A program made the position numbers and the translations under genes. From the sequence record OR142618.1: a stretch of 64,000 nucleotides of DNA; one strand, 5' to 3'. Positions 1 through 64,000 of this stretch are shown in pieces. How positions within the stretch are numbered: position 1 is the stretch's first letter; every line of letters begins with the position of its first letter. Under the pieces are notes generated by a model that searched no databases, was not told the origin of the DNA, and saw only the letters and a program-made list of their open reading frames with translations.

Positions 1-2
1 TC

Positions 3-521
3 TTAAAGAAATATCCACAAAATAACTTCGATGTCTTTCATGTAAACCACGGATCGGAGTATGATATCAAAGCAGAGCAATTTGTGAGAGATTATTGCAG
101 CGACAATAAAATAAATTGCCATGTATACTGCATTAACACAAAAAAACCAAAAGGTTGCAGTTGGGAAGAACATTGGCGAAACGAACGATATAAATTTCTG
201 CACTCTCATGAATTAGAAATCATGACTGCACATACACTAGACGACAACGTAGAGACGTGGTTGTTTTATAGTATGCACGGTTCGCCTCGTATCATTCCGT
301 ATCGGAAAAAAAATGTCATCCGACCGTTTATGCTTACTACAAAAAACGAATTTAAAAAATATGCGAAAAGTAATGGTGTACAATGGTTAGAAGATCCTAG
401 TAACCGAGACACTAATTTTAATAGAAATCAAATTCGACATAATATAATTCCTCAAGCACTTAAAGTAAATCCAGGATTGTTTAAAGTGATTGCAAAAAAA
501 GTAAGAGAAGAGAATGGCTAA
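3..521 (+). CDS. tilS: tRNA(Ile)-lysidine synthase, PP-loop domain (5'-partial; reading frame open to window start)
   Basis: Frame open from nt 3 (LKKYPQNNFDVFHVNHG...). TilS motifs HVNHG, AHTLDDNVET, RPF(M)L, WLEDPSN and RNQIRHNIIP. Stops right after the catalytic domain. Confidence 0.85.
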   Translation, partial: LKKYPQNNFDVFHVNHGSEYDIKAEQFVRDYCSDNKINCHVYCINTKKPKGCSWEEHWRNERYKFLHSHELEIMTAHTLDDNVETWLFYSMHGSPRIIPYRKKNVIRPFMLTTKNEFKKYAKSNGVQWLEDPSNRDTNFNRNQIRHNIIPQALKVNPGLFKVIAKKVREENG

Positions 522-629
522 ACACTCACTTTTAACAATGCTTGTTATTTCTATTCAAGCAAGGAATTATCATATAATACCGTATGTCGGTGTTAAACAT
601 AAACTTGTGTTTATTTTATCTAGTAGCAA

Positions 630-977
630 ATGAATACTATAATAACGCTAAGTGCTTTGCAGGAAACAATACAAGCAGACGAATGGTCATACCGCTATAA
701 TTTTATTATCAAAGATAAACGTGGTAGTAATATATTTTATTGTGTAGAAATCGAAAATTCATTACAGTCGTGGTTTGTAGACTATACATATAACAATAGT
801 TTGATATACTTAGATATATTTAAGATTCAGCTATTAACACAAAAAATATCATCTTATATTATTAATAGAATAGTAGTAGTATTGACAGACAGTAACTCAA
901 GTACAATTTTATACAATGAAATGGAAAATGATAGTATTAGTAGTAAAAATTATTCATCTAAAATAGTATTAGCATAA
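630..977 (+). CDS. hypothetical protein (AT-rich array)
   Basis: 115-aa ORF, co-oriented with and tightly packed among neighbours. Confidence 0.55.
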   Translation: MNTIITLSALQETIQADEWSYRYNFIIKDKRGSNIFYCVEIENSLQSWFVDYTYNNSLIYLDIFKIQLLTQKISSYIINRIVVVLTDSNSSTILYNEMENDSISSKNYSSKIVLA

Positions 978-1188
978 ATGAATGTATTTTAGCATAAGAC
1001 CATAACGCACTATTTGCATTAAATTCCAAACTAAAAATGTAACTTCTTTATGTATATTCTTATTATTGCAATTCTAGTAAAATCTGTACAACTATTACTG
1101 AGTTAGATGTACAGGACAAAGAACCGCAAAATGCTTGACTATCCATTCGTGTTGGGTTAATTTAACAAAATTATATAAGGTATTTTAA

Positions 1189-1521
1189 GTGTTTATCATT
1201 AAATTACAAAGCAATTGTGACAAAATAGAAATAGATAACTCAAAATACAATTACGGGTTTTTTATTGTTAACTCAGAAAACATGAAAGTATTCCATTACA
1301 GTAACAAAGAATCGTCTTTGTATTCTATGTTTGCAAAAAATCTACATATCAATGTATTTTTGGTGTCTACCTTGTGTTGTATTATATGTTTCGACTATCC
1401 TACTTTATACTTAGAAATGGAATCAAACCGTGCAGTGACATTAGGTATAAATCCATGTTTCTTAAATATAGATATACAAGGTTCTCGGTTCCATAATTGG
1501 GATCCGGTGTGTTTTGTATAA
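1189..1521 (+). CDS. small-ORF repeat-family protein
   Basis: Starts MFIIKLQSNCDKI, the family N-terminal motif. Confidence 0.6.
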   Translation: MFIIKLQSNCDKIEIDNSKYNYGFFIVNSENMKVFHYSNKESSLYSMFAKNLHINVFLVSTLCCIICFDYPTLYLEMESNRAVTLGINPCFLNIDIQGSRFHNWDPVCFV

Positions 1522-1569
1522 ACATGTGATATAATTTATGTTTAGTTATTTCTTAAATAAGGTATTGAA

Positions 1570-1911
1570 ATGAAGGAAAACAATATACTAGAAATGCAAG
1601 CAGGATGCTCAAACGTGGCTGTTATAGGTAACAGTGTTATAAGTATAGAAGGATTATATGACAAACCAACAAAAACATTAAACTTCTTTGTAAGATATAA
1701 TTTAAACCATGATTCAGAGTACTTATCATACATTTACACATTTAAAAATGATATATGTGTACTGTCTTTATCTAGTAAATGTTTTATGATTAAAATGGCC
1801 TCAGAGATGTACTATAAAACCAGATCTGTATGTATTATTAATAATAAAGGAAACGGATTGTTATATAGTTACAAAAATCACACATGGGCTCGGACATGCA
1901 TTCTAATATAG
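1570..1911 (+). CDS. hypothetical protein (AT-rich array)
   Basis: 113-aa ORF, packed in array. Confidence 0.55.
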   Translation: MKENNILEMQAGCSNVAVIGNSVISIEGLYDKPTKTLNFFVRYNLNHDSEYLSYIYTFKNDICVLSLSSKCFMIKMASEMYYKTRSVCIINNKGNGLLYSYKNHTWARTCILI

Positions 1912-2243
1912 AAAAAATTTATTATATTTCTAAAAATACACGAAGTATAAAGGTAATGGACCATACAATTACTATATGGTCGTTATATATTTCACCTAAT
2001 ATTACTATAATTTTATGGGCAACTAATTTAACTACAGGATTATGTACCTTAAAATATAAAAATGAATTCAAAATAGATTTATTTAAATTAGTCAATACAG
2101 TGTATTCTATAAAAAACAGATATAGAAACAGTACATATGTATTAGATGATATAATGCACAATACTATATGCTCTGTGGGTATATTAAGACCCCGTATTGC
2201 AGATGAAGTATATTGCAGATATAGAATATCGTATGTCAGCTAG
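1884..2243 (+). CDS. hypothetical protein (AT-rich array)
   Basis: 119-aa ORF overlapping neighbours. Confidence 0.5.
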   Translation: MGSDMHSNIEKIYYISKNTRSIKVMDHTITIWSLYISPNITIILWATNLTTGLCTLKYKNEFKIDLFKLVNTVYSIKNRYRNSTYVLDDIMHNTICSVGILRPRIADEVYCRYRISYVS

Positions 2244-2667
2244 CATTACATATATTGTATCAATTACTGCTAGATGCACATCTATATATGAAGATGCGTA
2301 TAGTGATTTCGTTATATTTTGTATAGCAGATGTATTTGGTAGTTATATAATTCAATATATGACAGAACGCAACAATAGGTTTATAGCTGTATATGAATAT
2401 ACATTTTCTACAATATGATATGTCTGATTCAAGTATATTATGCAATATAACAAGATATTCGTATACAATAAGACTGAGTAATTATACATCGTTTTATTTT
2501 GTTATATCCGGAATGGGTAGGCCTATAACAAAAGTTGTATCCAGTATACTGTGTACTCCTATTCATATAATAGATGTGTGTAATGTTTCGCATCGTGCAA
2601 GAGATACGATTTTTTCGTACAATGACACCCAATTACGCAGTTCTTTGCATTTGTTTTCTATATCATT

Positions 2668-3207
2668 TTGGAAGTTAAAAGCATGTACTATGATAAACGT
2701 ATCCTACATAATATGATATTTCAAAAACCATTTATAGAATTAAATAGTATCCCAGATTACACTCATCCGGGCGGATTTGCATACCAACGAAAAAATCATA
2801 TACACGAAGGCGTAGACCTTTATTGTAAAAATAAAGAACCTGTGTTTACAATGTTATCGGGTAAAGTAGTTAATATAATAAAAGATTTTACAGGACCGGG
2901 CTGCGGAACACCTTGGTGGAATAAAACAAGTGCAATAGTAATAGAGGACGTATTCGGTGTATGGGTATACGGCGAAATATTAGTAGGAAATTGGATTAAC
3001 ATAGGAGATACTGTACCAGCTGGAACATGTATCGGCAGAGTAGAACAAGTGTTAAAAAAGAACAAAGGACGTCCTATGTCTATGCTTCACGTAGAACGAT
3101 ATACAAAAGGAACTACAAATTCTATTGGATTATGGCAATTAAATACTAGCAGACCTGAAAATTTATTAGATCCAACACCTTTGTTACGGCGTATCATAAA
3201 TGAATAA
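2668..3207 (+). CDS. M23 family Zn-metallopeptidase (peptidoglycan hydrolase-like)
   Basis: HEGVDL (HxxxD), PVFTMLSGKV, VPAGTCIGRV, MLHVE (HxE/HxH position) and C-terminal LDPTPLL. Confidence 0.8.
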   Translation: MEVKSMYYDKRILHNMIFQKPFIELNSIPDYTHPGGFAYQRKNHIHEGVDLYCKNKEPVFTMLSGKVVNIIKDFTGPGCGTPWWNKTSAIVIEDVFGVWVYGEILVGNWINIGDTVPAGTCIGRVEQVLKKNKGRPMSMLHVERYTKGTTNSIGLWQLNTSRPENLLDPTPLLRRIINE

Positions 3208-3541
3208 TATATTATATATTCAGAATTTTATAAGAAGTAGAAAATTAGAAGCAGAATACGGATGTATAGTTACCATTAATAATAATACAGGAGCTAGAGA
3301 ATTTACAGCATATCATCTCAAAAACTGGCATAATTGTTCATTTATATCCTATAATAATTGCAGTATAGATATTATTGCATTATGTAACCATACACACACG
3401 ATAGCATATGGAGCAGATAATGCAAGTTTTATAATAAAAAATAATAACAGAAATATACTACTGTCAGTAGTTGATACGAATATGACATATTCGTCTTGTT
3501 ATTCATCTTCTGTAATTATAAATATTTCTGTTTTATTATAA
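3200..3541 (+). CDS. small-ORF repeat-family protein
   Basis: ILYIQNF at the N-terminus and IIALCNHTHTI internally; overlaps upstream stop. Confidence 0.6.
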   Translation: MNNILYIQNFIRSRKLEAEYGCIVTINNNTGAREFTAYHLKNWHNCSFISYNNCSIDIIALCNHTHTIAYGADNASFIIKNNNRNILLSVVDTNMTYSSCYSSSVIINISVLL

Positions 3542-3542
3542 A

Positions 3543-3866
3543 ATGAATTTAATATTTTGTATAGCTAGCATTGATAATATACAAATAGGTATAGACCGGT
3601 CAATCGGACATATAAACAATATAATATATATCCGAACTAGCCCCTCTAATGATATAATCAAATATATAACAGAAGTAAAATATGGTAAAACAGTATCACT
3701 TATGTTAAATCTCGATATATCAATATTTAAAGAATTATTTATTTTTATTTTGTCATGTAAATGTAAACACATCACTGAACTAAGAATATACAATAAAGTA
3801 GTATTTTATTTTTATTCTGATAACAGAAGATCTTTAACAGATTTGTTATATTACATAGGTCAGTAA
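3543..3866 (+). CDS. hypothetical protein (AT-rich array)
   Basis: 107-aa ORF starting MNLIFCIAS, 1 nt after previous stop. Confidence 0.55.
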   Translation: MNLIFCIASIDNIQIGIDRSIGHINNIIYIRTSPSNDIIKYITEVKYGKTVSLMLNLDISIFKELFIFILSCKCKHITELRIYNKVVFYFYSDNRRSLTDLLYYIGQ

Positions 3867-3978
3867 CAGTACATTTACAGAAAAATATAATATCTTATGT
3901 ATTATTCATTATAAAAACTCTGTTGTGTTATTAAGTATTGTATGTTAGCGTACAAGTTAATTAAATGCGGAACACTAA

Positions 3979-4272
3979 ATGGATATTATTCTTTTTATAT
4001 CAAATAATACATACTATATAACATCAACGAGTAATAGCACATTCTTATTATACAGATTTGATCAAAAATGTATCTATGTTGTAACAAAAAATCTTAATTC
4101 ACATCCGGTAGTGATAGACGACGGAAGTAATGGCTGGGGGACAATATATGAGATTCCCGCATTAGTTCAGTTTTACACAGATATTTTTAAATTTTCTGTG
4201 CATCACGAGTTAATTCAAATATATGTGCTCACAAAAGTAGGTCAATTTTTCTCTAAGATTGTTACTTACTAA
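3979..4272 (+). CDS. small-ORF repeat-family protein
   Basis: MDIILFISNNTYYI ... ALVQFYTDIF. Confidence 0.65.
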   Translation: MDIILFISNNTYYITSTSNSTFLLYRFDQKCIYVVTKNLNSHPVVIDDGSNGWGTIYEIPALVQFYTDIFKFSVHHELIQIYVLTKVGQFFSKIVTY

Positions 4273-4594
4273 TACAATTGTACAATACATAGGTAATTTG
4301 ATGGACAATATATTTTATATTTCGTACGAGATAGCTGTCCAGTGTTCTAATATAACTACATTTTATTTAATTAATAAACACAATAGAGTATTTTATGCAA
4401 TACGTTCAGCCGCAGGACACCCAATCGACATTTTCGATTTTGATTGGAAACAAAAAATCTTACTAACGTCTAAATATTGTAATAAGCTTTTATTTATTAT
4501 TGGTAGAGAAAAGATACAGGTAACTACTACTAAGTTAAAGATATTTTATTGTCTTAGTAACGTATCTGCTAAATCGGATCAAGTTACACTATAA
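4259..4594 (+). CDS. small-ORF repeat-family protein (probable)
   Basis: Internal MDNIFYISYEI; packed in array. Confidence 0.5.
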   Translation: MLLTNTIVQYIGNLMDNIFYISYEIAVQCSNITTFYLINKHNRVFYAIRSAAGHPIDIFDFDWKQKILLTSKYCNKLLFIIGREKIQVTTTKLKIFYCLSNVSAKSDQVTL

Positions 4595-4814
4595 ATATCA
4601 CACCATTAATTTTAATTAGTGTATACTATTATTGTGACACTATTAAATATGTTAATTAGATAAAATAAATTATTAATGAAAAATCTATTTCCTACTGGAT
4701 GCATATTTAATATATTGGTATTATCTTATCACACAGATACAATATATGCTGTATGTTACTCAGATTGTCGTGTTATTGCACTAAACAGTTATTATACATA
4801 CTATATACCTTTAA

Positions 4815-5075
4815 ATGACTAAATTAATACTTACAATTTCTATTAATACCAAACAGATAGCATTATTAAACGATGTTGTGCATTTTCGAAATTATAATAA
4901 AATGGTATACTTTATAAATTTTTTATCTAAAACTAAGTCATTAATTATTATGGACAAGTTAATAACAGATAGTTTTATTATCTTTTATATAAGTGAAAAT
5001 TGTTCCGAAATTTATGTCACCCCTAGATATGCTTTTATATGTAATTTCAATGGGGTTGGGTTTTTTAGATCATAA
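4815..5075 (+). CDS. small-ORF repeat-family protein
   Basis: LILTISINTKQI ... IIFYISENCSEI (two units). Confidence 0.6.
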   Translation: MTKLILTISINTKQIALLNDVVHFRNYNKMVYFINFLSKTKSLIIMDKLITDSFIIFYISENCSEIYVTPRYAFICNFNGVGFFRS

Positions 5076-5106
5076 CTAGTTGTGTTAATTAGGATAACTA
5101 TACTTA

Positions 5107-5400
5107 ATGAAATATGATTTTATATTACATATGAGTAATAACACAAATTGTATTATATTCGACACAAGTATTACCTTTGTTGACAACAAAGGTATATTCT
5201 TTTATAAAATAATACCAATACACTTGCATGGTATGTGTAATTTTCCTTATATAGATAACAGTTGGTCAAACTATATTTCATTACCTATAATTATACAATA
5301 TTATACAAATAAACTGGTATATTTACCTTCTAAAATAGTTTTTCGTCAAAATAAATCTAATATATCAGCAGATACTGTATTTCGTACAAATATGTTATGA
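5107..5400 (+). CDS. small-ORF repeat-family protein
   Basis: FILHMSNNTNCI ... PIIIQYYTNKL. Confidence 0.65.
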   Translation: MKYDFILHMSNNTNCIIFDTSITFVDNKGIFFYKIIPIHLHGMCNFPYIDNSWSNYISLPIIIQYYTNKLVYLPSKIVFRQNKSNISADTVFRTNML

Positions 5401-5678
5401 ACGATGAATTAATACTATTGTTAAGTAAAGAGACTTATATAACATCATTTTCTCATAACTGTGTAGACTTGTTCAGCGCTGCTGGAATTATATTTTATAG
5501 CATATCTATACCATACATGGGTTCCCGTGCTGCTAGCAGAATACATCATTTATATTTGTGTGTGTTTACACTATCTCCTTTCATAATACAATCATTTTGC
5601 CGTGTAATATTCGATAATAAGTATACAATTGGCATAGCACATAATGGCACACTTATATGGAAAGGTCTTTACCAATAA
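5397..5678 (+). CDS. small-ORF repeat-family protein
   Basis: LILLLSKETYI ... FIIQSFCRVI; ATGA overlap with upstream gene. Confidence 0.65.
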   Translation: MNDELILLLSKETYITSFSHNCVDLFSAAGIIFYSISIPYMGSRAASRIHHLYLCVFTLSPFIIQSFCRVIFDNKYTIGIAHNGTLIWKGLYQ

Positions 5679-5746
5679 CTTTTTCAGTTGCTATAATATG
5701 CACAATGTGCAATAATAAAAACAATGTGCAATTGTGAATAAAATAC

Positions 5747-6052
5747 ATGAATATTATCATTAACATTCAAGCATCAACATCCGAAATCTTCTTTGACACA
5801 GACTGTATCACGTTAATAACGAGTTTAGGCGGTCATGTTCTTTCGATAAACCGAAGAACAGGAAAAGGCGCAGTTGTACTTCATAACATAAAGTTAGATT
5901 CCATATATCGTATTCTACTATTACAGCACACAACTACATCACTTGTTGTATGGGGTGCTGTGGACATTAAAGTATCATTTAAAGACATAGCCGATGAATA
6001 CATTTTCCTTGCTATAGGAAGAATACATTATCACGGCAAATGGTTAAAATAA
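5747..6052 (+). CDS. small-ORF repeat-family protein
   Basis: MNIIINIQASTSEI ... ILLLQHTTTSL. Confidence 0.65.
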   Translation: MNIIINIQASTSEIFFDTDCITLITSLGGHVLSINRRTGKGAVVLHNIKLDSIYRILLLQHTTTSLVVWGAVDIKVSFKDIADEYIFLAIGRIHYHGKWLK

Positions 6053-6321
6053 TTCCGACTATGCATAACATTCATTATGACGAAATTTTAGAAATATCTA
6101 ATAAAGCTAGATTAATTGTAATTTACTCTGGCATATGTTCTATATACACAAAACCTTCTGTTTATTATAATGTAAATTATAATTTTTATAGTAATCCATT
6201 TAGTTGTTGGAATAGGGCAGTATTTATAGCATCTAAACAATGCGGACGCATAATATTCACTAATAACCGGGTGCGTATATTAACTGATAAAAAAATAATG
6301 TGGTATTATAGTACTCTATAA
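6040..6321 (+). CDS. hypothetical protein (AT-rich array)
   Basis: 93-aa ORF, overlaps upstream. Confidence 0.5.
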   Translation: MVKIIPTMHNIHYDEILEISNKARLIVIYSGICSIYTKPSVYYNVNYNFYSNPFSCWNRAVFIASKQCGRIIFTNNRVRILTDKKIMWYYSTL

Positions 6322-6336
6322 GGTATAGATTGAAAA

Positions 6337-6645
6337 ATGGTATATAAAATACCTAATGACAAGTGTATGTTGTTAATATTTCTGAGTAGTGTCTCCGATA
6401 CTATACACATAGAATTCAGTTTTAGAAAAAGAATTAGAAAATATTTGCACACACTAAAAATATACAAAGAAGATAACATTTGCATATTTATAAATGGCAT
6501 ATTACTATTTAAAAAAGTTATATGTAACGATATGATAATTCCTATTTTGATACAATCGAACACAAGATCTATATCACTGCATAACAACTTCTTAGAAATA
6601 TTTTCTAACAGATATTATTTGACGTTATTTAGAAAACTGACATAG
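6337..6645 (+). CDS. small-ORF repeat-family protein
   Basis: LLIFLSSVSDTI ... PILIQSNTRSI. Confidence 0.6.
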   Translation: MVYKIPNDKCMLLIFLSSVSDTIHIEFSFRKRIRKYLHTLKIYKEDNICIFINGILLFKKVICNDMIIPILIQSNTRSISLHNNFLEIFSNRYYLTLFRKLT

Positions 6646-6665
6646 TCTTAAATAGGCAAAAATAC

Positions 6666-6917
6666 ATGATTGTTATACTTCTTTCACACTTTACACGTGA
6701 ACTAAATGCAGAATTTAATGAATTAAAACTTACTGTACATGGTAAAAGATTAGCGCAAATATATCCGACAGCATACATAGATACTAACGTCTTATGCCAT
6801 TATATGCGTGAACTTGATTTCTTACTATTATACATTTCTAACAATGCAAAAACGATACAATTAGACTATTCACACAGAATAATATTATATCACTCTCCTA
6901 TACCGCACTATATTTAA
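6666..6917 (+). CDS. small-ORF repeat-family protein
   Basis: MIVILLSHFTREL ... LLYISNNAKTI. Confidence 0.65.
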   Translation: MIVILLSHFTRELNAEFNELKLTVHGKRLAQIYPTAYIDTNVLCHYMRELDFLLLYISNNAKTIQLDYSHRIILYHSPIPHYI

Positions 6918-6949
6918 AGAGATAAGTATGTGAACTATCATTTAAATAG

Positions 6950-7318
6950 TTGCTGTACAGAAACTACATTATTAAACTCTTTTTTAATAAGCAAGTTAAT
7001 GTCTATCTAAACACTATGTGCAACCTACCATTTATTATATCAAATAATTCCTACACACTAACCTACGGACCAAATATAACGTCAACAGGAGCAGGCATAT
7101 ACATTGCCAATATATACGGATTTGTGTTTCTATACTCAGTTGTTACTATTTCTAATTTTCAAATATGTTTTAGTATGCTTAACGAAATAGATCCTTCGTA
7201 TTTGCAATACGAATGCGATTCAATAAAAACAATAAACACAAAAATGTATTATAGACTAAATGTCAATTCATTACTTAATACAATGATATGTAAAGAATAT
7301 TATGAATTTATTATTTGA
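6950..7318 (+). CDS. hypothetical protein (AT-rich array)
   Basis: 122-aa ORF; contains FIISNNSYTL and YLQYECDSI. Confidence 0.5.
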   Translation: MLYRNYIIKLFFNKQVNVYLNTMCNLPFIISNNSYTLTYGPNITSTGAGIYIANIYGFVFLYSVVTISNFQICFSMLNEIDPSYLQYECDSIKTINTKMYYRLNVNSLLNTMICKEYYEFII

Positions 7319-7586
7319 ATTATTAAGAAACACTAGTAAAATCATACCGCGTGATGGTCTAAATGCTGCTAGATTTATTCTTGTAAATACCCATTATATA
7401 AAAATAGCATCTTTTTGTTTATTATTTTCTACATGGACCTGCCGTACATTTTTAAGTATAAACCAGTTTCAAATGTCAGAATCTACGTTAGTTATCATAT
7501 CTAATAAAATAAAGAAGATCAAAAGAGTAAAAAAATCATACGCTTTAGTTTTTGACGAATCATATATTCTGTTGAAAATCAAATGA
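7302..7586 (+). CDS. hypothetical protein (AT-rich array)
   Basis: 94-aa ORF with coupled overlaps. Confidence 0.55.
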   Translation: MNLLFELLRNTSKIIPRDGLNAARFILVNTHYIKIASFCLLFSTWTCRTFLSINQFQMSESTLVIISNKIKKIKRVKKSYALVFDESYILLKIK

Positions 7587-7837
7587 TAATACATATCTCA
7601 CATTTAACACATATAATAAATGCATATTCTAAATATATAATCGTCACTAATAAAGCTAATGAAATTATACTTTGCAATTACATATATAACCAAACTAAAA
7701 TTTACATTAACAAAGTATTACCAAGTATCGACTTAATCTGTTATATTCAACATAACACAAAAACTATTAGTTATCCCATTGTAAATAGCCATTTTCTATT
7801 ATATCCATATCTTTGCAATAATGCCTTGGTTGTATAA
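7583..7837 (+). CDS. small-ORF repeat-family protein
   Basis: MIIHISHLTHII ... LICYIQHNTKTI. Confidence 0.65.
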   Translation: MIIHISHLTHIINAYSKYIIVTNKANEIILCNYIYNQTKIYINKVLPSIDLICYIQHNTKTISYPIVNSHFLLYPYLCNNALVV

Positions 7838-7839
7838 TT

Positions 7840-8139
7840 ATGGATTTTATTTTCCTACTACAACATAACACTTCTATTATATTATATAATAATATATCAT
7901 ATGGTATTATAGAATTATACACAAAAGACGAAGTTCCAGTATTAGACATAGAACTATCAAGTTCTATGTACATATATCAAGGTAATTTTAATGACAAAAC
8001 TGCAATACTCTATCTACAGCAAAATACACACCAGATACAAATAGATATAGATCCATATAATTTTATTATAAAAATGAGAAACATGTACTATAAAGACATT
8101 TATTATATTGTATTACATGGATTATATGGATTATATTAA
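7840..8139 (+). CDS. small-ORF repeat-family protein, duplicate copy 1
   Basis: MDFIFLLQHNTSII ... AILYLQQNTHQI; paralog at 8206. Confidence 0.8.
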   Translation: MDFIFLLQHNTSIILYNNISYGIIELYTKDEVPVLDIELSSSMYIYQGNFNDKTAILYLQQNTHQIQIDIDPYNFIIKMRNMYYKDIYYIVLHGLYGLY

Positions 8140-8203
8140 ACTTATCTCCGCAGAAGTAAATCAAATATATCCATATCTTTGCAATAATGCCTTGGTTGTA
8201 TAA
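8126..8203 (+). CDS. chimeric 25-aa junction ORF (N-terminus of the 8474 gene fused to C-terminus of the 7583 gene)
   Basis: MDYIKLISAEVNQI + YPYLCNNALVV*. Confidence 0.55.
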   Translation: MDYIKLISAEVNQIYPYLCNNALVV

Positions 8204-8205
8204 TT

Positions 8206-8487
8206 ATGGATTTTATTTTCCTACTACAACATAACACTTCTATTATATTATATCGTAATAGTATTATAGAATTATACACAGAAGACGAAATGCCAGTAAT
8301 AGACATAGATATAACAAATTCTATGTTCATATATCAAGGTATTTTTAATGACAAAACTGCAATACTCTATCTACAACAAAATACACACAGTATAGGTATA
8401 GAATCATCAAATTCTTATTATATGATAAGAATGAGAAATATGTACCATAGAAACGTTTATTATATTATAACACATGGATTATATTAA
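8206..8487 (+). CDS. small-ORF repeat-family protein, duplicate copy 2
   Basis: MDFIFLLQHNTSII ... AILYLQQNTHSI. Confidence 0.8.
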   Translation: MDFIFLLQHNTSIILYRNSIIELYTEDEMPVIDIDITNSMFIYQGIFNDKTAILYLQQNTHSIGIESSNSYYMIRMRNMYHRNVYYIITHGLY

Positions 8488-8758
8488 ATTTATCTCCGCA
8501 GAAGTAAATCAAATTAAAAAATCCACCCACCCTGGCAGCACCCGCGACGGCTTAACACTATATAACGTACATGACCAACCTATAATAGAAATAAAGATCC
8601 AAAAAATAATATCCCGTGCATATGTGCGTGCAAACTACGATAAGTTGTGTAATGAAATCTGCATTCTTTATATACAAAGCCAAACAACTTTAATATCTAC
8701 CACACGGAACACACTAGTAATCTTTACTTCCCACTATATAGTTCACTCTATCACATGA
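8474..8758 (+). CDS. small-ORF repeat-family protein
   Basis: MDYIKFISAEVNQI ... ICILYIQSQTTLI. Confidence 0.7.
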   Translation: MDYIKFISAEVNQIKKSTHPGSTRDGLTLYNVHDQPIIEIKIQKIISRAYVRANYDKLCNEICILYIQSQTTLISTTRNTLVIFTSHYIVHSIT

Positions 8759-9045
8759 ACCTAATATATACACTACAACATAAAACTAGATATATATCCC
8801 AATTTGATACTAATTTTGATACTACTTATCGTTTAATTAACTCAGATAGAAAATGCTTTTATCTTATAACACGCAAGAACAAAAAGACCATAGTAGACAT
8901 AGACTATAATGTCTTTAATGATATTTTCGGTATATTACATTTACAGTCTAAAACACATATACTACAACGTTCATACTACCTAATAAAAATATATGATGCA
9001 TGTACGGATTTAATATTTTTTATATACCACCACAACCATAAATGA
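8755..9045 (+). CDS. small-ORF repeat-family protein
   Basis: MNLIYTLQHKTRYI ... FGILHLQSKTHIL. Confidence 0.75.
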   Translation: MNLIYTLQHKTRYISQFDTNFDTTYRLINSDRKCFYLITRKNKKTIVDIDYNVFNDIFGILHLQSKTHILQRSYYLIKIYDACTDLIFFIYHHNHK

Positions 9046-9323
9046 AATTTATTATAACATTACAATCATACACAACTACAATACAGTTTCTAACTAATGA
9101 TTTTATATTATATTCTGATAGAAATAGATTATTAGAATTAGGTATATACAATAACAAATTCAACTGTTACATACATATCAATAATTTTAATAATAACAAT
9201 ATAATCTTGTGTTATCTTCAGCATATAATTTATACAATACACATTCATCCCTTTGTTTTATCGATGTGTAATAGTAATTGGTTATCAGTTAATACAAAAT
9301 GTTATTCAAGAAGACTTTACTAG
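9042..9323 (+). CDS. small-ORF repeat-family protein
   Basis: MKFIITLQSYTTTI ... ILCYLQHIIYTI. Confidence 0.7.
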   Translation: MKFIITLQSYTTTIQFLTNDFILYSDRNRLLELGIYNNKFNCYIHINNFNNNNIILCYLQHIIYTIHIHPFVLSMCNSNWLSVNTKCYSRRLY

Positions 9324-9329
9324 ATCCGA

Positions 9330-9720
9330 TTAGTAATGAATGATAGAAATCACTATACTATAACTAATGAGTGATAATACTAATAGATAGCTATAATGAG
9401 TGATACTAATAGATATCAATACTAATACTAATATTGATAGATAGCTATAGTGTACAAATAATGAGTGAATTATATAGTACATATTTCGGTGAATACTGAT
9501 ATAATACCAATAGATAGTGATACTGATAGACATCGATACTAATACTGATAGATAGAAACTATAGTGTAACAAATAATAAGTGATACTAATAGAAGCTATA
9601 GTGTACAAATAATGAGTGATAGTGATAGTGTACAAATAATGAGTGATAGTGAGTGATACTAATAAGATAGTGATAGTGTACAAATAATGAGTGAATTATA
9701 TAGTACATATTTCGGTGAAC
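9330..9720. repeat. purine-skewed low-complexity tract of degenerate short repeats
   Basis: Reiterated tagtgtacaaataatgagtga and gatactaatagatagcta; tacaaataatgagtgaattatatagtacatatttcggtgaa occurs at about 9453 and 9681. Confidence 0.85.
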
Positions 9721-10000
9721 CCTAACATCACCGAAGAAAGAAGGACCAAAATTTTGGAAATCTTGCTCTATAGGTCCCATCCATTTTCTTCCCAGTTACA
9801 TTCATTTTCTTCCCAGTTACATTCATTTTCTTTCCATTTCTAACCATTTCTAACCATTTTTATAGATTTTTTTTGGAAAAATCCGTTTTCTGCTATATAG
9901 GGACCTTCTTATAAAATATAATCTTTTTCAATAAAAAATATTTTTTTTGAAAATTTCCAATTCTTGCTATATAGGCCGGTTTCATTATATATTCCCGTTT
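9720..10000. repeat. pyrimidine-rich tract with short direct repeats
   Basis: ttttcttcccagttacattca x2, ttctaaccatt x2, TTGCT(A/C)TATAGG-like x3 (about 9764, 9889, 9964). Confidence 0.7.
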
Positions 10001-10125
10001 GCATAACATATACGGAATATAGTATGCTATACGTATATAAACCGTGACTCTAGACAACTCACTTACTGTACGCTTGTTAATATAATTCCATTTCGTAGTA
10101 TAACGTATATACAGGACAACTAGTT

Positions 10126-10395
10126 ATGGATCTGATACTATTTCTTCAACATAATACTGTAGAGATGGACTATAGTGAATGGTACGTTCGTCTTAACAAC
10201 AAGAATGAAAAGCATATAGCTATGATTACAGGTAACGGTATTAGACTGTATTATAGAAATATTAATAGCTTACTTGGTATTCTTCATTTACAATACTGTA
10301 ATTATAAATTTTTCATGCATACGGACAATTATATTTCTTTTACTTTTGCTAATAATAATAGGTTTGTACATGAAATACATGTTGATTTGAAATAA
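10126..10395 (+). CDS. small-ORF repeat-family protein
   Basis: MDLILFLQHNTVEM ... LGILHLQYCNYKF; AGGA upstream. Confidence 0.75.
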   Translation: MDLILFLQHNTVEMDYSEWYVRLNNKNEKHIAMITGNGIRLYYRNINSLLGILHLQYCNYKFFMHTDNYISFTFANNNRFVHEIHVDLK

Positions 10396-10398
10396 TAT

Positions 10399-10716
10399 AT
10401 GGATTTCATACTATTACTTCAATCTCAATGTCATGAGATTGTATATACCAAACAAATTATTGATATGCTTAATGCGCATGATGATAGGCAGTTTGTATAT
10501 GGAATTACGTTGCCTATGGGGAGAAAACATGTGACATATAAGGCATATTGTTTGTATAATAATATATGCGATGTGATAGGTTTATTACATATGCAATCTA
10601 TTCTATCGTTAATAGAAGTTAAACATTTAAAATCAGTTTCTGGTAAAACAGATATTATTGTTAATATGGTGTTTGCTAACGATTTTCTTCAATATGCTAT
10701 ATATTTATGGACTTAA
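10399..10716 (+). CDS. small-ORF repeat-family protein
   Basis: MDFILLLQSQCHEI ... IGLLHMQSILSLI. Confidence 0.75.
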   Translation: MDFILLLQSQCHEIVYTKQIIDMLNAHDDRQFVYGITLPMGRKHVTYKAYCLYNNICDVIGLLHMQSILSLIEVKHLKSVSGKTDIIVNMVFANDFLQYAIYLWT

Positions 10717-10991
10717 TATTATTATTTCAGTCTCGTTGTTGTAAGATTTGGTATTCAGATTATATTATAGATATGATCGACTATAGTGATTATACTATAG
10801 TATCATTACTACGCCCGCCGAATGGGCGTATGTATGCCTATTGTTCGTGTAACAATATATACAACGAAATTAGTATAATGCATTTGCAGAATAGCATACA
10901 TTCATTACAAATAAGTTATAGTACCCGTTCTATAATGTGTCGTATGACTAATGTGTATGAAGATCTAATTCAATATATTAGTATACTTTAG
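10707..10991 (+). CDS. small-ORF repeat-family protein
   Basis: MDLILLFQSRCCKI ... ISIMHLQNSIHSL. Confidence 0.75.
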   Translation: MDLILLFQSRCCKIWYSDYIIDMIDYSDYTIVSLLRPPNGRMYAYCSCNNIYNEISIMHLQNSIHSLQISYSTRSIMCRMTNVYEDLIQYISIL

Positions 10992-10993
10992 TA

Positions 10994-11269
10994 ATGTATT
11001 TTATTTTGTTTATACAGAGATTGTGTTGTTCGATTAGAAGGGCTTCGCATGGATTCGATATTTTTGATACAAATGAAGTAGCATATTCATTAATAGATCA
11101 TCATGGTTTCAGTATGAAACATTTTGTTTCATACTCTGTTATAAACGATGTAATAGGAATTATACATTTACAAGTGCATACAAATAAGTTTTATTTTCTT
11201 AATGAAAAACATCAAATGGATATGATTTGTTTTCTAGATAGTAAAGGCGGTCATTTTTTTAGTTTATAG
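10994..11269 (+). CDS. small-ORF repeat-family protein
   Basis: MYFILFIQRLCCSI ... IGIIHLQVHTNKF. Confidence 0.75.
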   Translation: MYFILFIQRLCCSIRRASHGFDIFDTNEVAYSLIDHHGFSMKHFVSYSVINDVIGIIHLQVHTNKFYFLNEKHQMDMICFLDSKGGHFFSL

Positions 11270-11281
11270 AGGACGGAATTT

Positions 11282-11545
11282 GTGTTATTAATATTAATGC
11301 TTCAGCGTAATGTCGAATGGATTCTTTATACTGATTGTGAAATTCGACTTGTTCTGCCCGATTATAATACGTTATATCGTTTTCTAATTCAGATACAGAA
11401 AATTAATGGGTATCTAAATTGCCATGCTAGTAATGACATTGTAGGTATGTTTTATTTACAGTACAATTGTGATACTATATCATTTAATAGATTTGATGAA
11501 TTTATGATACTAAACCACAATGGCGTAATAATTTTTGGCTGGTGA
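11282..11545 (+). CDS. small-ORF repeat-family protein
   Basis: MLLILMLQRNVEWI ... VGMFYLQYNCDTI. Confidence 0.75.
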   Translation: MLLILMLQRNVEWILYTDCEIRLVLPDYNTLYRFLIQIQKINGYLNCHASNDIVGMFYLQYNCDTISFNRFDEFMILNHNGVIIFGW

Positions 11546-11841
11546 CTAGTATGGATATTATATTGATCCTTAGCAGTGAAGTTATAAGAATACAAGGTTG
11601 TTTTTATGATATAGAAACTTTACAAATAAGGTTCTTCAATAAATACGACTCAATATATTCTTGTAATAAAATGGGAGGATTTGTTAACTATAAAACATTT
11701 CCCAATGAACTACTAAGTATAATTCATTTGCAGCAGAATACACATAGGTTGATAACACACGGTAAATGTATATTTTTTGATAGTGTAGATTTTATTTCTA
11801 TTCACTGGGAGACTTTGTTTGACACAAACGAATATGTATAA
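11542..11841 (+). CDS. small-ORF repeat-family protein
   Basis: MDIILILSSEVIRI ... LSIIHLQQNTHRL. Confidence 0.75.
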   Translation: MTSMDIILILSSEVIRIQGCFYDIETLQIRFFNKYDSIYSCNKMGGFVNYKTFPNELLSIIHLQQNTHRLITHGKCIFFDSVDFISIHWETLFDTNEYV

Positions 11842-12085
11842 TGATATGAATTATATATTACTAATTAGTAACCAGTCTAAATATATTTCGTTGAAGGCAC
11901 TTGGATTAACTGTAAAAACACGTGAACCAAGGTTAACTCATTATATTATATTTTAAATATGAACGAAGAATATGATATATTATATTTGTCTAACAATACT
12001 ATGCAAATAACATTTCGTTTTTCAGTATATTGTTTTTATGATAAAACTCGTAGTATTATATATTGTCAATAAGACAGAAATATAA

Positions 12086-12400
12086 ATGGATTTAATATTA
12101 ACACTTCAGCATAAAACTGTGCTAATATCACAGTTTAGTGCATTATTTGTATTTCAAAATATAAACAGTGATACTATATTTTGTTTGGATATAAGTAGAC
12201 ATGTATATTATTTCGAAATAATATTCAGGTTATATAATAATAAGAATGGCATGGTGTATTTGCAACATGCCATTAATTCTATTAAGTTTACCTTTAGTTT
12301 ACAATATCATACAATTCGTGGATATTCTAGTATACCATCTATATATATGTATGATAAAAAATATGCTATTGTACACGTACCATATGTTAGGAATACTTAA
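12086..12400 (+). CDS. small-ORF repeat-family protein
   Basis: MDLILTLQHKTVLI ... NGMVYLQHAINSI. Confidence 0.75.
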   Translation: MDLILTLQHKTVLISQFSALFVFQNINSDTIFCLDISRHVYYFEIIFRLYNNKNGMVYLQHAINSIKFTFSLQYHTIRGYSSIPSIYMYDKKYAIVHVPYVRNT

Positions 12401-12699
12401 TGGATCTTATATTATACATTCAGTACAGTGCTCATAAAATAGAAACTGTTTATAAATCATATCTATTTTATAGTAATAACTATTCACTTTATTACAGACT
12501 GTCTGTATATAAGAGATTATTGGTACCATCGGGTAGTGAATCATATGCAAGGGCTTCGGCTGAATATTCTGCTATTACAGACAAAATAGGAATTATACAC
12601 TTACAATCGAAAACACACGCAATATTATTTGTTATAGACAGTATGTGCATTCACGACAAATCGTATCAAACACTCCATTATATTATACTAAGGTCATAA
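12400..12699 (+). CDS. small-ORF repeat-family protein
   Basis: MDLILYIQYSAHKI ... IGIIHLQSKTHAI; TAATG coupling. Confidence 0.75.
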   Translation: MDLILYIQYSAHKIETVYKSYLFYSNNYSLYYRLSVYKRLLVPSGSESYARASAEYSAITDKIGIIHLQSKTHAILFVIDSMCIHDKSYQTLHYIILRS

Positions 12700-12798
12700 T
12701 GTTTATAAGTTTTATTCCGCCTGTTGCAATGTTGATACGACTACAATCAAATCTACATATTATCTGTTTTGATTCTGTTTATGATAGTATAGTGTTTT

Positions 12799-13080
12799 GT
12801 GATAAAGACTACGACGAAATACATTGCTGCTTATGGTAGCGTGTTTGCATTTAACGCAAAAACATGTTATACAGTATTGTTTGTTGAGTATTTTGACATT
12901 GTTGTTTCTAAAAATCTTTTATATAAAGGATTAATATGCATAATATATTTAAATTATCATATTGTACAAATATGTTTAAATTTAAAATATTATGGGATCA
13001 AAAAGTATACCTATGCTCGTTTATGTCATTGCGGTATACTACCCTATATATTTCTGCAGGTCGTATCAGATAAATGGTAA
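12799..13080 (+). CDS. hypothetical protein (AT-rich array)
   Basis: 93-aa ORF; start uncertain. Confidence 0.4.
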   Translation: MIKTTTKYIAAYGSVFAFNAKTCYTVLFVEYFDIVVSKNLLYKGLICIIYLNYHIVQICLNLKYYGIKKYTYARLCHCGILPYIFLQVVSDKW

Positions 13081-14400
13081 CAAATATATTAGAATTAATG
13101 TATGTATGTCACCATACATATAATATAACAACTGACAGCTACTATAACATTTTCTTCTTAAATAAAAATAATAAAATTATCTTTGTTGTGTATTAAAACA
13201 AATGGGAATATTTCTCTTATCACGCAATACTTGCTATATTTGTGTTATACATGTCAGACGCATTGTATACAAGATTAAAATGTATGACAGACATGGCAAT
13301 TATGTGTGTACAATTAATGTTATCTAAGAACATATTAAATTATATAGAATTTGGTTGTATGTAATACAGTTTAATAATGGCAACAGATATTGATAAAATA
13401 ACATACATTTCATTTAACTCATGCTATATATCAGTTAATCGTTTTAGTGTTATTATATATTATGAGTACGGTAGATTGATTTTATATGATGATACCCCCG
13501 GGCTTATATAAGAACGTATTCTACATACAGTATAATGTACGTCATATCAGCATATATTATTTTGATGCATGTGAATGTAATATATTACAAGTAGAATGCA
13601 ATAATTTTCTTACTCTAACATATAAATTAAATGAAAAAACCAATAAGTAATATAGTTGAATTATCGCTTAATACGCACCGGTTTAATACCAATTATATAA
13701 CTAGTGCTCATTGTTTAGTATTTTATAATGCGTCGTCATATCCTATACATTATGTTCGTTTACACACAAACAAACGTTAACACTTATGTCGCCGGTATCA
13801 ATTCATAATATAGTTTGTATTCAACACTATCTTAATAGATGGTATACTAGAATATCCCCAACAGGTATTAATGTGTATTCAGATTCATATGTTAGAATTA
13901 GAATAAATGTTCATAAATAAAAATATTATAAATCACGATATACATTATGATATGTTGCAGGTATCTTCATGCGCACATACAATAGATTCATCGCTATGTA
14001 GTACATATCTATTGGCATGCATTTATAATAGTAATGAAAAAATTATTATAATTAGTGTTGCATATCTAAGATGAATGGTATAAAAGATATAATAGAATTT
14101 TCATCGCATGCATACGAAATATGTGCAAATACAGCAAGACTTAGAGATATAGTATACTACTCGATACTCATAAAGGCAAAAGACGGTCTTGCATTTTATA
14201 TGGTAGACTCGTTTGCATATATAACATGACCAGTATCCTTGAATGTTCTTACAATACTTCTAATATTAGGTTTCGTTTTTGTAAAAACAGTGGCATTTTA
14301 ATTGTGAACTTTCTAAACAAAAATGATGACATACATTTCATTGTAATAATTAGATACAAATATACATATCGTTAATTACTAATACATAGGAGAGTAATAA

Positions 14401-14535
14401 ATGAATAGAGCAGCAAAGAAAAATGTTTCTATATTTGTTATTCAGAATCATACTTTTAGAGTTCATGTTGTACGATATGATCCTGCGAGAATTTCAATAT
14501 ATCTCTCACTTGTACATAATTGTGTTGCATCTTAA
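14401..14535 (+). CDS. single-unit micro-protein, 44 aa
   Basis: AGGAG RBS; MNRAAKKNVSIFVIQNHTFRV... Confidence 0.6.
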   Translation: MNRAAKKNVSIFVIQNHTFRVHVVRYDPARISIYLSLVHNCVAS

Positions 14536-14643
14536 GAACTATATCTGTATAATGTAGGTTACATTTGCATGTATAGGATTATCTTTCATATAATATATGC
14601 TTATTAACTATACGACATGTATTGAATTACTTTATAGTATTGT

Positions 14644-14790
14644 ATGATTCGTAAAAATATAGTTCTAATATCACATAACACGTCAAAAATAATATTAGAA
14701 AGAAGAACAAGCAAAGTATTACGTGTTTCTATATTTAAATCAATCGGAAAATACTACTACCATTATTATACAACGTGTGGGAAACTATAA
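14644..14790 (+). CDS. single-unit micro-protein, 48 aa
   Basis: MIRKNIVLISHNTSKII...; TAATG-coupled to next ORF. Confidence 0.55.
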   Translation: MIRKNIVLISHNTSKIILERRTSKVLRVSIFKSIGKYYYHYYTTCGKL

Positions 14791-14930
14791 TGCAAGATCA
14801 TCATTTCACTACACTGTTGTATATGTCTAATCGTGCAGATAGAATAAAGATTTTTCGACAGCCTTCCTGTCTTATTGTATATATTAAGTCAGGTATGTTA
14901 TATATTAATAAACAATTCTTAAAATGTTAG
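14790..14930 (+). CDS. single-unit micro-protein, 46 aa
   Basis: MQDHHFTTLLYMSNRADRI... Confidence 0.55.
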   Translation: MQDHHFTTLLYMSNRADRIKIFRQPSCLIVYIKSGMLYINKQFLKC

Positions 14931-15700
14931 AATATATAGATACTCTCAAATATAATTACATTTTAACTGTATGCAGCGGTGTAGAGTCTATATCATTTGA
15001 ATCATTTACTAGATCAGTAATATCAGTTTCCATAATATATAATAATATTACTATCTTTCCGTACCAAACTACACGAACTATACTGTATGGTGTATAATCT
15101 TATTTTTATTTCTTGTAATGTTTCTTTAATTAGTTTTTCTATTTTTAATAAAACATTTGAAGTTTATATTTATGGAAAAATGTTAGTGGTAATTTATTGT
15201 ACAGGACTACATATATGTTAGATATATTGCTACAGTTCCAACGCAGGGTGGATACAATTAAGATGGAGTTAATGTGGCGTCACTTGCATTTTTATGAAAA
15301 AGCCGGCGAGGAAATTGAGTTATTTCATGCTATATTTCTGCCGCCCGATCACCGAAGTATTAATTAATAAAATTCTATAACAAAAACAAGTTGTATTTTT
15401 CGGCATAAAAATTTATGAATAAAGATACAAACAAAGAATCACCTATTATTAAAGAATTATATTTTATATTAAGATTGTAAGTAAAATAAAATACTTTTAG
15501 AATCTAAAACTAAAATGATCGATTGGGTATTTAAATTGTCTGCTAGTTGCTACGAAATAGACGGACAACACAGTGAGTCAATAAGAATATATAATTCATA
15601 TTGTCTTTTAGGAACTATACAATGTTATTGTGCTCAGTTAAAAATAAATTTATATAAATTTTAATATTGTGGGAAGAATTCTTTTAAATAGGCATACTAT

Positions 15701-15844
15701 ATGAATGATCTATTACAATATCAACTCACATTATGTTCCATATCTTTGCAGAAAGCTCGTTTTAAGTCAGGCAATGTGTATTACATTCTAATTGAACGTA
15801 ACGACAGCGGTAGGTATTCCCGAGATGTAAAAATACTTAAATGA
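15701..15844 (+). CDS. micro-protein, 47 aa
   Basis: MNDLLQYQLTLCSI... Confidence 0.45.
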   Translation: MNDLLQYQLTLCSISLQKARFKSGNVYYILIERNDSGRYSRDVKILK

Positions 15845-15845
15845 T

Positions 15846-16016
15846 ATGCGTATATTTGTAATATCACAAAATTGCATGACTATCAGACTTTTTTATCATA
15901 CATATTTCATTAAAGATGTAAATTATGATTCAATTTGTGTGTTATATAAAACGAATAGCAGAATTGTAATACATCCGAGTTTTACAGTAGATGAATATAT
16001 TCGATCTGTCTTATAA
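15846..16016 (+). CDS. single-unit micro-protein, 56 aa
   Basis: MRIFVISQNCMTI... Confidence 0.55.
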   Translation: MRIFVISQNCMTIRLFYHTYFIKDVNYDSICVLYKTNSRIVIHPSFTVDEYIRSVL

Positions 16017-16179
16017 TTCTTCATTTATTTTGATGAAATCGAATAGAATATACATTAGTAATAATATCTATCGTGTAGGAGCTATATATGTATTACCTGC
16101 AATAACGAAATATATACATCAAATATTCTATGTAAACGCTGCAATATATAGATTTTTAGATACAGGTATACTAGTATGA
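15991..16179 (+). CDS. single-unit micro-protein
   Basis: MNIFDLSYNSSFI. Confidence 0.55.
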   Translation: MNIFDLSYNSSFILMKSNRIYISNNIYRVGAIYVLPAITKYIHQIFYVNAAIYRFLDTGILV

Positions 16180-16364
16180 AATTCAATATATTTAAATTGC
16201 AAAGAAGATGTCACATTATAAATTGTCATTTTTATGACATTCTTAGATTTTCAAAACCTACATATTTTCGAGATGCTGATAGAATAACTATATTTTCATT
16301 AATAGGTACTAATAGTATCAGAATTTACGAGGATATGTATAAAGGATATGCACAAACCATATGA
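16176..16364 (+). CDS. single-unit micro-protein
   Basis: MKFNIFKLQRRCHII; ATGA overlap. Confidence 0.55.
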   Translation: MKFNIFKLQRRCHIINCHFYDILRFSKPTYFRDADRITIFSLIGTNSIRIYEDMYKGYAQTI

Positions 16365-16672
16365 TTGAAATATTAATATTTTCGAGTGTTAGTGATTATA
16401 TTAATATAAGCCACGATATGGCACGGCTATATAATCTTAATGGTGTTAGTGAATTAATATTTGCATCAAAACCATACAAGTATATTATATTAACTAATTT
16501 AAAAAATCGTATAGGTATATTCTGTATTTCAAATATAATAAGTGAAAGGGTGATGGGAGATATTACTAGTAATGAATGTTGGGCTTATCCTTGGCCTCCA
16601 GATACTGGCATAGATGTATATATTGATTTCCTGTATAAAAATGATGAGCTTTCTACTAAACACACAATATAA
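16361..16672 (+). CDS. small-ORF repeat-family protein
   Basis: ILIFSSVSDYI ... IFCISNIISERV. Confidence 0.6.
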   Translation: MIEILIFSSVSDYINISHDMARLYNLNGVSELIFASKPYKYIILTNLKNRIGIFCISNIISERVMGDITSNECWAYPWPPDTGIDVYIDFLYKNDELSTKHTI

Positions 16673-16709
16673 CCATAGACAAATAAGTGCATTATGCTAA
16701 TATATACAT

Positions 16710-17110
16710 GCTTACTAAACAGTTACTTGTTAAGTAAGTTAAAAAGTCGGTAACAGTGATGTTACAGGATACACAGGCAAATACGGTTGGAAGATGCTGT
16801 GTAAAGAACAAATATCCAGCTCATTCCTAGGCATTATAGCCTACACATTATATTTGAATGGGCATAAAAACTTCCAAAGAACCTTCGAAATTTTCTCATA
16901 GGATAGTGTATTAGAAGGAATGCACTATCAGGAAGCTGTAGGTGATGGTTGCTATCCCAGACAGTCCTTTCTAAAATACTTTAATATGATATAAAGTTCT
17001 ATGCAACCGTATACATGCTGTAAGATATTAGATTACACCATGTATTAAACGTAAAAGCAAAACCTTCAGTTAGTAATCTCGCAGTGAAGGGGGTAGGTGA
17101 GTGCTACCCA
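16710..17110 (+). ncRNA. putative large structured RNA or 5' leader (ncRNA-1)
   Basis: ORF-free; upstream TAGACA and extended TGcTAATAT; multiple helices with G-U pairs (see findings). Confidence 0.6.
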
Positions 17111-17152
17111 AACTCAACAAACAACTAATGGTCTAGAAAAGGTATAGTATAC

Positions 17153-17560
17153 ATGCAACATACTCACATTCGTTTCTACAACGAAGAAACTCAACAGATC
17201 GATAACCGCCGTGGCGCTACTGTTGCCTGGGAAACCGCCGGCAACAAGATCCGTATTTCCGTAGCAGCATGTTCGGAAATGGATAACTTCAACCGCAAGA
17301 CCGGACGTGAACATGCTGCTAGCCGTCTCGAAAGTGGCGACTACATCGAGTTTAACGGCACCGAACTTCTTAATGCACAGATGTCTTCTGTAAGTCATGT
17401 GCAGTCTGAAGGTCTCGTTCGTGCTATGTGCTTCTTGCTAGCACAAGGCAAAGGCGATCTATATTACCCGGCAAGCGAAGGTCAGCTTCGCAGCGAAGCC
17501 GAGTGCAATAGCTACAACGCCCTCGAGTACCTGAAACACCAGATGGGCATTCATCAGTAA
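17153..17560 (+). CDS. hypothetical protein, host-like codon usage
   Basis: 135 aa, GC-richer; phage-type motif ACSEMDNFNRKTGREHAASRL. Confidence 0.8.
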   Translation: MQHTHIRFYNEETQQIDNRRGATVAWETAGNKIRISVAACSEMDNFNRKTGREHAASRLESGDYIEFNGTELLNAQMSSVSHVQSEGLVRAMCFLLAQGKGDLYYPASEGQLRSEAECNSYNALEYLKHQMGIHQ

Positions 17561-17573
17561 GTATTCGGCCATT

Positions 17574-17616
17574 CGGAATTGCGATTTAGGTTTTGGAATT
17601 CTAAATCGCAATTCCG
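17574..17616. repeat. perfect 16-bp inverted repeat, 11-nt loop
   Basis: cggaattgcgatttag / ctaaatcgcaattccg. Confidence 0.9.
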
Positions 17617-17801
17617 GTTTCCAAATTCAATTTTAGGCACAAACTCGGATCCGCATTTGCATTTTGCATTTACATTTTGTGTTCTGAGTGTATATGCAAA
17701 ATGCAATCGCGCATGTTGTCGATGCATTGGCTAATCTTTTATTTTTGATAGTTTAGAAAAGATTAAGAACAGAAACTATCTGTAAATTAATAAAAATAAC
17801 A

Positions 17802-17830
17802 TTTACATTACATACACATATGCATATACT
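17802..17830 (+). promoter_or_regulatory. sigma70-type promoter
   Basis: TTTACA-17-TATACT with A-rich upstream sequence. Confidence 0.7.
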
Positions 17831-17836
17831 ATATAT

Positions 17837-18115
17837 AAGTTATGCGCTGTTGCATACGTAAATACCTCCTATGTTGTTTAGATATGTCGATTCTGGTATA
17901 ACCAGATAGACCTAAGGATGATGCTAGTGATTCCTTAGTATTGTATATTCTAGCTGAGTATAAAGAGTAAGGGGCTTTATACAAATAACAATTCCTTAGG
18001 CAAGATATACCGCTCCGTTGTGCTGACGAGCATAATTTGCCCAGATACAGAGCACGTGACTGGTCTGAGGAGCATTTATATCAGAAAGGCAGACTTATGT
18101 TTGCCTTTCTTTTTG
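17837..18115 (+). ncRNA. putative small RNA (ncRNA-2)
   Basis: Lies between a promoter and an intrinsic terminator, has no credible ORF, forms several hairpins and carries ACCUCCU near the 5' end. Confidence 0.6.
18084..18115 (+). terminator. intrinsic terminator
   Basis: gaaaggcagac-ttat-gtttgcctttc followed by T-tract. Confidence 0.8.
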
Positions 18116-18129
18116 AGCAGATATTCTCT

Positions 18130-18300
18130 TATTCACTTCCTTATTCATTTCTTTATTCATCTCTATTTCGTTTGTCACTTCCTTATTCATTTCTTTATTC
18201 ATCTCTATTTCATTTGTTATTGCAAATAAGACTAATTCTTATTTGCGTTTGTAATTTCATTTGTTATTGCAAATAAGACTAATTCGTATTTGCATTTGCA
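18130..18300. repeat. pyrimidine-rich direct repeats
   Basis: cttccttattcatttctttattcatctct x2; catttgttattgcaaataagactaattc x2. Confidence 0.85.
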
Positions 18301-18513
18301 ACGAAAAAGAATATGCAAATAATAACTAATCTTATTTGCATTTGCACTGCCTAGTATATGGATTGGTAGCATACTTGGAAATGGATAGTAAATAAGTAGT
18401 TGATTTGTTTATAAATTATACTTCTACACCATACAGATTGACCTTGCTATATATAGCTCGTGCGCGTGTATACAAGATGGTAAAAAATAATTTAAAAATA
18501 TTTTAAAAAATGC

Positions 18514-18637
18514 TTGACTTTCCATTACTACGACCTTAAAGTGCGAACTGTAGACGCAGTGTGTAGAGCGCTACATAGTAAGCAACGCAGAAAGTAAACA
18601 AAAAATGCTTGACGCAATGCAAACTAGGCTCTACACT
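18514..18637 (+). promoter_or_regulatory. tandem sigma70-type promoters with A-tract UP elements
   Basis: TTGACT-17-TAAAGT (18514-18542) and TTGACG-17-TACACT (18609-18637), both preceded by aaaaatgc. Confidence 0.75.
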
Positions 18638-18720
18638 GTATACAAGCTTAAGGGGTAGGTGCCCCGAAAGTGTAGTAAGTAAACAACATAATCCTTCCAT
18701 CAGCTACAGAGGTATACAAC

Positions 18721-19425
18721 ATGTCCGTACATATCACTCGTCAACGTACCGACAAACAGCACGTCCTGGCACTGGCAATCAACGGCGTGGTCATCGGCCA
18801 GACCATGGCTACTTACACCACCCCGAGCAAGCGCACCTGGTCGGCGACCGCCGAAGTCGAACTGGCAGACGGCACTGTCGTTCAGTTCGAACAGAAGGAA
18901 GTGTTCAGCGCGATCCGCATCACCCGCGAAATCGAGCAGGCGCTCGACGGCAAGGAACTGGCGGCCAAGTACACCCCGGAACCGAAAGTTCCCGGGCAGA
19001 AGGGTCCGAAACCGCTCACCGACGAAAGCCGGCTCAGCAACGCGATCGCGATCGTCAAAGCGGCCATCACCCACACCGGCTTCGACGAAGCTACCCTGGT
19101 GTTCGACGGGGTCGACAAGGCCAACTTCGAGCAGAACAGCACCTCCGTCGGCAACAAGCTGCGTCGCCTGGGCTTCGTCTTCGAACTCGGCGCCGGCAAG
19201 GCGAACAGCGGCAAGGGCTTCCTGATCAACCGCAAAGCGCAGGCCGAGGCAGAAGCTGCCGAACGCAAGGCCAAGCGCGACGCCGAGAAGAAGGAACGCG
19301 AAGAAAAAGCGGCGGCTGCCAAGCGCGAAGCTGACGAACGCAAGGCCAAGCGTGAAGCCGAACGCGCCGAAAAGGTCGCTGAAAAGAACGCAGCGATCGC
19401 CGGGGCAGCGCAGGAAAGCAAGTAA
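18721..19425 (+). CDS. paralog A of a three-member GC-rich family; K/E/A-rich C-terminal tail
   Basis: Shared domain NGVVIGQ...TPSKRTWSA...EQKEVFSAIRITR; GAGG RBS; terminator follows. Confidence 0.9.
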   Translation: MSVHITRQRTDKQHVLALAINGVVIGQTMATYTTPSKRTWSATAEVELADGTVVQFEQKEVFSAIRITREIEQALDGKELAAKYTPEPKVPGQKGPKPLTDESRLSNAIAIVKAAITHTGFDEATLVFDGVDKANFEQNSTSVGNKLRRLGFVFELGAGKANSGKGFLINRKAQAEAEAAERKAKRDAEKKEREEKAAAAKREADERKAKREAERAEKVAEKNAAIAGAAQESK

Positions 19426-19440
19426 TTGCCCAACTGCGCC

Positions 19441-19469
19441 AGAAGGGGAGCAATAGCTCCCCTTTCTTC
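19441..19469 (+). terminator. intrinsic terminator
   Basis: gaaggggagc-aata-gctcccctttc. Confidence 0.8.
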
Positions 19470-19494
19470 ATGACCACACAATCTATATACTACT

Positions 19495-19731
19495 ATGTCT
19501 TTAACTATATTTTCTATATCAGCTAATTTGTATACAATAACTTGGTATTCTGCGCAACTGACACAATGGTGTTATATAGACATAATAACACGCGACGCTA
19601 ATATTTTTATAACCTATCCATTTTATAATAACATATTTGTATCTAAAATTAGTTCTAATACAATAATTGAAGAAAAAATTGAAGAAAAATATGAACACTA
19701 TATTAGAGATATGTCGTGGAATAAGAAATGA
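19495..19731 (+). CDS. hypothetical protein
   Basis: 78-aa AT-rich ORF. Confidence 0.5.
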   Translation: MSLTIFSISANLYTITWYSAQLTQWCYIDIITRDANIFITYPFYNNIFVSKISSNTIIEEKIEEKYEHYIRDMSWNKK

Positions 19732-20391
19732 CTATATAACAGTCAATAATTTTACATATGACTACTATCTAGAGGTAAACACACCTGCGTTTTCTTTAAT
19801 GATAATTATTCCGACAGTTCCTATATTAGACAATATTTGCATTACTTTTATAAAAAAGTATTAATATGAATATATTCTTTATATCAAACAGTCTATCTAA
19901 TATACTATATCATAAAGCTTATGATATACATATGATAGATATTAAGATTAATAATTCTACTTCTATTTGGCTTACATATTCTTTCAATATTACTAAGGTA
20001 TCATTTAAATATATTATCTGATTCGTTTTCTTATTGTATGAGTTGCAATTGCAAATTACTCTTATTTGTAATTGCATATAAACAATCAGTTGCTATTAAA
20101 AGTATTTGCTGTTAATATATTATATAACAGTGCAATTGATATTTTAAAATACAGTGTGCAATACATCTTACATGTATTAAAATTTGTGTGTTACTTATTT
20201 TGCATTAATGATTAATATACCTCTCCTACAGTACAAAACTCATACTATAAACAATTTGTTCGGGCGATCGTTCTCGAAAAGTATACAAGTGAGAGATAGC
20301 AATCTAATTATACTTGTTAGTTTCTATATAGAAGGTTCTAAATATAGAAAATTTGTATATAACAAAGAATACCTCAAAGAGATTTCAGCAT

Positions 20392-20658
20392 ATGCAAACA
20401 ACAATCGTTAATGCCCTAAAATCTATTAATGTAAAGTATTCGGATATATTTTACACAAATGGTAATTTGTGTAATACCGTTACAATACGAAATATTCGTA
20501 AAAATGGTAAATTAGATTCGGCAGAACAAATTAATGTAGAATCAGTTGTGAGCAATTATTTGATTCAAAAAGATTTAAATTTGCCCTTTTCTATTCAGTG
20601 GGCAAATAATGATTGTTGCGAAGAGTATACTACACTTATTCTCTTCTTCAGAAAATAG
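20392..20658 (+). CDS. hypothetical protein
   Basis: ORF MQTTIVN... (ATG within track ORF 20353). Confidence 0.55.
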   Translation: MQTTIVNALKSINVKYSDIFYTNGNLCNTVTIRNIRKNGKLDSAEQINVESVVSNYLIQKDLNLPFSIQWANNDCCEEYTTLILFFRK

Positions 20659-20916
20659 TGTATGATTAGATTAAAAAGATATGTTCAATTGCATAGCATA
20701 TACAGATTGTCTTACTATGCGCACGGCATACATTTTAGCAAAACAAAGAATATAATGCTTTACGTAGGAAACGCAGGTCCCGTACCCGTAACATGACAGT
20801 ATATAGCGTTAAAATGTGCATTTTTTGCACGATTTTGCGGGGTATGCGTTACAAGCAATACACACATACTGCTTTTAAAATGCATGCTTACATGCGCTTT
20901 GTAGGGGGTTTAAAAC

Positions 20917-21129
20917 ATGCTTAAATTAGTTACCACTGTGCTATACAACGTCTGTGTAGCTTCGTTGATAATGATTGTGTTTGTATGCGGTATAAATTTA
21001 GTAATGTATCTCGATAACATTACTGACAATAATCCAGTTGTTATCTTTATTTCCCTTCTATCAGTTATTTATGGTGTTGCGTGGTTAAGCTATATGTTTG
21101 TTACTATCCAATTTCAGTCCAAGAAATAA
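20917..21129 (+). CDS. small membrane protein (2 predicted TM segments)
   Basis: Two long hydrophobic stretches; GGGGG RBS-like sequence. Confidence 0.65.
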   Translation: MLKLVTTVLYNVCVASLIMIVFVCGINLVMYLDNITDNNPVVIFISLLSVIYGVAWLSYMFVTIQFQSKK

Positions 21130-21144
21130 AAGTATTGGTAACAT

Positions 21145-21486
21145 ATGATAGATAAAAATGGAAATACAGAAGACTTTGATTTTGATAATGCATGCACTAT
21201 AACTGATCTGTCTGTTCCTCTTCAGCAAAAAATACAATCATATAAATTAAATAAAATATTGGTTATGGTTGCAATCCTTAAATATTCGAATATAAAACAA
21301 GAAATAGGATGTTTCGCTATCATATGGGATCATATAATAAAAATAACGGTTGAAGTAAAATGCAATCCGTATGCAGAAACACACATACTCATGCATGCGC
21401 ATGTATTTTCTAATTCCGATTCATGTACTCATAGTGTATTGCTGAATTACAGAAACAAATATTTACCCACTAATTATTATAATTAA
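21145..21486 (+). CDS. hypothetical protein
   Basis: 113-aa ORF in operon. Confidence 0.65.
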   Translation: MIDKNGNTEDFDFDNACTITDLSVPLQQKIQSYKLNKILVMVAILKYSNIKQEIGCFAIIWDHIIKITVEVKCNPYAETHILMHAHVFSNSDSCTHSVLLNYRNKYLPTNYYN

Positions 21487-21487
21487 T

Positions 21488-21895
21488 ATGGAAGATATTC
21501 TTAAAATTGCTAAACTAATCGGGTACGTAAACATACATGCAAATAAACATCTTCAGTATGATTTTAACAAAGATATGGAACATGTATGTGTTAGTGCCAA
21601 GACTAGGACAAGTATGAACGGAATAAAATACCTTTATGTAGTAATGAATATATATTATATATATTGCCAGCAAGAAAGTGTTGCCGTTATATTAAACGAA
21701 GTAAACATCGATGAAATGCCTATATTAGATAATCTTTATGCTAAACTTAATGATTTAACTACACATAAATCTGTTATAAAATTTAAATATACAGAAATAA
21801 CACAAGAACAAATAGATTTGTTGAATAATAGTGAAAGATATATAGTATATTTTGACTCTTATTTAGAAGAATACGGAATAGCTTCGTTTTATTAA
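21488..21895 (+). CDS. hypothetical protein
   Basis: 135-aa ORF in operon. Confidence 0.7.
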   Translation: MEDILKIAKLIGYVNIHANKHLQYDFNKDMEHVCVSAKTRTSMNGIKYLYVVMNIYYIYCQQESVAVILNEVNIDEMPILDNLYAKLNDLTTHKSVIKFKYTEITQEQIDLLNNSERYIVYFDSYLEEYGIASFY

Positions 21896-21908
21896 TTTTG
21901 AGGAATAT

Positions 21909-22106
21909 ATGAAAAAACAAACAGGATTTACAGATTGGCCATTGATTAGTTTGGGTACAATTATTATCTTGTGTGTATGGGTATTAATTCTACAATACAC
22001 AGAAATAAATGTACTAGAAGAAAAATGTAACAAAGTAGGTGGTATTTTTAATAACACGGTTTGCATACGGTCAGATGCAGTTATTAACTTAGATAAGGTA
22101 AAATAA
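21909..22106 (+). CDS. small membrane-anchored protein
   Basis: GAGG RBS; one TM segment followed by a C-x3-GG-x6-C motif. Confidence 0.7.
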   Translation: MKKQTGFTDWPLISLGTIIILCVWVLILQYTEINVLEEKCNKVGGIFNNTVCIRSDAVINLDKVK

Positions 22107-22107
22107 A

Positions 22108-22365
22108 ATGCCAAAACTTTACGTTAACAAAAAACATGATACCATTTATCTTCAATTAGATCATTTCTCATCCGATACTGTATCTCCAATTAATTACAAC
22201 GAAGATGTAGAATATGTAATTGATAGGATCCGTAGTCTGCACAAATCCGGATTCGGGTTTAGTCATATGAATACTCTACAAGAATATCTTACGGCAAGAA
22301 CAGAACAGGATAAGAAGTTTAAGCTTAAAGTAGAAGACTTTGAAGTAGTATCATTTAAGATTTAA
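22108..22365 (+). CDS. hypothetical protein
   Basis: 85-aa ORF in operon. Confidence 0.7.
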   Translation: MPKLYVNKKHDTIYLQLDHFSSDTVSPINYNEDVEYVIDRIRSLHKSGFGFSHMNTLQEYLTARTEQDKKFKLKVEDFEVVSFKI

Positions 22366-22386
22366 AATTATACATAATCAAAGAAT

Positions 22387-22415
22387 TTGACATTTGATGT
22401 GTATACTAGTATAAT
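22387..22415 (+). promoter_or_regulatory. perfect-consensus sigma70 promoter
   Basis: TTGACA-17-TATAAT. Confidence 0.9.
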
Positions 22416-22421
22416 TTGCTC

Positions 22422-22952
22422 ATGCTGTCGTAACAGCTACTTTGTTCCATTCACAAGCAGCTCTGTTCCATTACTGGATATTGGTAGTAGAAACTATCCC
22501 CATCGTGCCCACAGTATTGTTCTGTTAGAGACAGATTAAAACATACAAAAGTGGGTTATTTAAATTATGATTTTGGGTGCTGAAGTATAGTCGTTAGACA
22601 AGGATATGTCTAATGTTGCAAAGGACTATGCGAAACGTATTATATATCTTATCCGATATTAGATATGTAATAAAAGGATGAAGCTCTGGTAGAAACAGAG
22701 TGTAATTCTTGCTTGTATATCACACGGATATACAAAAGAATATACACACCAACTTCAGCATTGATGTAAATTTTCTAGCATAGGTATATAACATCGATGT
22801 TCCGGGATTCATTGGAAACAATGAGAGAATGATGTAATCTGAGGAAAAAGGTCCCCGCCTCGTCCATATTACGAAATGGTTTTGAGTACTTATGCCCTCG
22901 TCCTATATTGGCATATGGGTTTTATATTTCTCCCGTAATTACGGGAGAATAT
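22422..22952 (+). ncRNA. putative ~530-nt structured RNA (ncRNA-3)
   Basis: No ORF after a consensus promoter; long-range helix tgctgaagt/acttcagca, GAAA tetraloop, ends at a 22-bp palindrome. Confidence 0.7.
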
Positions 22953-23281
22953 AATTTCCTGAACCTACTTGGAAATGGACGCTTCTGCTGTGCTTCGCAC
23001 ATCATCTAAGGGCCTTCACCCTTACCGCTAAGAGCAAGAGCAAAAGCAATATAATTACAAATAAGAATTAATTATTGTTTAGTTTTATCGTAATGAATAT
23101 GAAGATAAAAACTAAACAATAATTCACATGTAGCGTTAGCTACTGTGAATATCTACTATAATATTAACCATATATGTATACAAGGGCATATTATGGCTGT
23201 TACTTGTTGACAGTTTGATATATGTGTTACACTGCATAAATCAAATGTACATTACAATGTTTTGATTATTAGGAACATACT

Positions 23282-23869
23282 ATGTCATTTTCTTTGACTG
23301 CTGCTATTAATCGATATACTAGTCTAATAGAAGAAAATTTCAAAATAAATTATCTGAAGAATTTTGCGTCAGGATATATCTCGTATAAATTACTAAGAAA
23401 TAAAACATTCCTACATACTGAAATATCACATAGACTTGATTATATAAAGGTATTTACTTCTTATACATATGTAGAAAATAATGTCAAATTAGATAAAAAA
23501 TCACCTGTTGTACATTCGTATATTTCTACTACTGAATGCTCTAAATTTAGAGTAGGAGATATAAGAAGAATGTTTTACGATTCATTTCCACGAGGAAATG
23601 TTTTTAATATTAAAGAGAATACTCAAGTTAGCTGGTCATCAGCTAATATTGGAATTTACGAGAATTCGTTTAATCTTAATTATATTTCGAACAATAAGTA
23701 TATTCGATTAGAAACAGGAGATATATTTGTCTGTATTAATGATAGTATGGTAAATGAACTACAAGAACATATGCATGTTCATTCTATATGTACTAACGAA
23801 ACAAAGAAGTTTTATGTAAGAGAAATTGATTTAAATATGCTACATTACAAAAAACACATTATGGAATAA
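23282..23869 (+). CDS. hypothetical phage protein
   Basis: 195 aa; AGGA RBS; VHSYI...GDI...PRGNV motif of a type seen in large-phage hypotheticals. Confidence 0.75.
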   Translation: MSFSLTAAINRYTSLIEENFKINYLKNFASGYISYKLLRNKTFLHTEISHRLDYIKVFTSYTYVENNVKLDKKSPVVHSYISTTECSKFRVGDIRRMFYDSFPRGNVFNIKENTQVSWSSANIGIYENSFNLNYISNNKYIRLETGDIFVCINDSMVNELQEHMHVHSICTNETKKFYVREIDLNMLHYKKHIME

Positions 23870-23872
23870 AGA

Positions 23873-24421
23873 ATGAACTACAAAGCATTAGAAGTATTTT
23901 ATTTCTTTCTAGAACATTACAAGGTAAATCCAGTAGCCGATTTGGAATTTAAATTCGAACCTTCAGGTAGTGATGACCAATCTAAGCGCAAGTCATCACT
24001 GTCGTTTGTTAAACGTATTGGTGTTCTTACTCCTTCATTTAACGAATTATACGAAGTTCAGAATCGATTCATGACAGATCTTCGAGAAATGAATGTAGTA
24101 TATAAGATAGGATTTAATTATAATGCATTCAACGTATTAGCACCTTTGTATGCAAGATATGAAAAGAATGTAAAAGAATTTCGTCGACTTTTAAAGAAAT
24201 ACTCAAGTTTCAACGAAGTAACAGAATATTACAAAAAAGCCGACAACATGTTACCGGACAATGTATACGAAACAATGAAGGAAGATTTTTCATTGTTTAA
24301 TGACGTTACTACAAAGAGGTTATCTGAAATAAAACTTTGTTATCCTAATTGGCAAGTATGGGATTCTGAACATCCCAACTGGGAAACAATAAATCAACTT
24401 TATAAGAATGCAAAGAAATAA
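23873..24421 (+). CDS. hypothetical protein
   Basis: 182 aa, followed by terminator. Confidence 0.8.
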   Translation: MNYKALEVFYFFLEHYKVNPVADLEFKFEPSGSDDQSKRKSSLSFVKRIGVLTPSFNELYEVQNRFMTDLREMNVVYKIGFNYNAFNVLAPLYARYEKNVKEFRRLLKKYSSFNEVTEYYKKADNMLPDNVYETMKEDFSLFNDVTTKRLSEIKLCYPNWQVWDSEHPNWETINQLYKNAKK

Positions 24422-24430
24422 TGCATATTT

Positions 24431-24460
24431 AGAAAGGGAATTATAATTCCCTTTCTTTTT
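24431..24460 (+). terminator. intrinsic terminator
   Basis: agaaagggaat-tata-attccctttct followed by T-tract. Confidence 0.8.
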
Positions 24461-24579
24461 GGATCTATATTAGCAAATACTAATTAATCTTATTTGCACA
24501 AATTTAATCCTATTGTGTTTTCTATTTTGAAGTGCTACATTACATGTAGTTGCATAAAACTATATACAGGAGAAATGAT

Positions 24580-25131
24580 ATGTGCTATGCATGGGATATC
24601 AAAGACGGGGATGATATCGAAGTCGAAGCAGTTATGGATGAACGAAGCTATGAGTGGACCGGCAAGTTACGTATCATCCAGTATCGGATCCAAGATCGGT
24701 GGCGTGTTATTATCAATATAGTAGAATTTTGGAGTCATTCTACTGAAAGTATACTGAAAGAACTTGGTATAGAAGCTAAACACATTACTAAAGGATATGC
24801 CACACTTAGTATGGTTCGTTTCCCGGAGGTTGATTACCTATTTAGTGTAACACCCGATAATGCAGATTATGTAACTGTTAACCGCAGTGCAGTAGATATT
24901 TCTGACAGTTGGTTTGTTGCAAAAAACATAAAAGCAGTTATGTATCATTTGGGATCTGAAATCCAGATCACTCCGTGGTTTGTGCGTAAAGATAGTAGCG
25001 AGACAAATTTCAATTGTATTGATCGATTAGTAGCTCTAGTAAAAGAGAATACTGACGTTGACACGTATCAGTACATCAAGGTAGGTTGTCCTGAGGACAA
25101 GTCATTTTACTTTGCGTGGATAGACAAATAA
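24580..25131 (+). CDS. hypothetical protein
   Basis: AGGAG RBS 7 nt before ATG 24580. Confidence 0.8.
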   Translation: MCYAWDIKDGDDIEVEAVMDERSYEWTGKLRIIQYRIQDRWRVIINIVEFWSHSTESILKELGIEAKHITKGYATLSMVRFPEVDYLFSVTPDNADYVTVNRSAVDISDSWFVAKNIKAVMYHLGSEIQITPWFVRKDSSETNFNCIDRLVALVKENTDVDTYQYIKVGCPEDKSFYFAWIDK

Positions 25132-25220
25132 TTCGTTTGCTATACGTACTAATACGTTGTATACTGTTAGTACGTATAGCAAAAGTAACACATAACGTTT
25201 TGATTTAATGGAGCCCTAAC

Positions 25221-25514
25221 ATGAAAAAAGAATTTGAATCGCGGATTCGGACTCCCTCTCCGGCGCCAGCGCCCCGGACGCCCGATGTGTGCAGCGAGTG
25301 CAATGACACCGGGAAAGTCTATGACGAAAGCGGCGCCGGTCCGTGGAGTTGCTACGCCTGTACCGGTAACCCGGAGGTGATCGGCTACGCAAACGGCGAT
25401 GAGTTGGACAACATGCTGGATGACCGCACTGCTGTTCTCTCTCCAAGGAAGACCAGTTTTCACACCGTGCCAGTGTATCGACTGATCCACACCCAAAACA
25501 AAAGTTTTCAATAA
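25221..25514 (+). CDS. hypothetical protein with CxxC...CxxC Zn-ribbon, GC-rich
   Basis: CSECNDTG...CYACTG; GGAG RBS. Confidence 0.75.
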   Translation: MKKEFESRIRTPSPAPAPRTPDVCSECNDTGKVYDESGAGPWSCYACTGNPEVIGYANGDELDNMLDDRTAVLSPRKTSFHTVPVYRLIHTQNKSFQ

Positions 25515-25562
25515 AATCGATATGGAATTGGCCCTCCGGCAAGCCGGAATAGAGGTGAAGCC

Positions 25563-25772
25563 ATGAAGACATTTTTGAAGATGCTCGCATATTGCGTGCT
25601 TGGGACATCCATTGGCATTGCCATCAGCCAATGGTTCATCTTCGTCCTAGAGATGAGGCTTGGCGCCGTGCTCTGGTACATCGTTGGCCTTGGTCCTGTG
25701 CTGCTTGTGTTTTGCATTTTGGGCAGCTTCCTTCAATGGCTGATTCATAAGAACTTGGAGAAAAAGCAATGA
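25563..25772 (+). CDS. small membrane protein, GC-rich
   Basis: GAGGT RBS; two hydrophobic segments. Confidence 0.7.
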   Translation: MKTFLKMLAYCVLGTSIGIAISQWFIFVLEMRLGAVLWYIVGLGPVLLVFCILGSFLQWLIHKNLEKKQ

Positions 25773-25843
25773 CCGACCACGCAGAGCTGCGGAGGCTGGC
25801 TAAAGAAGTGATCCGAATTGAACGAAATGAGGATGCAGCATGA
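25769..25843 (+). pseudogene. 24-aa remnant resembling the N-terminus of Ead/Ea22-like prophage proteins
   Basis: MTDHAELRRLAKEVIRIERNEDAA*; ATGA-coupled on both sides. Confidence 0.45.
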
Positions 25844-26376
25844 GCATTGACTGGAGCAAGGCACCAGAGGGTGCGACGCACTACCAACCGGAATCACGTG
25901 GCTTCCATGCGGCATGGTTCCGACTTCAAGGGGGGAAGGCTCGCGAAATGTGGGTCGTGATACCCGGCGGTGCGCTTGAGCACATCATCGATCCGACTGT
26001 CTTCGACGAGAGCATGCAGAACCTGATCGCCCGCCCCGTAGAACCTGCCACCTGGAACGGCCAGGGCCTGCCGCCGGTTGGCCTGATGGTGGAGTGGAAG
26101 GCAGGCCTTGATCACGACTGGCAGCGCGTAACCGTGCTTGCCTACGCCAATGGCGACGCGTGGTTTCAGCCTGAGGATGGCCCGTCTTTCATCGTCGGCA
26201 ACCCGGCAAACTTCAGGCGTATCCGCACCCCCGAGCAGTTGGTCGCCGAGGAGCGGGAAAAGGCGATTAATCAGATGATTTCTGATGCTGGATACGTAGA
26301 TCCGAAGATTGGCACATTTGTGGCTATGCGCAATCTCTACGACGCCGGCTACCGGCGTCGGGAGGAAGGGAAATGA
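25840..26376 (+). CDS. Pseudomonas temperate-phage-type hypothetical protein
   Basis: MSIDWSKAPEGATHY ... WNGQGLPPVG ... RTPEQLVAEEREKAI ... LYDAGYR, a typical prophage-family pattern. Confidence 0.8.
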   Translation: MSIDWSKAPEGATHYQPESRGFHAAWFRLQGGKAREMWVVIPGGALEHIIDPTVFDESMQNLIARPVEPATWNGQGLPPVGLMVEWKAGLDHDWQRVTVLAYANGDAWFQPEDGPSFIVGNPANFRRIRTPEQLVAEEREKAINQMISDAGYVDPKIGTFVAMRNLYDAGYRRREEGK

Positions 26377-26639
26377 GCAGACTGACAGCTGAGCAAGCCC
26401 GTGACATAGCGCGAGCGAAAGACGATGTCGATACTATCCTCAACGACATCGCCAAAACAGCCGCAGAAGGAAAGTACGTGTACACTACCCGCGCCTATGG
26501 GTTCGGCACAGGCGGCGGACGGCGCAGCGACGCGATCCTCAAAGTGTTGCGTAGCCTCGGCTACGACTGTGCTGTGCATGCTGAGGGACGCCAGTCTGTT
26601 GACCTGTGGCTTGAAGTGAAATGGGGAGACAAGCCATGA
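26373..26639 (+). CDS. hypothetical protein, GC-rich
   Basis: 88 aa, ATGA-coupled, GGAAGG RBS. Confidence 0.75.
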   Translation: MSRLTAEQARDIARAKDDVDTILNDIAKTAAEGKYVYTTRAYGFGTGGGRRSDAILKVLRSLGYDCAVHAEGRQSVDLWLEVKWGDKP

Positions 26640-27082
26640 CTAACAACCCCGGAGATTCAAAAATGATCGTAGAAAACGCCAAGCAAGCCGCCGAAGACTT
26701 CAAAACTTCCATGGCTAAGATTTTTCCGAATTACATCGCCAGGGCGTCGGTTTCCGATAACCTTGGTCCGGCGATGACAATTTCGTTTGCGAATGTCGGT
26801 TGCGCTTCCGAAGCCCCTAACAGCATTCTGATGAATGCGAGCGGTTACATGCGCTTTATGATGCATTTGTGTGACAATTGCGGGAATGTATTGCCAGAAG
26901 GTTCGCCGGTAGAAATTGAGCTACTAATGTGGTCTATCCCCTATCGTTCGGAAGTGATCAAGTTCCGCAAGATCAAGGGCAAGACACCAGCCGAAGCTAT
27001 GCAAAAGCTAGTCAAGTGGTTTGAAAAAACGCTGAAGCTATCCGGGGTCTGTAATGGTCTCCACGTAGGACACGCAGAATGA
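26636..27082 (+). CDS. hypothetical protein
   Basis: ATGA-coupled start MTNNPGDSK; GGAG RBS. Confidence 0.7.
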   Translation: MTNNPGDSKMIVENAKQAAEDFKTSMAKIFPNYIARASVSDNLGPAMTISFANVGCASEAPNSILMNASGYMRFMMHLCDNCGNVLPEGSPVEIELLMWSIPYRSEVIKFRKIKGKTPAEAMQKLVKWFEKTLKLSGVCNGLHVGHAE

Positions 27083-27480
27083 ACATTGTGTTGGACAAAT
27101 TGCTGTTTGGCGGTTTCATCGACCAGCACCGCAATGAACTTGCCCAGCAACAACTGAATCGGTTGTTTGCCAAGTACGGTGAGCCGAAGATTGGTATCAC
27201 ACGGGCATGCTTTCTATCTAAGCATTACGTCCTGAAGTTCCCGATTAATGACAGGGGTGAGCGGTGCAACGATTGGGAAGGTAGCTGTTCCGGCAGCTAT
27301 TTGGCACGCGGACGCTGGCTAGAAATCGGAGGCTTCATTTGCGTCATGCAAGAGCGTTTGGTTGAAGTGGATTGGAAGAACAACACCCATGCAAACTTTC
27401 CTGATTGGGTAGGCAGCATAGATTGTGGTCAAGTCGGCTACGATAAACATGGCGTTCTGAAAGCGTATGACTTCGGGTGA
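27079..27480 (+). CDS. minimal protein-kinase-like fold protein (putative)
   Basis: GITRACF, VLKFP, NDWE, VMQERL, IDCGQVG and terminal YDFG in canonical kinase order. Confidence 0.55.
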   Translation: MNIVLDKLLFGGFIDQHRNELAQQQLNRLFAKYGEPKIGITRACFLSKHYVLKFPINDRGERCNDWEGSCSGSYLARGRWLEIGGFICVMQERLVEVDWKNNTHANFPDWVGSIDCGQVGYDKHGVLKAYDFG

Positions 27481-27729
27481 AGCATGACCCCGGTCGACCC
27501 TGACAGTGGCATTAATAGCATCAGTAAAACCACAAGAAATTCTCATAGCTGAAATGGAACAGTTAAGAACAAAGAACAGTGAATACAAAGAAAGAGGTTT
27601 TTAGCGGCTAAATTGTTGCGCTTTTCTTCGATATTTAGTATATTTCTATTGACGTGCTAGGGCATTTTGTACTAATATAGCACTTGAAGGCTAGGTATTC
27701 CGCCAAAGTCTACTACCGGAGAACTTCCG

Positions 27730-28017
27730 ATGATTGTTAAAGTCGCTGCTTTCCGTAACGCTGTTGACCACCTTTTCCGCGTGGTCAATGTCGACTATCA
27801 CGCTTGCGTGCGCGCAGACGAGCTGCGCAACTGGCAAAGCATTGCAAGTCGTGTTCTAGCCGAAGTCGATGCCTTAGAATGCAAGCGCGCTAGACAGGAC
27901 GACCTCGATCAGCAGCGCCGCAGCATCGAAACAGCCCGCGAACGCATGGACCAGGCAGCGCAACGCATCGCCCAACTCGAAACCGTTATCCGTCCCGCTG
28001 TAGGGCGCATGCAATGA
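27730..28017 (+). CDS. hypothetical protein with C-terminal coiled coil, GC-rich
   Basis: TTGACG promoter at 27649; GGAG RBS. Confidence 0.8.
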   Translation: MIVKVAAFRNAVDHLFRVVNVDYHACVRADELRNWQSIASRVLAEVDALECKRARQDDLDQQRRSIETARERMDQAAQRIAQLETVIRPAVGRMQ

Positions 28018-28168
28018 GCGCCCTTCGCTTCGCCGCAATCCGGAATTGTCAAAACCAGCATGCACCAGCGCCATCAAAACTGACGATGAACATCCGCAAT
28101 GCAGATATGGAAAGAGACAAGAAATGAAATTCTAAATTACTTAAACAAACACAATAGGAGCAGAATAC

Positions 28169-28399
28169 ATGAGCCTTAAATATAATGGATATGTCTTAAG
28201 CATCAATATCCTCGGTCAAAACGAAACTATCAGTGAATACGCCTATCCTACCGATGATCCTAAAAGTGATAAAAAGAAAGCTTTTTTGGCTGCAATGACA
28301 AAATTCGTTGAATCAGATGATTTTGAGAAATTTACTAACGAAATGTATACAAATTTCTCGATTAATGTTCAAGCCCTAGTTTCTACGTCTACGGAGTAA
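28169..28399 (+). CDS. hypothetical protein
   Basis: AGGAG RBS. Confidence 0.75.
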   Translation: MSLKYNGYVLSINILGQNETISEYAYPTDDPKSDKKKAFLAAMTKFVESDDFEKFTNEMYTNFSINVQALVSTSTE

Positions 28400-28403
28400 A
28401 TTA

Positions 28404-28580
28404 ATGAACATCTTAAAACATATATATTGGGCTGTGCGTTATGGTGATTGGAATATAGGATGGGATCCGACTTGGGGTAGCAAACCTGATGAACCTTTTA
28501 TTTGGTGTAAGCCGATATATTATGACGGACATCATTGCTACCTGCGAGTAGGCTACTTTTGGATAGGAGTAACATACTAA
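28404..28580 (+). CDS. 58-aa Trp-rich hypothetical protein
   Basis: GGAG RBS; MNILKHIYWAVRYGDWNIGW... Confidence 0.6.
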   Translation: MNILKHIYWAVRYGDWNIGWDPTWGSKPDEPFIWCKPIYYDGHHCYLRVGYFWIGVTY

Positions 28581-28821
28581 CATTTACAATATATCTATAA
28601 AAGAATATAGTAGTGACACAGTTGTTAAATTGCAAACACTAATTAATCTTATTTGCATTTGCTATCTTGTATAATAGAAACGACTTCTAAACATGGATAT
28701 GAGATGGAAAACTTAGATAGGATCTCTGTTACAAATTTTTGAGTTACAATACATAGTAGTTTTGCTATTATGTGTTTATAGAAGTTTAATAACAGAACTA
28801 AAACATAAAGGATTGTCTGTC

Positions 28822-29163
28822 ATGAAAAGTTACGCAAAGTTTTATGTAGGGAAAAACATATATGATGCTGAAGTGCCGGATTTGGACATAAACATGTCAG
28901 ATGCAGAACTTTTCGAAGTAGCACTGCATCAAATGGCAGTACAGTGGTCTAGCACTGCCGGGCATCCGCATCACAAGGATGCAATGCGTAAAGACGGCAA
29001 GGTAGCCCGGAGTAAAGAACGGGTGTATATTCGCGGCAACGGCTGGTCCGTTTCGTTACATAGTCCTGAATTTGTAGAAAAACATTCGGCATACCTTGCC
29101 GCAGCGGAGTGGAAACTACTAACAGATTTGCTTGTGTTTGACACTTGCTGGAACGCTAATTAG
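28822..29163 (+). CDS. hypothetical protein
   Basis: AAGGA RBS before ATG 28822. Confidence 0.7.
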   Translation: MKSYAKFYVGKNIYDAEVPDLDINMSDAELFEVALHQMAVQWSSTAGHPHHKDAMRKDGKVARSKERVYIRGNGWSVSLHSPEFVEKHSAYLAAAEWKLLTDLLVFDTCWNAN

Positions 29164-29192
29164 TAATTCTCTCTCTACACAGGAGAACGGCA

Positions 29193-29525
29193 ATGAATAC
29201 TATCAGTGTAAGAAATATGCGTTATATTGTACGTGGTTTTGTTACTCATGCAATTGCCCAGGGTTATTCAGTTTCCGTTTATGAAGGGGGTGATTGGGCG
29301 ATCGAGAAGAGTACTTCTGTAAAAGATATTATGAATTCTATCATGTCTACTGACAGTGATACATTCTGTATTTATAATGCAGAGAAAGTGAAGGTAGGTC
29401 ATGTATATTGCATTTATTGCAATAGTGATTACGAAGTTATTGCAGATTACACCGATTCACCTCTTATGCAATCGATTCTCGTCGAAGCTCTACGCAGAGC
29501 AAATCGAATAGAAGAACTGAGCTGA
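29193..29525 (+). CDS. hypothetical phage protein
   Basis: AGGAG RBS; terminator at 29528-29558. Confidence 0.8.
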   Translation: MNTISVRNMRYIVRGFVTHAIAQGYSVSVYEGGDWAIEKSTSVKDIMNSIMSTDSDTFCIYNAEKVKVGHVYCIYCNSDYEVIADYTDSPLMQSILVEALRRANRIEELS

Positions 29526-29527
29526 GA

Positions 29528-29558
29528 AAAAGAAGCAGGAATAATTCCTGCTTCTTTT
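29528..29558 (+). terminator. intrinsic terminator
   Basis: aaaagaagcagga-ataa-ttcctgcttctttt. Confidence 0.8.
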
Positions 29559-29630
29559 GTATGTTACAAGTTAAACAAGATTAATTTGCATTTGCTATGT
29601 AATAATATTTTCTATTGAATTAAATATTAT

Positions 29631-29867
29631 ATGTGTTACTATATGCACAATGCTGTTAAACAAAGCGATAAATTAATAGCTATGGCAAATAAATTACATA
29701 TCATCTGTGCAAAATGTGGTAGCACTCTTATAAACATAAAAATACCAAAGGTATGTGCAGATGATCCATTAAATGTAGTATATTTTTCGTGCGAAAACTG
29801 TAAGGAACTTACAGGCATATACGAATGGGCAGAAACAAATAATCGCAAAGTAGTCGACGATAGGTAA
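29631..29867 (+). CDS. small Zn-finger protein
   Basis: CAKCGS...CENCKE. Confidence 0.6.
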   Translation: MCYYMHNAVKQSDKLIAMANKLHIICAKCGSTLINIKIPKVCADDPLNVVYFSCENCKELTGIYEWAETNNRKVVDDR

Positions 29868-29874
29868 GAAGTAA

Positions 29875-30180
29875 ATGGAAGCATATACAGATCATCCTAT
29901 CCTAATGATCGGCGATGTTCCGTATGAAGAAGCACCTATAAGAAAAATAATTATAAAAGGTTATGATTTTAAATATATCTGGGCAGTATACTATTATATG
30001 GATTTAATTCCTATAAGGGTTCAGATAAAACGCTGTTATGTGTACGAAACTCCGGGTAGAGTAGGTTATGTAAAATCTATTAGAGAAGAAGTATTAAGAA
30101 AACGCAAAAAGAAACAACGTGACATATGTGAATACGATACATATCAAGATGAAGACGATTTTTGGAAAGGAATGTATTAA
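29875..30180 (+). CDS. hypothetical phage protein
   Basis: AYTDHP...GD...APIR...YD motif of a type seen in lytic-phage hypotheticals. Confidence 0.75.
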   Translation: MEAYTDHPILMIGDVPYEEAPIRKIIIKGYDFKYIWAVYYYMDLIPIRVQIKRCYVYETPGRVGYVKSIREEVLRKRKKKQRDICEYDTYQDEDDFWKGMY

Positions 30181-30181
30181 A

Positions 30182-30475
30182 ATGCATAATACCCGTATTG
30201 TTGTTCGACTCAATGTTATCACTCCTATTTCAACTGCCAATGGCGTTGTAGTTGATTCGGTAGTCCGCGGGCATCGAGCAGGCATTAAGCAAGGCAAACA
30301 AATGTATCATGTTTATTCTATTCAAACAGGCGAGTATCTCGGTTTGAAATCAGAAGACGACGTAAGTGAAATTAAACCGTCTTCGTATGAAGAATTTCTT
30401 ACTCCGAGAACAATTACTTCAACTGAAGTAGAACAAATTAAATCTTCTTTCGAGTGGTACGAAGCTAACATTTGA
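30182..30475 (+). CDS. hypothetical protein
   Basis: ATG at 30182; terminator at 30478-30506. Confidence 0.7.
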   Translation: MHNTRIVVRLNVITPISTANGVVVDSVVRGHRAGIKQGKQMYHVYSIQTGEYLGLKSEDDVSEIKPSSYEEFLTPRTITSTEVEQIKSSFEWYEANI

Positions 30476-30709
30476 TATAAAGGGGGAATTATCCCCCTTT
30501 ATTTTTCTTTTATAAACATAAATAATTCGCATTTGCACCGAAGATGCTTTATAACGCATAAATTTACATAGCTAATACATACATATTGCTAACGTTAAAA
30601 AGCGCGTTATATAGCTTATAATTGCATATTGTGCAATGCATTTGTTGGTGTTATATTAAACATGCGCAACAATCAACTATACAAAAACATTTATTATGGA
30701 GATACAACA

Positions 30710-31000
30710 ATGAAAAATACACTGTGTCTCGTTGCATTTTTGGGTCTCACAGTAATAGCTCATACTTATGCAGCAGATTCTGCAAATAAAGACGTGAGCA
30801 CCCTCACTATGGAACAGGATCTAGAAACATATCTAAACGAAGAGTTTGGATTAACAGGGAAAGTTAATTGCAATAATGCTGTTAACGGAATGTTCGAGTG
30901 TGTCATGCACGACGGACAAAAGAAATACATGTTTGCATGTAATGCAGAAGACAGTGTATGCATAGTAGTATCTGTCCCGATTAAAGGAATTCGGTTATGA
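30710..31000 (+). CDS. secreted/periplasmic protein with signal peptide and Cys pairs
   Basis: GGAG RBS; MKNTLCLVAFLGLTVIAHTYA signal-like N-terminus. Confidence 0.7.
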   Translation: MKNTLCLVAFLGLTVIAHTYAADSANKDVSTLTMEQDLETYLNEEFGLTGKVNCNNAVNGMFECVMHDGQKKYMFACNAEDSVCIVVSVPIKGIRL

Positions 31001-31185
31001 AAAAAGCTCTTTCAAGTGTAATAGGTATCATTGTTCTGTTACTAGGCGTATTTATGGTAGATAATCCTACAATAGGATTAATGCTAGGAGGGTTAGTAGG
31101 TAGTTATATTTTCAGCATAGGCGGAGTAATTCTATGTGTTATATCGTTTATGATATTTGCACTTGCCTTTGTTGAGATGAAATGA
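30997..31185 (+). CDS. small membrane protein
   Basis: Almost entirely hydrophobic; ATGA overlap. Confidence 0.65.
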   Translation: MKKALSSVIGIIVLLLGVFMVDNPTIGLMLGGLVGSYIFSIGGVILCVISFMIFALAFVEMK

Positions 31186-31383
31186 ATGATTTATTTAAGT
31201 ATTTGGACATTTGTATCTATAATAGTATCGATATATCATAATATTTTAACTATAAAAATGCATAAACAGGTACTGTTGTATAAAGATTATACTTTTTATA
31301 AGGAAAGATTAGATTTTGTCTGTAATAGTTATATATTTTTCAATGTAATATTCTTCATTTTCATTGCATGCGTTACAAAATAG
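31186..31383 (+). CDS. small membrane protein
   Basis: Two hydrophobic segments. Confidence 0.55.
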   Translation: MIYLSIWTFVSIIVSIYHNILTIKMHKQVLLYKDYTFYKERLDFVCNSYIFFNVIFFIFIACVTK

Positions 31384-31407
31384 ATCACAAAAAGTTTTAA
31401 AATTCAG

Positions 31408-31436
31408 TTTACAGCATGCATAGTTTTACGTATTAT
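31408..31436 (+). promoter_or_regulatory. sigma70-type promoter
   Basis: TTTACA-17-TATTAT. Confidence 0.65.
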
Positions 31437-31442
31437 AAACAC

Positions 31443-31945
31443 ACAAAGCAATACAGCATAACGCATTGTAAGCAACACTAAACGGGAGACACCGTCCCGC
31501 AAGCAGCCCGCCCGCGATGTTCGCGGGCTGCGGCAAACAGGTGTACAAGGTCTAGTAACGTGGAAGGCGCAGCATACCTTTCCTTAAATCGGAAATCGGT
31601 CAATGACGTACCTGCCCCTGGACACTGCTAGACCTTGCTGCTACAGGCGGGACAGCTACAAAGGTACACTGTATGTATCTATGCTTTACCCCGCTTTGTA
31701 GCAGGTCTTAAAACGGTCTACTGGCATATGCCTTAGTGCTAGTAGGAATCATTAACCTAAAACTATTATATGCTTCCTGGAGGTGAAGAGTATGCCGCCG
31801 CAGCATTAAATATACATTATGATGATGATAATTATGAATGCCGAAACACCGCTTCGATTCGTTTAAAAGACAGATGTCTGAATCGAATGTTTTTGGGCAA
31901 AAAGGTCCCTTAGATGGGATTTTTTTGCGGCTGCTAACTAGCAAA
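31443..31945 (+). ncRNA. putative ~500-nt two-domain structured RNA (ncRNA-4)
   Basis: GC-rich and ORF-free; nested helices gtcccgc/gcgggac, caaggtctag/ctagaccttg, gcagcccgc/gcgggctgc, gctacaaag/ctttgtagc, tgctagt/actagca. Confidence 0.7.
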
Positions 31946-32042
31946 CGCGAATTAATCTTATTTGCAATTTAAGAAAAATACCAGTTGACTGTAGCTTGCT
32001 AACATAGTACATTTAACTCATAAATCCGCAGGAGTAGCAGTT

Positions 32043-32210
32043 ATGTCGCTGAAAAAGAAACTTTTAAATTCTGTGCAGATTAAATATTTCGGCAACATTT
32101 ATACTTACATTTATGATGCCGTTCATGACGTTATTTATTTCGATAACCAGCAAATGTCTTATGCTGAATTTGAAGAGGCAGTAGACTGTAAGCTAGGAGA
32201 AGTTCTGTGA
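32043..32210 (+). CDS. 55-aa hypothetical protein
   Basis: TTGACT-17-TACATT promoter at 31985; GCAGGAG RBS. Confidence 0.7.
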   Translation: MSLKKKLLNSVQIKYFGNIYTYIYDAVHDVIYFDNQQMSYAEFEEAVDCKLGEVL

Positions 32211-32482
32211 ATGAATATGTTGATACACACAGAGCTAAAAGAATACTAATAATTTCTTCTATATGTTTTTTTGTAACTGGCATTCTGATAGGATACAGCC
32301 TAGCGTCGAATTCTGAGTCTGCTTCGTTATATATGCAGTATAAAGAACTTGTAAAGTCTTGCGAAGCAGAATTGCCAAGAAATGAAAATTGCCAAGTAAT
32401 CGTATATGCTATACCAACACCCGAAGTAGAAGAAGAGAAACTAGAAATACAAACAATTCTTAAAGGGGTCGAAATAAAATGA
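32207..32482 (+). CDS. membrane-anchored hypothetical protein
   Basis: AGGAG RBS, GTG start, one TM segment. Confidence 0.7.
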   Translation: MNEYVDTHRAKRILIISSICFFVTGILIGYSLASNSESASLYMQYKELVKSCEAELPRNENCQVIVYAIPTPEVEEEKLEIQTILKGVEIK

Positions 32483-32715
32483 GCGTATACTGTAATTGCA
32501 TAGCATGCGGTGGAGATGATCCGTATGCTGTATGTGAAAATGTGTTAATGGATATCCAAAAGCACAAATATAATACTGGTCCCAGCTGGGGGCTGGTAGT
32601 TGCGGCAGTATTGTGTTTGGTAGGAATGGGATTAGCAGGTAACGCAGCACTATCTGATAAAAAAGAAACACCGTGCGAAACTACACAACAAAAACAAGAG
32701 GTGTATAATGAGTAA
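32479..32715 (+). CDS. small Cys-motif membrane protein
   Basis: CNCIACGG plus one TM segment. Confidence 0.65.
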   Translation: MSVYCNCIACGGDDPYAVCENVLMDIQKHKYNTGPSWGLVVAAVLCLVGMGLAGNAALSDKKETPCETTQQKQEVYNE

Positions 32716-32914
32716 CAAAACAACAGACATGCTGGTAGATGAATTTCTGTGCGAGCGTGCATCTTTTTCTCCGTTTAGCGAAGGTGTTCATGCAGCTAAA
32801 CTAGGGCAGAAATATACAGACTGCCCGTATACCAAAAATGAGCCGTATGAACGTAACGAATGGATTCGAGGACATCAAATGTGGCATGATTATTCTGTTC
32901 AACAATACAAATAA
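32708..32914 (+). CDS. Rmf/CrpP-fold protein (ribosome modulation factor-like)
   Basis: EG-VH-A-AKL-G-QKYTD-CPY-x7-R-NE-W-IR-G matches the RMF pattern G-x2-A-x3-G-x5-CPY-xn-R-x2-W-x2-G. Confidence 0.65.
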   Translation: MSNKTTDMLVDEFLCERASFSPFSEGVHAAKLGQKYTDCPYTKNEPYERNEWIRGHQMWHDYSVQQYK

Positions 32915-32929
32915 TATTCAGGGGATATT

Positions 32930-33133
32930 ATGAAGAAACTATCTATGTGCGATTTTGCCAAATGGAAGGCAAACTATTATAGCACTAATAAATCCGGTCA
33001 GCCACTCCGTCTAGGACAAGCATTTATTAACGAATTTTCCGAACAGGGTGATATGCCTCAGCCAAATCTATATTATGAAGAAGATAATGCAACTGCTGAG
33101 CTTATCATTCTAGAAAAATACATTATATACTAA
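32930..33133 (+). CDS. hypothetical phage protein
   Basis: RLGQAFIN motif; GGGG RBS. Confidence 0.7.
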   Translation: MKKLSMCDFAKWKANYYSTNKSGQPLRLGQAFINEFSEQGDMPQPNLYYEEDNATAELIILEKYIIY

Positions 33134-33143
33134 GGAAGTAGTA

Positions 33144-33338
33144 ATGTATCTTGCACACCTATTCGCTTTGGTCCCGTCTATGTTTGCAGTATTAATTAAT
33201 GCTATCTTTATTAAATACGGTTTGGGACCTGCTTCTATAATAGTATTTATGGCCTTAGTTGTAACTGTAACAGGAATTGGGTCTGTAATAGATATGATGC
33301 GTGCATTGTCTGAAGTAGACAATATTATTGATAGATAA
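33144..33338 (+). CDS. small membrane protein
   Basis: Two TM segments; AAGGA RBS. Confidence 0.65.
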   Translation: MYLAHLFALVPSMFAVLINAIFIKYGLGPASIIVFMALVVTVTGIGSVIDMMRALSEVDNIIDR

Positions 33339-33369
33339 TATTTACATATTCGTAGTAAAAAGAGAAATT

Positions 33370-33669
33370 ATGAAACTCAACGAAGTTACTACAATTTCTG
33401 ATCTAGACAATATTCCTGTCACTGACAAATTTATAGTTGTCGGCGAAGATATGGTAGGTCTTGCTTTTATCGATAACGATGGAAAGTTAAATGATGGATT
33501 CTTTTTTGAGTGTACTTATACTCAGAATAAGGAACAAATATTTAAAGCTGTTCAACAATTGAAAAAACAAGTAGATGAATTAAATAATTGTAATAAAGAG
33601 AAAGTTATAGCACATATCATGCGAGCTCCTGAGTTTGCATATGTTTGGGTATACTTTGAACAAAAATAA
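33370..33669 (+). CDS. hypothetical protein
   Basis: ATG at 33370 in track ORF 33328. Confidence 0.65.
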   Translation: MKLNEVTTISDLDNIPVTDKFIVVGEDMVGLAFIDNDGKLNDGFFFECTYTQNKEQIFKAVQQLKKQVDELNNCNKEKVIAHIMRAPEFAYVWVYFEQK

Positions 33670-33951
33670 TAGTTCTATATTTTTTGATATATGCAAACGC
33701 AAATAATTAGAATTTGCAGAACCTGTTACAAACTTTCTGTTTATATAAAATACAATCATGCTATAATAGTTTATAATAAAAATGTAAGCATATAGCACCA
33801 AAAGAACAAAGATGAAGTTCATTCTTTGTCTAAAGATTAAGTTTGCTGAGAATTTTGATAAGAAACTTCAACTGCTAGATATTATATCAATAGTGCATTT
33901 ATCATGCATTGAACAGAAAAGAAGTACTCTTTTATCTACGAGGAAAAGCAA

Positions 33952-34167
33952 ATGAAATACAAAATCATTCTTCAAAACCGTAGCAATGGTGTTGTCGCTG
34001 AATTTTCGGTAGATAACGAAATTAACCCCGAGATCATGGATACTTCTATTATTGTTCATGAAGGGACATCGTATATGTTTACTGGCCAGCGCGGTTCTTA
34101 CTACGATATCCTTTATTTTAGTGAAATATATAAGACTATTAACACGACAGACCTGTCTTTGCTATAA
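33952..34167 (+). CDS. hypothetical protein
   Basis: GAGG RBS. Confidence 0.75.
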   Translation: MKYKIILQNRSNGVVAEFSVDNEINPEIMDTSIIVHEGTSYMFTGQRGSYYDILYFSEIYKTINTTDLSLL

Positions 34168-34240
34168 CAGAAAACGCTTTACAATAGCTCTAAATGTGCT
34201 ATTATGTAGTTGTACATAAAACAACGCAGGAGATTATATC

Positions 34241-34438
34241 ATGCGTAGCACACTCGGAGTAGAACATGCATCGAGAGAAATTCTTTCTGCATGGGTTGAT
34301 GTAATGCAGCAACTCAACTGTGAGCATTTCTATAGCGAACTGAAAGACAATGCAGTTCGCTTAGATTTACAGGAATATATGTATACTGAACGTCTCGTTC
34401 AGTATTATACAGATCTTCCAGTCACTAATGCTGGTTGA
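34241..34438 (+). CDS. hypothetical protein
   Basis: GCAGGAG RBS; own promoter; terminator at 34469-34498. Confidence 0.75.
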   Translation: MRSTLGVEHASREILSAWVDVMQQLNCEHFYSELKDNAVRLDLQEYMYTERLVQYYTDLPVTNAG

Positions 34439-34617
34439 TGCCGTCGCCGGGCGTGAACTACATTTATTAGGAAAGGGGTTTTAAGCCCCTTTCCTTTTGA
34501 ATGTTAAGTGTAAGTGCAAATTAATCTTATTTACTTGTTACAATTTAGTTCTTGAATTCACACATAATAGTATGTATAGTTTTAATATATAAGATACCAA
34601 CATGTGAGATTGTAAAA

Positions 34618-35070
34618 ATGAAACTTCATAAAATGAATGGTAATGTTTTTATTCGGTTTGAAGTAGATACTTCATCGGATAATTTTGTAGAGAAGGTTTA
34701 CGAAGAAATTATGCAACTTCCTGCAAAATTGTATTTCGAAAAGATAGAACGTAGAACTTGGTTCTGTAGCTTTTACACAGGCTACGACGAATTGGTAGAA
34801 TTCGTTAATGAAATAAAAGACAGAGTTAGTTCAGAAGGTGTTTTCTTTGACAGGCCATTGCAGCTAACTCTTATCAATTCGGGCGGGGTAGAAGTAAATA
34901 TTTCCGATATAGAACCAGATCTTCACTATCTCTTTGATAACGATATTACAACTACAAAACTTATCTCTATGGAAGGATCCTGCAATATGGTAGATTTGCT
35001 CATGTGCGAATGGGTACCTATTAGCATTCGAACTTCTATTGCTAAGGCATTTACTGACAAATTTTTATAA
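34618..35070 (+). CDS. hypothetical protein
   Basis: ATG at 34618 in track ORF 34552. Confidence 0.7.
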   Translation: MKLHKMNGNVFIRFEVDTSSDNFVEKVYEEIMQLPAKLYFEKIERRTWFCSFYTGYDELVEFVNEIKDRVSSEGVFFDRPLQLTLINSGGVEVNISDIEPDLHYLFDNDITTTKLISMEGSCNMVDLLMCEWVPISIRTSIAKAFTDKFL

Positions 35071-35162
35071 TAAAATACCTGTTGACGCATATAGCAATAT
35101 GCGCAATAATATGCACGAAAGCAAGAACAGATCCAAATAACCTTTTTATAAGAGATTATATT

Positions 35163-35810
35163 ATGTCTAAGTATCTTTCTTTTAGCGTAAACGTAGACAT
35201 GGACAACACTGGTCTGTTGAAATGGTTGCGTCCTACCACCGGTCGGTTGGATGGATTCGAAGAGAGTGTTAAAAACTTCGTTTCTTCTTTCCGCTCAGTC
35301 GAGTCGAGCCCTACGGTGTTTCAAGTTTACGATGACGATAACCAGCCGTTGCAAGTAAGCAACATGAGCTGCTTCTTCCGATACTTTCCGGTGTATGGTA
35401 TGTGCCTTGCACCGGGTTCGATGGTCCGGGAACAATATCGTCGGGAGATCCTCGACTACACTACTGACGAGTTCTGTTCATTCAGTAACTACTTCAGTGA
35501 CGGCAAGGCCATCCGCGGCGGGGCAGTCTTGTGGTGGGATGTAGAGAAAGACTTGGTATGGTCTGTTAGTCCCGAATTGATTCGCCTCGTATATGCCCGC
35601 TTGCAAAGCGATCTGGACATCGGGTGGTATCATCTCGGGCAAGAAGTTATGGCTGTAGTTCCCCTTCGTTCGTATCCCAACGATGTTGCCCGATGGAAAT
35701 ATGTACAAGGTAATATCTGCGGCATCGACGATCAAGTGAGCATTCGCAGCAATGTCGACGGTCGAGTCACCCGGCTTAATTGGGAATACATCGTGACCCA
35801 AGGGGGATAA
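35163..35810 (+). CDS. hypothetical protein, intermediate GC
   Basis: ATG at 35163 after a GAGA RBS-like site. Confidence 0.8.
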   Translation: MSKYLSFSVNVDMDNTGLLKWLRPTTGRLDGFEESVKNFVSSFRSVESSPTVFQVYDDDNQPLQVSNMSCFFRYFPVYGMCLAPGSMVREQYRREILDYTTDEFCSFSNYFSDGKAIRGGAVLWWDVEKDLVWSVSPELIRLVYARLQSDLDIGWYHLGQEVMAVVPLRSYPNDVARWKYVQGNICGIDDQVSIRSNVDGRVTRLNWEYIVTQGG

Positions 35811-35811
35811 T

Positions 35812-36039
35812 ATGGGCGGTCTTGCTAATATAGTTGCATGCATAGCTTCTATTGTTGCAATTGTTACTGGAAATATCTGGTATTTTATCGCACTGTTGCT
35901 ATGCACAGCATTTATGTCGCCCGAACGAAAAGGATCATTAATTGATGTATTTTCGGTCATTGTCGGGATTGGTGCTATATTTAACGGAGACATTGCATGG
36001 GGCATAGTGTTCATAGCATTAGTGATAATAGTTAAATAA
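35812..36039 (+). CDS. small multi-TM membrane protein
   Basis: Highly hydrophobic; terminator at 36041-36067. Confidence 0.7.
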   Translation: MGGLANIVACIASIVAIVTGNIWYFIALLLCTAFMSPERKGSLIDVFSVIVGIGAIFNGDIAWGIVFIALVIIVK

Positions 36040-36081
36040 AAAGGAAGGGGTTTAACCCCTTCCTTTCTATGCAGGTGTTAA

Positions 36082-36231
36082 ATGTCATCAATTTTTTATC
36101 TTAGCAATTTAACAGAATACATAGTAATTTTAAACAATAAAAGAATAAAAATAAGTGCCAAGAAATATTCTATAGGATATGTATCACTAGAAACACCTCG
36201 GCGCACAATTTACTGGACACTTTTTAAATGA
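36082..36231 (+). CDS. single-unit micro-protein, 49 aa
   Basis: MSSIFYLSNLTEYI. Confidence 0.5.
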   Translation: MSSIFYLSNLTEYIVILNNKRIKISAKKYSIGYVSLETPRRTIYWTLFK

Positions 36232-36473
36232 AATACAATAATCGTATCTAAATAGCTACCTACCTTTATATCAAAAACCATTCTATTAAATATATTTCCC
36301 AAATCATATTACAAAAGTTATATTTGAATTTTGGATTCTTATCTCAACCTTGCATTGCAATATAAAATGCGAATATGAGTGTGCTGTATGTGTTTGCATA
36401 CGCATGTACATACGCATAAACGTATTAAGAAATACAATTTATTTTATCCTATACGATTATCTTTAATACCTAT

Positions 36474-36818
36474 ATGTTGTTTGATAATAAAAGTATAATA
36501 AGTAAAAGACATTATCCATTGTATAATGGTTTTAATATATTTCGCTGTAGTGTCGGATGTATATATTTTTCATATGATAAAATGTCATTTATTCACGACA
36601 TATTCATGCAAACCATTTCGTTGTTCCTTACGACGTTATTATTGTTTTTACTTATAACTCCTTTATATTATATAGGATTGAAAAATCCAGTCAATATAAC
36701 TACATTTGTTTCGTGTTTAATAATAACCATTCTTATAACAAGTTATTATTTTATGTCAGTTTTGACTTATATATTCTGTATTACCGTTCAGTCAATAATT
36801 TATAAAAGAAAGAAATAA
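36474..36818 (+). CDS. membrane protein (AT-rich)
   Basis: C-terminal hydrophobic segments. Confidence 0.5.
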   Translation: MLFDNKSIISKRHYPLYNGFNIFRCSVGCIYFSYDKMSFIHDIFMQTISLFLTTLLLFLLITPLYYIGLKNPVNITTFVSCLIITILITSYYFMSVLTYIFCITVQSIIYKRKK

Positions 36819-36829
36819 TTTAGTTTCTT

Positions 36830-36906
36830 TTTCATTATCAATATCTTTTTCTTTTTCAATATCTTTTTCTTTATCTTTTTCTTTATCTTTTTCTTTATCT
36901 TTTATC
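36830..36906. repeat. atctttttcttt tandem tract
   Basis: About 4 copies of (t)atctttttcttt. Confidence 0.8.
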
Positions 36907-37029
36907 ATTGCAAATACAAATAATAATTATTCTTATTTGCATTTAGTGATGTAAATAATTCTTATTTGTATTTGCGATTAATTCTTATTTGCTACAATAG
37001 ATAGAATAAGAATAATTCACATTTGCAAT

Positions 37030-37139
37030 GCCGCTAAAAGCGCTGTAAGCGCTGTATATTGCGTAGTAGTGCTAAGCAATGCGTTAGTACAGCTACGCGC
37101 ACAAACGCTGTTATGCGCGCTTGTAGCGCGTTTTAGGGC
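37030..37139 (+). other. ~110-nt imperfect long hairpin
   Basis: ctaaaa/ttttag, gcgctgtaagcgc/gcgcttgtagcgc, gcgtag/ctacgc and gtgctaa/ttagtac; the mismatches are G-T on the + strand. Confidence 0.7.
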
Positions 37140-37374
37140 CCATGCGCATGCGTATACCTGTAGCTTTACATAGTAAAATGCAGAAAAGACGTCGTCTATT
37201 AACGTGCCTGTCTTAATAGAAATATACAATTGTACAATACCTGCGAAATCCTACACACTACAGACATGCAAACAAGCAATGTGCTTGCAAGCATAAAAGT
37301 TTTTAAAAAGTAGTAGACACAGTGTAGCATCCCTAGTAAGCTACACACATAAACAACACAACGGAGTACAAGCT

Positions 37375-37845
37375 ATGTCTAATGTAAGCATCCCTGCTGT
37401 AACTGTAGAGAACATCGGCACCCTGCGCATCGTGCGCACCGCTAACAAGGAGGTCGGAAGTGTGCTCGACCTAAAAGTTAACGGGGTAGTAGTAGGGCAA
37501 GCTTTCCCGCTCTACAGCACAAAAACCCAGCGTAGCTGGAACGCGAGCATGCACGCTACCGTTAACGGCGTAGAGGTGCAGTTTGCACAGGAAGGCGTGT
37601 TCAGTGCAATCCGCATTGCACGGGCGTTCGAGGATGCAGTAAAGCACGCCGTTAGCAACGGCGAACAAGGGCAACCCCTCCCCGCGCCGGCGGCGGCAGA
37701 AGCGCAAGCAGAAGCGCAAGCAGAAGCCCCGGCAGCGCAGACCGAGGATGCGCCGGAGACCCCGGCAGCCGAAGCTAAGCCCGCCCGCAAAGGCGGCAGC
37801 AAAGGCGGCAGCAAAGGCGGCAGCAAAGGCGGCAGCAAAAAGTAA
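37375..37845 (+). CDS. paralog B of three-member family; A/E/P linker and (KGGS)4 tail
   Basis: NGVVVGQ...STKTQRSWNA...AQEGVFSAIRIARA; TAGACA-17-TAAGCT promoter at 37314; GGAG RBS. Confidence 0.9.
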   Translation: MSNVSIPAVTVENIGTLRIVRTANKEVGSVLDLKVNGVVVGQAFPLYSTKTQRSWNASMHATVNGVEVQFAQEGVFSAIRIARAFEDAVKHAVSNGEQGQPLPAPAAAEAQAEAQAEAPAAQTEDAPETPAAEAKPARKGGSKGGSKGGSKGGSKK

Positions 37846-37999
37846 GCGCTGCTAACACAGGAAAGGGGCAACTGCCCCTTTCCTTTTATGTCCTAGTTGT
37901 AAACGCAAATTAATCTTATTTGCATTTGCACAAGTCATTCTCCGGTTGCATTACTGCGGTAAGATGTTAGTATATATGTAGCTATACGGAGTAATTGCT

Positions 38000-38230
38000 A
38001 TGAAGCGCAAGTACCTAAAGGCACAGTTCGAGCATGTCAGTGCCGGGCGAGTTGCAAAAGAACTCGACGAGAAGTTCAATTTCGTTGTAGGCGATAATGT
38101 ACACTACTGGGCCATCTTCGAAACTAATGTCAAACCCGAAGTTCTACAAAAGGCAATTCATGACATGAACGGTGGTGCTTACTGCCATGCATATTCTATT
38201 CCGTATGAGGATGTAGAGGAGTATCTCTAA
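38000..38230 (+). CDS. hypothetical protein
   Basis: GGAG RBS, immediately after joint promoter. Confidence 0.8.
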   Translation: MKRKYLKAQFEHVSAGRVAKELDEKFNFVVGDNVHYWAIFETNVKPEVLQKAIHDMNGGAYCHAYSIPYEDVEEYL

Positions 38231-38444
38231 TGCTCTACTATCGCGATGTTTATGCAGGTGTTTGCTGTTAAACTTGTATAGCCGGCACCAGGTCGCATAT
38301 AACACGCCTAGCCCCATGCAAACTGCGGACATGATCCATTCACGCCTGTAGCGTATGTTCGAAGAATTCGGTTGCAAGCCCGACGGTTGCTCTGCTAGCA
38401 TGTACGAGGATAAGACGCACATTACACTAGCCTGGAGCAAGTAA

Positions 38445-38735
38445 ATGGATATGTCGATTGTGAACAAGCGCTTCGAGAAAGAACTAGCGCTGTTTAATGT
38501 CGAAGTTCTCAGTAAGCGCACAGTGAATCATATAACGAAACCGAACATCGAAGTTTCGTTCAAACTAAAGGGTCATACTACTGAAGAAGAGATGACCACT
38601 GTTACTCAGCTCGCACGTCCCATTATGGAGTATGTAAGCGGACGTAGGGTGGTCTGGGCACATACCGGTCTTTGGCGCTCAATGAAAGACGACCTCGAAG
38701 TAGCAGTGCTGACAATGAAGTTATCCAAACAATAA
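38445..38735 (+). CDS. hypothetical protein
   Basis: GGAG RBS; followed by joint terminator. Confidence 0.75.
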   Translation: MDMSIVNKRFEKELALFNVEVLSKRTVNHITKPNIEVSFKLKGHTTEEEMTTVTQLARPIMEYVSGRRVVWAHTGLWRSMKDDLEVAVLTMKLSKQ

Positions 38736-38890
38736 GAGAAAGGGGCACTTGCCCCTTTCCTTTTATGTCCTAGTTGTAAATGCAAATTACTCTTATTTGC
38801 ATTTGCACAAGTCAATCTCCTGTTGCATTACTGCGGTAAGATGTTAGTATGTGTTTAGCAGTAACACATAACTAGCAGGAGCAACAGACA

Positions 38891-39151
38891 ATGGCAAAGG
38901 TTTACCAAGCAAGTGACAGCACCGGTGAGTGGCAGTGTGTTGTTATCCTCCCCGACGTTGACTCGGCTCTTCTGTACGCTACCAAGCGCTGCGCGCAAAT
39001 GGGCAAGGTGGAAGTTGTCGGTCCGTGGGCTCCTGTAATGCCACAGCATTACGCGAACATGCCGAAAGGTGACGGTGCGGAAGTGCAGTGGCGCCTCATC
39101 CCGCCGGGTTGCGGTGTAGCCTGGTACGTCACTTCGGTTAACGACAAGTAA
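38891..39151 (+). CDS. hypothetical protein, GC-rich
   Basis: GCAGGAG RBS after joint promoter. Confidence 0.8.
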   Translation: MAKVYQASDSTGEWQCVVILPDVDSALLYATKRCAQMGKVEVVGPWAPVMPQHYANMPKGDGAEVQWRLIPPGCGVAWYVTSVNDK

Positions 39152-39161
39152 GGAGACAGAC

Positions 39162-39464
39162 ATGAACCTCGTTACTCTGTGGATCAACGGGCGTGCTGTG
39201 ACTGCCCGCAAGGTTGTCAGTAAACACACTGTCCGCAATCCGAACAGTCCGATCGATATCGAGACTATCGACGTTGTTCGACTGCGTCTGCCCCGTGGTG
39301 TTCGTGCTAGCAGTTGGGCACTCCGTAAGGCAGTGTACCAACTCATGGAGCAAAGCTGTAGCTGCTCGAGAGACTGTTGTGGACACTGGTTCGGCGGCGC
39401 ACGCAAGATCTACATTAAAGGCAGAGACGTCAGTGTAGTTGCCGGGTACCAGCGCAATTACTAA
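39162..39464 (+). CDS. hypothetical protein with CSCSRDCCGHW motif, GC-rich
   Basis: AAGGAG RBS; Cys cluster. Confidence 0.8.
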   Translation: MNLVTLWINGRAVTARKVVSKHTVRNPNSPIDIETIDVVRLRLPRGVRASSWALRKAVYQLMEQSCSCSRDCCGHWFGGARKIYIKGRDVSVVAGYQRNY

Positions 39465-39719
39465 AGGAAAGGGGGCAACTGCCCCTTTCCTTTTATGTCC
39501 TAGTTGTAAATGCAAATTATTCTTATTTGCAATGATAATATCCCCGCCACGCAAATAAGAACTAATCTTAGAACAAATATTCACTTGATTTTTCTCCCAA
39601 TATAGTGTATGTGTATACCGGATAAGATTAAGTCTTGTTTGCTTGTTACATTTTATATGTTGCAATGCTAAGGCAATGATACTATTATATGTACAGTAAT
39701 ATAACCCAGGGGATATAAC

Positions 39720-40025
39720 ATGTCAGCAGAATTGAAGCGGTTGTTAGAGATTTTTCCAACCTTTAAATCATTCATTTATGCTGAAGGGGCATATGGCATT
39801 GATGTTTGGAAGGCTACGGGTAGTGTTACTTTGGAACAGGTATTCAATGCTGTTAATGCAGGTAATGCAGAATGGCAATGTAAAGGTGATCCAACATGCA
39901 GCCTGGAACAAAACAGCATGTATATTTTCATTACTATTCAGGAACCAGACTACACAGGAATGGTTGATATTGATGTTTGTGTAAAGATTACTAACGGTAA
40001 TGAAGTAAGTTATCAAATAGCATAA
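39720..40025 (+). CDS. hypothetical protein
   Basis: GGGG RBS; terminator at 40029-40059. Confidence 0.75.
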   Translation: MSAELKRLLEIFPTFKSFIYAEGAYGIDVWKATGSVTLEQVFNAVNAGNAEWQCKGDPTCSLEQNSMYIFITIQEPDYTGMVDIDVCVKITNGNEVSYQIA

Positions 40026-40244
40026 TAAAGGAAAGGGGGAATTAATCCCCTTTCCTTTTATATATAATATACTTATAAATAAGAATTAATTTTATTTAAT
40101 TAAAATTAGAATAATTCTTATTTGCACGATCCCGCACTTATAACACAAGTATATTACAAAAGCAAGAATAAAATTAACTTGACACACATATGTAGAATAT
40201 AGCACAATGTGTTTATAAATTATATTACTACAGGAGTGTTAACC

Positions 40245-40616
40245 ATGTTCAAATGCAAATTGTTTGTAGTAGATCCTGTTTATAACAACCTTTGCTACAC
40301 TCAACAAATATGGCTCGAAAGTGACATAAATGTGTGTAGTCAAATAAAGCGTATTATTTCTGACGCAGAATTGGCATGCGCAAACAGGATAGTAAATAAT
40401 CCTCATAGTCCGCTGTGCGTTAAATCGGCAGCATTAAAAATGGTTATGGACGGGCGCATTGACATCGAACTCAAAGATGTCGATAGTTACGTTGATCAAT
40501 ATAAAGACATTCTTCCTAGCACAAATATTTTGGGTGTTTTTAAACCGACGTTTTTATCTAACTGGAAAGAAGAGTGTGAACTTTATTTCCTCACTTGTGT
40601 TGAAAAAGACAATTAA
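40245..40616 (+). CDS. hypothetical protein
   Basis: AGGAG RBS before ATG 40245. Confidence 0.75.
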   Translation: MFKCKLFVVDPVYNNLCYTQQIWLESDINVCSQIKRIISDAELACANRIVNNPHSPLCVKSAALKMVMDGRIDIELKDVDSYVDQYKDILPSTNILGVFKPTFLSNWKEECELYFLTCVEKDN

Positions 40617-40627
40617 TATAATATAAT

Positions 40628-40915
40628 ATGGAATATGATTTAAAAAATATTGTTTCGAAGACTATCTTATCTAATAAAATTAAGATAGTCTCTTTACGTA
40701 CTGTAGTAAAAACTCAGTATAAAAGAGTAGACTTCCATTATAAGATAGAATGTGAAAATAGTTCTACAAAACGTAATTTGGCACTTGCCCGTATATACAA
40801 ACCATTAGAACACACATTAGGTTCAAAACTTGTTTATGTAGATGTTGTGCCTATCAAGTTTAAGAAAGATGAAATGCCATCTACTATTCTATCGGTAAGT
40901 GTAATGACTAGTTGA
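40628..40915 (+). CDS. hypothetical protein
   Basis: 95-aa ORF in operon. Confidence 0.65.
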   Translation: MEYDLKNIVSKTILSNKIKIVSLRTVVKTQYKRVDFHYKIECENSSTKRNLALARIYKPLEHTLGSKLVYVDVVPIKFKKDEMPSTILSVSVMTS

Positions 40916-41065
40916 TATTTGGATTTGATAATTGGAAATATAATAGTAATTCTTATTTGCAATTATAATAAATTCTTGTTTACTTTTAAAATAAAAGCAA
41001 ATTCTAGTTGCATAGCTAGAGGCACTGTGCTAGTATATTAAAAAATAAAGACAGGAGTGTTATTC

Positions 41066-41248
41066 ATGCAAACCAAAGCAACCGAGTTGGCAGTAGGCGA
41101 TGTTGTTTTCTACAATGGCATGAAAATGACTATCCAGAAAATTTCTAAAGGTCGGTGTGCAATAGATATTACACTAGTAAATACTTTGGCTAAACTCACA
41201 TCTTATGTGACAGTCGACTACGACGAAGAATTTGAAGAAGTATTATAA
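41066..41248 (+). CDS. small beta-barrel-like hypothetical protein
   Basis: AGGAG RBS; KATELAVGDVV motif. Confidence 0.7.
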   Translation: MQTKATELAVGDVVFYNGMKMTIQKISKGRCAIDITLVNTLAKLTSYVTVDYDEEFEEVL

Positions 41249-41265
41249 TGCAGAAATTATAGTCA

Positions 41266-41294
41266 TAAGAAAAGGGGCATTGCCCCTTTTCTTA
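41266..41294. terminator. bidirectional intrinsic terminator
   Basis: taagaaaaggggc-att-gccccttttctta between convergent genes. Confidence 0.85.
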
Positions 41295-41531
41295 TAGTCC
41301 CAACAAATGCTTGCCACTTTTGACTTGCATCATACGTACTTTCTTTTTGCGCATTTGCGTTCTTACGTTCAGGCTGTTGGGACCTTTGAAGCTATACAGT
41401 ATTTCAGTAGTCCCGTCTTCATAGTTGCGTACCACATTTGCAACAATTTGACTGCCTTCCTGGAACGCTTCGATAAACACGCAGTAATTGAAATTTTCCT
41501 TGTTAGCGTTATGTGCGCGTAGTTGCATCAT
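41292..41531 (-). CDS. hypothetical protein (only minus-strand cassette in the early region)
   Basis: Minus-strand GCAGGAG RBS and TTGCAT...TATACT promoter; ends at the bidirectional terminator. Confidence 0.7.
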   Translation of the reverse strand: MMQLRAHNANKENFNYCVFIEAFQEGSQIVANVVRNYEDGTTEILYSFKGPNSLNVRTQMRKKKVRMMQVKSGKHLLGL

Positions 41532-41884
41532 TTTCTGTTACTCCTGCGTTGTTTTGCTTTGTTATGTGTAGTATACGCTATGTGTGTACTAATGCAAGAA
41601 TTTTCTTCCATTTTCTTTCAAATAAAATGTTATTAGCATCTATTCTGTTATAACATTTTCTATGACTTCGTGTTTTGCAAATAAGAATTATTCGCATTTG
41701 CATTCCTACCTATCTGCCTAAATTTTAGGCAGCCTGGGTGATTGTCTCCCCCGCCCTATTACTGGTCTCTGTATAAAGATAATAGCATATTTGCATCTGC
41801 ATGCAAGCATTTTTTGTAGAATTTTCCTCTTGACATTCCTTGCTGTAGGCTACATTATGCACACACAAAGCAGGAGATACCATT

Positions 41885-42265
41885 ATGGCACTCATAGCAT
41901 TAGTCGCAACTGCATATGACAAAGAAGGCGATAAGTTCGACTATGTTCGATATCTTAAAGCTCATATCAATTTTGTGTCTGCTCAAGATCAACTGAAAGA
42001 ATGGATCAAAAACAAAATTGATGCAAGTATAGCAGAAGTTAAAATCGGATTACGTGCAGAAATCGAAGTATTGGCCTATTTGGGAAACTATATAAGCCAT
42101 AGTCAACGGATTATTAGTCCCGCCGGGATCATCATGTACATTGTTCTTGATGAGAAGTATGTTAACGAACTTCACGGTCAAATTTCTAATGCAATTGATT
42201 GTGAAGAAAAGAAACATGTAATAAAGAAAGAAGAAAACGTCACTTATATTGATTTTAAAAAATAA
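41885..42265 (+). CDS. hypothetical protein
   Basis: TTGACA promoter at 41830; GCAGGAG RBS. Confidence 0.8.
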   Translation: MALIALVATAYDKEGDKFDYVRYLKAHINFVSAQDQLKEWIKNKIDASIAEVKIGLRAEIEVLAYLGNYISHSQRIISPAGIIMYIVLDEKYVNELHGQISNAIDCEEKKHVIKKEENVTYIDFKK

Positions 42266-42298
42266 CTTGCGTTAGCTGTAATGTATATGTATTATGTA

Positions 42299-42458
42299 CT
42301 CAAGTTTGCAGCAAGACGTATTAATTTGTTTTGCTGTTAGTTGTAACTCCTGCTACCAAGTATGTGTTGAGCTAATGCTCCTGACTTGGTTCTTGGTACA
42401 CTGGTTTGGGTGTACCGTTCTTGAGCTGCAAAGGGCTTGCCCGGAGCAGCTTTTTTTT
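42299..42458 (+). ncRNA. putative ~160-nt small RNA with two CUCCU motifs (ncRNA-5)
   Basis: TTGCGT-17-TATTAT upstream; stems ctcaag/cttgag, ccaagt/acttgg and ggtacac/gtgtacc; terminator gctgc...gcagc followed by T8. Confidence 0.55.
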
Positions 42459-42538
42459 GACCAATATTATTCATTTGACAAAAAATAATAATTAAAAATA
42501 TAATAGCTTAGTGTATAACTTCCCGTATTAGGCTAATT

Positions 42539-42910
42539 ATGAAATTTGTTATTGCTGCTATTGCATTGTCTTTGTCCACACTAGTTTCTGCAGAATCTAT
42601 TTCTGAAGTTAAGATAACTAAAGAAACATGTCTTACACTTCTAGAATTATCTAAGATTCATGTTGATATGGTAGTAAATGAACACATGAATGCAATACAA
42701 ATTGCATCTCAAATGGATATTGTATCTAATTCATATAAGAATAATAATAGTAAATGGCTTGCATTCTTGCAAGCTCAAGCAAATATTTCAAAATTAATTG
42801 ATAATGTATATGAGTTTTCATCTACTGAAGAAAGAAAGATTATTCCTCTAGCCATATTTAACGGTTGTATGGAAAGAGTTGGTAATACTTTAGAAATATA
42901 TAAGAAATAA
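42539..42910 (+). CDS. secreted/periplasmic hypothetical protein
   Basis: Signal peptide MKFVIAAIALSLSTLVSA; TTGACA-18-TATAAT upstream. Confidence 0.8.
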   Translation: MKFVIAAIALSLSTLVSAESISEVKITKETCLTLLELSKIHVDMVVNEHMNAIQIASQMDIVSNSYKNNNSKWLAFLQAQANISKLIDNVYEFSSTEERKIIPLAIFNGCMERVGNTLEIYKK

Positions 42911-42911
42911 T

Positions 42912-43220
42912 ATGTATAATGTATATGTAGTCCACGGAATAGTCAACACAGGCGTTGAGACTAATATTTGTGATATAGAACGTTACATTACAAGTAACGA
43001 CTTCCATGCTGTAGCAAAGTTTCTTAATTTTAAAGAACATATGGTACCAAACACACGATTAATTGTTTCTGGATTAAATACTAAAAAGAACATATTAGAA
43101 TTAGAATTAAATTTATCGAAAAAAGAATATGTAGTATCAGGTTTTAGAGTTACATCACCTGATATAAATGAATGTATTGAATATTACCTGTGTAGAAGGA
43201 TATTTAAGTTACATGATTGA
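42912..43220 (+). CDS. hypothetical protein
   Basis: 102-aa ORF in operon. Confidence 0.6.
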   Translation: MYNVYVVHGIVNTGVETNICDIERYITSNDFHAVAKFLNFKEHMVPNTRLIVSGLNTKKNILELELNLSKKEYVVSGFRVTSPDINECIEYYLCRRIFKLHD

Positions 43221-43552
43221 ATTTATATTAAAATCCCTTTTATTAACTTCAGTTGTCAGTGTTGGCATACTACTGATATTCATTATTATTTCATTATTAA
43301 TGTTGGGCTTAGGACCGATAGTTCCATTCCTTATTTAATTTTAATTATTTGCAAGCAAATGCAAATGCGAATAATTCTTATTATCCAGCAGGCTACTGTA
43401 CCTAATCTTCGTTAGATAAAATCTATTAGAATCTACAAAGTCCATTAAAACGTTCAATTGTACATGGTGGCCAGATCTGCATATACTACACACATGAAGC
43501 AAGCAAACAGCGCTTCATAAACAAACCCAAATACAGCTAGGAGTTCCAAATC

Positions 43553-43990
43553 ATGACCAAAGCAACCGTTACCGTCGAGCAATCCGCAATCAAACTGGTC
43601 CGCCGCAACCTGGAAGGGCACCGGCAGGCCCTGCTGCTGAACGGCGTCGAAGTAGGCAGCAGCGAAGCGTTCTACAAGACCAAAACCCAGCGCACCTGGT
43701 CGGCGAAGATCGACGCCAACATCAACGGCAAGGACATCGTCCTCGAACAGAAAGGCGTGTTCAGTGCGATCCGGATCGCCCGGGCGATGGAACAAGCAAT
43801 CCTGTTCATCCTGACCGACGGCAAAGAAGGCGCCGAGATGCCGGCCAGCACGCTGAGCAAGGAAGAGCAAGCCCACAACCTGGTCAAGGCAGTAGTTCAG
43901 GTTGCCGGCCACGCAGTCCAGTCCGGCGACGCTGCCCCGGCGAAGAAAGGCAGCTCGAAGAAGCGCAAAGAAGCCCAGCCGGAAGCATAA
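43553..43990 (+). CDS. paralog C of three-member family; basic tail
   Basis: NGVEVGS...KTKTQRTWSA...EQKGVFSAIRIARA; AGGAG RBS; terminator at 44004-44029. Confidence 0.9.
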   Translation: MTKATVTVEQSAIKLVRRNLEGHRQALLLNGVEVGSSEAFYKTKTQRTWSAKIDANINGKDIVLEQKGVFSAIRIARAMEQAILFILTDGKEGAEMPASTLSKEEQAHNLVKAVVQVAGHAVQSGDAAPAKKGSSKKRKEAQPEA

Positions 43991-44146
43991 TCCGGACTAC
44001 ACCGAGAAAGCACCGAAAGGTGCTTTCTCTATGACTGTTAATAACAAATATTCTTATTTGCATCTATTCTGATATAATAATAACTCTTATTTACAAATCA
44101 TACTGAATACTGTATTTTACACATTAAACATTGTAGGTAATATAAA

Positions 44147-44635
44147 TTGAATATATTTGTGACTGACACAAATCCTTATGTATGTGCCAAACATCATTGT
44201 GATGTTCATCTAAGAAAGATGATAGTAGAAACAGCACAATTGTTAAGCACTACTCATTATATAATAAACGGATATACTCCTGCATATAAACCTACTCATA
44301 AAAATCATCCATGTGCCGTTTGGATTAGAGAAAGTTCAAAAAACTATGAATGGACTTATGAACTTCTTACAAGTCTTATAAATGAATTTGAATATAGATT
44401 TGACAAACAACATGCAACTAAAATTCACCTTTCGTCATTAAAAACTATACCAAAACTCCCTAATATAGAAAGAACAGAGTTTGTCTTAGTTATGCCAGAC
44501 GAATTTAAAACAGGTAATGTAACACATTCATATCAGTTATATTTAAATGACAAATTTAAAGAATGGGCATCGAGATCTAACAGACCCATTTATGCTACAT
44601 ATACAAAGACACCTAAACCATATTTTATTAGTTGA
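44147..44635 (+). CDS. pyrimidine-dimer DNA glycosylase / endonuclease V family
   Basis: MNIFVTDTNP...HCDVHLRKMIVETAQLLST...YKPTHKNHPCAVWIRES...NYEW...F..VMPDEFK. Confidence 0.8.
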   Translation: MNIFVTDTNPYVCAKHHCDVHLRKMIVETAQLLSTTHYIINGYTPAYKPTHKNHPCAVWIRESSKNYEWTYELLTSLINEFEYRFDKQHATKIHLSSLKTIPKLPNIERTEFVLVMPDEFKTGNVTHSYQLYLNDKFKEWASRSNRPIYATYTKTPKPYFIS

Positions 44636-44707
44636 AATATAATAAAAATGATTGACATGTACATAAGATCATATTATGCTGTATAAAACAGCAAGGAGTA
44701 GATATAC

Positions 44708-44941
44708 ATGTACCGCAAACTGAATACAAATCCACGCCCAATGCCAAAAACAAAGGCAATTCCAACTAAATTTGTCATTCAGTACACTGCACGGAATAAA
44801 GCAACAGAAAGTTTGTTCAAAAAAAGAACTATTACATTACATGCGTTTGGGCGTCTCGATGCACAAACACTCCTATCGAAACATATCCGAAAAAATAATT
44901 TGGAATTAGGTGTAATTATTGATTTCGGTGAAACAGTTTAG
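44708..44941 (+). CDS. basic hypothetical protein
   Basis: TTGACA-17-TATGCT promoter at 44652; AAGGAG RBS; terminator at 44952-44979. Confidence 0.8.
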   Translation: MYRKLNTNPRPMPKTKAIPTKFVIQYTARNKATESLFKKRTITLHAFGRLDAQTLLSKHIRKNNLELGVIIDFGETV

Positions 44942-45160
44942 TTAGTGACACAGGAAAGGGGGCAGTTGCCCCCTTTCCCATTATTAAGTCAAATGCAAAT
45001 GCAAATACAAATTATTCTTATTTGCACAGATCAGACCATCCATTCCAATAACATTACTAACTTGGATGAAATGGCTTACTACAATGAACTTTGAATACTA
45101 AAAAGTACCTAAGAAGTAATTCCAGTTGTATCTAAAACACTATGTGTTATTATACATATA

Positions 45161-45532
45161 GTGTTTTTATTTCTTATAACTATATTCAATAATAATGGTA
45201 AAACATATATGATTGAAGTAATTAAATGCATTATATGTAATGAATCACCCCGTCCTGGTGCATTTGCAGCATTTATTACTCAAATGCGTCAAGTAGTAAA
45301 ACCTCATGCAACTATAACTAGTTGGAATATTCTGCCCGGCATTAATGATGATCCAACTAGTTATATTCATGCATTCAGTATAAAATCAAAAACAGCATAC
45401 AATATTAATCAAGCAGTTACCTTATTACTAATGTCATTATATAATGCTAGTGAATATAAGACTAGCTACATACCTACTTCGTTTAAAGACTATGAATCTA
45501 CAATAAAACATTTATCTAAGATCAAACAATAA
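45161..45532 (+). CDS. hypothetical protein
   Basis: 123-aa ORF; start probably at the internal MIEVIKC. Confidence 0.55.
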   Translation: MFLFLITIFNNNGKTYMIEVIKCIICNESPRPGAFAAFITQMRQVVKPHATITSWNILPGINDDPTSYIHAFSIKSKTAYNINQAVTLLLMSLYNASEYKTSYIPTSFKDYESTIKHLSKIKQ

Positions 45533-45536
45533 CCAG

Positions 45537-45752
45537 TTGCATATTTACAAATATACATGTATGCTAAAACATATACACAATCATGAGTACATTATCATGA
45601 CAAAAGAAATTGCTTTTACTGAAGGATTAAAAGCAGGCACTCAAATAAAAGAAGGCAAAGCTATCCTAACTGACTTCTTTCGATATTTCAATTCCTTACC
45701 AACTAATATGAGAACTTCTTTTATCATCGGTATCAAAACCGGTAGAAACTAA
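45537..45752 (+). CDS. hypothetical protein
   Basis: Likely start at the internal MTKEIAF. Confidence 0.5.
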   Translation: MHIYKYTCMLKHIHNHEYIIMTKEIAFTEGLKAGTQIKEGKAILTDFFRYFNSLPTNMRTSFIIGIKTGRN

Positions 45753-45839
45753 TAAGCATATTAATTTTCATATTTTGGTAGACAAGGGTACTCACTGGAT
45801 GCATACTGTACACATACAGAACATACGGAGTACAAAGGG

Positions 45840-46109
45840 ATGGATGCGCGTAGCCTGCTTCGCCTGATAGAAGACCTCCCTATAGCTGTCTTCGGCAGCA
45901 CAATGGATATTGTTCATCGAGTCAATTTTGAAGCTCTGGACAATGCCGCCCACACCGACGGGGTAAAAGTCCACGAAGACGGAACCAACCGTTATACGGA
46001 CGCTTTTGTTGATTGTTGGCTCCGCAGCGTCGAAACAATTTTGGCCTGTTGCGATTTTGTGACCGAGGATGCCGCTAAGTGGTATATCGAGCACGGTGTC
46101 AAGTTTTGA
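45840..46109 (+). CDS. hypothetical protein, GC-rich
   Basis: GGAG/AAGGG RBS. Confidence 0.7.
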   Translation: MDARSLLRLIEDLPIAVFGSTMDIVHRVNFEALDNAAHTDGVKVHEDGTNRYTDAFVDCWLRSVETILACCDFVTEDAAKWYIEHGVKF

Positions 46110-46207
46110 CATCCTCCGCCTCGCCTGCAGATAAAAAGGTTGACGTAGACTAGCAATGGACACATAATAATTACAACGCAACGCAACTAGCCCTGGAGGG
46201 CAAAACT

Positions 46208-46357
46208 ATGTGTAACATTCAATGCATGAACAGCAAAGCCGGCGAGTCCTACGCATGGGTTTGGAGCGATAGCGATAGCGATATCTGCTACGAAGTTATC
46301 TTCCGGCATGGCCAAGTCCTCACCCAGGTTTGGCTCGGATATGATATTGTAGCCTAA
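46208..46357 (+). CDS. 49-aa acidic micro-protein
   Basis: TTGACG-17-CATAAT promoter at 46140; GGAGG RBS; terminator at 46366-46390. Confidence 0.7.
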   Translation: MCNIQCMNSKAGESYAWVWSDSDSDICYEVIFRHGQVLTQVWLGYDIVA

Positions 46358-46406
46358 CACCAACTAAAGCCCCGTCCCAGGCGGGGCTTTACCGAAGGAA
46401 AAGATC

Positions 46407-46616
46407 ATGATCGAACAACTGAAAGACATGCTCGTAGCGCAACGCATGCGCATGAACCAACTCGAAAAACTGCGCTACACCGGACGCGTCGCTAGCGAGT
46501 TGCATGCCCACGCCAGGGAATTGTGTGAAGCATTGGAACTGGCAATTGCAAATGCCCAGTGCCTGGAAATGCGCAAGTGCGAAGAGGGCACCCTGCACGC
46601 CCTCTTCGCACAATAA
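46407..46616 (+). CDS. hypothetical protein, GC-rich
   Basis: AAGGA RBS; helical. Confidence 0.7.
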   Translation: MIEQLKDMLVAQRMRMNQLEKLRYTGRVASELHAHARELCEALELAIANAQCLEMRKCEEGTLHALFAQ

Positions 46617-46649
46617 CCCACCGCGCACAACCCGACAAGGAAACTAACC

Positions 46650-47141
46650 ATGAGCACTACCATCCCCGATTCGATTCATCCGAGTGATCTTCCTGAAATC
46701 GGGCTGCCATTAGCCGACGGAACCTTCTTTGCCCGCCAATGGCTCAATGGCAAGGAATACGCCTACGTCGATCTCGGCAAAAGCGCCGAGTTCACTGGAG
46801 AATGGGGCAAGTATGGCCATGACGTGGTCGGCGCCGGCAGCTACCGAGACGGAGCTTCGAACACGGTCGCTATGGCAGAAGCTGGCAGTCCGATTGCCAA
46901 GCAAGCCATGGAGATCGGAGAAGGCGTATTTATTCCCTCTGTTCTGGAACTGGCTCTTCTGTTCTCCGCCAAGCAAGCAGGCGAGTTGTCTGGTTTCGCA
47001 GATCGCTGGTATTGGTCGAGTTCGCAGGACTCCGCTAACGCCGCCTTCAACATGGACTTCGGCGACGGCTACACAAGCGGACACGTCAAGTACGTCGACT
47101 TCCGTGTCCGCCCCGTCCGCAAGATTCTCATCCTTCAGTAA
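46650..47141 (+). CDS. DUF1566 / Lcl C-terminal (C-type lectin fold) protein
   Basis: IPSVLELALL ... WYWSSSQDSANAAFNMDFGDG ... FRVRPVR. Confidence 0.75.
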   Translation: MSTTIPDSIHPSDLPEIGLPLADGTFFARQWLNGKEYAYVDLGKSAEFTGEWGKYGHDVVGAGSYRDGASNTVAMAEAGSPIAKQAMEIGEGVFIPSVLELALLFSAKQAGELSGFADRWYWSSSQDSANAAFNMDFGDGYTSGHVKYVDFRVRPVRKILILQ

Positions 47142-47279
47142 TATAGCCCCGGCGAGCAAACATTGCTCGGAAGGTGCTAGCTGAACGACTGACGGAACAA
47201 TAAATAACGGTTGACGTGCGTCTAGCGGCGGATGCATAATAGCTACAAGACAACACAGCAAGCCCCGGAGGGCGCAACC

Positions 47280-47480
47280 ATGTCCCAGATCGTAGATGTC
47301 AAGCAAATTGCAATTGATGCAAACCGTCGCCCGGCCTACAATGCGGTCATGGTGCGCTGGTTGATGCAGGAAGCTGAACTTCACCGTAGCTGCGGTCGCA
47401 CCGCTACCCTGTTCTGCATCGTTCGCAACCGCCCCGACGGCACCCAGCGCCAGCTTGTGCAGCTTGTGGCTAGCGAGTAA
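47280..47480 (+). CDS. hypothetical protein, GC-rich
   Basis: TTGACG-18-CATAAT promoter at 47211; GGAGG RBS. Confidence 0.75.
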   Translation: MSQIVDVKQIAIDANRRPAYNAVMVRWLMQEAELHRSCGRTATLFCIVRNRPDGTQRQLVQLVASE

Positions 47481-47510
47481 CCTCTACAACCCTACGCCCA
47501 GGAGGCCGTC

Positions 47511-47675
47511 ATGAATGCTGTACTGGCTAAACTTCAAAACGAACGCTGTGCAACCCTTCGCTTGATGTTGCTCCCAGAGAACCGCGGGTATCGGTTCACT
47601 GACCACCCCTGGGCAAAGCAAATCCGCAATCTGCACGACGAAGCCAAGTGCATCCGCGAACATTACAGTAAGTAA
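47511..47675 (+). CDS. 54-aa hypothetical protein, GC-rich
   Basis: AGGAGG RBS; MNAVLAKLQNERC... Confidence 0.7.
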   Translation: MNAVLAKLQNERCATLRLMLLPENRGYRFTDHPWAKQIRNLHDEAKCIREHYSK

Positions 47676-47846
47676 TCCAATCCCACTGGATCTTACTGAG
47701 GATAAGATAATGACCTACGCAGAACTAATAAAGAAATTTCATAACATAGAAGCCGGTCATTATCTTTCCGACATTGAAGTAATCTTTCAGGAACATTGAG
47801 TACAACATTAATGAATTGCTGGGCTTCATCATTTATTGACTAGCCT

Positions 47847-48161
47847 ATGCACAGGAGAACTAAAATGAATTGCGAACATTTTTTCCTCAGTGCAGTAAAA
47901 GAACTTCTGTCCCTGTACCACATTAAGAGTACTATTCAACCGTCTTCTGATAACCTCGAAGAATTGGTAGTAGTTATTACCGATACTGCTTTCGGTACTA
48001 TCAGATATGTCGGTAATAACACCGGATCAGTTATGTGTTATACTATGGGCAGTAATTACCCGTTGTATGACACTGAATGTTATTCCGACCGAACTATGAT
48101 AGATTGTGTTATGTTGATATCAGTTTGGTATTCAATGTTCCCGACATTCGATAATAAGTAA
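47847..48161 (+). CDS. hypothetical protein
   Basis: AGGAG RBS before the internal MNCEHF. Confidence 0.7.
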   Translation: MHRRTKMNCEHFFLSAVKELLSLYHIKSTIQPSSDNLEELVVVITDTAFGTIRYVGNNTGSVMCYTMGSNYPLYDTECYSDRTMIDCVMLISVWYSMFPTFDNK

Positions 48162-48419
48162 TATAATGGTTGCCCTATATAGTGTATGATGTTAGTTGTA
48201 TACTATATAGAACATTTCTATTAACTGGGAGGGATTAATAAAAATATTTTCTTGACAATAGCAGGTATAGGATAATTCTATTATACTGAAAATTGTTATA
48301 GAAAAATATAGTTGACAAATTTTGAAAGTGATGAATTCCAACACCGGGTGGCTGTAAGCTGAGACGGTTGACATTCGGTGAGTGGTGGATTGTTACGCGG
48401 GTAGATTTTGAAATTCACC

Positions 48420-48660
48420 GTCTATAGGTTCACTTATGTCACTTATGAGTCATTTCCGTATATAGGTTCACTTATAACACATATAAGTTACTTCCATTCG
48501 CTCATAAGTAACGTTCGATTATAAGTATCTTTTGCTTATATGTTCACTCATAGGTTATGATAAATCACATTCAATACTGTTACTACACACATTCAAACCT
48601 ATAAGTCATTTCACTGTATTGTACTGTACTGTACTGTATCATATATACTTCATACAATTT
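48420..48660. repeat. low-complexity tract (TCACTT/TCACTC-rich)
   Basis: tataggttcacttat x2, gtcacttatgag, gttcactcatagg, (ctgta)n. Confidence 0.75.
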
Positions 48661-48744
48661 TCTTCTTTATCATGCTGCTAGTAAACAATCTATGTTATTA
48701 TGCGTAGAAATGTTGTATAGTGTATTATAGTAAGTATAGTATGA

Positions 48745-50136
48745 TTGCTATACAATATTCCTAATCTCATATTGTTGTTTAACTTTCCAAATCTGTCTCG
48801 GCTGTTCTACTTTATGTCTCATAGTTACGTATTTTCTTTATCTAGGCGTATACGTAATAAACAAAGTAACTTTATAAAAAATTACTATAACTCATTAAAA
48901 TGGGTATACGGTGAAAGAAACATTTATAGATATATTACACGATACTCATTATGTAGAGCACTATATAGAGGCTATTAAATAAAAATGAGTGGTATAATAA
49001 AAACATCTGTGTATTATAATAATATTAATATATCTTCTTATGTTGCAATTATTAAACTAGCTACAACATATAGGTTAAAAGAATTTTCACACGTTGGAAA
49101 TTTAAATATATCTTTAATACGCAATAAAACGTATGTTACATTAAGTGTAAGTAAATATGGTATAAAAATTAATGTTAATATTAGAAATATCTAGTAGAAT
49201 AAGGGTTATACGATATCATACATTCCTTAATGCTAAATATACACTTTTTAGTAGTATACCGAATTTAAGCATGTATAAAATAGGCATTGATGTTGATGAT
49301 AACGTTATATCTATAATAGTTTACCAAACATATGAATAAAATATTTTTAATTTCTAACAATATTAATTTAATGAAGTATAACATACTTTACTATTATTAT
49401 TCTGCTATTGCAGTTAATACACATAAATTCTGGAAGGATAGAAGCTACGATATTGAAATAACATTTACAGGAGGCAATGCAATTATTCTGGAGTTGTTAT
49501 TTCTAAATTGTAGAATAAAGGTTAGGAAACAATATGACTACGAATAAGATGATACACTGCTCGCGTATTGTAGGGATGAACAGAATACGAAAATACATTG
49601 TTGTATTTTATAAATGTGAGTTTAAAAGTTTATATATACAGCTTAATAACGAGCTTGGCTATTATGGAAGTTTAAGTTTAATGTATAGAGACTTTGATTC
49701 AGATATACTTTTTCGTATAATTCGATAATTATGAATATATTTAAAATTAGTGTTTTATCTTATGAAACAATGCAATTAGATACATTGCTTCGATATATTA
49801 CAATACCCCAACATGTACCTATAAAGACTGTTTCTATAGTATATTTAAATGATTCAAAATTTGAAGTATACATTATCTTTGATAATATGAATTATATAAT
49901 ACTCACACATGAATAGTATTTTATTAAGATCTAGAATTCTATCATACGAAACTATAAATTCTTTTTTTAATATACTCTCGGCTATCAGTAGTAAGCGTAA
50001 TCATACCTGGTCTGCTGTACGCAGCGTATCGTGCGAGTGTTTCAGAGACAATAATTACACACGGGTAAATTTCTCTGTTGAAACCTTTGCAGATAATACA
50101 TTTATTTTAGCCAAATATAGAAGTAACAAAGCATAA
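48745..50136 (+). CDS. array of AT-rich small ORFs (48745, 48985, 49332, 49534, 49731, 49909)
   Basis: Co-oriented, overlapping 61-77 aa ORFs; MNKIFLISNNINL and MNIFKISV starts. Confidence 0.5.
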
Positions 50137-50269
50137 CTCTATATTAAATATACACTAGGGTGAAGGGTGAATAGTATAAGATTGAAACTTGTATATAAGA
50201 AAGTGGATAATACATGATAAAATGAATAAACATGTAGGAATGGGTTATATGTGTGATTATGCTGTAGTG

Positions 50270-50375
50270 AAGTGTTGGGAGTGAAATGAAGTGGATGAAG
50301 TGAAATGAAGTGGATGAAGTGAAATGAAGTGAAGTGAAATGAAGTGGATGAAGTGAAGTGAAATGAAGTGGATTA
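50270..50375. repeat. GAAGT/GAAAT/GGAT tandem repeat
   Basis: gaagtgaaatgaagtggat reiterated about 4 times. Confidence 0.9.
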
Positions 50376-50507
50376 TCTACTAGCACAATTGATTTAAAAA
50401 AATGCGTGCTAGCTCCACCATTCTAAAAAAATAAAATCTTGCTATGCGAATGTATGCAGTTTTGCTATAATATTATTATATTTAATCTAATATAACGGAA
50501 TTTTAAA

Positions 50508-50882
50508 ATGATATTTGTTTTTGGTAGTAATGAAGCGGGTCGACATGGCGCTGGTGCAGCAAAATTTGCACTACAGCGTAAAGGTGCAATCTACGGTATC
50601 GGTGTAGGTCATCATGGACAAAGTTATGCAATTCCTACTAAAGATCATAACATAATTACACTACCGTATGCTGATATAGAAAAATATGTTAAGCAGTTTT
50701 TAGAATATGCGAAAAATAATCCACAATTGCAATTTCAAGTAACCCGAATTGGTTGTGGTCTAGCAGGTTTCACTGATAACGAAATAGCTCCGCTGTTTGT
50801 TACTGCATCGGATAATTGCTATTTCGATAGCGCCTGGTCGCCTTATCTTCCTGGCAATTTTAAATTTTGGGGAAGTATATGA
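50508..50882 (+). CDS. A1S_2505-family phage non-structural protein (macrodomain-like fold)
   Basis: IFVFGSNEAGRHGAGAA ... SYAIPTK ... FQVTRIGCGLAG ... IAPLF. Confidence 0.8.
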   Translation: MIFVFGSNEAGRHGAGAAKFALQRKGAIYGIGVGHHGQSYAIPTKDHNIITLPYADIEKYVKQFLEYAKNNPQLQFQVTRIGCGLAGFTDNEIAPLFVTASDNCYFDSAWSPYLPGNFKFWGSI

Positions 50883-52507
50883 ATATAATAGAGAGAATAC
50901 AAGACTATAATAGTGTTTTTGATAGAATAACAGTCTCATATTTATTGCAATTAATATCAGGACCTGAAAAGTTAAATAACTTTGATTTTATCAATATAAA
51001 GATAGTAACATATAAAACTAGTGTAACTAGTAAACCTAGTGCAACACTAGAATATAGAACATGCAGTTTTCCTATAAAAATAGGATTAGTATAGTGAATA
51101 AACAAACAGAATATATTCACGCATACATCAAGGTATTAAGCGTCTGTTCTATTAATAAAATTATTAATAAGCGAGTGAAACATTTTAGTATATACATAAC
51201 AGAAGTTATTCATGATTTTGATGGAAAATATTTAATTGTGAGAGCTAAATTTTATATTGTAGGTATTTACGGTTGTTATAGCAAGCCGGTTATATACAGA
51301 TGCATATAGATATATTAGATTATTCAGCACGTTTCGGCAGAAGGTCTAATGCCGTATATATGTTAATTTACCTTGCGTTTTTAACGGTTAATAGTAAACA
51401 TATAAAAATAAAAATAGATAAATCGTCTAGGGTTTTCTTTTCTATAATAGAAAACAACAATTTAAGATATAGTATAGGTATAGTATGTCAGTAAAGGATA
51501 TACTAATTTTATCTAATTTCTTTAATAAAGAAAAGTCGATTGCATCTATTTGTCCCATGCTAACAGTAAATTCAAATCTTGCTCCTTTAGAAATGCCGTT
51601 CGAAAACATAAAACTTCTAACTGTAAATATACATTTTTCCAAAGCTACCTCAAACCACATAAAATATGAGTTTACTTTTGTAACAGACAACACCGTACTT
51701 AACAACTTAAATGGATATGCAGTGTATATAAGACATGATTAAATATTTCGACAGTGTTACCAATATCCTATTTTTATCCCATTATATTATTGTAAATGAT
51801 AAACTTATATCTGCATTTGTAAAATTTTACAATACGGATAAAAATAAAGATGTTAAACCGCATTTTATTATAGTTACAGACTATTATAATAGAATATCGA
51901 AAAATATATTTTTCGTAGTAGACGATGCGTATTATGTAACTAGGTATAACGAATGAATTATCATACCAAACTTTTTACATCAGTTAATACATTTTCTATA
52001 TCACATGCCATGCACTGCAATATATGTAATGCACATTTAGCTAACATAACGTTTTTATTTTATATTAAAGATGCATATTGTGTAGATTTGCATCACGTTA
52101 AGTTAACAACAAAAAAATTGTTTAATAAAGATGAAATTTATATGTTTACTAATATAAATTCTTTAAAAATATGTGAAATACGTTGTGTATAACTTTTTAT
52201 ATTATAATAAGTTTTATAGCATGATTGAGAATCATCTAAATTTATGTTCAATGTATATACGAATGCCTAATAATCTTACTTATTAACGTACTATTCAGCA
52301 TTATAGGATTTTATAATTGATATGTATATAATAGACCTGCAATATTTTTATTCCTACAAATCTATAATAAAATCCATAATATATATTAACACACATTCCA
52401 TTAATGTACGTTTTTCATTAATAAAATACCACTACGCATGGCTAGTATATACTAGTCACGGTCATACATTATTCAACAAAATAATAACAGATAATATTGC
52501 TAAGTAA
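50867..52507 (+). CDS. array of AT-rich small ORFs (50867, 51061, 51300, 51485, 51735, 51953, 52322)
   Basis: Co-oriented, overlapping 61-85 aa ORFs; ILILSNFF and ILFLSHYII motifs. Confidence 0.5.
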
Positions 52508-52607
52508 TCGTTTCATATTTGCTTATAAACAAATGTTTACATAATTGTATTACATAGTGTATTATTAAGTATTGTTGCAAGGATCGCAACAACGGAGATA
52601 ACAAGGA

Positions 52608-52793
52608 ATGTTAACAATTTCATCAGTAGAATTGGCATATGTAAATACTACATGCCTTTTTAGGGCATCTATGTTGCTAAGGGAAATGCCAGGTAGTAAT
52701 ATAAGAGTTTATCTAGGTAAAAAAGTACAAACGATGGTAATGTTGTCACGTACATTACCTGTTAAAATTGGATATATTCCGCAGAAGGGTTAA
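52608..52793 (+). CDS. hypothetical protein
   Basis: GGAG/AAGGA RBS. Confidence 0.55.
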   Translation: MLTISSVELAYVNTTCLFRASMLLREMPGSNIRVYLGKKVQTMVMLSRTLPVKIGYIPQKG

Positions 52794-52796
52794 GAA

Positions 52797-53774
52797 ATGA
52801 CTATAGTATATGCACATGAAATAAAAAATGATGTTTTTGTAGTTAGAACTAGTGCATATCTGTTTAACAATAATACAGCAATCCCTAGGCAAAATAACGG
52901 AAAACCTATTATTTCTGTCGATTTTGCTATACATGACGGAATAAAAGAACATGCAGTAAAAAGTAATGGTTTGATAGAATTTTATGCATCTAAAGACGAC
53001 ATAGAAACTAAACAGTACACAATAATAACATATATTCATTATGTTTCTCATTATATTCATTCTGTAGATAATACTATATTGTCTGTTCAAGATTATGACA
53101 CATTTAAACTATGTAATGAAATAGATAAAGGATATTTAAATCTTTATTCTGAGTGCTATGCCAAGACAAAATACAAAGAAGATACAATCCAAATTGTCAT
53201 ACAAAATAAGCTCGAAAGTATTGAAGACGAAATGCTAAGAAAGCATGCAATGCCTGTATTTTTGCCAGATCCGTACAACGTAAGTTCCGGAAAATCGGTG
53301 TATTCTATAAATTTAGAAAATGTAATTATAGATTACATTGAAACTAATGTTAATTCTGTAGTTAAAAATAAACTTGAACAAAAAATAAAAAATCCTTCTG
53401 ATCCGTATTTTTATAAATCAAAAATTCTTAGAAACCAATATTATATAGAAAAAACAAACATTTCTATTGCACTAAGTATAGGACAGTCACTACACAGTAC
53501 ACTCTATACTAGTAATACGTTCGTCGGGTCTATAGAAAGTATTAACATATCGTTAAAACATGCTATGAAACAATTAAAAATGATGTGCGATCTTTATATA
53601 TCGTTAAATGATACATCAAATACCGATATGACCTTTTTAGTTGGCCATCTCGACTCATTAGCTAGAATAGTACGACAGATAGATTTTAAAATAAAAGATA
53701 AAGACAAAAGAACTTTATTAATTGATTCGATTGATAAAATAAAAGAAAGTATAATAAAAAGAAAAGAAGATTAA
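52797..53774 (+). CDS. hypothetical protein, 325 aa
   Basis: Long ORF converging on the virion operon. Confidence 0.85.
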   Translation: MTIVYAHEIKNDVFVVRTSAYLFNNNTAIPRQNNGKPIISVDFAIHDGIKEHAVKSNGLIEFYASKDDIETKQYTIITYIHYVSHYIHSVDNTILSVQDYDTFKLCNEIDKGYLNLYSECYAKTKYKEDTIQIVIQNKLESIEDEMLRKHAMPVFLPDPYNVSSGKSVYSINLENVIIDYIETNVNSVVKNKLEQKIKNPSDPYFYKSKILRNQYYIEKTNISIALSIGQSLHSTLYTSNTFVGSIESINISLKHAMKQLKMMCDLYISLNDTSNTDMTFLVGHLDSLARIVRQIDFKIKDKDKRTLLIDSIDKIKESIIKRKED

Positions 53775-53788
53775 ATCTTCTTTTCTTT
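53758..53788. terminator. bidirectional A/T-flanked hairpin between convergent genes
   Basis: aaagaaaagaagat-taa-atcttcttttcttt. Confidence 0.6.
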
Positions 53789-55008
53789 TATATTATTAAA
53801 ATTGTTTTTGTATAAGTATACGTATTATTGTCGTATGTAGTTACTCGCCATGATATGTCTTGCGTCTGTCCCACTGTGCCGGAATTTGACGAAAAAGTCC
53901 ATGTTCTGTTAACTACAACAGGATCATTTGGTCTTACATAATTAACAGAGCCCTTTGAATTTGTTCTAGTTGTATTAGATCCTACAGGCAGAGGGTATGC
54001 AACTCCGTCAAATACTATTTCTTCAGATACGATTGCTTGATAGCCGAATGTAAATATTGCAGATCCGGTTACACTAGCACCCTGCTGTACTTGGTTAGGA
54101 CCGGAAATGTTCATAGTAGGAACTATTGCTGCACTATTTGTTAAATTATATAACAGTGCATAAGTAGGCGATATAACAGGATATATTGCACTAGAAATAT
54201 GTTCTATTACTGTAAATTGCAAATTTCCTTGAACTATAGTTTGTGTGTCAAATTCCGTAAATATTACATAAAATGATATAACAGATGGACTGTTTAACTT
54301 TGCTTGAACAGACATCTGGACGTTGTCTATTTTAAGTATAAAAACTGTTTGATATGTATTATTTAATTCATAGAACGTTTTAGTACATGGTTTGCTGTTA
54401 GTTGGTACGCTTGGTGCAGATATTCCGAAAAATACAACAGAATTTATATTTTCTAAAAGCTCCTTCATCTTTGTAGAAATAGTAGTGCTCGGCGAGGTCA
54501 TCTGAGGCGTTATTCTTATTGCGCCGCCTGTATTGAAAAATTGTCTTGCATGATTATTATCATTAAATGTGACAGTAAACTCTGAATATACAGATTGATC
54601 CCACGGAGCACTCGTCGGTCTACTAGATGTTAGTTTAGTAGTATAAGTCGGATTTGCTAATTTACCTCTATTAGCTTCTAATAAAGATAATGCATCGCCT
54701 AATGGTAACAATGTACCGGGCGGTTGCATTACATCATAGTTATATGCAGCAATTGTATTACTTGAAGATACAATTGCTGGCCAGGCTGCGCCTAGTAACG
54801 ATGTGCCTTGATGTAATGCAATAGTTTGCATAGTAGAAAACAGTGTATTCCAGTTAGATGCACTGATTATATTTCCTATAGCAACTTGTTGTACAGGAAC
54901 AGTCTGTCCGTATCCGTAGCTACCTGTTCCTGTACCTAAAATATTTTGTATTTTAGAAGAAAATAGATTATAATCAGCAGCCTGTATTACCTGATTTCTT
55001 GCGTACAT
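53788..55008 (-). CDS. virion structural protein (baseplate/tail-associated)
   Basis: IQAADYN...GTGTGSYGYGQ N-terminus of jumbo-myovirus type; operon context. Confidence 0.8.
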   Translation of the reverse strand: MYARNQVIQAADYNLFSSKIQNILGTGTGSYGYGQTVPVQQVAIGNIISASNWNTLFSTMQTIALHQGTSLLGAAWPAIVSSSNTIAAYNYDVMQPPGTLLPLGDALSLLEANRGKLANPTYTTKLTSSRPTSAPWDQSVYSEFTVTFNDNNHARQFFNTGGAIRITPQMTSPSTTISTKMKELLENINSVVFFGISAPSVPTNSKPCTKTFYELNNTYQTVFILKIDNVQMSVQAKLNSPSVISFYVIFTEFDTQTIVQGNLQFTVIEHISSAIYPVISPTYALLYNLTNSAAIVPTMNISGPNQVQQGASVTGSAIFTFGYQAIVSEEIVFDGVAYPLPVGSNTTRTNSKGSVNYVRPNDPVVVNRTWTFSSNSGTVGQTQDISWRVTTYDNNTYTYTKTILII

Positions 55009-56444
55009 TATTTAGAGCCTATTGCACATAAAACTAATTCTACATCCGATGTTGATTTAGAACTAATAGCACGTCCTATAATACTATATACACCCATAGG
55101 ACCTAACTGTTGCAATTCTGACATTGTTATTCTACGAGCAACACCAGGAACATCACTAGCAACTAATCTATCGCCCTTAGATATGGGTCCTATTACTTTC
55201 ACGGGTACTCTTCCTGCTAATGCAACAAACGGATGAGTGTCATCTGTCCCTGCGTCGGCATTCATCATTATGCCTGCACTTGTACTTATTACACCGAATA
55301 CTTCTGTATCTGCATCGAATGTTGTCATTGTTATTTCTTTAGAACCACCCAATTTAACTACAGTTCCTGTATCTAATTCTCCATCAGCTTCATATCTTTC
55401 TGCAAGATCTGCATATTTACTTGATGTAGACGTACCTATTAAATTAGTTCCATAAATATTTTGGAAAGGACTAATTTGGCTTCCTATAGAAGAAGTAGTT
55501 GTTCTAGCATTTATTTTAGATGTTGTTATTTCGTTTATGTATGATAGGCCAAATGCATTATTAATATCGCCGATTGTGGTAGTATCAGGTACACCGGGAA
55601 TTAGTTTATCTCTTGCATATAATTCCATACCGTATATTTTAGAATATCTATTTGTATCTGAACCTAAAGTAAATGCATTAGTTGTGCTAGGTATTAAGTT
55701 AGTAATAACACCATAACCTGGCTGCCCGGATCCGACTGATAAACTATTAGCATACATCCCGCTTGCATATATACCTGCAATTCTACTCGAAGCACTACCT
55801 AGAGTATCAGTTGTGTTTTTCATCCCAACTGCTGTATCACTAAGAGGTATAAAACCTAAAGTAATATTACCGTTTGATCTAGAAAATACAATTTCTTGTG
55901 TTGCAAGAAATCTTCTTGCATATACATCTGCAAATGTTAAACTTGCCGAACCTATAGAATACTGAGAAGTTGTACTGGGTAGTACATTACCGCCTATAGT
56001 AGTAGCACCTAATTGGGTTGTTCCTGCAACTAAATTAGTTGTATTAACTGTACTGAAATAACCTACTCTGAATCTATTTGCGGCGGCGCCTAAATCTACT
56101 GTATTTGTTGCAGGAATTATTGTAGAATCTACTGTACTTATTAATGATTTCCACGATGCATGATTTGGGTTTGCACTAGTGTTGTCTGTAGAATTGACAG
56201 GATCGTTTCCTATCCATACTTTCATTACATTAGTTCTAGTATCAAACCAAAGTTGCCCTTTTATTGCACCCCTAGGAGATGTATTATTTGCAAAGTTTTC
56301 TAATGTTCTTATTGTAGACTGTGCTAAAGATTGTCCATATGCAGGTGTTATTCTACCAACTAAGCTAGTAGAATATACGTTAGATATAGTACCATCAGGT
56401 ATTGCTATTATATTTCCGTTTGACTTTGTAATTGTATATGACAT
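55008..56444 (-). CDS. tail fibre/spike with C-terminal autocleaving intramolecular chaperone (Peptidase_G2/IMC-like)
   Basis: LENFA...GQLWFDT anchor; repeated DLG/TLGS-x4-R/F-x2-I/Y units; KYADLAERYE ... ALAGRVPVKV ... KGDRLV. Confidence 0.8.
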   Translation of the reverse strand: MSYTITKSNGNIIAIPDGTISNVYSTSLVGRITPAYGQSLAQSTIRTLENFANNTSPRGAIKGQLWFDTRTNVMKVWIGNDPVNSTDNTSANPNHASWKSLISTVDSTIIPATNTVDLGAAANRFRVGYFSTVNTTNLVAGTTQLGATTIGGNVLPSTTSQYSIGSASLTFADVYARRFLATQEIVFSRSNGNITLGFIPLSDTAVGMKNTTDTLGSASSRIAGIYASGMYANSLSVGSGQPGYGVITNLIPSTTNAFTLGSDTNRYSKIYGMELYARDKLIPGVPDTTTIGDINNAFGLSYINEITTSKINARTTTSSIGSQISPFQNIYGTNLIGTSTSSKYADLAERYEADGELDTGTVVKLGGSKEITMTTFDADTEVFGVISTSAGIMMNADAGTDDTHPFVALAGRVPVKVIGPISKGDRLVASDVPGVARRITMSELQQLGPMGVYSIIGRAISSKSTSDVELVLCAIGSK

Positions 56445-56446
56445 TA

Positions 56447-58192
56447 TTAACCTACCCTAATCCATACGTATGCACATTGCCACGGAGATTGGTTATTATG
56501 TTTTCCGTCGCCGCCGACAGAAGAAGTTAGAGGCGCTGTAGTAACGCTCTGGAATCCGTAACCGTCTTCGACCCTAGCAGATTGACCGCCGACTGAACCG
56601 AATCTACCCGATTGCGAAACGTTATTTCCGAAACCTTGTATATGCTGATGCGCTGGCATCTCTGCTACAGTAAGTTTATGGAAATAAGTTCCTCCTGTTG
56701 ATCCGGCAGCATATCCACCCGAATCTCCATTTGCATCAGTAGTAGATCCGTTCCCGACTATAGATCTGCCCTGTGCATACGGATTCCAGACCCCGAATCC
56801 TAAATAAGTTGCTGGGTTTGCCGAATTAGTTGCGTTAATGTATACAGAACCTATAGGATATACTAATTCTCTAGTAGCTGCAATGGCAGTTAAAATTTTC
56901 TGATCTACTTGGTCTTGGGTATAAACGGTAGGAAGATTGCCAGTATGCCATATTCTTTGACCGTTTATATATAGTGCGCCGTCGTTTACGCCATCTGTAT
57001 GCAGTCGAACATCGTAATCAGTAGAAGAGTTCGTGGCATGGTGAAAATCTAAATACCTAGCTATTTCTGTAACACCAGATGTACTAACAACAGGAATCTT
57101 GTTAGCCATATTTCCAGGAACACCAGGTGCTATAACATCGTGTGACGCTGCTGTGCCTAATCCAACTACAGTTGTGTTCATTGTAACGTTTGTAGTACCG
57201 TCTAATACTACTGAACCTAAAACATTTCCAGTTAGTGTTAATGTTCTGCCAAACGTCCATTTATCTGCAGAAGCTGCTCTGGTTGCATTAGTCGCACTTG
57301 ATGCATTACCTACGAAATTTACAGAATACATGTTTCTATAGCGCCGAGCAGTAGAACCTAAGTCATACGTATTATCTATTACAGGCATCAAATGAGAATT
57401 TAAACCTTGATTTGTGCCAGTTCCTAGTGTTAATAACGTCGTATTTACATCTTGGCCGAAGAATCTTGTTACTCTATATGAAGTACCACCTATAATCCAT
57501 GTGCCCCTACAGAATAAATCGTTATTAGGTCCGTTTTCTAATGCTATAACAGAAGAACCATTAGTAAAAGTTATACCACCGGAATTAATCCATGCTTTCT
57601 TTGTATATAAATTATCCCATTGTTTTGCAGACGAACCCAAACTAGACGATGTTATAAACTGACAAGGATTCGGCATAGTCGATTGGGTTTCGGGTAATAT
57701 GTCGCCTTGAACTGAAGTATTTCCTACAACTGTAAGAGCAGTTCTGTTAGAACTAGATGTACATTTTCTTAAAGTTGCTTCTGTTCCGAAAAAGCCCACT
57801 GCATAGATATTTTTAAATCTAAGTGTAGGAGACCCTATATTAATTGTATTATCAACTTTTGGCAATAGATCTTGTATTAATGCTCCGCCAATAGGAGTCC
57901 ACATTTCGTTAGATCTATCTGCACTAGTGTTATCGTTAGGAGATAGAGGGTCTGCTCCTTTCCATACTTTAAGTATTTCCTGCTGAGTATCATACCACAG
58001 TTGGCCCTTAATGGCCCCCCGAGGCGGAATTGTATTGGCAAAATTTTCTAAATGCCTAATTGTACTCTGTGCTATTTCTCCGCCATATGGTGATATGTCT
58101 TTGCCTAGTAATGGCAAAGTATAATTCTCTAATATCGTTTGGTCTGCAACAGTAATAGGGGTGCCGTTACTTTTGGAAATATTATATGACAT
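56447..58192 (-). CDS. tail fibre / baseplate protein with T4 gp10/gp12-like C-terminal collar region
   Basis: LENFA...GQLWYDT anchor; DFHH...DYDVRL; YPIGSVYINA...NPATYLGFGVW...GRSIVG; GGTYFHKLTVAEMPAHQH. Confidence 0.8.
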   Translation of the reverse strand: MSYNISKSNGTPITVADQTILENYTLPLLGKDISPYGGEIAQSTIRHLENFANTIPPRGAIKGQLWYDTQQEILKVWKGADPLSPNDNTSADRSNEMWTPIGGALIQDLLPKVDNTINIGSPTLRFKNIYAVGFFGTEATLRKCTSSSNRTALTVVGNTSVQGDILPETQSTMPNPCQFITSSSLGSSAKQWDNLYTKKAWINSGGITFTNGSSVIALENGPNNDLFCRGTWIIGGTSYRVTRFFGQDVNTTLLTLGTGTNQGLNSHLMPVIDNTYDLGSTARRYRNMYSVNFVGNASSATNATRAASADKWTFGRTLTLTGNVLGSVVLDGTTNVTMNTTVVGLGTAASHDVIAPGVPGNMANKIPVVSTSGVTEIARYLDFHHATNSSTDYDVRLHTDGVNDGALYINGQRIWHTGNLPTVYTQDQVDQKILTAIAATRELVYPIGSVYINATNSANPATYLGFGVWNPYAQGRSIVGNGSTTDANGDSGGYAAGSTGGTYFHKLTVAEMPAHQHIQGFGNNVSQSGRFGSVGGQSARVEDGYGFQSVTTAPLTSSVGGDGKHNNQSPWQCAYVWIRVG

Positions 58193-58195
58193 AAA

Positions 58196-58801
58196 TTACC
58201 CCATTTGCACTCTAACAGTATATTGTATTTGTAATGCTCTATTAGATGATTTTTGTATAGGATGGAATATTACATGAGTAATCATTATTGCTTCACTTTG
58301 ATCTAAATTTCCAGCTATACTAGGTGGCCCTACATATAACGCAATTTCATCGAATACAGAACTATCTTTATTATCTTCTGCAAAACTGGGAGCTCTGTCT
58401 ATAATTTGTTGTTGTAGTCCTGCTTCATCGTATGCAAGAGTAGTGGTTACTTTTAAATCTGAAAAATTTGTACTTCCTAAAATAACTTCTATTTTATTCT
58501 GAAGTGTATTATCTATTTCTTTTTTAAATGTTTCGTTATATAACGAATCGTCGGGATTACGTATAATAGAAACATTGGGTTCCCTATAAATTATTTCACC
58601 CTCAGCAGTCACTCGAGTACCGCCGTTGCCGAAAGCCATATATCTTACGTGCCCGTTATCTTGTCCAGCCAATGCAGATACTATAGCAGCAGCCAAATTA
58701 CCGAAATGAATTGCATTCTTTTTGCTAAGAAGTATTTCACCCGTGTCTTTATCTACAATAGTAAGATGCCCAATAGCACGGATAGTTCCACTATCTTGCA
58801 T
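58196..58801 (-). CDS. virion structural protein (baseplate-associated)
   Basis: KKNAIHFGN...MAFGNGG...FDEIAL...HVIFHPIQKSSNR pattern; operon context. Confidence 0.75.
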   Translation of the reverse strand: MQDSGTIRAIGHLTIVDKDTGEILLSKKNAIHFGNLAAAIVSALAGQDNGHVRYMAFGNGGTRVTAEGEIIYREPNVSIIRNPDDSLYNETFKKEIDNTLQNKIEVILGSTNFSDLKVTTTLAYDEAGLQQQIIDRAPSFAEDNKDSSVFDEIALYVGPPSIAGNLDQSEAIMITHVIFHPIQKSSNRALQIQYTVRVQMG

Positions 58802-58952
58802 ATTAACCCCTTTTATTTAATAATTCTTTATTTGTTTTCAGATCTACAATTTTAACGTGATCGAGGGCGTGACCGAGCACGTCCTCGTCTGGTTTTTTAT
58901 TGTTACTGTTATCTTTCTTATTATCCATATCGATATTTATCTGTGTTTTAAA

Positions 58953-61900
58953 CTACGGAGTTAATCCACTTCCAGGTCTGTTTTGTAAAAATATAGCCCA
59001 GGGAGTTGTACTTAGAGCAAGACCACCGTTATTATTTTCCCATATGTACTTACCTGTATCTTCTTGTTCTTGTTTATACGAACCGTCAAATACTCTAGTA
59101 TATAAAGGCACAGTTGTATCTCCATTTGTTCCGGTATATACAGATGTCCCTAATGATCCCCTAGTCAATCCGTGTAATTTATTACCGCGTTTATATAAGA
59201 ATTCTATACGTTCGGTTCCTATCCAAACTACACCGGGTTTACTATTAGACGGATCTACTATTGCAGATGCATCTACTAACTCTATAGATTTATCTGTAAG
59301 TTTTAATGGTTTAGCTAATCTAGTGCTATAATAATCAGAAATCCTAACATAGTGTGTTTCGCCCATTTCATCTAGGTGTACCCTGAAGCTTAGTGGTTTG
59401 GCAGGATATTTGATTACAACATTATCACCTTGCATTGTAACTGGATTTATGAAATTGTGTTGTTCATTGAATACAGCTACCCACGAATTATTAACAATAT
59501 CGGTTACTTTTTGAATGTTTGTTTCAGTCCAATCGATTCGTATAATATCGCCTGCGTTAAGAGTACCCTTATATACTACTAATAACTTAGCATTATCACC
59601 TGTTATATTTGTGAATTCTATAGTGTAGTCTTTGTCTTTAGTTTTACTAATTCCATTTATATAAACTGTCTCTCCTACAAAATTACGTATACTAGTATCT
59701 ACAGTGAAAAGTTTTGTATTTGTATACAATATTTCTTTACTCTTACGAGTATATAAATTATTAGATACACTGATCATTCTTTTGTTAGCAGCAACAAACA
59801 TGTCTAAAGTCTGCAACTTATATTCAGATGTAGTAACAGAAGTTATGTTATATTTGTTCATTACATACGAAACATAATCATCTAACTTCATTATAGAATA
59901 AGATTGATATTTAACTGTAATTACAGTTCCTGCACTCGGCGCAATTTCAAAATTAATAACAAGTTCAGGAGTAATTCCACTATTATCTACAACTACTGTA
60001 TAGCCATACATTGCAACTCCGCTTGAATAAACACCCTGGACTCTGTTGGGGAGAATATTCATACCTGTATGTATCATAGTATCTACACCATTTGCAGTAA
60101 TATCTACAAACTTGTATGTAAGTTGTCCCGATGCCTGTGCGACTACTTCGTCAGGATTAGCAATAGTTGGCATATCTATAGGTAGTAGGTACACACTATC
60201 TGCATTTTCTGGAGAATCTATGCTTGGATCCCAAGCAAATGTATCCCATGTGTTTATATCTTTATTTTGTTTTGTATTTCTTAAATCTACAGTTATGTAT
60301 CCTTGAGTATTATCCCTTACTACCGAATTAGTATCAAACCTATAATCGTTAGCTACAGTAGTTTGTGAAGTATAATTATCTTTATAGACTACTGATATAA
60401 TATCACCTGTACTGAAACTAGTAGGATATGCAATGACTACGGTATTAATGCCGTTGTTATCTATATTAAACTTCAATTTGTCTTCAGTATTAGGATCTCC
60501 GTTTATAACTAACCCTATTATATCCTGTAACACTATTTTTTCAGTTAATACTATTTTAACAAACGGGTTCGAAGTATCTGTATTAGTAACAACATACTGA
60601 ACTTCTGTAGTCTTCGCATTAGAATCTACAATAATAACCATGTTCTCTGTAGGAGATACTAATGCTTGTTCTTCTGGGATGCCTTCTCTTACGTCAGTAT
60701 CTTCAAAATATGCACCATCTATTATAGGCTTACTAGTGTCACTGTTAAATGTATTAGTAACAGGATTAAAAGTAAACACTATTTCGTCACCTTCTACTGC
60801 GCCAGGAACTTCTATAGATGTAAAATTAGAACCTTTTGTAGCAGTGTATTGTGTAGAAGATCCATTTAGTGTTACGCTAGTTATATCTACTACATATCGT
60901 ATGACAAATGTTGTTTTTCCTTCCGATATGACTGTTGCACTTGTTTCGGTATAATTAGGAGTAATAACATACGTAGCAGTAGAGGCATCCCATGCGTATT
61001 CGTCCCATTTTGTACTATCCCACGGTCTGCTAAATATGTACTCAAAATCTTTAGCATCTATGACCTTGCCTTCATAGTCACACCCGTATTCGTCGCCGAA
61101 TCGTTCGTTAAATTGGAATAAAACATCTCTCTCGCCGGCTGAACTTTCGTATAGACGTTCAGTAAACGAACTGTATGGATATGAACCGTTTATGGGTGCG
61201 GCACTTAAAATATCCCGTTGCAAGTCAGTTTGATATAATATATATCTTCCAGCAGCGCCAGAATATTGTAAGTATTCAGTCCATAATTGACGATTACCTT
61301 CTTGTATTGTGCCCGGTATACCCCAACGTAATTGACCCCACTTAGGTATACCCCAGCCGCCTGCGATTTTACCAGCTGGATCTATTGCTAAATCAAATAT
61401 AGGTTTAAGCACTTTACCGGGTTGTCTAGCATTATATTCTAACCTCATTTCCTCTAACGGAGTTTGGGTGAATTCTGTACCAGAATATAATTTTATTTTA
61501 GATCCTATTTTAATAAGAGTATTTGATTTAAATGTTACTTGTAGATAACCATTCTCGTTTATTTCTACATCATATTGCTCTTTAGTAATAGTTTTTCCAT
61601 CTACCTTAATTTTCCAAACAGATTTTATATCGGTGTAGTTTACTATTATTACATCACCTGCATCAGGAGTAGAAGGAAGTATTATAAATGTTGCATTTAA
61701 TATTGTAGTGAATGTGTAACCTTCTATTTCTTGCCCATTTATTGTTACAGATGTTATTCTAGAAATATCTTTATTAGCACCTAATTGATATTGAGAAATT
61801 CCATCTAATGCTATAAATTCATCATTAGGAGTATTTGCTATAAGAACTACTTGGCCACCGGTACCGATAAATGTTTGGTCGCCTAAGTCTATATAATTCG

Positions 61901-63998
61901 GTTTAGTTATGTAACCGCATTGTACTCGATCGTATAACGAATTTATATCAAATAATCTGGGTACTTCTATCGGACGGAATGGTGCTTGTTCTCCCTCGTG
62001 ATCGTCTGGCCAATCATATAATGAATCATAGTCATACGCTGTTCCGTTCGCGATATCCATAGGAACATTATATTTTACCCCTAAGTCTCTTATTTTTGTA
62101 GTATACGGTTTAATTTCTTTTATATAAGAAATAAAACTCTGTATAGGATCAGTTGTAACCGATTCTTGCTGAGTTAAACTTTCTCCTTCTTGATTAACTT
62201 TTATATAAGTAGTCTTGAATACCCAATCTAAGTTTTGTTGCTCAGATAAAACATAATTTATTAACGCAAAGAACACTAAGTTCCTCATTACTAAGTTTGC
62301 GTCTTTAAATACATTGTTATAAAGAGCAAATATTAGTTCTCGCAGTGCATTATCATTTGTATATGATCTAGATACTGTATAGATTGCAGGCAACAACTGA
62401 ATAGCACTGTTCTGACGTCCAATTAGCGTAAAATTCTGATTACTGTATTGATAAAGTGTAAATTCTTCAGGTCTTACTAATTTAACTATATCGCCGTCTT
62501 TTAGTTTTCCTACAAGTCCCGTTAATTCACCTACAGTAGACACTTGTTTTACAGGTGTTGTATTAAATTGATTAAATCCGTCAGCATACCAGTTTACATA
62601 TCTCCAAAGAACAGAAGACGCTAATCCATCAGCCCATGCAGGATTAAAATCTTTTATAGATATAGTAGACAGAAGACTGTTTGCATTTTGAACAAATACT
62701 TTTCTTGCTGCCATTCTATTATCTATCATAGATTGTCTAGGTCTTACTTTTATACCCAATTTACTAAATTCAGACAACGTAGGATCAGGAACTATATCTC
62801 CGTTTATGTTATATCCAACTAAACTATCTACTAATCTATTCCATAGATATGTAGGGATAACCGAAACTTCGTCGCCTTCCCTTAGTAGTTTCCATTCTGT
62901 ATGTTTCTCGTTTATATTTTTAGTGTATCTATAATTAACCTGGAATACTGGTGTTTTTCCATTAATAGTTTTTGATACATTAGAAAATACAAACGAATTA
63001 TTTCCTATAAACGAGAACCATTTATAACCCTGCGATTTAGGATTAGTTATAAGATTTTCTACACTAGTAGAAGTCATATTTCTACTTTTTATATTATTAG
63101 GTATTTCTTGTTTACCTTTTACCCAATAATAATATATAGGTGTTGCTTGGCCAGCAGAATTAGTGTCATACCTGACAACATAATCTGTTAACGATTTCGG
63201 TGTGCCAGTGCCGTTGTATAAATCAGGCGTAAACGGACTCGAAACCCATTCGTAAACATTTATTACTGAACCTGGGAATAGTTTACCCCAATTATCCCTT
63301 CTATATTCTAGAATTTGTTCTTTGGTTTCAGATCCATCTAGTTTTCCGGGTTGTTCATATTGTAAATACCTGCAAGTAGATGTATCCCACCATAATCTCC
63401 CCACTTCAGAATCTGTAAATGCCAATTCGTCGTCTATATTTGCAGAATTAGCCGAAACAGAATATGTAGTAGGATCTATTTCTGATTTATAGTGAATGTT
63501 TCTATCAGCAGTTCCGGGTATTAATCCTTTAACTGGATCGTAAACTGGTAGAAAATCTATAGTTTGTTTAGTGTCTTTATCATAGAAATATGCATTTTCA
63601 AATAATTTACTATCTACTAAATTTTGTCTAGAACGAATATTTGTTATAGTAGATCCGGAAACAACAGCAACAGCCCAGTCATTGTCTGAATTTATACTAT
63701 CTATCCATACTTTACCCGATGTTACATTAACCGTTGCATTATTTTTAAATCTCACATTTTTAAAGAATAAAGGATTCTGTATAGGTACATTAGTTACTTG
63801 GTTACCTTCTTTATCAAATATTGCATCTATAACACCGTCCGAATCTACAGTATACGAATATACCATATTGTTTATAACACAATACGGATATAGCGCATTA
63901 GTAGCAGGTGTTAGTCCAGAGTATATAACAAATACACCCCAGTCGATACCTACTGACGAGGCATTACCTACCCAAATGTAACTAGTTAGACTCGGTTT
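58953..63998 (-). CDS. large baseplate wedge protein (>1680 aa; start lies beyond the window)
   Basis: Frame stays open from 63866 to the window end; YLQYEQ...NWGKLFPGS...YEWV, DWVFKTTYI and YIKEIKPYTTKIR motifs of jumbo-myovirus wedge subunits. Confidence 0.85.
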   Translation of the reverse strand, partial: KPSLTSYIWVGNASSVGIDWGVFVIYSGLTPATNALYPYCVINNMVYSYTVDSDGVIDAIFDKEGNQVTNVPIQNPLFFKNVRFKNNATVNVTSGKVWIDSINSDNDWAVAVVSGSTITNIRSRQNLVDSKLFENAYFYDKDTKQTIDFLPVYDPVKGLIPGTADRNIHYKSEIDPTTYSVSANSANIDDELAFTDSEVGRLWWDTSTCRYLQYEQPGKLDGSETKEQILEYRRDNWGKLFPGSVINVYEWVSSPFTPDLYNGTGTPKSLTDYVVRYDTNSAGQATPIYYYWVKGKQEIPNNIKSRNMTSTSVENLITNPKSQGYKWFSFIGNNSFVFSNVSKTINGKTPVFQVNYRYTKNINEKHTEWKLLREGDEVSVIPTYLWNRLVDSLVGYNINGDIVPDPTLSEFSKLGIKVRPRQSMIDNRMAARKVFVQNANSLLSTISIKDFNPAWADGLASSVLWRYVNWYADGFNQFNTTPVKQVSTVGELTGLVGKLKDGDIVKLVRPEEFTLYQYSNQNFTLIGRQNSAIQLLPAIYTVSRSYTNDNALRELIFALYNNVFKDANLVMRNLVFFALINYVLSEQQNLDWVFKTTYIKVNQEGESLTQQESVTTDPIQSFISYIKEIKPYTTKIRDLGVKYNVPMDIANGTAYDYDSLYDWPDDHEGEQAPFRPIEVPRLFDINSLYDRVQCGYITKPNYIDLGDQTFIGTGGQVVLIANTPNDEFIALDGISQYQLGANKDISRITSVTINGQEIEGYTFTTILNATFIILPSTPDAGDVIIVNYTDIKSVWKIKVDGKTITKEQYDVEINENGYLQVTFKSNTLIKIGSKIKLYSGTEFTQTPLEEMRLEYNARQPGKVLKPIFDLAIDPAGKIAGGWGIPKWGQLRWGIPGTIQEGNRQLWTEYLQYSGAAGRYILYQTDLQRDILSAAPINGSYPYSSFTERLYESSAGERDVLFQFNERFGDEYGCDYEGKVIDAKDFEYIFSRPWDSTKWDEYAWDASTATYVITPNYTETSATVISEGKTTFVIRYVVDITSVTLNGSSTQYTATKGSNFTSIEVPGAVEGDEIVFTFNPVTNTFNSDTSKPIIDGAYFEDTDVREGIPEEQALVSPTENMVIIVDSNAKTTEVQYVVTNTDTSNPFVKIVLTEKIVLQDIIGLVINGDPNTEDKLKFNIDNNGINTVVIAYPTSFSTGDIISVVYKDNYTSQTTVANDYRFDTNSVVRDNTQGYITVDLRNTKQNKDINTWDTFAWDPSIDSPENADSVYLLPIDMPTIANPDEVVAQASGQLTYKFVDITANGVDTMIHTGMNILPNRVQGVYSSGVAMYGYTVVVDNSGITPELVINFEIAPSAGTVITVKYQSYSIMKLDDYVSYVMNKYNITSVTTSEYKLQTLDMFVAANKRMISVSNNLYTRKSKEILYTNTKLFTVDTSIRNFVGETVYINGISKTKDKDYTIEFTNITGDNAKLLVVYKGTLNAGDIIRIDWTETNIQKVTDIVNNSWVAVFNEQHNFINPVTMQGDNVVIKYPAKPLSFRVHLDEMGETHYVRISDYYSTRLAKPLKLTDKSIELVDASAIVDPSNSKPGVVWIGTERIEFLYKRGNKLHGLTRGSLGTSVYTGTNGDTTVPLYTRVFDGSYKQEQEDTGKYIWENNNGGLALSTTPWAIFLQNRPGSGLTP

Positions 63999-64000
63999 AG

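Follow-up and report, generated by a model that had tools for sequence, protein, structure and literature searches.

What is the crowd of small genes that adjoins the genome end of Pseudomonas phage Callisto (OR142618.1; genus Wroclawvirus), a PA5oct-like jumbo phage of Pseudomonas aeruginosa, and what might it do for the phage? In the window, that is, the whole 64,000-nucleotide stretch analysed, about 40 small genes occupy about 13 kb and each consists of one or two units of ~45 residues (about 20 genes with two units per chain, about 21 with one), one such unit being multiplied about 60 times. The array genes form a real family, conserved, and restricted to the PA5oct-like genus Wroclawvirus. 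The original prediction had described about 20 adjacent ORFs between 3200 and 13080 as an accordion-expanded, diversifying family with a pseudo-dimeric scaffold, as might be expected of decoys or inhibitors of host defence proteins. The parts of the array are:

2713-3207, + strand: M23 peptidase neighbour, not a member (Pfam PF01551, E 3e-5, below gathering score; PHROG endolysin families)
3979-4272, + strand: two-unit core member, 97 aa (leave-one-out HMM E 6.6e-5; dN/dS 0.15 versus five phages)
4815-5075, + strand: two-unit core member, 86 aa (leave-one-out E 5e-5; a 1-nt indel in each of the MIJ3 and PA5oct orthologues)
5107-5678, + strand: two divergent, ATGA-coupled two-unit members of the extended set (iterated HMM), 5107-5400 and 5397-5678 (unit HMM E 1.3e-4 and 5.5e-3; dN/dS 0.47 and 0.11)
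5747-6052, + strand: two-unit member, 101 aa (leave-one-out E 5e-6)
6337-6645, + strand: possible divergent member, one recognisable unit in the C-terminal half (unit HMM E 3.2e-5, residues 65-94; hhalign P 0.002)
7583-7837, + strand: two-unit member of the extended set, 84 aa (core HMM E 1.6e-3; E<1e-3 for the Paride, Cassandra, MIJ3 and PA5oct orthologues)
7840-8487, + strand: young tandem duplicate pair of two-unit members, 7840-8139 and 8206-8487 (TRF period 357, 1.9 copies, 86% match)
8474-9323, + strand: three overlapping, coupled two-unit members, 8474-8758, 8755-9045 and 9042-9323 (leave-one-out E 4.8e-8, 8.4e-15 and 2.7e-7; ATGA junctions)
9324-10125, no strand: non-coding, repeat-rich gap of 802 bp dividing the array (degenerate 21-64 nt direct repeats)
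10126-11841, + strand: six contiguous two-unit members, 10126-10395, 10399-10716, 10707-10991, 10994-11269, 11282-11545 and 11542/11551-11841 (leave-one-out E 1e-6 to 6e-15)
11926-12069, + strand: member remnant, C-terminal unit only, no start codon in context (core HMM E 2.5e-5, HMM positions 46-85; unit HMM E 8.8e-5)
12086-12699, + strand: two TAATG-coupled two-unit members, 12086-12400 and 12400-12699 (leave-one-out E 7e-10 and 6.9e-10)
12699-12839, + strand: one-unit ORF, 46 aa (unit HMM E 1.9e-3, segment 12564-12836; hhalign P 0.0015)
12936-16364, + strand: array of 21 tiny ORFs (40-62 aa), a single unit each, most with the same opening motif (unit HMM, profile-profile)
16361-16672, + strand: last two-unit member, 103 aa, extended set (iterated HMM, full length; dN/dS 0.42), orthologue of PA5oct EST35_0033

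A family built from one repeated unit

To assess membership, leave-one-out HMM searches were run on the window's full set of 363 ORFs together with reversed decoys. Sixteen + strand ORFs (86-105 aa, 3979-12699) passed, with E values from 6.6e-5 to 6.3e-15, and none of the decoys was reported. An iterated HMM added four ORFs at E<0.01 (5107-5400, 5397-5678, 7583-7837 and 16361-16672), the best decoy standing at 0.03 or worse. The predicted number of about 20 was therefore right (16 core plus 4 iterated), but the members are not all adjacent. About ten further ORFs within 3200-13080 cannot be shown to belong to the family. Membership is not demonstrable individually for 3200-3541, 3543-3866, 4301-4594, 6040-6321, 6666-6917, 7016-7318, 7302-7586 and 12799-13080 (hhalign P 0.01-0.2), the P values of these eight being mostly better than those of their own reversed controls. 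Nor does the family stop at 13080: it runs further, through the 21 single-unit ORFs to the two-unit gene at 16361-16672.

The motif pairs quoted as examples are present as written in the translations of 7840-8139 (MDFIFLLQHNTSII / AILYLQQNTHQI), 12400-12699 (MDLILYIQYSAHKI / GIIHLQSKTHAI) and 10994-11269 (MYFILFIQRLCCSI / GIIHLQVHTNKF). An HMM of the N-terminal halves recovered real C-terminal halves in register (E 5e-7 to 1e-2), its six top matches all being real C-halves that ranked above all 336 decoys, and the two halves co-align across about 45 residues. Each protein holds two copies of one ~45-residue unit. The unit opens with a hydrophobic motif, (M)-D-h-I-h-h-L-Q/S-x-x-T/C-x-x-I, and then runs through short beta-strand-like segments. 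Pairwise identity between paralogues has a median of 21%, in agreement with the high divergence described between motifs, and synonymous codons vary at the conserved L, I and Q residues, indicating conservation at the protein level. Collectively, the profile tests support a tandemly expanded paralogue family with internal duplication.

The tiny ORFs scored above 231 composition-matched decoys with the unit HMM (Mann-Whitney p 4e-9), 14 of the 21 exceeding the decoys' 95th percentile, and their profile matched the unit profile in register (profile-profile P 2.7e-5). Orthologue comparisons were intact in 99 of 103 cases, and dN/dS was 0.41 in frame versus 0.83 and 1.13 out of frame. Single-unit proteins might pair and so form the same two-unit body as the fused chains. 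Most of them are basic, with a median pI of 9.4 and a median net charge of +3, and the two-unit proteins share no uniform charge, with pI from 4.8 to 9.3 and a median net charge of -0.5. As regards gene coupling, the predicted ATGA/TAATG junctions were found, with four ATGA and two TAATG overlaps, besides several gaps of 1-3 nt or overlaps of 8-17 nt. A Shine-Dalgarno motif precedes 5/20 two-unit genes and 3/21 tiny genes.

No relatives outside the genus were found among 1.84 billion protein representatives, Pfam, PHROGs, PADLOC and PDB, and no enzyme signature was matched in the latter four. Searches returned no similarity to known anti-defence or defence families and no known DNA-binding family or fold, and the literature searched held no functional data on the family. 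Two AlphaFold models reached pLDDT 69 and 57 and differed in the secondary structure of the motif. Neither gave a significant fold match (Foldseek E 0.13 or worse, TM below 0.4; VIA-align Z at most 3.7, against 7-8 for typical chance best matches). The models thus failed to bear out the pseudo-dimeric scaffold, which was inferred from sequence only. Cyanovirin-N and the beta-alpha-beta-beta-beta modules of the glyoxalase/VOC fold have a two-repeat layout of similar size and turn up repeatedly among the weak structural matches of the first, low-confidence model, but they show neither a significant structural match nor sequence similarity to the Callisto family.

Conservation and selection across the genus

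Six phages were compared: Callisto, Deifobo, Paride, PA5oct, MIJ3 and Cassandra. All six carry 15-17 core members in identical order, and no in-frame stops occur in orthologues from the five other phages. The last two-unit gene is present in 4/4 other phages whose compared stretch reaches it. The array is old and nearly fixed. Single-base indels were seen in some orthologues of 4815-5075, 16361-16672 and 14226-14375, and the array region is 93-94% identical between phages, as against 98-99% for tail genes. Only one copy-number difference was found: the 7840/8206 pair of Callisto, Deifobo and Paride corresponds to one gene in PA5oct, MIJ3 and Cassandra. The two copies have identical 40-nt upstream flanks, and PA5oct RNA contigs jump 366 nt at 7840-8487, showing a single copy in that phage. 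With order and copy number nearly fixed, an "accordion" is plausible but weakly supported.

The claim of diversification fared no better. Pooled dN/dS was 0.56 (CI 0.38-0.86), with an out-of-frame control that was non-discriminating for two-unit genes (0.51 in frame 1); this is relaxed purifying selection, not positive selection. A dN/dS of about 0.5 is compatible with weakly selected genes too. The nonsynonymous changes of the young pair (dN 0.186, dS 0.093) all fall outside the motifs, where dN is 0.29 and dS 0.11. Its dN/dS, about 2.0 over the full length and about 2.5 once the motifs are set aside, is not significant (p = 0.12). What did hold was a conserved motif core with a variable rest, since amino-acid polymorphism between orthologues drops to 8.0% in the columns conserved across the family, from 14.3% elsewhere (p = 0.001).

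The terminal repeat and transcription

The PA5oct record is cut at window position 9728/9729, where its direct terminal repeat of 39,080 bp also begins (PA5oct positions 1-420 correspond to window 9729-10138, and the record ends at window 9728). The array spans both sides of this start, half of the two-unit genes lying just outside the repeat, and the genes of 10126-11841 are orthologues of EST35_0002-0007, the first genes inside it. The 9324-10125 stretch is annotated "CRISPR" in the Deifobo and Paride records.

RNA-seq contigs from PA5oct-infected cells cover the stretch compared with them, 5700-11700, except the extra copy absent from PA5oct, which points to transcription of this part of the array on the evidence of unstranded contigs without a silent control stretch. 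Plain DNA carry-over is argued against by the contig k-mer depth, which varies about 100-fold along 5700-11700. The second-highest depth there is that of 5747-6052, and positions 5668-5697 hold a promoter-like sequence whose -10 is TG-extended. By coordinate mapping, this gene is the orthologue of PA5oct EST35_0450, which we take to be gp450, a highly transcribed early gene (PMC7318152). Early transcription of PA5oct proceeds almost only from the array's strand and depends on host RNA polymerase, its strongly transcribed early genes being gp34-gp105 and gp450 (PMC7318152). Nearly all family members (gp2-33, gp442-460) are outside that list.

What the array might do

That the ORFs and motifs are by-products of A+T-rich repetitive DNA is a reading to which we give next to no credence. 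It could appeal to the extreme composition (27% G+C over 3200-16672; 35% of residues are I, Y, N or F) and to the few Shine-Dalgarno motifs. Yet the strand asymmetry refutes it, with 28 ATG-ORFs of at least 80 aa on the + strand and 0 on the - strand, when shuffles of the region yield 0.26 per strand on average and 3 at most; decoys matched in composition, whether reversed or shuffled, fail to score, and the mixed codons and intact orthologues argue the same way. It is also very improbable that the virion carries the proteins and delivers them along with its DNA, so that they act before any transcription. Small size and position near the genome end would be its sole support. Against it, virion mass spectrometry of PA5oct identified 93 proteins (PMC7318152), and the record flags none of the array's orthologues as structural by "ESI-MS/MS", whereas nearby EST35_0038 is so flagged. 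Since small proteins may escape detection, this falls short of conclusive.

More serious, if still unlikely, is the idea of mostly dispensable passengers: a genome-end region prone to unequal recombination would keep duplicating a small gene, and the copies would drift under weak selection, few or none mattering for infection. The pooled dN/dS stands well above the 0.07 of the neighbouring peptidase, our control for strong purifying selection, and the remnant at 11926-12069, the indels, the lower identity of the region and, gp450 excepted, the absence from the highly transcribed early genes all fit. However, paralogues only about 21% identical persist as 15-17 intact core copies in the same order in each of the six phages compared, whereas an unselected 90-codon ORF at such G+C soon gains stops; the motifs are still under selection today, and the tiny ORFs are constrained by frame. 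A slightly less probable view has small, beta-rich proteins of two-fold symmetry bind the phage's own, very A+T-rich DNA or its transcripts in a regulatory or architectural role, for instance in the early-to-middle switch or in protecting or organising the incoming genome end. A one- or two-unit architecture would imply a body with the two-fold symmetry that many small DNA binders show; the tiny proteins are mostly basic, and the genes adjoin the genome end and the iterated-repeat region. But the two-unit proteins lack a common charge, no DNA-binding family or fold was matched, and forty diverging paralogues are hard to square with one conserved target.

In large virulent phages, long terminal repeats can house host-takeover modules, examples being the SPO1 terminal redundancy genes and the T5 pre-early genes. 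There, too, many small genes of unknown fold follow one another in a single orientation, occupy or adjoin a long direct terminal repeat, and are transcribed early by host RNA polymerase. Those genes are unrelated to one another, whereas Callisto multiplies one unit; moreover, half of its two-unit genes fall just outside the repeat, and strong early transcription is documented for gp450 only. African swine fever virus MGF families and poxvirus terminal families are multigene families or "gene accordions" near genome ends, alike in their tandem, strongly divergent paralogues adjoining a terminus and in some copy-number difference between isolates, here one young pair with fast-diverged variable parts. 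Unlike them, Callisto is a bacterial virus with much smaller proteins, a single copy-number change among six phages and no significant positive selection.

We tentatively favour, at a little short of even chances, a multigene family confined to the genus and encoding small, soluble binding proteins, probably without enzymatic activity, directed at the host and acting early; the binding, the host targets, early timing beyond gp450 and the pairing of single units are what we infer. The array genes stand head to tail on the strand from which host RNA polymerase transcribes early, flanking the start of the long terminal repeat on both sides, many of them translationally coupled. The varied surfaces (pI 4.8 to 9.3) and a young pair diverging only outside the motifs support binding, and the missing "ESI-MS/MS" flags support a non-virion role. 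The conserved motif would form the protein core and the fast-changing stretches between motifs the surfaces, which may grip different host, possibly phage, macromolecules during cell takeover, counter-defence included; the anti-defence decoy role originally predicted would be plausible.

Membership of a family of two-unit proteins

The region 3200-13080 matched positions 189200-199080 of OR142618.1 (Pseudomonas phage Callisto) at 100% identity, which places window position 1 at record position 186001. Ten further records of PA5oct-like jumbo phages (Arenbergviridae, Wroclawvirus) were 93-95% identical in this region, and 98-99% at the tail-gene end of the window. Every gene under the finding was annotated as 'hypothetical protein'. 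The original prediction had described here about 20 tandem proteins built from two copies of one unit, and the three motif pairs that it quoted were all present in the ORF translations. Pairwise phmmer comparisons linked a core of about 12 ORFs, and, with ten ORFs as seed, a profile search brought in 16 full-length ORFs and no reversed-sequence decoys. The profile similarity among these core members was significant, as anticipated: leave-one-out searches recovered 16/16, with E values from 6.6e-5 to 6.3e-15 and no decoys. Profile iteration at an inclusion threshold of 0.01 defined an extended set, with four more full-length ORFs and one remnant. For one of these, 7583-7837, the orthologue in other phages passed the core profile directly.

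Members of the family in the window (coordinates, strand, description)
3979-4272, +, core
4815-5075, +, core
5747-6052, +, core
7840-8139, +, core
8206-8487, +, core
8474-8758, +, core
8755-9045, +, core
9042-9323, +, core
10126-10395, +, core
10399-10716, +, core
10707-10991, +, core
10994-11269, +, core
11282-11545, +, core
11542/11551-11841, +, core
12086-12400, +, core
12400-12699, +, core
5107-5400, +, extended, full length
5397-5678, +, extended, full length
7583-7837, +, extended, full length
16361-16672, +, extended, full length
11926-12069, C-terminal remnant of a member, added by iteration
12936-16364, +, 21 non-overlapping tiny ORFs of 40-62 aa, most opening with the family motif

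Eight further ORFs within the predicted range were not individually demonstrable as members (3200-3541, 3543-3866, 4301-4594, 6040-6321, 6666-6917, 7016-7318, 7302-7586 and 12799-13080). Their profile-profile P values were 0.01-0.2, mostly better than those of their own reversed sequences, and several aligned in register across most of their length. They may be very divergent members, and we left them out of the family counts.

Small + strand ORFs opening with a similar motif were also seen on the flanks of the array, at 627-974, 1189-1521, 19495-19731, 19866-20021 and 20208-20411, the last of which starts with MINIPLLQYKTHTI. Scores of the flanking motif ORFs (627-2243 and 19495-20411) were weak, with E 4e-4 to 0.08 after iteration and hhalign P 0.003-0.16. 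The superfamily may extend beyond the array on both sides.

The repeated unit and its single-unit relatives

The internal two-copy repeat was borne out by comparing the halves of the 16 core proteins. A profile of the N-terminal halves found the real C-terminal halves in the same register (E 4.7e-7 to 1e-2), and its top six matches were all real C-halves, above all 336 reversed or shuffled decoys; the C-half profile run against the N-halves gave a weaker result in the same direction. In a joint alignment, all 32 halves were co-linear over ~45 residues. The unit consists of the opening motif h-I-h-h-L-Q/S-x-x-T/C-x-x-I, after which come short strand-like segments, two or three in number, separated by a D/N-rich turn.

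The family proved larger than originally proposed, continuing 3' of the predicted end at 13080. The 21 tiny ORFs at 12936-16364 open, for example, with MGIFLLSRNTCYI, MIRKNIVLISHNTSKI, MRIFVISQNCMTI or MKFNIFKLQRRCHII. When scored as a group with the unit profile against 231 composition-matched decoys, they were clearly separated (Mann-Whitney p 4e-9), 14/21 lying above the decoys' 95th percentile and 9 above the decoy maximum. A profile of the tiny ORFs also aligned in register with the unit profile (P 2.7e-5, probability 74%). From these sequence comparisons, we read the tiny ORFs as single-unit family members. With ~20 two-unit genes and ~21 one-unit genes, the unit would therefore be present ~60 times.

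Coding status and selection

We regard the family as securely established, both in its repeat architecture and as coding sequence. The + strand of 3200-16672 held 28 ATG-ORFs of at least 80 aa, and 55 of at least 40 aa covering 86% of the DNA; the - strand had no ORF of 80 aa, and shuffled versions of the region gave a mean of 0.26 ORFs of at least 80 aa per strand, with a maximum of 3. Across Deifobo, Paride, Cassandra, MIJ3 and PA5oct, no in-frame stops were found in the orthologues of family members and indels were mostly multiples of three; for the tiny ORFs, 99/103 orthologue comparisons were intact. At paralogue-conserved residues, synonymous codons were mixed (Leu as TTA, CTA, TTG and CTT; Gln as CAA about as often as CAG; Ile as ATA, ATT and ATC), which places the constraint on the protein and not on the DNA. 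Polymorphism among orthologues was 8.0% at family-conserved columns versus 14.3% at others (Fisher p 0.001).

Pooled dN/dS among orthologues was 0.56 for the 16 core genes (bootstrap interval 0.38-0.86) and 0.41 for the tiny ORFs, as against 0.07 for the neighbouring M23 peptidase gene. Since the other two frames of the tiny ORFs gave 0.83 and 1.13, the constraint on them is frame-specific. For the two-unit genes, the same control did not discriminate (0.56 in frame, 0.51 and 0.89 out of frame) and is thus not counted as coding evidence for them.

Single-base indels or stops were noted in orthologues of 4815-5075 and 16361-16672 (MIJ3, PA5oct), 14226-14375 (PA5oct, MIJ3, Paride) and 15846-16016 (MIJ3). 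They reflect either member loss in some lineages or sequencing errors in homopolymer-rich DNA. As for translation signals, GGAG, GAGG or AGGA lay 4-18 nt upstream of few starts in the array, in 5/20 two-unit and 3/21 tiny genes; among the window's other, longer genes, 5/15 had one. In the array, the start codon often sits directly on the preceding stop (ATGA, TAATG). The array may be translated via coupling or A-rich leaders.

In the public annotation of PA5oct, a 48-aa single-unit ORF (14644-14790) is named 'phosphoglucomutase', the orthologue of 7302-7586 (listed as 7260-7586) 'CLIP-associating protein 1' and a nearby small ORF 'extensin-like protein'; the labels stand at EST35_0023, EST35_0455 and EST35_0037. 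With ORFs of this size and composition, all three names seem to be spurious hits to low-complexity sequence.

Evolution of the array

The array is old and stable. Members were as strongly divergent as predicted, with a median paralogue identity of 21%, and 15-17 core members were kept in the same order in all six phages compared. Expansion of the accordion type had also been proposed: a copy-number difference between isolates, concerning one pair, speaks for it, whereas the near-fixed copy number and stable order speak against it. Duplication of that pair, 7840-8139 and 8206-8487 (period 357, 86% nucleotide identity), is the only plainly recent change: Callisto, Deifobo and Paride have both copies, and one copy is present in PA5oct, MIJ3 and Cassandra. 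Over the 40 nt upstream, the two copies do not differ. Their motif blocks are identical, with 0 nonsynonymous and 1 synonymous change, and dN outside the motifs is 0.29 against a dS of 0.11. The resulting dN/dS, 2.0 overall and ~2.5 outside the motifs, is suggestive of diversifying selection on this pair, at a level that is not significant (binomial p 0.12).

The array and the terminal-repeat boundary of PA5oct

The PA5oct record is cut between window positions 9728 and 9729, where its annotated terminal repeat begins. This cut falls inside an 802-bp non-coding gap, 9324-10125, and the array therefore straddles the repeat boundary, which is that of PA5oct as defined by read coverage (1-39,080, that is, window 9729 onward) and not Callisto's own. 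By the PA5oct boundary, 8 core and 3 extended members lie just before the right-hand repeat copy, and the repeat itself opens with 8 core members, the whole set of tiny ORFs and 16361-16672. Members inside the repeat would be present in two copies per packaged genome, at its left end.

The gap is full of degenerate direct repeats of 21-64 nt, including six copies of a ~43-nt unit ending in TAGTGTACAAATAATGAGTGA and three 21-nt CATTCATTTTCTTCCCAGTTA units. One copy of a 64-nt repeat has its last base at 9728, right at the start of the PA5oct record and its terminal repeat. A packaging or terminus signal, or early promoters, may be located in the gap. In Deifobo and Paride it was annotated as 'CRISPR', which we rejected: the copies are 61-91% alike, overlap and are irregularly spaced (27-226 nt), no spacer structure was found in the gap and Rfam had no match in the window. 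The - strand CDSs annotated there, for instance 9586-9780, are probably repeat artefacts.

G+C content in the first 16 kb of the window was 26-29%, for a whole-genome value of 33.3% (PMC11079468). Within the presumed terminal repeat (16000-48000), it ranged from 27% in the array to ~42% at 18-20 kb and 24-26 kb and 51-52% at 26-28 kb and 46-48 kb. It was back at 28% by 48-50 kb, close to where the repeat should end on the right (~9729 + 39,080). These strong swings suggest a mosaic origin of the early region. No tRNA or rRNA was found in the window; an organelle or bacterial source for it was discarded on that ground and, conclusively, by the identity to phage Callisto. At 18106-18298 there are tandem repeats of 42-47 nt (82-97% match), near the expected place, estimated from offsets only, of the RNA-seq-defined PA5oct 'putative lncRNA' ncRNA001 (record 8263-8498). 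The array is preceded by the M23 peptidase gene at 2713-3207, which is under strong purifying selection and has no relative in IMG/VR. The phage gene for tRNA(Ile)-lysidine synthase, tilS (record 185910-186521), which the MIJ3 paper noted, is located slightly further upstream. Both genes are conserved throughout the genus.

Expression during infection

Four RNA-seq runs (2020) contained the region in its PA5oct variant. Their contigs, which are unstranded, covered 5700-11700 entirely, save the extra gene copy absent from PA5oct. Along this stretch, k-mer depth varied from ~200 to ~24,000, with peaks at 5700-6100 and 6705-6905; such unevenness is unlike carried-over DNA, as judged on unstranded contigs of this stretch alone. 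PA5oct infection as a whole depends on host RNA polymerase, and early transcription comes almost entirely from the Watson strand (PMC7318152). Of the 105 genes in the 39,080-bp terminal repeat, many reach high early transcription, and the highly transcribed early genes were given as 'most genes between gp34 and gp105, but also gp450' (PMC7318152). By locus tag, gp450 corresponds to EST35_0450, the orthologue of core member 5747-6052, and the depth peak at 5700-6100 agrees with this assignment. Nearly the whole family, that is gp2-gp33 and most of gp442-460, lies outside that early list (PMC7318152). None of the array's PA5oct orthologues bore the record's mass-spectrometry flag for virion proteins. 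A promoter consensus scan, with 172 sites against 157 expected, was uninformative in DNA of 27% G+C.

Homology and fold searches

In the family proteins, Ile, Leu, Tyr, Asn, Ser and Phe are abundant, and Ala, Gly, Pro and Glu scarce. The pI spans 4.8-9.3 for the two-unit proteins, and the tiny ones are mostly basic (median 9.4). For 34 members, Pfam-A gave no family at E<0.01 and PADLOC-DB a lone stray match (1/34, E 0.005); PHROGs v4 had no match for the 9 array ORFs scanned, and the PDB sequences none to members at E<1. A leucine-rich-repeat-like motif was discarded, the spacing being a misfit and Pfam silent. Profile search of 1.84 billion representative proteins returned 15 clusters, all PA5oct-group orthologues; four long repeat proteins also retrieved were dismissed as chance matches to a short LLQQK-like helix motif. 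With tblastn against 50,697 phage records, matches occurred in 11 Wroclawvirus records only. The family alignment itself contained no block of sufficient conservation to serve as a query for related loci. As far as these searches reach, the family is restricted to one genus.

AlphaFold2 gave conflicting models as to whether the motif is a helix. With a 16-sequence alignment, the prediction (pLDDT 69) was helix, four strands, helix, three strands, the N-terminal half being confident; with 34 sequences (pLDDT 57), it had strands only and the motifs were unstructured. No significant structural match was found with Foldseek against PDB, BFVD and AlphaFold DB clusters or in a wide VIA-align search: best scores were E 0.25 in PDB, 0.024 in AlphaFold DB, 0.009 in BFVD (an uncharacterised PaBG protein, TM 0.40) and a VIA-align Z of 4.1. 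ESM Atlas look-alikes reached a meaningless best score of 0.41. The glyoxalase/VOC fold, made of paired beta-alpha-beta-beta-beta modules, was not significant either by Foldseek (E 0.25, TM 0.38) or by VIA-align (Z 3.0-3.7 over residues 38-94 only of the pLDDT 69 model). A cyanovirin-N-like tandem-repeat fold scored E 0.13-0.21 and TM 0.25-0.29 in AlphaFold DB clusters, with no Pfam match. Glyoxalase-type modules and cyanovirin-like repeats, which recur among the weak matches, are leads only.

Possible function and significance

What do these proteins do? The best fit, to which we grant somewhat less than an even chance, is that they are binding proteins directed against host, and possibly phage, macromolecules during takeover, counter-defence included. 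It is favoured by small size without an enzyme signature, a conserved hydrophobic core motif combined with variable stretches, the coexistence of one- and two-unit forms, varied charge, location on the early strand at the genome end and occurrence in a single genus. The more specific proposal made originally, that members would act as decoys for many defence proteins or inhibit them, does not conflict with the data, and none of the tests counts in its favour. Two other explanations are serious rivals. The array might consist largely of dispensable, drifting duplicates, which we consider unlikely, and a nucleic-acid-binding role for the family seems slightly less likely still.

The binding-protein reading also has an elaborate form, which we hold to be unlikely, wherein the array would be a built-in repertoire of modular binders: ~40 genes encoding a combinatorial set of pseudo-symmetric proteins, each of which would neutralise its own host defence or takeover target. 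Single units would form pairs, like with like or mixed, and favoured pairs would have been fixed as fused two-unit chains. If true, few single-family expansions in a bacterial virus would be larger, and phages would have their own equivalent of the multigene families at the genome ends of giant eukaryotic viruses. SPO1 and T5 carry host-takeover modules in their terminal repeats, made of unrelated genes; the array resembles them in layout, but is one multiplied unit. Large eukaryotic DNA viruses have terminal multigene families, which the array recalls in its evolutionary pattern while differing in host, protein size and near-fixed copy number.

We found the family described nowhere in the literature searched on PA5oct, MIJ3, Callisto, Wroclawvirus and Paride-related phages. 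About 86% of the genes of PA5oct-like phages are 'hypothetical'; here, ~40 of them, which take up ~13 kb (4-5% of the genome), come down to a single building block of 45 residues, which turns forty separate unknown genes into one testable question. In public records, the labels 'CRISPR', 'phosphoglucomutase' and 'CLIP-associating protein 1' in the array region look spurious. PA5oct-like phages are therapy candidates against P. aeruginosa, and Paride kills dormant cells. If the array is dispensable, ~13 kb could be removed or replaced in engineering such phages. If its products bind host targets, they would make the array a plentiful source of small proteins inhibiting Pseudomonas functions or defence systems, and a clear case of gene-family expansion as a phage evolutionary strategy.

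Follow-up and report, generated by a model that had tools for sequence, protein, structure and literature searches.

The question raised by this locus is what kind of element fills the stretch ahead of gene 17153, which a preliminary description drawn up from the letters of the DNA had presented as a non-coding, doubly pseudoknotted RNA, and either as a riboswitch- or ribozyme-like leader or as a processed non-coding RNA (ncRNA). The DNA analysed, called the window below, is 64 kb long (record position − 186000 = window position) and is a 100% match to Pseudomonas phage Callisto, a PA5oct-like jumbo phage, while ten further PA5oct-like records (genus Wroclawvirus) match it at 96.7–99.7%. Phages of this kind are therapy candidates against Pseudomonas aeruginosa, with early genes that are for the most part unexplained.

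Locus and annotation

In PA5oct the counterpart of the region lies within the 39-kb terminal repeat. The high early transcription of this phage spans gp34 to gp105 and comes nearly all from the Watson strand (PMC7318152), and four ncRNAs have been published for it from RNA-seq (Lood et al. 2020, PMC7318152). The leader stretch matches none of the four; a 35-aa CDS was called there instead (EST35_0034, window 16794–16901), gp34 being the small CDS annotated inside the stretch, and ncRNA001 lies just 3′ of gene 17153, at about 17858–18093. Public annotation of the region is conflicting, with the 35-aa CDS in one record and a blank in others, and four records carry a wrong-strand (minus) ORF in place of gene 17153.

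A search for relatives gave only the 11 near-identical records in the phage collection, none in IMG/VR or the species genomes, a single near-identical contig in the JGI metagenomes and only four clusters in the 5.8-billion-protein index. There are no tRNA genes in the window or in the relatives, and no second copy or paralogue of the leader turned up in the window with blastn or with a covariance model.

Transcription of the leader and gene 17153

We placed Logan contigs of four RNA-seq runs on positions 15800–19300; these contigs are strandless and give depth at bin level only. Two of the runs contain PA5oct-specific variants (e.g. 16662 G, 17649 G). In these two, the summed contig depth is 2,000–47,000 up to 16735 and 0.72–0.90 million (X1) or 0.63–0.88 million (X4) in all bins over 16736–17554, which corresponds to a rise of about 20-fold at about 16725–16745 and a flat level across the leader and gene 17153. 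Past the gene the depth is 41,000–58,000 in 17555–17671 and 7,000–15,000 in 17672–17788, and it is zero at 18140–18256 and 18374–18490; the signal is therefore RNA and not contaminating DNA. The other two runs, from two unrelated studies, are of different isolates and low depth: of 15800–19300 one yielded only 16745–17366, and the second only 16781–17237 and 17895–18093 (ncRNA001). The first contig piece of both spans the leader–gene junction unbroken.

The flat depth and the junction-crossing contigs together indicate that the leader and gene 17153 form one very abundant transcript, and since the contigs are continuous from leader into coding sequence, the main species is not a leader RNA on its own. 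With high depth throughout the leader, transcription does not start only next to gene 17153. The + strand assignment follows from the gene, from the orientation of promoter and terminator, and from the published Watson-strand early transcription.

The depth jump lies just downstream of a promoter-like site (Table 1), whose hexamers are both invariant in 10 genomes. This site has a near twin at 19577–19604, with an identical −35 box and GCTAATAT as −10, and TAGACA −35 boxes are recurrent in the published PA5oct promoter table. That table, in which 76 nt were examined per listed locus, contains no gp34 or gp35 promoter, and the promoters that it does list for this phage are no more than about 76 nt away from their genes. 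The depth profile places the RNA 5′ end in the interval 16710–16745, and processing near 16740 could have generated it. At the hairpin downstream of the gene, depth goes from about 0.7 to about 0.05 and then to 0.007–0.015 million in the following two bins; the hairpin is followed by GGUUUCC, with a delayed rather than an immediate U-run. Both the promoter-like site and the hairpin agree with the depth profile, which places the ends within about 30 nt only. Second promoters were considered within the leader (TTGCTA-17-TAAAAT at 16949–77 and a weak one near 17046–76), for which the flat depth leaves a minor contribution.

That the stretch is an untranslated leader of about 440 nt, belonging to a monocistronic and extremely abundant early mRNA, is well supported, and we regard this identity as very probable.

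Coding potential and the product of gene 17153

The leader had been described as non-coding, and no ORF of at least 45 aa occurs over 16673–17113. The annotated 35-aa ORF is kept open in all ten genomes, with 4 of its 7 variable sites non-synonymous and no codon-position signal. GGAAG abuts its ATG without a spacer, and this ATG lies inside the pseudoknot described below. Among the distant relatives, L015 carries at a similar place a 36-aa ORF whose peptide is unrelated, and in L012 the corresponding position lacks an ATG ORF; we thus found neither purifying selection on EST35_0034 nor its conservation in relatives.

In gene 17153 itself, 13 of the 15 variable sites are third positions of + frame codons (silent), a pattern from which it follows that the minus-strand ORF of four records is wrong. 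Its product gives a confident AF2 model (pLDDT 91.9), and comparison with Pfam, PHROGs, PDB sequences, the Atlas, Foldseek and VIA-align returned nothing above noise. The top VIA-align rows for the model are dsRNA-binding domains, with Z up to 3.7, which is below noise and gives a lead only.

Secondary structure of the leader

The whole stretch folds modestly above chance relative to shuffles (z −2.7 on the + strand, −3.4 on the − strand). For 200-nt windows in the leader z is −2.0 to −2.5 (+) versus −1.5 to −1.9 (−), and in the upstream small-ORF coding DNA it is mostly at least 0. The predicted fold has about ten hairpins (Table 1), with pair probabilities of 0.8–0.99 for HP4, HP5, HP7, HP8, HP9 and HP10. 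All the helices of the preliminary description are present where it had put them, with standard pairs: gctcattc/gaatgggc, taggc/gccta, gatagtgtatt/aatgcactatc, atacatg/catgtat, ccttca/tgaagg and gggtag/ctaccc, as well as ggat/atcc (16767–70/16814–17) and acacag/ctgtgt (16771–76/16797–802), the last two with pair probabilities of 0.3–0.5 each. G-U pairs fit the + strand, as it had stated, and so do the A>G and C>U changes that occur naturally in stems; our scan likewise found no terminator-like site on the + strand ahead of gene 17153.

Table 1 Features of the leader and its transcript (window coordinates; HP, hairpin; PK, pseudoknot pairing)
Feature	Position	Strand	Basis or remark
Promoter-like site TAGACA-N16-TGcTAATAT	16676–16703	+	Consensus scan; predicted start near 16710
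HP1, 5′-terminal hairpin, 7+5 bp, from predicted +1	16710–16739	+	Pair probability 0.93
HP2, ctgtaac/gttacag	16746–16770	+	9/10 genomes
HP3, acacag/ctgtgt stem, 20-nt loop with ACGGUUGGAAG	16771–16802	+	Predicted stem 1 of pseudoknot
PK1 5′ strand UUGGAAG, in HP3 loop	16787–16793	+	Complementarity and relatives
HP4, two-tier, gctcattc/gaatgggc around taggc/gccta	16819–16863	+	Pair probability 0.81–0.97
PK1 3′ strand CUUCCAA, in conserved RAACUUSCAA	16871–16877	+	282 nt before start codon
HP5 (11 bp, 16902–16929) then HP6 (16930–16972)	16902–16972	+	Probability 0.98, 0.47
HP7 (16978–97), HP8 (17008–52), HP9 (17063–90), HP10 (17091–109)	16978–17109	+	Probabilities 0.80–0.99
Unstructured CA-rich tract and Shine-Dalgarno (SD) region	17110–17152	+	AAGGU near 17141–45
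Gene 17153, 135 aa (PA5oct EST35_0035)	17153–17560	+	Real protein gene
Putative terminator hairpin, 18 bp	17573–17617	+	−27 kcal/mol, z −5.8

The local fold of HP1 and HP2 has a z of −3.2. In Paride, C16720T keeps its HP1 pair as U-G, and Callisto alone has a G-A mismatch at 16749 in HP2. HP4, which would lie within loop 3 of the pseudoknot, has its natural variants in its loops and shows four compensatory pairs relative to L015. The HP5/HP6 zone contains one variable column in 16901–17000, and both L012 and L015 have two adjacent hairpins at comparable positions. HP8, which includes atacatg/catgtat and tgtaa/ttaca, carries a cluster of PAC2 variants (17024–33) in its apical loop, and A17068G keeps its pair as G-U. 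At the 3′ end of the leader, P(unpaired) is 0.85–0.90 for 17110–31 and none of the 52 columns of the CA-rich/SD segment varies; CA-rich tracts and AGGTATA-N-ATG are frequent in this phage. We found no SD-masking platform in this segment, whose CA-rich tract is predicted to be unpaired and whose SD is not engaged in a strong helix.

The helix 16805–16/16988–17000 has an A-U to G-C double change in Cassandra, with a probability of about 6% of arising by chance (3 candidate pairs, 2% each); it has a 6–7% probability in Callisto and belongs to the minimum-energy fold of Cassandra. Alternative folds with this helix, with the outer helix of the preliminary description, or with 16781–89/17004–12 come within 1–5 kcal/mol of the minimum, and because of these several alternatives the long-range architecture is not fixed. 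A further long-range helix between the 5′ end and the ribosome-binding site, given by RNAalifold, was discarded: the alignment had begun upstream of the predicted start, and with the start at 16710 its probability is 0.000.

Pseudoknot pairings and distant relatives

Both complementarities of the HP3 loop that had been read as a double pseudoknot exist in the sequence. PK1 (ttggaag/cttccaa) is 7 nt long with 7 Watson-Crick pairs, and PK2 (atacgg/ccgtat), first given as 6 nt, extends to 9 nt (ATACGGTTG at 16781–89 versus CAACCGTAT at 17004–12). As TTG is common to both, at most one of them can form over its full length at a time. Of all 13-nt windows, 30% have a 7-nt complement somewhere else in the leader.

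Word-indexed searches gave no match beyond the genus. We scanned 1.84 billion representatives by phmmer with the product of gene 17153 as query; the homologues by alignment are P0002 (41% identical), P0003 (41%) and P0004 (39%), followed by weaker N-terminal matches. The homologue contigs belong to three further phage lineages: L012–L014 (one phage), L015 and L016. Ahead of the gene there is an ORF-free gap of 935 nt in L012, of 875 nt in L015, and of all the 267 nt available in L016; downstream of it in L012 is a gap of about 1 kb and then a homologue of gene 18721. The leaders of these lineages share k-mers at chance level only. In the window, GGGGTAGGTG is common to the leaders of genes 17153 and 18721, where two copies versus 0.7 expected are not significant.

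The order and spacing of HP3, loop strand and downstream site are similar when counted from the start codon. In Callisto, HP3 is at −382, TTGGAAG at −366 and CTTCCAA at −282 (loop to site, 84 nt); in L015, HP3 is at −368, TTGCAAG at −352 and CTTGCAA at −256 (96 nt); and in L012, HP3 is at −379, TGCAAG at −373 and CTTGCA at −283 (90 nt). The L016 contig begins with TTGCAA at −267, with HP3 and the loop motif outside the contig. The HP3 stems are unrelated (ACACAG/CTGTGT, ACATATGCGA/TCGCATATGT and ATTCGG/CCGAAT, or GGCTG/CAGCC), and the loop motif is conserved. The loop–tail pairing is kept in the relatives, with six pairs invariant and one compensatory, the middle pair changing from G-C to C-G, and extends over 7 bp in L015 and 6 bp in L012. 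In shuffles, a complement as long as the observed one arises within 66 nt around −270 with a probability of 0.0175 (L015) and 0.049 (L012), jointly about 1e-3 for a hypothesis taken from Callisto. The predicted geometries for Callisto, L015 and L012 have a stem 1 of 6, 10 and 5 bp, a loop 1 of 10, 6 and 10 nt, a stem 2 of 7, 7 and 6 bp, and a loop 3 of 68, 78 and 73 nt with a two-tier hairpin; the PK1 duplex energies in the three lineages are −9.0, −9.3 and −10.4 kcal/mol.

Collinear alignment of the domain gives z values of 5.4 (Callisto–L015), 3.0 (Callisto–L012) and 2.3 (L012–L015); the remaining leader segments are mostly near chance, and the coding start reaches 8.6–18.9. Pairs with L016 give z 2.4–3.5 (P 0.004–0.024) in two ATG-proximal segments. 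From Callisto, Cassandra, PAC2 and L015, RNAalifold chooses PK1 and HP4. On an alignment fitted to the model, 94.8% of cells pair, and eight pairs change on both sides versus 1.6 ± 1.1 in shuffles (0/500) and 0–3 in slid controls, values that are to be read with the model-fitted alignment in mind. A covariance model from Wroclawvirus only scores no more than 11.3 bits (E 0.1) at the homologous place in L015, where another site matches slightly better, and models without L012, including one with L015, miss the L012 domain (E above 5).

For PK2, no complement is present at the equivalent place in L015 or L012, and G17009A in PAC2 breaks it, leaving an uncompensated C-A mismatch. Hence, of the double pseudoknot that had been proposed, PK1 is backed by the distant relatives and PK2 is not positionally conserved. 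The prediction that 16771–16877 forms an H-type pseudoknot domain of about 110 nt, in which the HP3 loop pairs with CUUCCAA 84 nt downstream and HP4 lies in the connecting loop, is well supported. The comparative support for PK1 as such is thin, amounting effectively to three lineages and one compensatory pair. This hairpin–hairpin–tail domain appears to be the only part of the leader that is detectably conserved in distant relatives.

Variation within the genus

Variable columns number 19 of 443 in the leader versus 22 of 238 third codon positions of two flanking genes, so that the leader varies less than half as often (Fisher p 0.011, or p 0.001 with the PAC2 cluster taken as one event). Eight of about 14 variation events fall in predicted loops or linkers and six in stems. 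Among the stem events, those at 16720 and 17068 keep the pair as G-U on the + strand, 16814 and 16990 can be read as one compensatory pair, and 16749 (Callisto) and 17009 (PAC2) break the pair. The pattern is consistent with an RNA structure on the + strand, and alone it is not significant.

Comparison with RNA classes

At gathering thresholds Rfam 15 (4227 models) has no match in the window, and with E up to 10 over 16300–17400 and up to 1 over the whole window nothing relevant was found. These results bear on the classes that had been proposed. A riboswitch is disfavoured by the lack of an Rfam match, by the flat leader depth, and by the finding of neither a terminator nor an SD-sequestering platform; next to the domain there is no expression platform, and the leader has no terminator-like site on the + strand. 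The leader does contain a conserved pseudoknot domain, for which ligand binding is only conjectural. The ribozyme proposal fares no better, since no Rfam ribozyme matches and the low-depth contigs cross the leader unbroken, and a processed ncRNA is set aside as the main species because the same contigs run from the leader into coding sequence. What holds of the proposal is its leader part: a structured + strand RNA, co-transcribed with gene 17153, with high depth from about 16736.

No YrlA-like or tRNA-like match (RF02553) occurs anywhere in the 64-kb window, and YrlA-like matches upstream of the L012 and L015 leaders are sub-threshold (45.9 and 44.8 bits versus a gathering score of 69). The possibility of a sponge for RsmA/CsrA or Hfq was also considered and rejected, as GGA, AGGA, ANGGA and (ARN)4 motifs are not enriched.

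Possible functions of the leader

The most likely role of the leader is that of a cis-acting stabilising or factor-binding 5′ domain. Transcription probably starts near 16710 from the host-type promoter at 16676–16703, and the RNA runs through the leader and gene 17153 to end at the strong hairpin 17573–17617. In the mechanism that we propose, the leader would act in cis. Its terminal hairpins, together with the compact pseudoknot domain, would shield the 5′ end from 5′-end-dependent decay and so contribute to the very high steady-state level, and the last 45 nt, predicted to be unpaired and CA-rich, would leave the ribosome-binding site open. Terminal hairpins and compact 5′ domains slow 5′-end-dependent decay in Gram-negative bacteria, e.g. 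in the ompA leader. A constrained leader of 440 nt is unlikely to be a mere spacer, because the listed promoters are within 76 nt of genes. We hold the stabiliser mechanism tentatively, as a possibility short of an even chance; the combined explanation, of an abundant early mRNA leader with a pseudoknot domain and a stabiliser in cis, we judge somewhat better than even.

In the main rival to this explanation, autoregulation or factor binding, the pseudoknot domain would be an operator or aptamer for a protein (e.g. the gene 17153 product) or a small ligand, and would control translation or decay. For the PK1 strands and for the loop motif A-W-N-CGG it is the sequence, and not the pairing alone, that is conserved, with the rest of the leader mostly at chance, and such conservation of both PK1 strands may fit a factor-binding site too. 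The domain also always accompanies homologues of one gene, for whose product in Callisto the model is without a known fold and has dsRNA-binding domains as sub-threshold neighbours (Z up to 3.7). However, the domain lies 280–380 nt from the ribosome-binding site, with many hairpins between, it has no adjacent terminator or SD-masking helix, depth is flat over the leader, no riboswitch family matches, and the more distant homologues of gene 17153, L017 and L019, are without the leader. We therefore regard an operator or aptamer as rather unlikely. A stronger form, in which 16771–16877 would be a phage RNA sensor or operator of a new class, aptamer-like and binding gp17153, a host factor or a metabolite, is unlikely; if true, the domain would adjust the output of the most abundant early message of the phage, or serve as a decoy against a host RNA-targeting system.

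An action in trans is more doubtful still. The leader, or a processed part of it, would then be an ncRNA that titrates, in the manner of a decoy or sponge, an RNA-binding protein, a nuclease or a defence system of the host, and the mRNA would have a dual function. Its abundance is similar to that of ncRNA001, itself 2.4–5% of phage reads, abundant or tRNA-like/YrlA-like ncRNAs surround the locus in all lineages, and there is the possible processed 5′ end near 16740; against this stand the equal depth of leader and coding sequence, the contigs continuous over the junction, the missing GGA or (ARN)n enrichment (RsmA, Hfq), and the lack of repeats or paralogues in the window.

It is quite improbable that the stretch is a spacer without function at the RNA level, its hairpins and complementarities arising by chance in a long gap between promoter and gene. 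The modest fold z, similar on both strands, the frequency of 7-nt complements (30% of 13-nt windows) and the non-significant covariance-model tests would all suit such a spacer, but the leader varies at under half the rate of synonymous sites, its variants are grouped in loops or leave pairs intact, the listed promoters lie close to their genes, and the domain keeps its position and sequence in lineages that otherwise share k-mers at chance level. Finally, that the stretch encodes small proteins, as annotated in PA5oct (EST35_0034) and PAC2, is very improbable: the 35-aa frame is open in all ten genomes and L015 has a similarly placed one, but the absent GGAAG–ATG spacer, the ATG within the pseudoknot, the replacement changes at 4 of 7 variable sites (versus 13 of 15 silent in gene 17153), the unrelated L015 peptide and the missing ATG ORF in L012 all speak against it.

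The leader and gene 17153 make up one of the most abundant early transcripts, and the conserved pseudoknot domain offers a defined, mutable element for studying high early expression by the host polymerase in a giant phage, as well as a candidate new family for RNA databases.

Relation to known systems

We place the leader as an uncatalogued addition to a known class, the structured mRNA leaders, with a pseudoknot domain that is absent from RNA family databases. The closest neighbours in the phage itself are ncRNA001 and ncRNA002 of PA5oct (PMC7318152), which like the leader belong to the early, terminally repeated region, are very abundant on the + strand, have no plausible ORF and have no database match outside the phage group. 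In contrast to the leader, which is joined to a protein gene, ncRNA001 has its own promoter-like site and terminator, and neither ncRNA has sequence similarity to the leader. Elements related to YrlA (RF02553; Chen et al. 2014, PMC4201824) appear, sub-threshold and with tRNA T-arm motifs, a few hundred nt upstream in L012 and L015, and the pseudoknot domain itself is unlike YrlA.

In its predicted architecture the domain resembles the preQ1-II/III, SAM-II, fluoride and ZTP aptamers, with pairing of a hairpin loop to a tail further downstream and a hairpin in the connecting loop. It differs from them in giving no covariance-model match at the thresholds tried, in having no expression platform and in showing no attenuation of depth.

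The leaders of T4 gene 32 and of E. coli rpsO (S15) contain a pseudoknot, at most tens of nucleotides away from the ribosome-binding site, that binds the gene's own product in translational autoregulation. The Callisto leader is similar in that it too belongs to an abundant mRNA and has a predicted pseudoknot, with binding by gp17153 only putative, but its pseudoknot lies 280–380 nt upstream, with seven hairpins between. The E. coli ompA leader has a 5′ stabiliser hairpin, and T7 has a long early leader between promoters A1–A3 and gene 0.3. With these the Callisto leader shares a hairpin at the very 5′ end, great length, an abundant message, the use of the host polymerase and a place in the first early transcript, whereas it is without an RNase III-type processing signal and has in addition the conserved pseudoknot domain.

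Strand and product of gene 17153

In the records of Paride, Cassandra, Deifobo and Ettore, PA5oct-like phages with near-identical genomes, a 94-aa minus-strand ORF is annotated in place of plus-strand gene 17153, along with further minus-strand ORFs at this locus. The codon-position pattern of variation rules out the 94-aa ORF as a real gene. The variation follows the codon positions of plus-strand gene 17153, which shows the latter to be the real gene. The AlphaFold model of its product is of high confidence (pLDDT 91.9, pTM 0.83), and comparison with the PDB and AlphaFold DB clusters returned no significant match. Its N-terminal, beta-rich part is common to about 70 small, uncharacterised proteins, mostly from phages.

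The leader in distant relatives

The contig L017 encodes a more distant homologue of gene 17153 (28% identity in the alignment) that has no leader, which indicates that the leader is specific to the closer lineages. Upstream of this homologue lie, in order, an element that by eye looks like a tRNA-Leu(UAA), a strong terminator hairpin and a proximal TTGACA promoter. In two other relatives, L012 and L015, the region upstream of the homologous leader contains tRNA T-arm motifs (GGTTCGAATCC) and sub-threshold matches to the Y RNA-like family YrlA (RF02553), which score 45.9, 22.5, 36.3 and 44.8 bits, whereas the family's gathering score is 69. ARAGORN called no tRNA in these regions, and neither YrlA-like matches nor T-arm motifs were found in the Callisto window.

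Surroundings of the leader

Upstream of the leader, over 25 tiny plus-strand ORFs (40-103 aa) form an array in DNA of 27% GC, with RNA depth far below that of the downstream region. Variation in its last ORF is 5.3% at codon positions 1 and 2 and 8.7% at the third, the first and second positions being nearly as variable as the third.

The window background of 26-30% GC is interrupted by GC-rich islands; genes 17153 and 18721 both form such islands and are both very highly expressed. The sequence GGGGTAGGTG opens a short hairpin 63 nt before the start codon of gene 17153 and 69 nt before that of gene 18721; its two copies, against 0.7 expected, are not significant alone. A similar hairpin (GTAGTG-TAGGTGC-CACTAC) is found at about -50 in the relative L016.

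Downstream of gene 17153, a homologue of PA5oct ncRNA001 reaches a depth of about 1 million in RNA-seq contigs, and part of it forms a contig of its own in an unrelated RNA-seq study. Pyrimidine-rich direct repeats (cttattcatttctttattcatctctatttc) sit between it and a tandem array of palindromic repeats, a family with the core TTGCAAATAAGACTAATTCTTATTTGCA that is dispersed through the window. RNA depth around the palindromes is close to 0. Possible roles for these repeats are as terminators or as hot spots of recombination between gene cassettes.

Features of the window and of three relatives' contigs (z, fold energy versus shuffled sequence)
Feature	Location	Position	Detail
Tiny-ORF array	window	12800-16672	
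Last ORF of array	window	16361-16672	
GGGGTAGGTG copies	window	17090-17099, 18652-18661	
94-aa ORF	window	17114-17398	minus strand
Gene 17153, product	window	17153-17557	plus strand
GC-rich islands	window	17153-17560, 18721-19425, 25000-28000, others	~50%, 62%, 50-55% GC
ncRNA001 homologue	window	17802-18113	
Its promoter-like site	window	17802-17830	TTTACA-17-TATACT
Its separate contig	window	17895-18093	
Its 12-bp hairpin and U-run	window	18083-18113	z -5.1
Direct repeats	window	18118-18215	unit ~30 nt
Palindromic repeats, tandem array	window	18221-18345	
Palindromic repeats, copies near	window	24453-24498, 28628-28662, 31941-31968, 36867-36975, 37908-37931, 39505-39570, 41671-41704, 43355-43382, 44994-45026	
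ORF-free stretch	window	22540-23281	742 nt; z -5.0, -1.7, -3.7 across three parts
ORF-free stretch	window	31384-31707	z -3.9
YrlA-like matches/T-arm motifs	L012	737-838, 1270-1373	
YrlA-like matches/T-arm motifs	L015	769-836, 1137-1240, 1503-1520	
Putative tRNA-Leu(UAA)	L017	~1897-1985	
Terminator hairpin	L017	2371-2405	
Proximal promoter	L017	2431-2460	TTGACA

Two more stretches without ORFs give strong fold signals and may be additional structured leaders or ncRNAs; the second falls in the same area as ncRNA002 of PA5oct, which, like ncRNA001, is a published abundant non-coding RNA of that phage.

Follow-up and report, generated by a model that had tools for sequence, protein, structure and literature searches.

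The window analysed here (64,000 nucleotides of sequence record OR142618.1) is 100% identical to Pseudomonas phage Callisto, a PA5oct-like jumbo phage of the genus Wroclawvirus. Its span 16700-47700, whose features are collected in Table 1, is colinear with the PA5oct repeat region and is the counterpart of gp34-gp105 in that phage. RNA-seq has placed gp34-gp105 in that part of the 39-kb PA5oct terminal repeat which host RNA polymerase transcribes early, and the published account combines RNA-seq with rifampicin data on early timing and host-polymerase dependence and gives TTGAC/TATAATA as the early promoter motif (PMC7318152). The span is the early host-takeover region, already described, that lies in the long direct terminal repeat of this PA5oct-like phage. 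A previous sequence-only reading of this DNA had proposed an early programme, which is borne out by these published data rather than by the sequence, and had considered the region the best candidate for an undescribed system in the window, which does not hold, since both this stretch and two of the RNAs have already been published (PMC7318152).

Table 1. Features of the early span of Callisto (positions in the window)
Position	Strand	Feature	Details
16676..17152	+	Promoter-like site and 440-nt ORF-poor leader upstream of gp35 homologue	TAGACA-16-TAATAT with TG
17153..17560	+	gp35 homologue, 135 aa	GC 0.50; in conserved trio gp35 - ncRNA001 - paralog 1
17650..17715	.	Inverted repeats upstream of ncRNA001 promoter	ATTTGCA-type half-sites, read from sequence
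17802..18113	+	ncRNA001, ~276 nt (~17838-18113)	Promoter TTTACA-17-TATACT 17802-17830; intrinsic terminator 18084-18113
18110..18217	.	T/C-rich repeats between ncRNA001 terminator and operator cluster	12-nt period
18217..18340	.	Three-dyad operator cluster upstream of paralog 1	TGCAAATAAGAA-N3-TTCTTATTTGCA
18514..18637	+	Two tandem promoters before paralog 1	TTGACT-17-TAAAGT, TTGACG-17-TACACT
18721..19425	+	Basic paralog 1, 234 aa	pI 9.4, GC 0.62; = PA5oct gp38
22387..22960	+	Candidate non-coding RNA, ~540 nt	Consensus promoter TTGACA-17-TATAAT 22387-22415; hairpin 22928-22949
25221..28017	+	GC-rich variable cassette island	GC 0.48-0.60; one gene matches phrog_3483
31408..31927	+	ncRNA002, ~485 nt (31443-31927)	Promoter TTTACA-17-TATTAT; terminator 31904-31927
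32708..32914	+	Rmf-like small protein, 68 aa	PF04957 E = 2.5e-5, 24.7 bits
36820..37027	.	T/C-rich repeats, then cluster of ~6 operator half-sites, upstream of paralog 2	
37375..37845	+	Basic paralog 2, 156 aa	pI 9.0, GC 0.60; KGGS-repeat tail
37861-37982, 38738-38859, 39468-39589	+	Three direct junction-unit copies	93% and 61% identity to reference copy
42266..42460	+	Structured stretch, candidate 3' UTR or small RNA	Terminator ~42425-42460; consensus promoter next, 42475-42504
43340..43385	.	Operator upstream of paralog 3	
43553..43990	+	Basic paralog 3, 145 aa	pI 9.7, GC 0.60; homologues include P0005, P0007
44147..44635	+	Conserved early gene like DenV-type glycosylase / 'DNA binding protein'	phrog_624 E = 6.9e-52
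44946..45026	+	Last terminator-plus-operator junction of span	
45840..47480	+	Second GC-rich cassette block, variable in part	GC 0.50-0.56; one gene matches phrog_4245

The span would consist of a few dozen short plus-strand transcription units, many of them linked by a repeated composite junction. Across its 36 plus-strand intergenic gaps, a terminator hairpin was found in 19, a promoter-like site in 25 and both in 12. Terminator-like sites are about twice as frequent as expected from shuffles, and promoter-like sites showed no enrichment in counts within the AT-rich DNA of the span. The terminators and promoter-like sites of the earlier reading were confirmed in these numbers. GC-rich islands lie at 17-20, 25-28, 35-36, 37-40, 43-44 and 46-48 kb, where the background GC is 0.26-0.30. 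The contrast with the flanks noted earlier was confirmed: these are AT-rich and consist of arrayed small ORFs, among them one 7-member paralog family. The GC3 of the GC-rich genes (0.5-0.77) indicates a shift towards host usage, but not host-like codons as such. GC-rich cassettes that differ among relatives are interleaved with a core conserved in every relative examined, which comprises the gp35 homologue, ncRNA001, ncRNA002 and the Rmf-like gene, along with the three basic paralogs and further elements.

The shared motif proposed earlier, CTTATTTGC, is strongly enriched, with 18 copies observed versus 1.04 expected, all within 18,222-45,025. It forms one half of a 27-bp dyad, TGCAAATAAGAA-N3-TTCTTATTTGCA, and BLAST detects 10 operator copies in the complete 287-kb Callisto record, all of which are those at 18.3-45.0 kb of the window. 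Operators, mostly as single copies, occupy about 20 intergenic sites in the fixed order terminator - operator - promoter, and the idea of a modular region with a shared operator is supported. In the proposed junction, an intrinsic terminator (GGGG-loop-CCCCTTTCC) would be followed after ~20 nt by the dyad and, ~20-60 nt further on, by a sigma-70-type promoter. With distances measured to consensus promoter matches, the dyad centre lies ~70 bp upstream of predicted start sites in the best-conserved units; in some gaps the operator-promoter spacing is 50-140 nt, or the promoter is not recognisable. When eight junction units from two phages were aligned, the operator core was invariant. Within the genus, the core is not better conserved than its flanks (2.4% versus 2.8% differences, p = 0.65). 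A T/C-rich tract akin to that preceding the first operator cluster occurs before paralog 2 (36820-36905) and in the distant phage L003 (3040-3160). The operator is not enriched in the 14 kb of L003. The position matching the inverted repeats at 17650-17715 (L003 2483-2531) bears TTGCATTTATAATTTGCA / TGCAAGATATAAATGCAA.

The sequence-only reading had listed five structured non-coding RNAs, of which those at 17.8 and 31.4 kb correspond to the published, RNA-seq-annotated ncRNA001 and ncRNA002 of PA5oct, whereas those at 16.7, 22.4 and 42.3 kb are candidates only. In PA5oct the two RNAs are reported as abundant throughout infection, at 2.4-5.1% (ncRNA001) and 1.2-5.0% (ncRNA002) of phage reads (PMC7318152). 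Callisto ncRNA001 is 99.6% identical to its PA5oct counterpart, has a folding z of -3.6 and lies between gp35 and paralog 1 in an arrangement that is syntenic in L003, where the gp35 homologue (1980-2396) has 42% identity and the gene order is alike. The RNA and its L003 homologue share a consensus fold (alifold z = -5.2 versus column shuffles; 0/200 shuffles as good). ncRNA001 is a bona fide structured and conserved RNA, and no Rfam family matched it. One apical loop carries the anti-Shine-Dalgarno-like motif ACCUCCU, and the matching L003 hairpin loop is likewise C/U-rich with CCUC; the ncRNA001 loop could base-pair with ribosome-binding sites rich in purines. Anti-Shine-Dalgarno motifs had been claimed for two RNAs, and none was verified in another RNA. 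For ncRNA002 (folding z = -5.6), we detected no fold shared with the GC-rich non-coding block at the matching L003 position (z = -0.05).

Among the remaining candidates, the 22.4-kb locus is, by its sequence features, the strongest. It has no credible ORF, a folding z of -4.6 and 99.0-99.5% identity in relatives, compared with 94.7-96.9% for the adjoining 22960-23281, and it is unannotated in PA5oct. The 16.7-kb stretch (folding z = -2.5; 98.9-99.5% identical in PA5oct, Paride and Cassandra), in whose equivalent PA5oct has an annotated 35-aa ORF, reads best as the leader of the gp35 homologue, and the 42.3-kb stretch (folding z = -3.4; 98.2-98.5% identity in relatives) as a 3' UTR or small RNA with a terminator at its end.

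The three paralogous basic proteins were confirmed as a GC-rich family (GC 0.60-0.62, pI 9.0-9.7) with 41-48% mutual identity. Paralog 1 has a 244-aa homologue in L003 (P0012), where both tandem promoters are also retained (3250-3374). The PA5oct record annotates gp38 as a structural protein detected by ESI-MS/MS; carry-over may be the source of this early protein in virion mass spectrometry. The structure model of paralog 2 has a five-strand sheet and a helix over residues 8-95 (pLDDT ~95) with a disordered tail, and a structure search with this model returned no significant neighbour (best E = 0.06). As for other proteins of the span, the gp35 homologue had no Pfam, PHROG or PDB match, and the Rmf-like protein, which has relatives within the genus only, scores below the PF04957 gathering score of 27.9, so that this assignment is not sustained. 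No kinase family matched any of the 64 coding sequences, which leaves the claimed kinase-like gene without a counterpart. The product of 44147-44635 matches Pyr_excise at 21.2 bits, under the cut-off of 23.

All RNAs, paralogs and operators were present in every Wroclawvirus examined, and independent distribution was not seen. Beyond the genus, operator and paralogs co-occur in divergent metagenomic phages, and their co-location is not refuted. Three contigs encoding paralog homologues (37-42% identity) contain the half-site more often than expected: L078 (11 matches versus 0.47, seven exact), L005 (3 versus 0.09, two exact) and L077 (2 versus 0.11, one exact). In these contigs the half-sites cluster 255-400 nt upstream of the paralog gene. 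L078 2604-2717 is homologous to the paralog-2 operator cluster and lies 295-397 nt ahead of the L078 paralog gene, and the L005 and L077 regions homologous to the paralog-3 upstream hold 2-3 half-sites each. The paralogs associate with the DNA operator at least as well as with the RNAs; their co-occurrence with the operator could stem from common descent of the entire region instead of a direct interaction.

Captured cassettes, also proposed earlier, are evident as GC-rich cassettes that vary among relatives, some of them 89-95% identical to other Pseudomonas phages. The gene content of 25221-28017 differs among Callisto, PA5oct, Paride and Cassandra, and segments of it have 89-95% DNA identity to other phages of P. 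aeruginosa, among them BR153a, the CF series, Ab17 and EV13; part of the GC-rich cassettes would derive from other Pseudomonas phages. The block at 45840-47480 is 88-98% identical to relatives, and in Paride only 51 nt of 45840-46109 match. A two-gene cassette at 38000-38735, present in Cassandra and absent from PA5oct and Paride, is bracketed by the first two junction units (93% identical), and a PA5oct-specific insertion at 39531 begins at an operator. Junction units flank only two of about five indel sites. Where repeated, they would offer homology for cassette gain and loss, as do the promoter-early stem-loops (PeSLs) of T4-like phages.

As a whole, the span is probably best explained as an early terminal-repeat region with dyad-bearing junction units, a conserved core and exchanged GC-rich cassettes. 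A dimeric regulator most likely binds the dyad and would co-ordinate the early promoters, either activating them at injection or shutting them off later. Pfam and PHROG profile searches found no recognisable DNA-binding domain in proteins of the span; the paralog family is the leading candidate for the regulator, given that a member has been reported from PA5oct virions and that each paralog has operator clusters upstream, an assignment we hold tentatively and regard as doubtful. It is unlikely that the junctions are instead mainly PeSL-like recombination modules that spread and persist via cassette exchange with no dedicated regulator. Near-identical junctions do flank a presence/absence cassette, a second indel does begin at an operator, the same composite units occur between different genes in L078, and T4-like phages provide a precedent (PMC2839356, PMC4122927). 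However, the 12-nt half-site is exact in several copies in phages whose surrounding DNA is only ~75-80% identical, while the flanks drift; moreover, protein-binding sites are typified by such dyad symmetry, by half-sites in groups of 3-6 and by a bias in orientation and in position relative to promoters, and homology-driven exchange needs no symmetry, clustering or fixed placement. The dyad clusters also adjoin strand-asymmetric short tandem repeats and lie inside the terminal repeat, as iterons might, yet we consider it highly improbable that they, with the T/C-rich repeats (18.1-18.35 and 36.8-37.0 kb), serve in replication initiation or packaging rather than as transcriptional operators: most operators are single copies spread over their ~20 sites in fixed order, and separate tandem repeats occur at the two presumed repeat boundaries.

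The sequence-only reading had raised the possibility of RNPs of the RNAs and basic paralogs that, with the Rmf-like protein, would reprogram host translation early. Consistent with this are the ncRNA001 loop and its L003 equivalent, the order of the trio retained in L003, the abundance of both RNAs throughout infection (PMC7318152), the sub-threshold RMF match, and the lysine-rich tails and sheet-plus-helix domain of the paralogs, whose non-significant structural neighbors include ssDNA- and RNA-binding proteins (ThermoDBP, MS2 coat). We nevertheless think it quite improbable, as the RMF match is under the Pfam threshold and lacks a PDB relative, the kinase-like gene was not found, the anti-Shine-Dalgarno-like motif was verified in one RNA only, ncRNA002 shows no conserved fold against its positional analogue in L003, and across relatives the paralogs follow the DNA operator no less closely than they follow any RNA.

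Dense arrays of small early genes in terminal repeats are known from the host-takeover module in the terminal redundancy of the Bacillus phage SPO1 (~13 kb, 24 genes) and from the pre-early region of T5; both have strong host-sigma promoters and terminators, are expressed first and are thought to subvert the host. The Callisto span resembles them in layout, and to our knowledge neither abundant non-coding RNAs nor a shared dyad has been reported for the SPO1 module.

The closest described system is the early region of PA5oct, the same locus in a sister phage, with every core element 92-99.8% identical and promoters, terminators and two abundant non-coding RNAs common to both (Lood et al., 2020, PMC7318152). 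The main text of that paper describes -35/-10 motifs and terminators; the 27-bp dyad, the architecture of the junction units, the family of paralogs, the turnover of cassettes and relatives beyond the genus find no mention there (PMC7318152). New in the Callisto analysis are a palindromic operator detected in the genome only within the span, a small basic-protein family that travels with it, an abundant RNA (ncRNA001) whose structure and synteny with gp35 and paralog 1 persist in a distant relative, the operator half-site ahead of genes for paralog homologues in divergent phages from metagenomes, and junction units at cassette indels. Like the T4-like PeSLs, which are mobile regulatory cassettes, the Callisto units are short composites of terminator and early promoter that recur among the small genes of a plastic region and are found at indel edges between close relatives (PMC2839356, PMC4122927). 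The likeness is one of architecture. Unlike PeSLs, the Callisto units have an additional 27-bp dyad that separates the terminator from the promoter, are located within a terminal repeat and not in hyperplastic regions of the genome interior, and flank only some indels. Finally, ncRNA001 and ncRNA002 recall ncRNA1/2 of PAK_P3 and the UTR-derived RNAs of phiKZ in being highly expressed and genus-conserved with function unassigned (PMC10914365), but each seems to run from a promoter of its own to its own terminator instead of being processed from a UTR, they are longer (~280 and 485 nt), and ncRNA001 is conserved past the genus with a shared fold.

The window is 100% identical to positions 186,001-250,000 of Pseudomonas phage Callisto (OR142618.1) and matches ten further PA5oct-like jumbo phages of the genus Wroclawvirus at ~97%. 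In the alignment, PA5oct coordinate 1, where a 39,080-bp annotated repeat region begins, falls at window 9,729, so that the span of 16.7-47.7 kb corresponds to PA5oct ~7.1-38 kb, i.e., gp34 to approximately gp105. Homology with the PA5oct early terminal-repeat region is colinear over PA5oct ~7.1-39 kb, in blocks of 85-97.6% identity, and includes the two non-coding RNAs ncRNA001 and ncRNA002. This stretch of PA5oct is strongly transcribed at 5 min post infection, nearly all from the + strand (Lood et al. 2020, PMC7318152; RNA-seq data set GSE130190), and infection is sensitive to rifampicin, indicating dependence on the host polymerase (PMC7318152). Its promoters carry the motifs TTGAC and TATAATA, its terminators are factor-independent, and the repeat encodes two non-coding RNAs that each account for 1.2-5.1% of phage reads (PMC7318152). 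Early timing, host RNA polymerase use and duplication at both genome ends derive from experiments on PA5oct, not Callisto (rifampicin, RNA-seq and read coverage; PMC7318152). What the sequence-only reading observed in the span as a whole is largely real, but what it took for the best candidate for an undescribed system is the PA5oct early region, and the early programme, real as it is, is already in the literature (PMC7318152). The best-supported reading is a modular terminal-repeat early region with terminator-operator-promoter joints, a conserved core and exchangeable cassettes. Three elements appear to be new, namely the operator with its junction-unit architecture, an orphan paralog family that accompanies it, and the fact that ncRNA001 is conserved outside the genus.

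On its left side the terminal repeat begins at window 9729, and tandem repeats of TAGTGTACAAATAATGAGTGA-type units with a ~126-nt period (9378-9728) end exactly at this position, which equals PA5oct coordinate 1. The equivalent of 9378-9728 is labelled as a 'CRISPR' repeat_region in the record of the related phage Paride, probably an annotation artefact. Close to where the terminal repeat is expected to end on the right, a conserved non-coding block (48270-48500) contains a pair of TTGACA-type promoter-like sites and, after them, tandem CTATAGGT(T)CACT-type repeats. Two metagenomic contigs, L077 and L005, have the block with 79-82% identity, directly after the gene for a homologue of the basic proteins described below and near the contig ends. 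It may belong to the repeat boundary or to packaging, or be a further small RNA. The AT-rich left flank (7840-12699) has seven small ORFs (~93-105 aa) that form one paralog family, and only tiny ORFs are present at 13.1-16.0 kb, where PA5oct annotates 40-55-aa genes.

The GC-rich genes reported to contrast with an AT-rich background were confirmed as islands within surroundings of 0.26-0.30 GC. As to the proposed more than 15 promoter-terminator units, a terminator hairpin is found in 19 of the 36 + strand intergenic gaps, terminator-like sites being about twice as frequent as expected from shuffling, whereas promoter-like sites (25/36 gaps) are not enriched in number. Operator-like sites occur in 18 of the 36 gaps. 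The proposed shared operator motif was borne out, as the 9-mer CTTATTTGC is present in 18 copies against 1.04 expected, every one within 18.2-45.0 kb. It belongs to a 27-bp dyad, TGCAAATAAGAA-N3-TTCTTATTTGCA, of which the 9-mer is the half that is better conserved; the dyad has at least 20 copies, and the usual layout of a gap is terminator, operator and then promoter. We aligned eight such junction units, four each from the window and the metagenomic contig L078, and observed three conserved blocks, which correspond to the stem of the terminator, the core of the operator and a promoter of the form TTGCAT-17-TAGTAT. In well-conserved units the -35 hexamer begins ~20-27 nt after the end of the right half-site, which places the centre of the dyad near -70.

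With a 41-nt operator sequence as query, BLAST returned 10 places for the complete Callisto record and 10 for the window alone, all at 18.3-45.0 kb; at this sensitivity, no operator lies elsewhere in the 287-kb genome. Within the genus, the operator and its flanks do not differ in conservation, and an operator scan of IMG/VR gave 59 contigs with one match each, which we regard as chance. CTTATTTGC was also considered as a MotA-box-like -30 element and rejected, its spacing to any -10 hexamer being inconsistent. Because the element combines dyad symmetry with many copies similarly placed relative to promoters and with conservation across divergent genomes, as would an operator for a dimeric regulator, it most likely represents a regulator-binding site. 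A single operator marking the whole early programme provides a handle for finding its regulator and for switching the programme experimentally. Operator sites also precede the genes of all three basic proteins, clustered upstream of paralogs 1 and 2 and as one site upstream of paralog 3. Tiny - strand ORFs of 31 and 38 aa, which are K/E/D/N-rich and of low complexity and are annotated in Callisto over T/C-rich tracts at 18095-18190 and 36792-36908 are probably not genes.

Coordinates of operator clusters, basic paralogs, non-coding RNAs and variable genes in the window
Feature	Position	Strand	Remarks
Three-dyad cluster	18217-18340		after T/C-rich repeat tract, upstream of paralog 1
Cluster of ~six half-sites	36909-37027		after T/C-rich repeat tract, upstream of paralog 2
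Basic paralog 1	18721-19425	+	pI of the three 9.0-9.7, GC 0.60-0.62
Basic paralog 2	37375-37845	+	pI of the three 9.0-9.7, GC 0.60-0.62
Basic paralog 3	43553-43990	+	pI of the three 9.0-9.7, GC 0.60-0.62
ncRNA001	promoter 17802-17830; terminator 18084-18113	+	folding z = -3.6
ncRNA002	promoter 31408-31436; terminator 31904-31927	+	folding z = -5.6
GC-rich gene(s)	25221-25514		presence varies among relatives
GC-rich gene(s)	25840-26376		presence varies among relatives
GC-rich gene(s)	26636-27480		presence varies among relatives
GC-rich gene(s)	27730-28017		presence varies among relatives
GC-rich gene(s)	38000-38735		presence varies among relatives

The three basic proteins proved to be paralogs, as proposed, and judged by sequence they are a small orphan family, with 23 profile matches in 1.8 billion representative proteins. 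Members have in common an N-terminal domain of ~85 residues, which a linker rich in Pro, Ala and Glu joins to a lysine-rich tail. The model of paralog 2 is confident for residues 8-95 (five strands and a helix, pLDDT ~95), followed by a disordered tail. Foldseek found no significant neighbour of this model in the PDB (best E = 0.06 for ThermoDBP-RP2, TM ~0.2) and only members of its own family in BFVD, and thereby assigned the basic paralogs to none of the known nucleic-acid-binding folds considered (ThermoDBP, PC4/Sub1, MS2-coat-like). Word-based searches with paralog 2 and with the Rmf-like protein returned genus members only. The three paralogs are gp38, gp86 and gp98 of PA5oct; gp38, which is paralog 1, carries an annotation as virion protein on the basis of mass spectrometry. 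The paralog genes have a GC content of ~0.6 in the window and in the metagenomic contig L003 alike, as might be expected if immediate-early genes were selected for codons that the host prefers.

The contig L078 (GC 0.48), which has ~75-79% DNA identity across 38-39.5 kb, contains 11 operator half-sites where 0.47 would be expected, and seven of the 11 are exact. Six are clustered 295-397 nt upstream of its paralog gene and four others occur singly in successive intergenic gaps. Half-sites also lie upstream of the paralog genes of L005 (three, two exact) and L077 (two, one exact), and there is little or no enrichment in L003, L079 and L080. These contigs all encode paralog homologues. Operator and family thus go together in phages with paralog proteins only 37-42% identical to paralog 2, a pattern in which shared ancestry of the region and a direct functional link are inseparable. 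By association only, the paralogs are the leading candidates for binding the dyad.

Of the five non-coding RNAs claimed for the span, those at 17.8 and 31.4 kb are ncRNA001 and ncRNA002 of PA5oct (99.6% and 92.4% identical, respectively), and those at 16.7, 22.4 and 42.3 kb are candidates only. The strongest of these candidates is the 22.4-kb locus, with a perfect consensus promoter, a folding z of -4.6 and ~540 nt free of a credible ORF (the sole 50-codon frame begins within the -35 hexamer); its conservation of 99.0-99.5% falls to 95-97% directly past the predicted hairpin. The simplest reading of the 16.7-kb stretch is a long leader belonging to the gp35 homologue, and that of the 42.3-kb stretch a 3' UTR or a small RNA with a terminator at its end. 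In PA5oct, the three candidate loci correspond to ~12,860-13,400 (the 22.4-kb locus), 7,116-7,558 and 32,700-32,860. Rfam gave no RNA family at gathering score (6S, tmRNA, riboswitch, ribozyme or others) and, at E <= 1, only chance microRNA or sraA matches far under threshold; ARAGORN found no tRNA. The CUGACGAG sequence of ncRNA001 was rejected as a hammerhead core, with no Rfam match and flanking helices that do not fit. Within ncRNA002 (31776-31808), a strong ribosome-binding site, GGAGGTGA, precedes a mini-ORF of five codons (MPPQH). The relatively GC-rich ~350-nt leaders or promoter regions between operator cluster and start codon of paralog 2 (37030-37374) and paralog 1 (18350-18720) might be further structured RNAs.

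The arrangement around ncRNA001 recurs in the distant relative L003 (14 kb, GC 0.44), where a homologue of gp35 with 42% identity is separated by a 1-kb gap from a 244-aa paralog-1 homologue, in the same order as in the window. The gap contains an ncRNA001 homologue with the common core TCGATTCTGG-loop-CCAGATAGA, a hairpin with a GACG loop and four compensatory changes, a C/U-rich loop on a 5-bp hairpin (AAUACCUCC in the window, CUCCCUCUC in L003) and a matching terminator. The consensus fold is much better than those of column-shuffled alignments (z = -5.2, 0/200), although the number of compensatory pairs is by itself unexceptional (39/200 shuffles). At the position of ncRNA002, L003 has a GC-rich non-coding block that shares neither its fold (z = -0.05) nor the MPPQH mini-ORF. 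Scanning IMG/VR with the ncRNA001 core motif gave six loci, all rejected as chance or coding matches once their flanks were read. The early-like region of L003 also encodes a 67-aa protein (9954-10157) with a release-factor RF-1 (PF00472) domain match; it has no counterpart in the window and would be a translation-related small gene. ncRNA001 is one of few phage ncRNAs with both a published abundance and a structure conserved outside its genus, and for these reasons is a good RNA with which to begin functional studies.

The sequence-only reading had gone further and proposed that the RNAs reprogram host translation, possibly as RNPs with the basic paralogs. One conserved C/U-rich loop, the conserved gene order and an RMF match under threshold speak for this idea. 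The Rmf-like gene itself was not upheld, scoring 24.7 bits for PF04957 against a gathering threshold of 27.9 and giving nothing with phmmer against the PDB, nor did the kinase-like gene survive, as no Pfam kinase family matched the 64 CDS at E <= 0.01. Pfam and PHROGs together assigned almost nothing over these CDS, and no helix-turn-helix. For gp35, we found no family and no reliable structural match by Foldseek against the PDB and BFVD (one of five models was confident); word-based search returned the genus and one metagenomic homologue, the IMG/VR scan no relative and a metagenome scan one near-identical fragment. The larger claim of RNPs taking over translation is not yet backed. It is tempting to speculate, albeit as a rather improbable scheme taken whole, that the three paralogs are a new class of sequence-specific DNA-binding regulators in which a sheet-plus-helix domain is combined with a tail like that of histone H1, that one member is delivered with the virion, and that they would bind the dyad ~70 bp upstream of early promoters and time the whole terminal-repeat early programme. 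In the same scheme, ncRNA001 would be a riboregulator whose conserved C/U-rich loop pairs with ribosome-binding sites, and the circuit would be common to Wroclawvirus and uncultured relatives.

The reading as a modular early region with exchangeable cassettes draws on comparison with the relatives PA5oct, Paride and Cassandra, which have in common every RNA locus, the Rmf-like gene and the three paralogs, and in which the motif has 17-23 exact copies. Several GC-rich genes vary in presence, and 45840-47480 is variable in part. Parts of the island at 25-28 kb have 89-95% identity with P. aeruginosa phages that are unrelated. The 38.0-38.7-kb cassette has a 122-nt junction unit on either side, the two being 93% identical to each other, and a PA5oct-specific insertion at 39531 starts at an operator. 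Indel edges fall at junction units or operators for this cassette and the 39531 breakpoint, but not at 25239, 25766, 26640 or 28156; apart from this cassette and 39531, breakpoints coincide with plain gene boundaries. The swapped early cassettes are likely host-range or anti-defence determinants. PA5oct-like phages are therapy candidates, Paride among them killing dormant Pseudomonas aeruginosa, and almost none of their ~100 early genes has an assigned function. Junction units would explain how early cassettes are swapped in these phages: a composite of stem-loop terminator and early promoter is repeated between genes, as in PeSLs, and the cassette pattern of the span agrees in part with the PeSL model of T4-like phages (PMC4122927). 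In contrast to T4-type PeSLs, the unit described here carries an extra dyad and is therefore structurally different.
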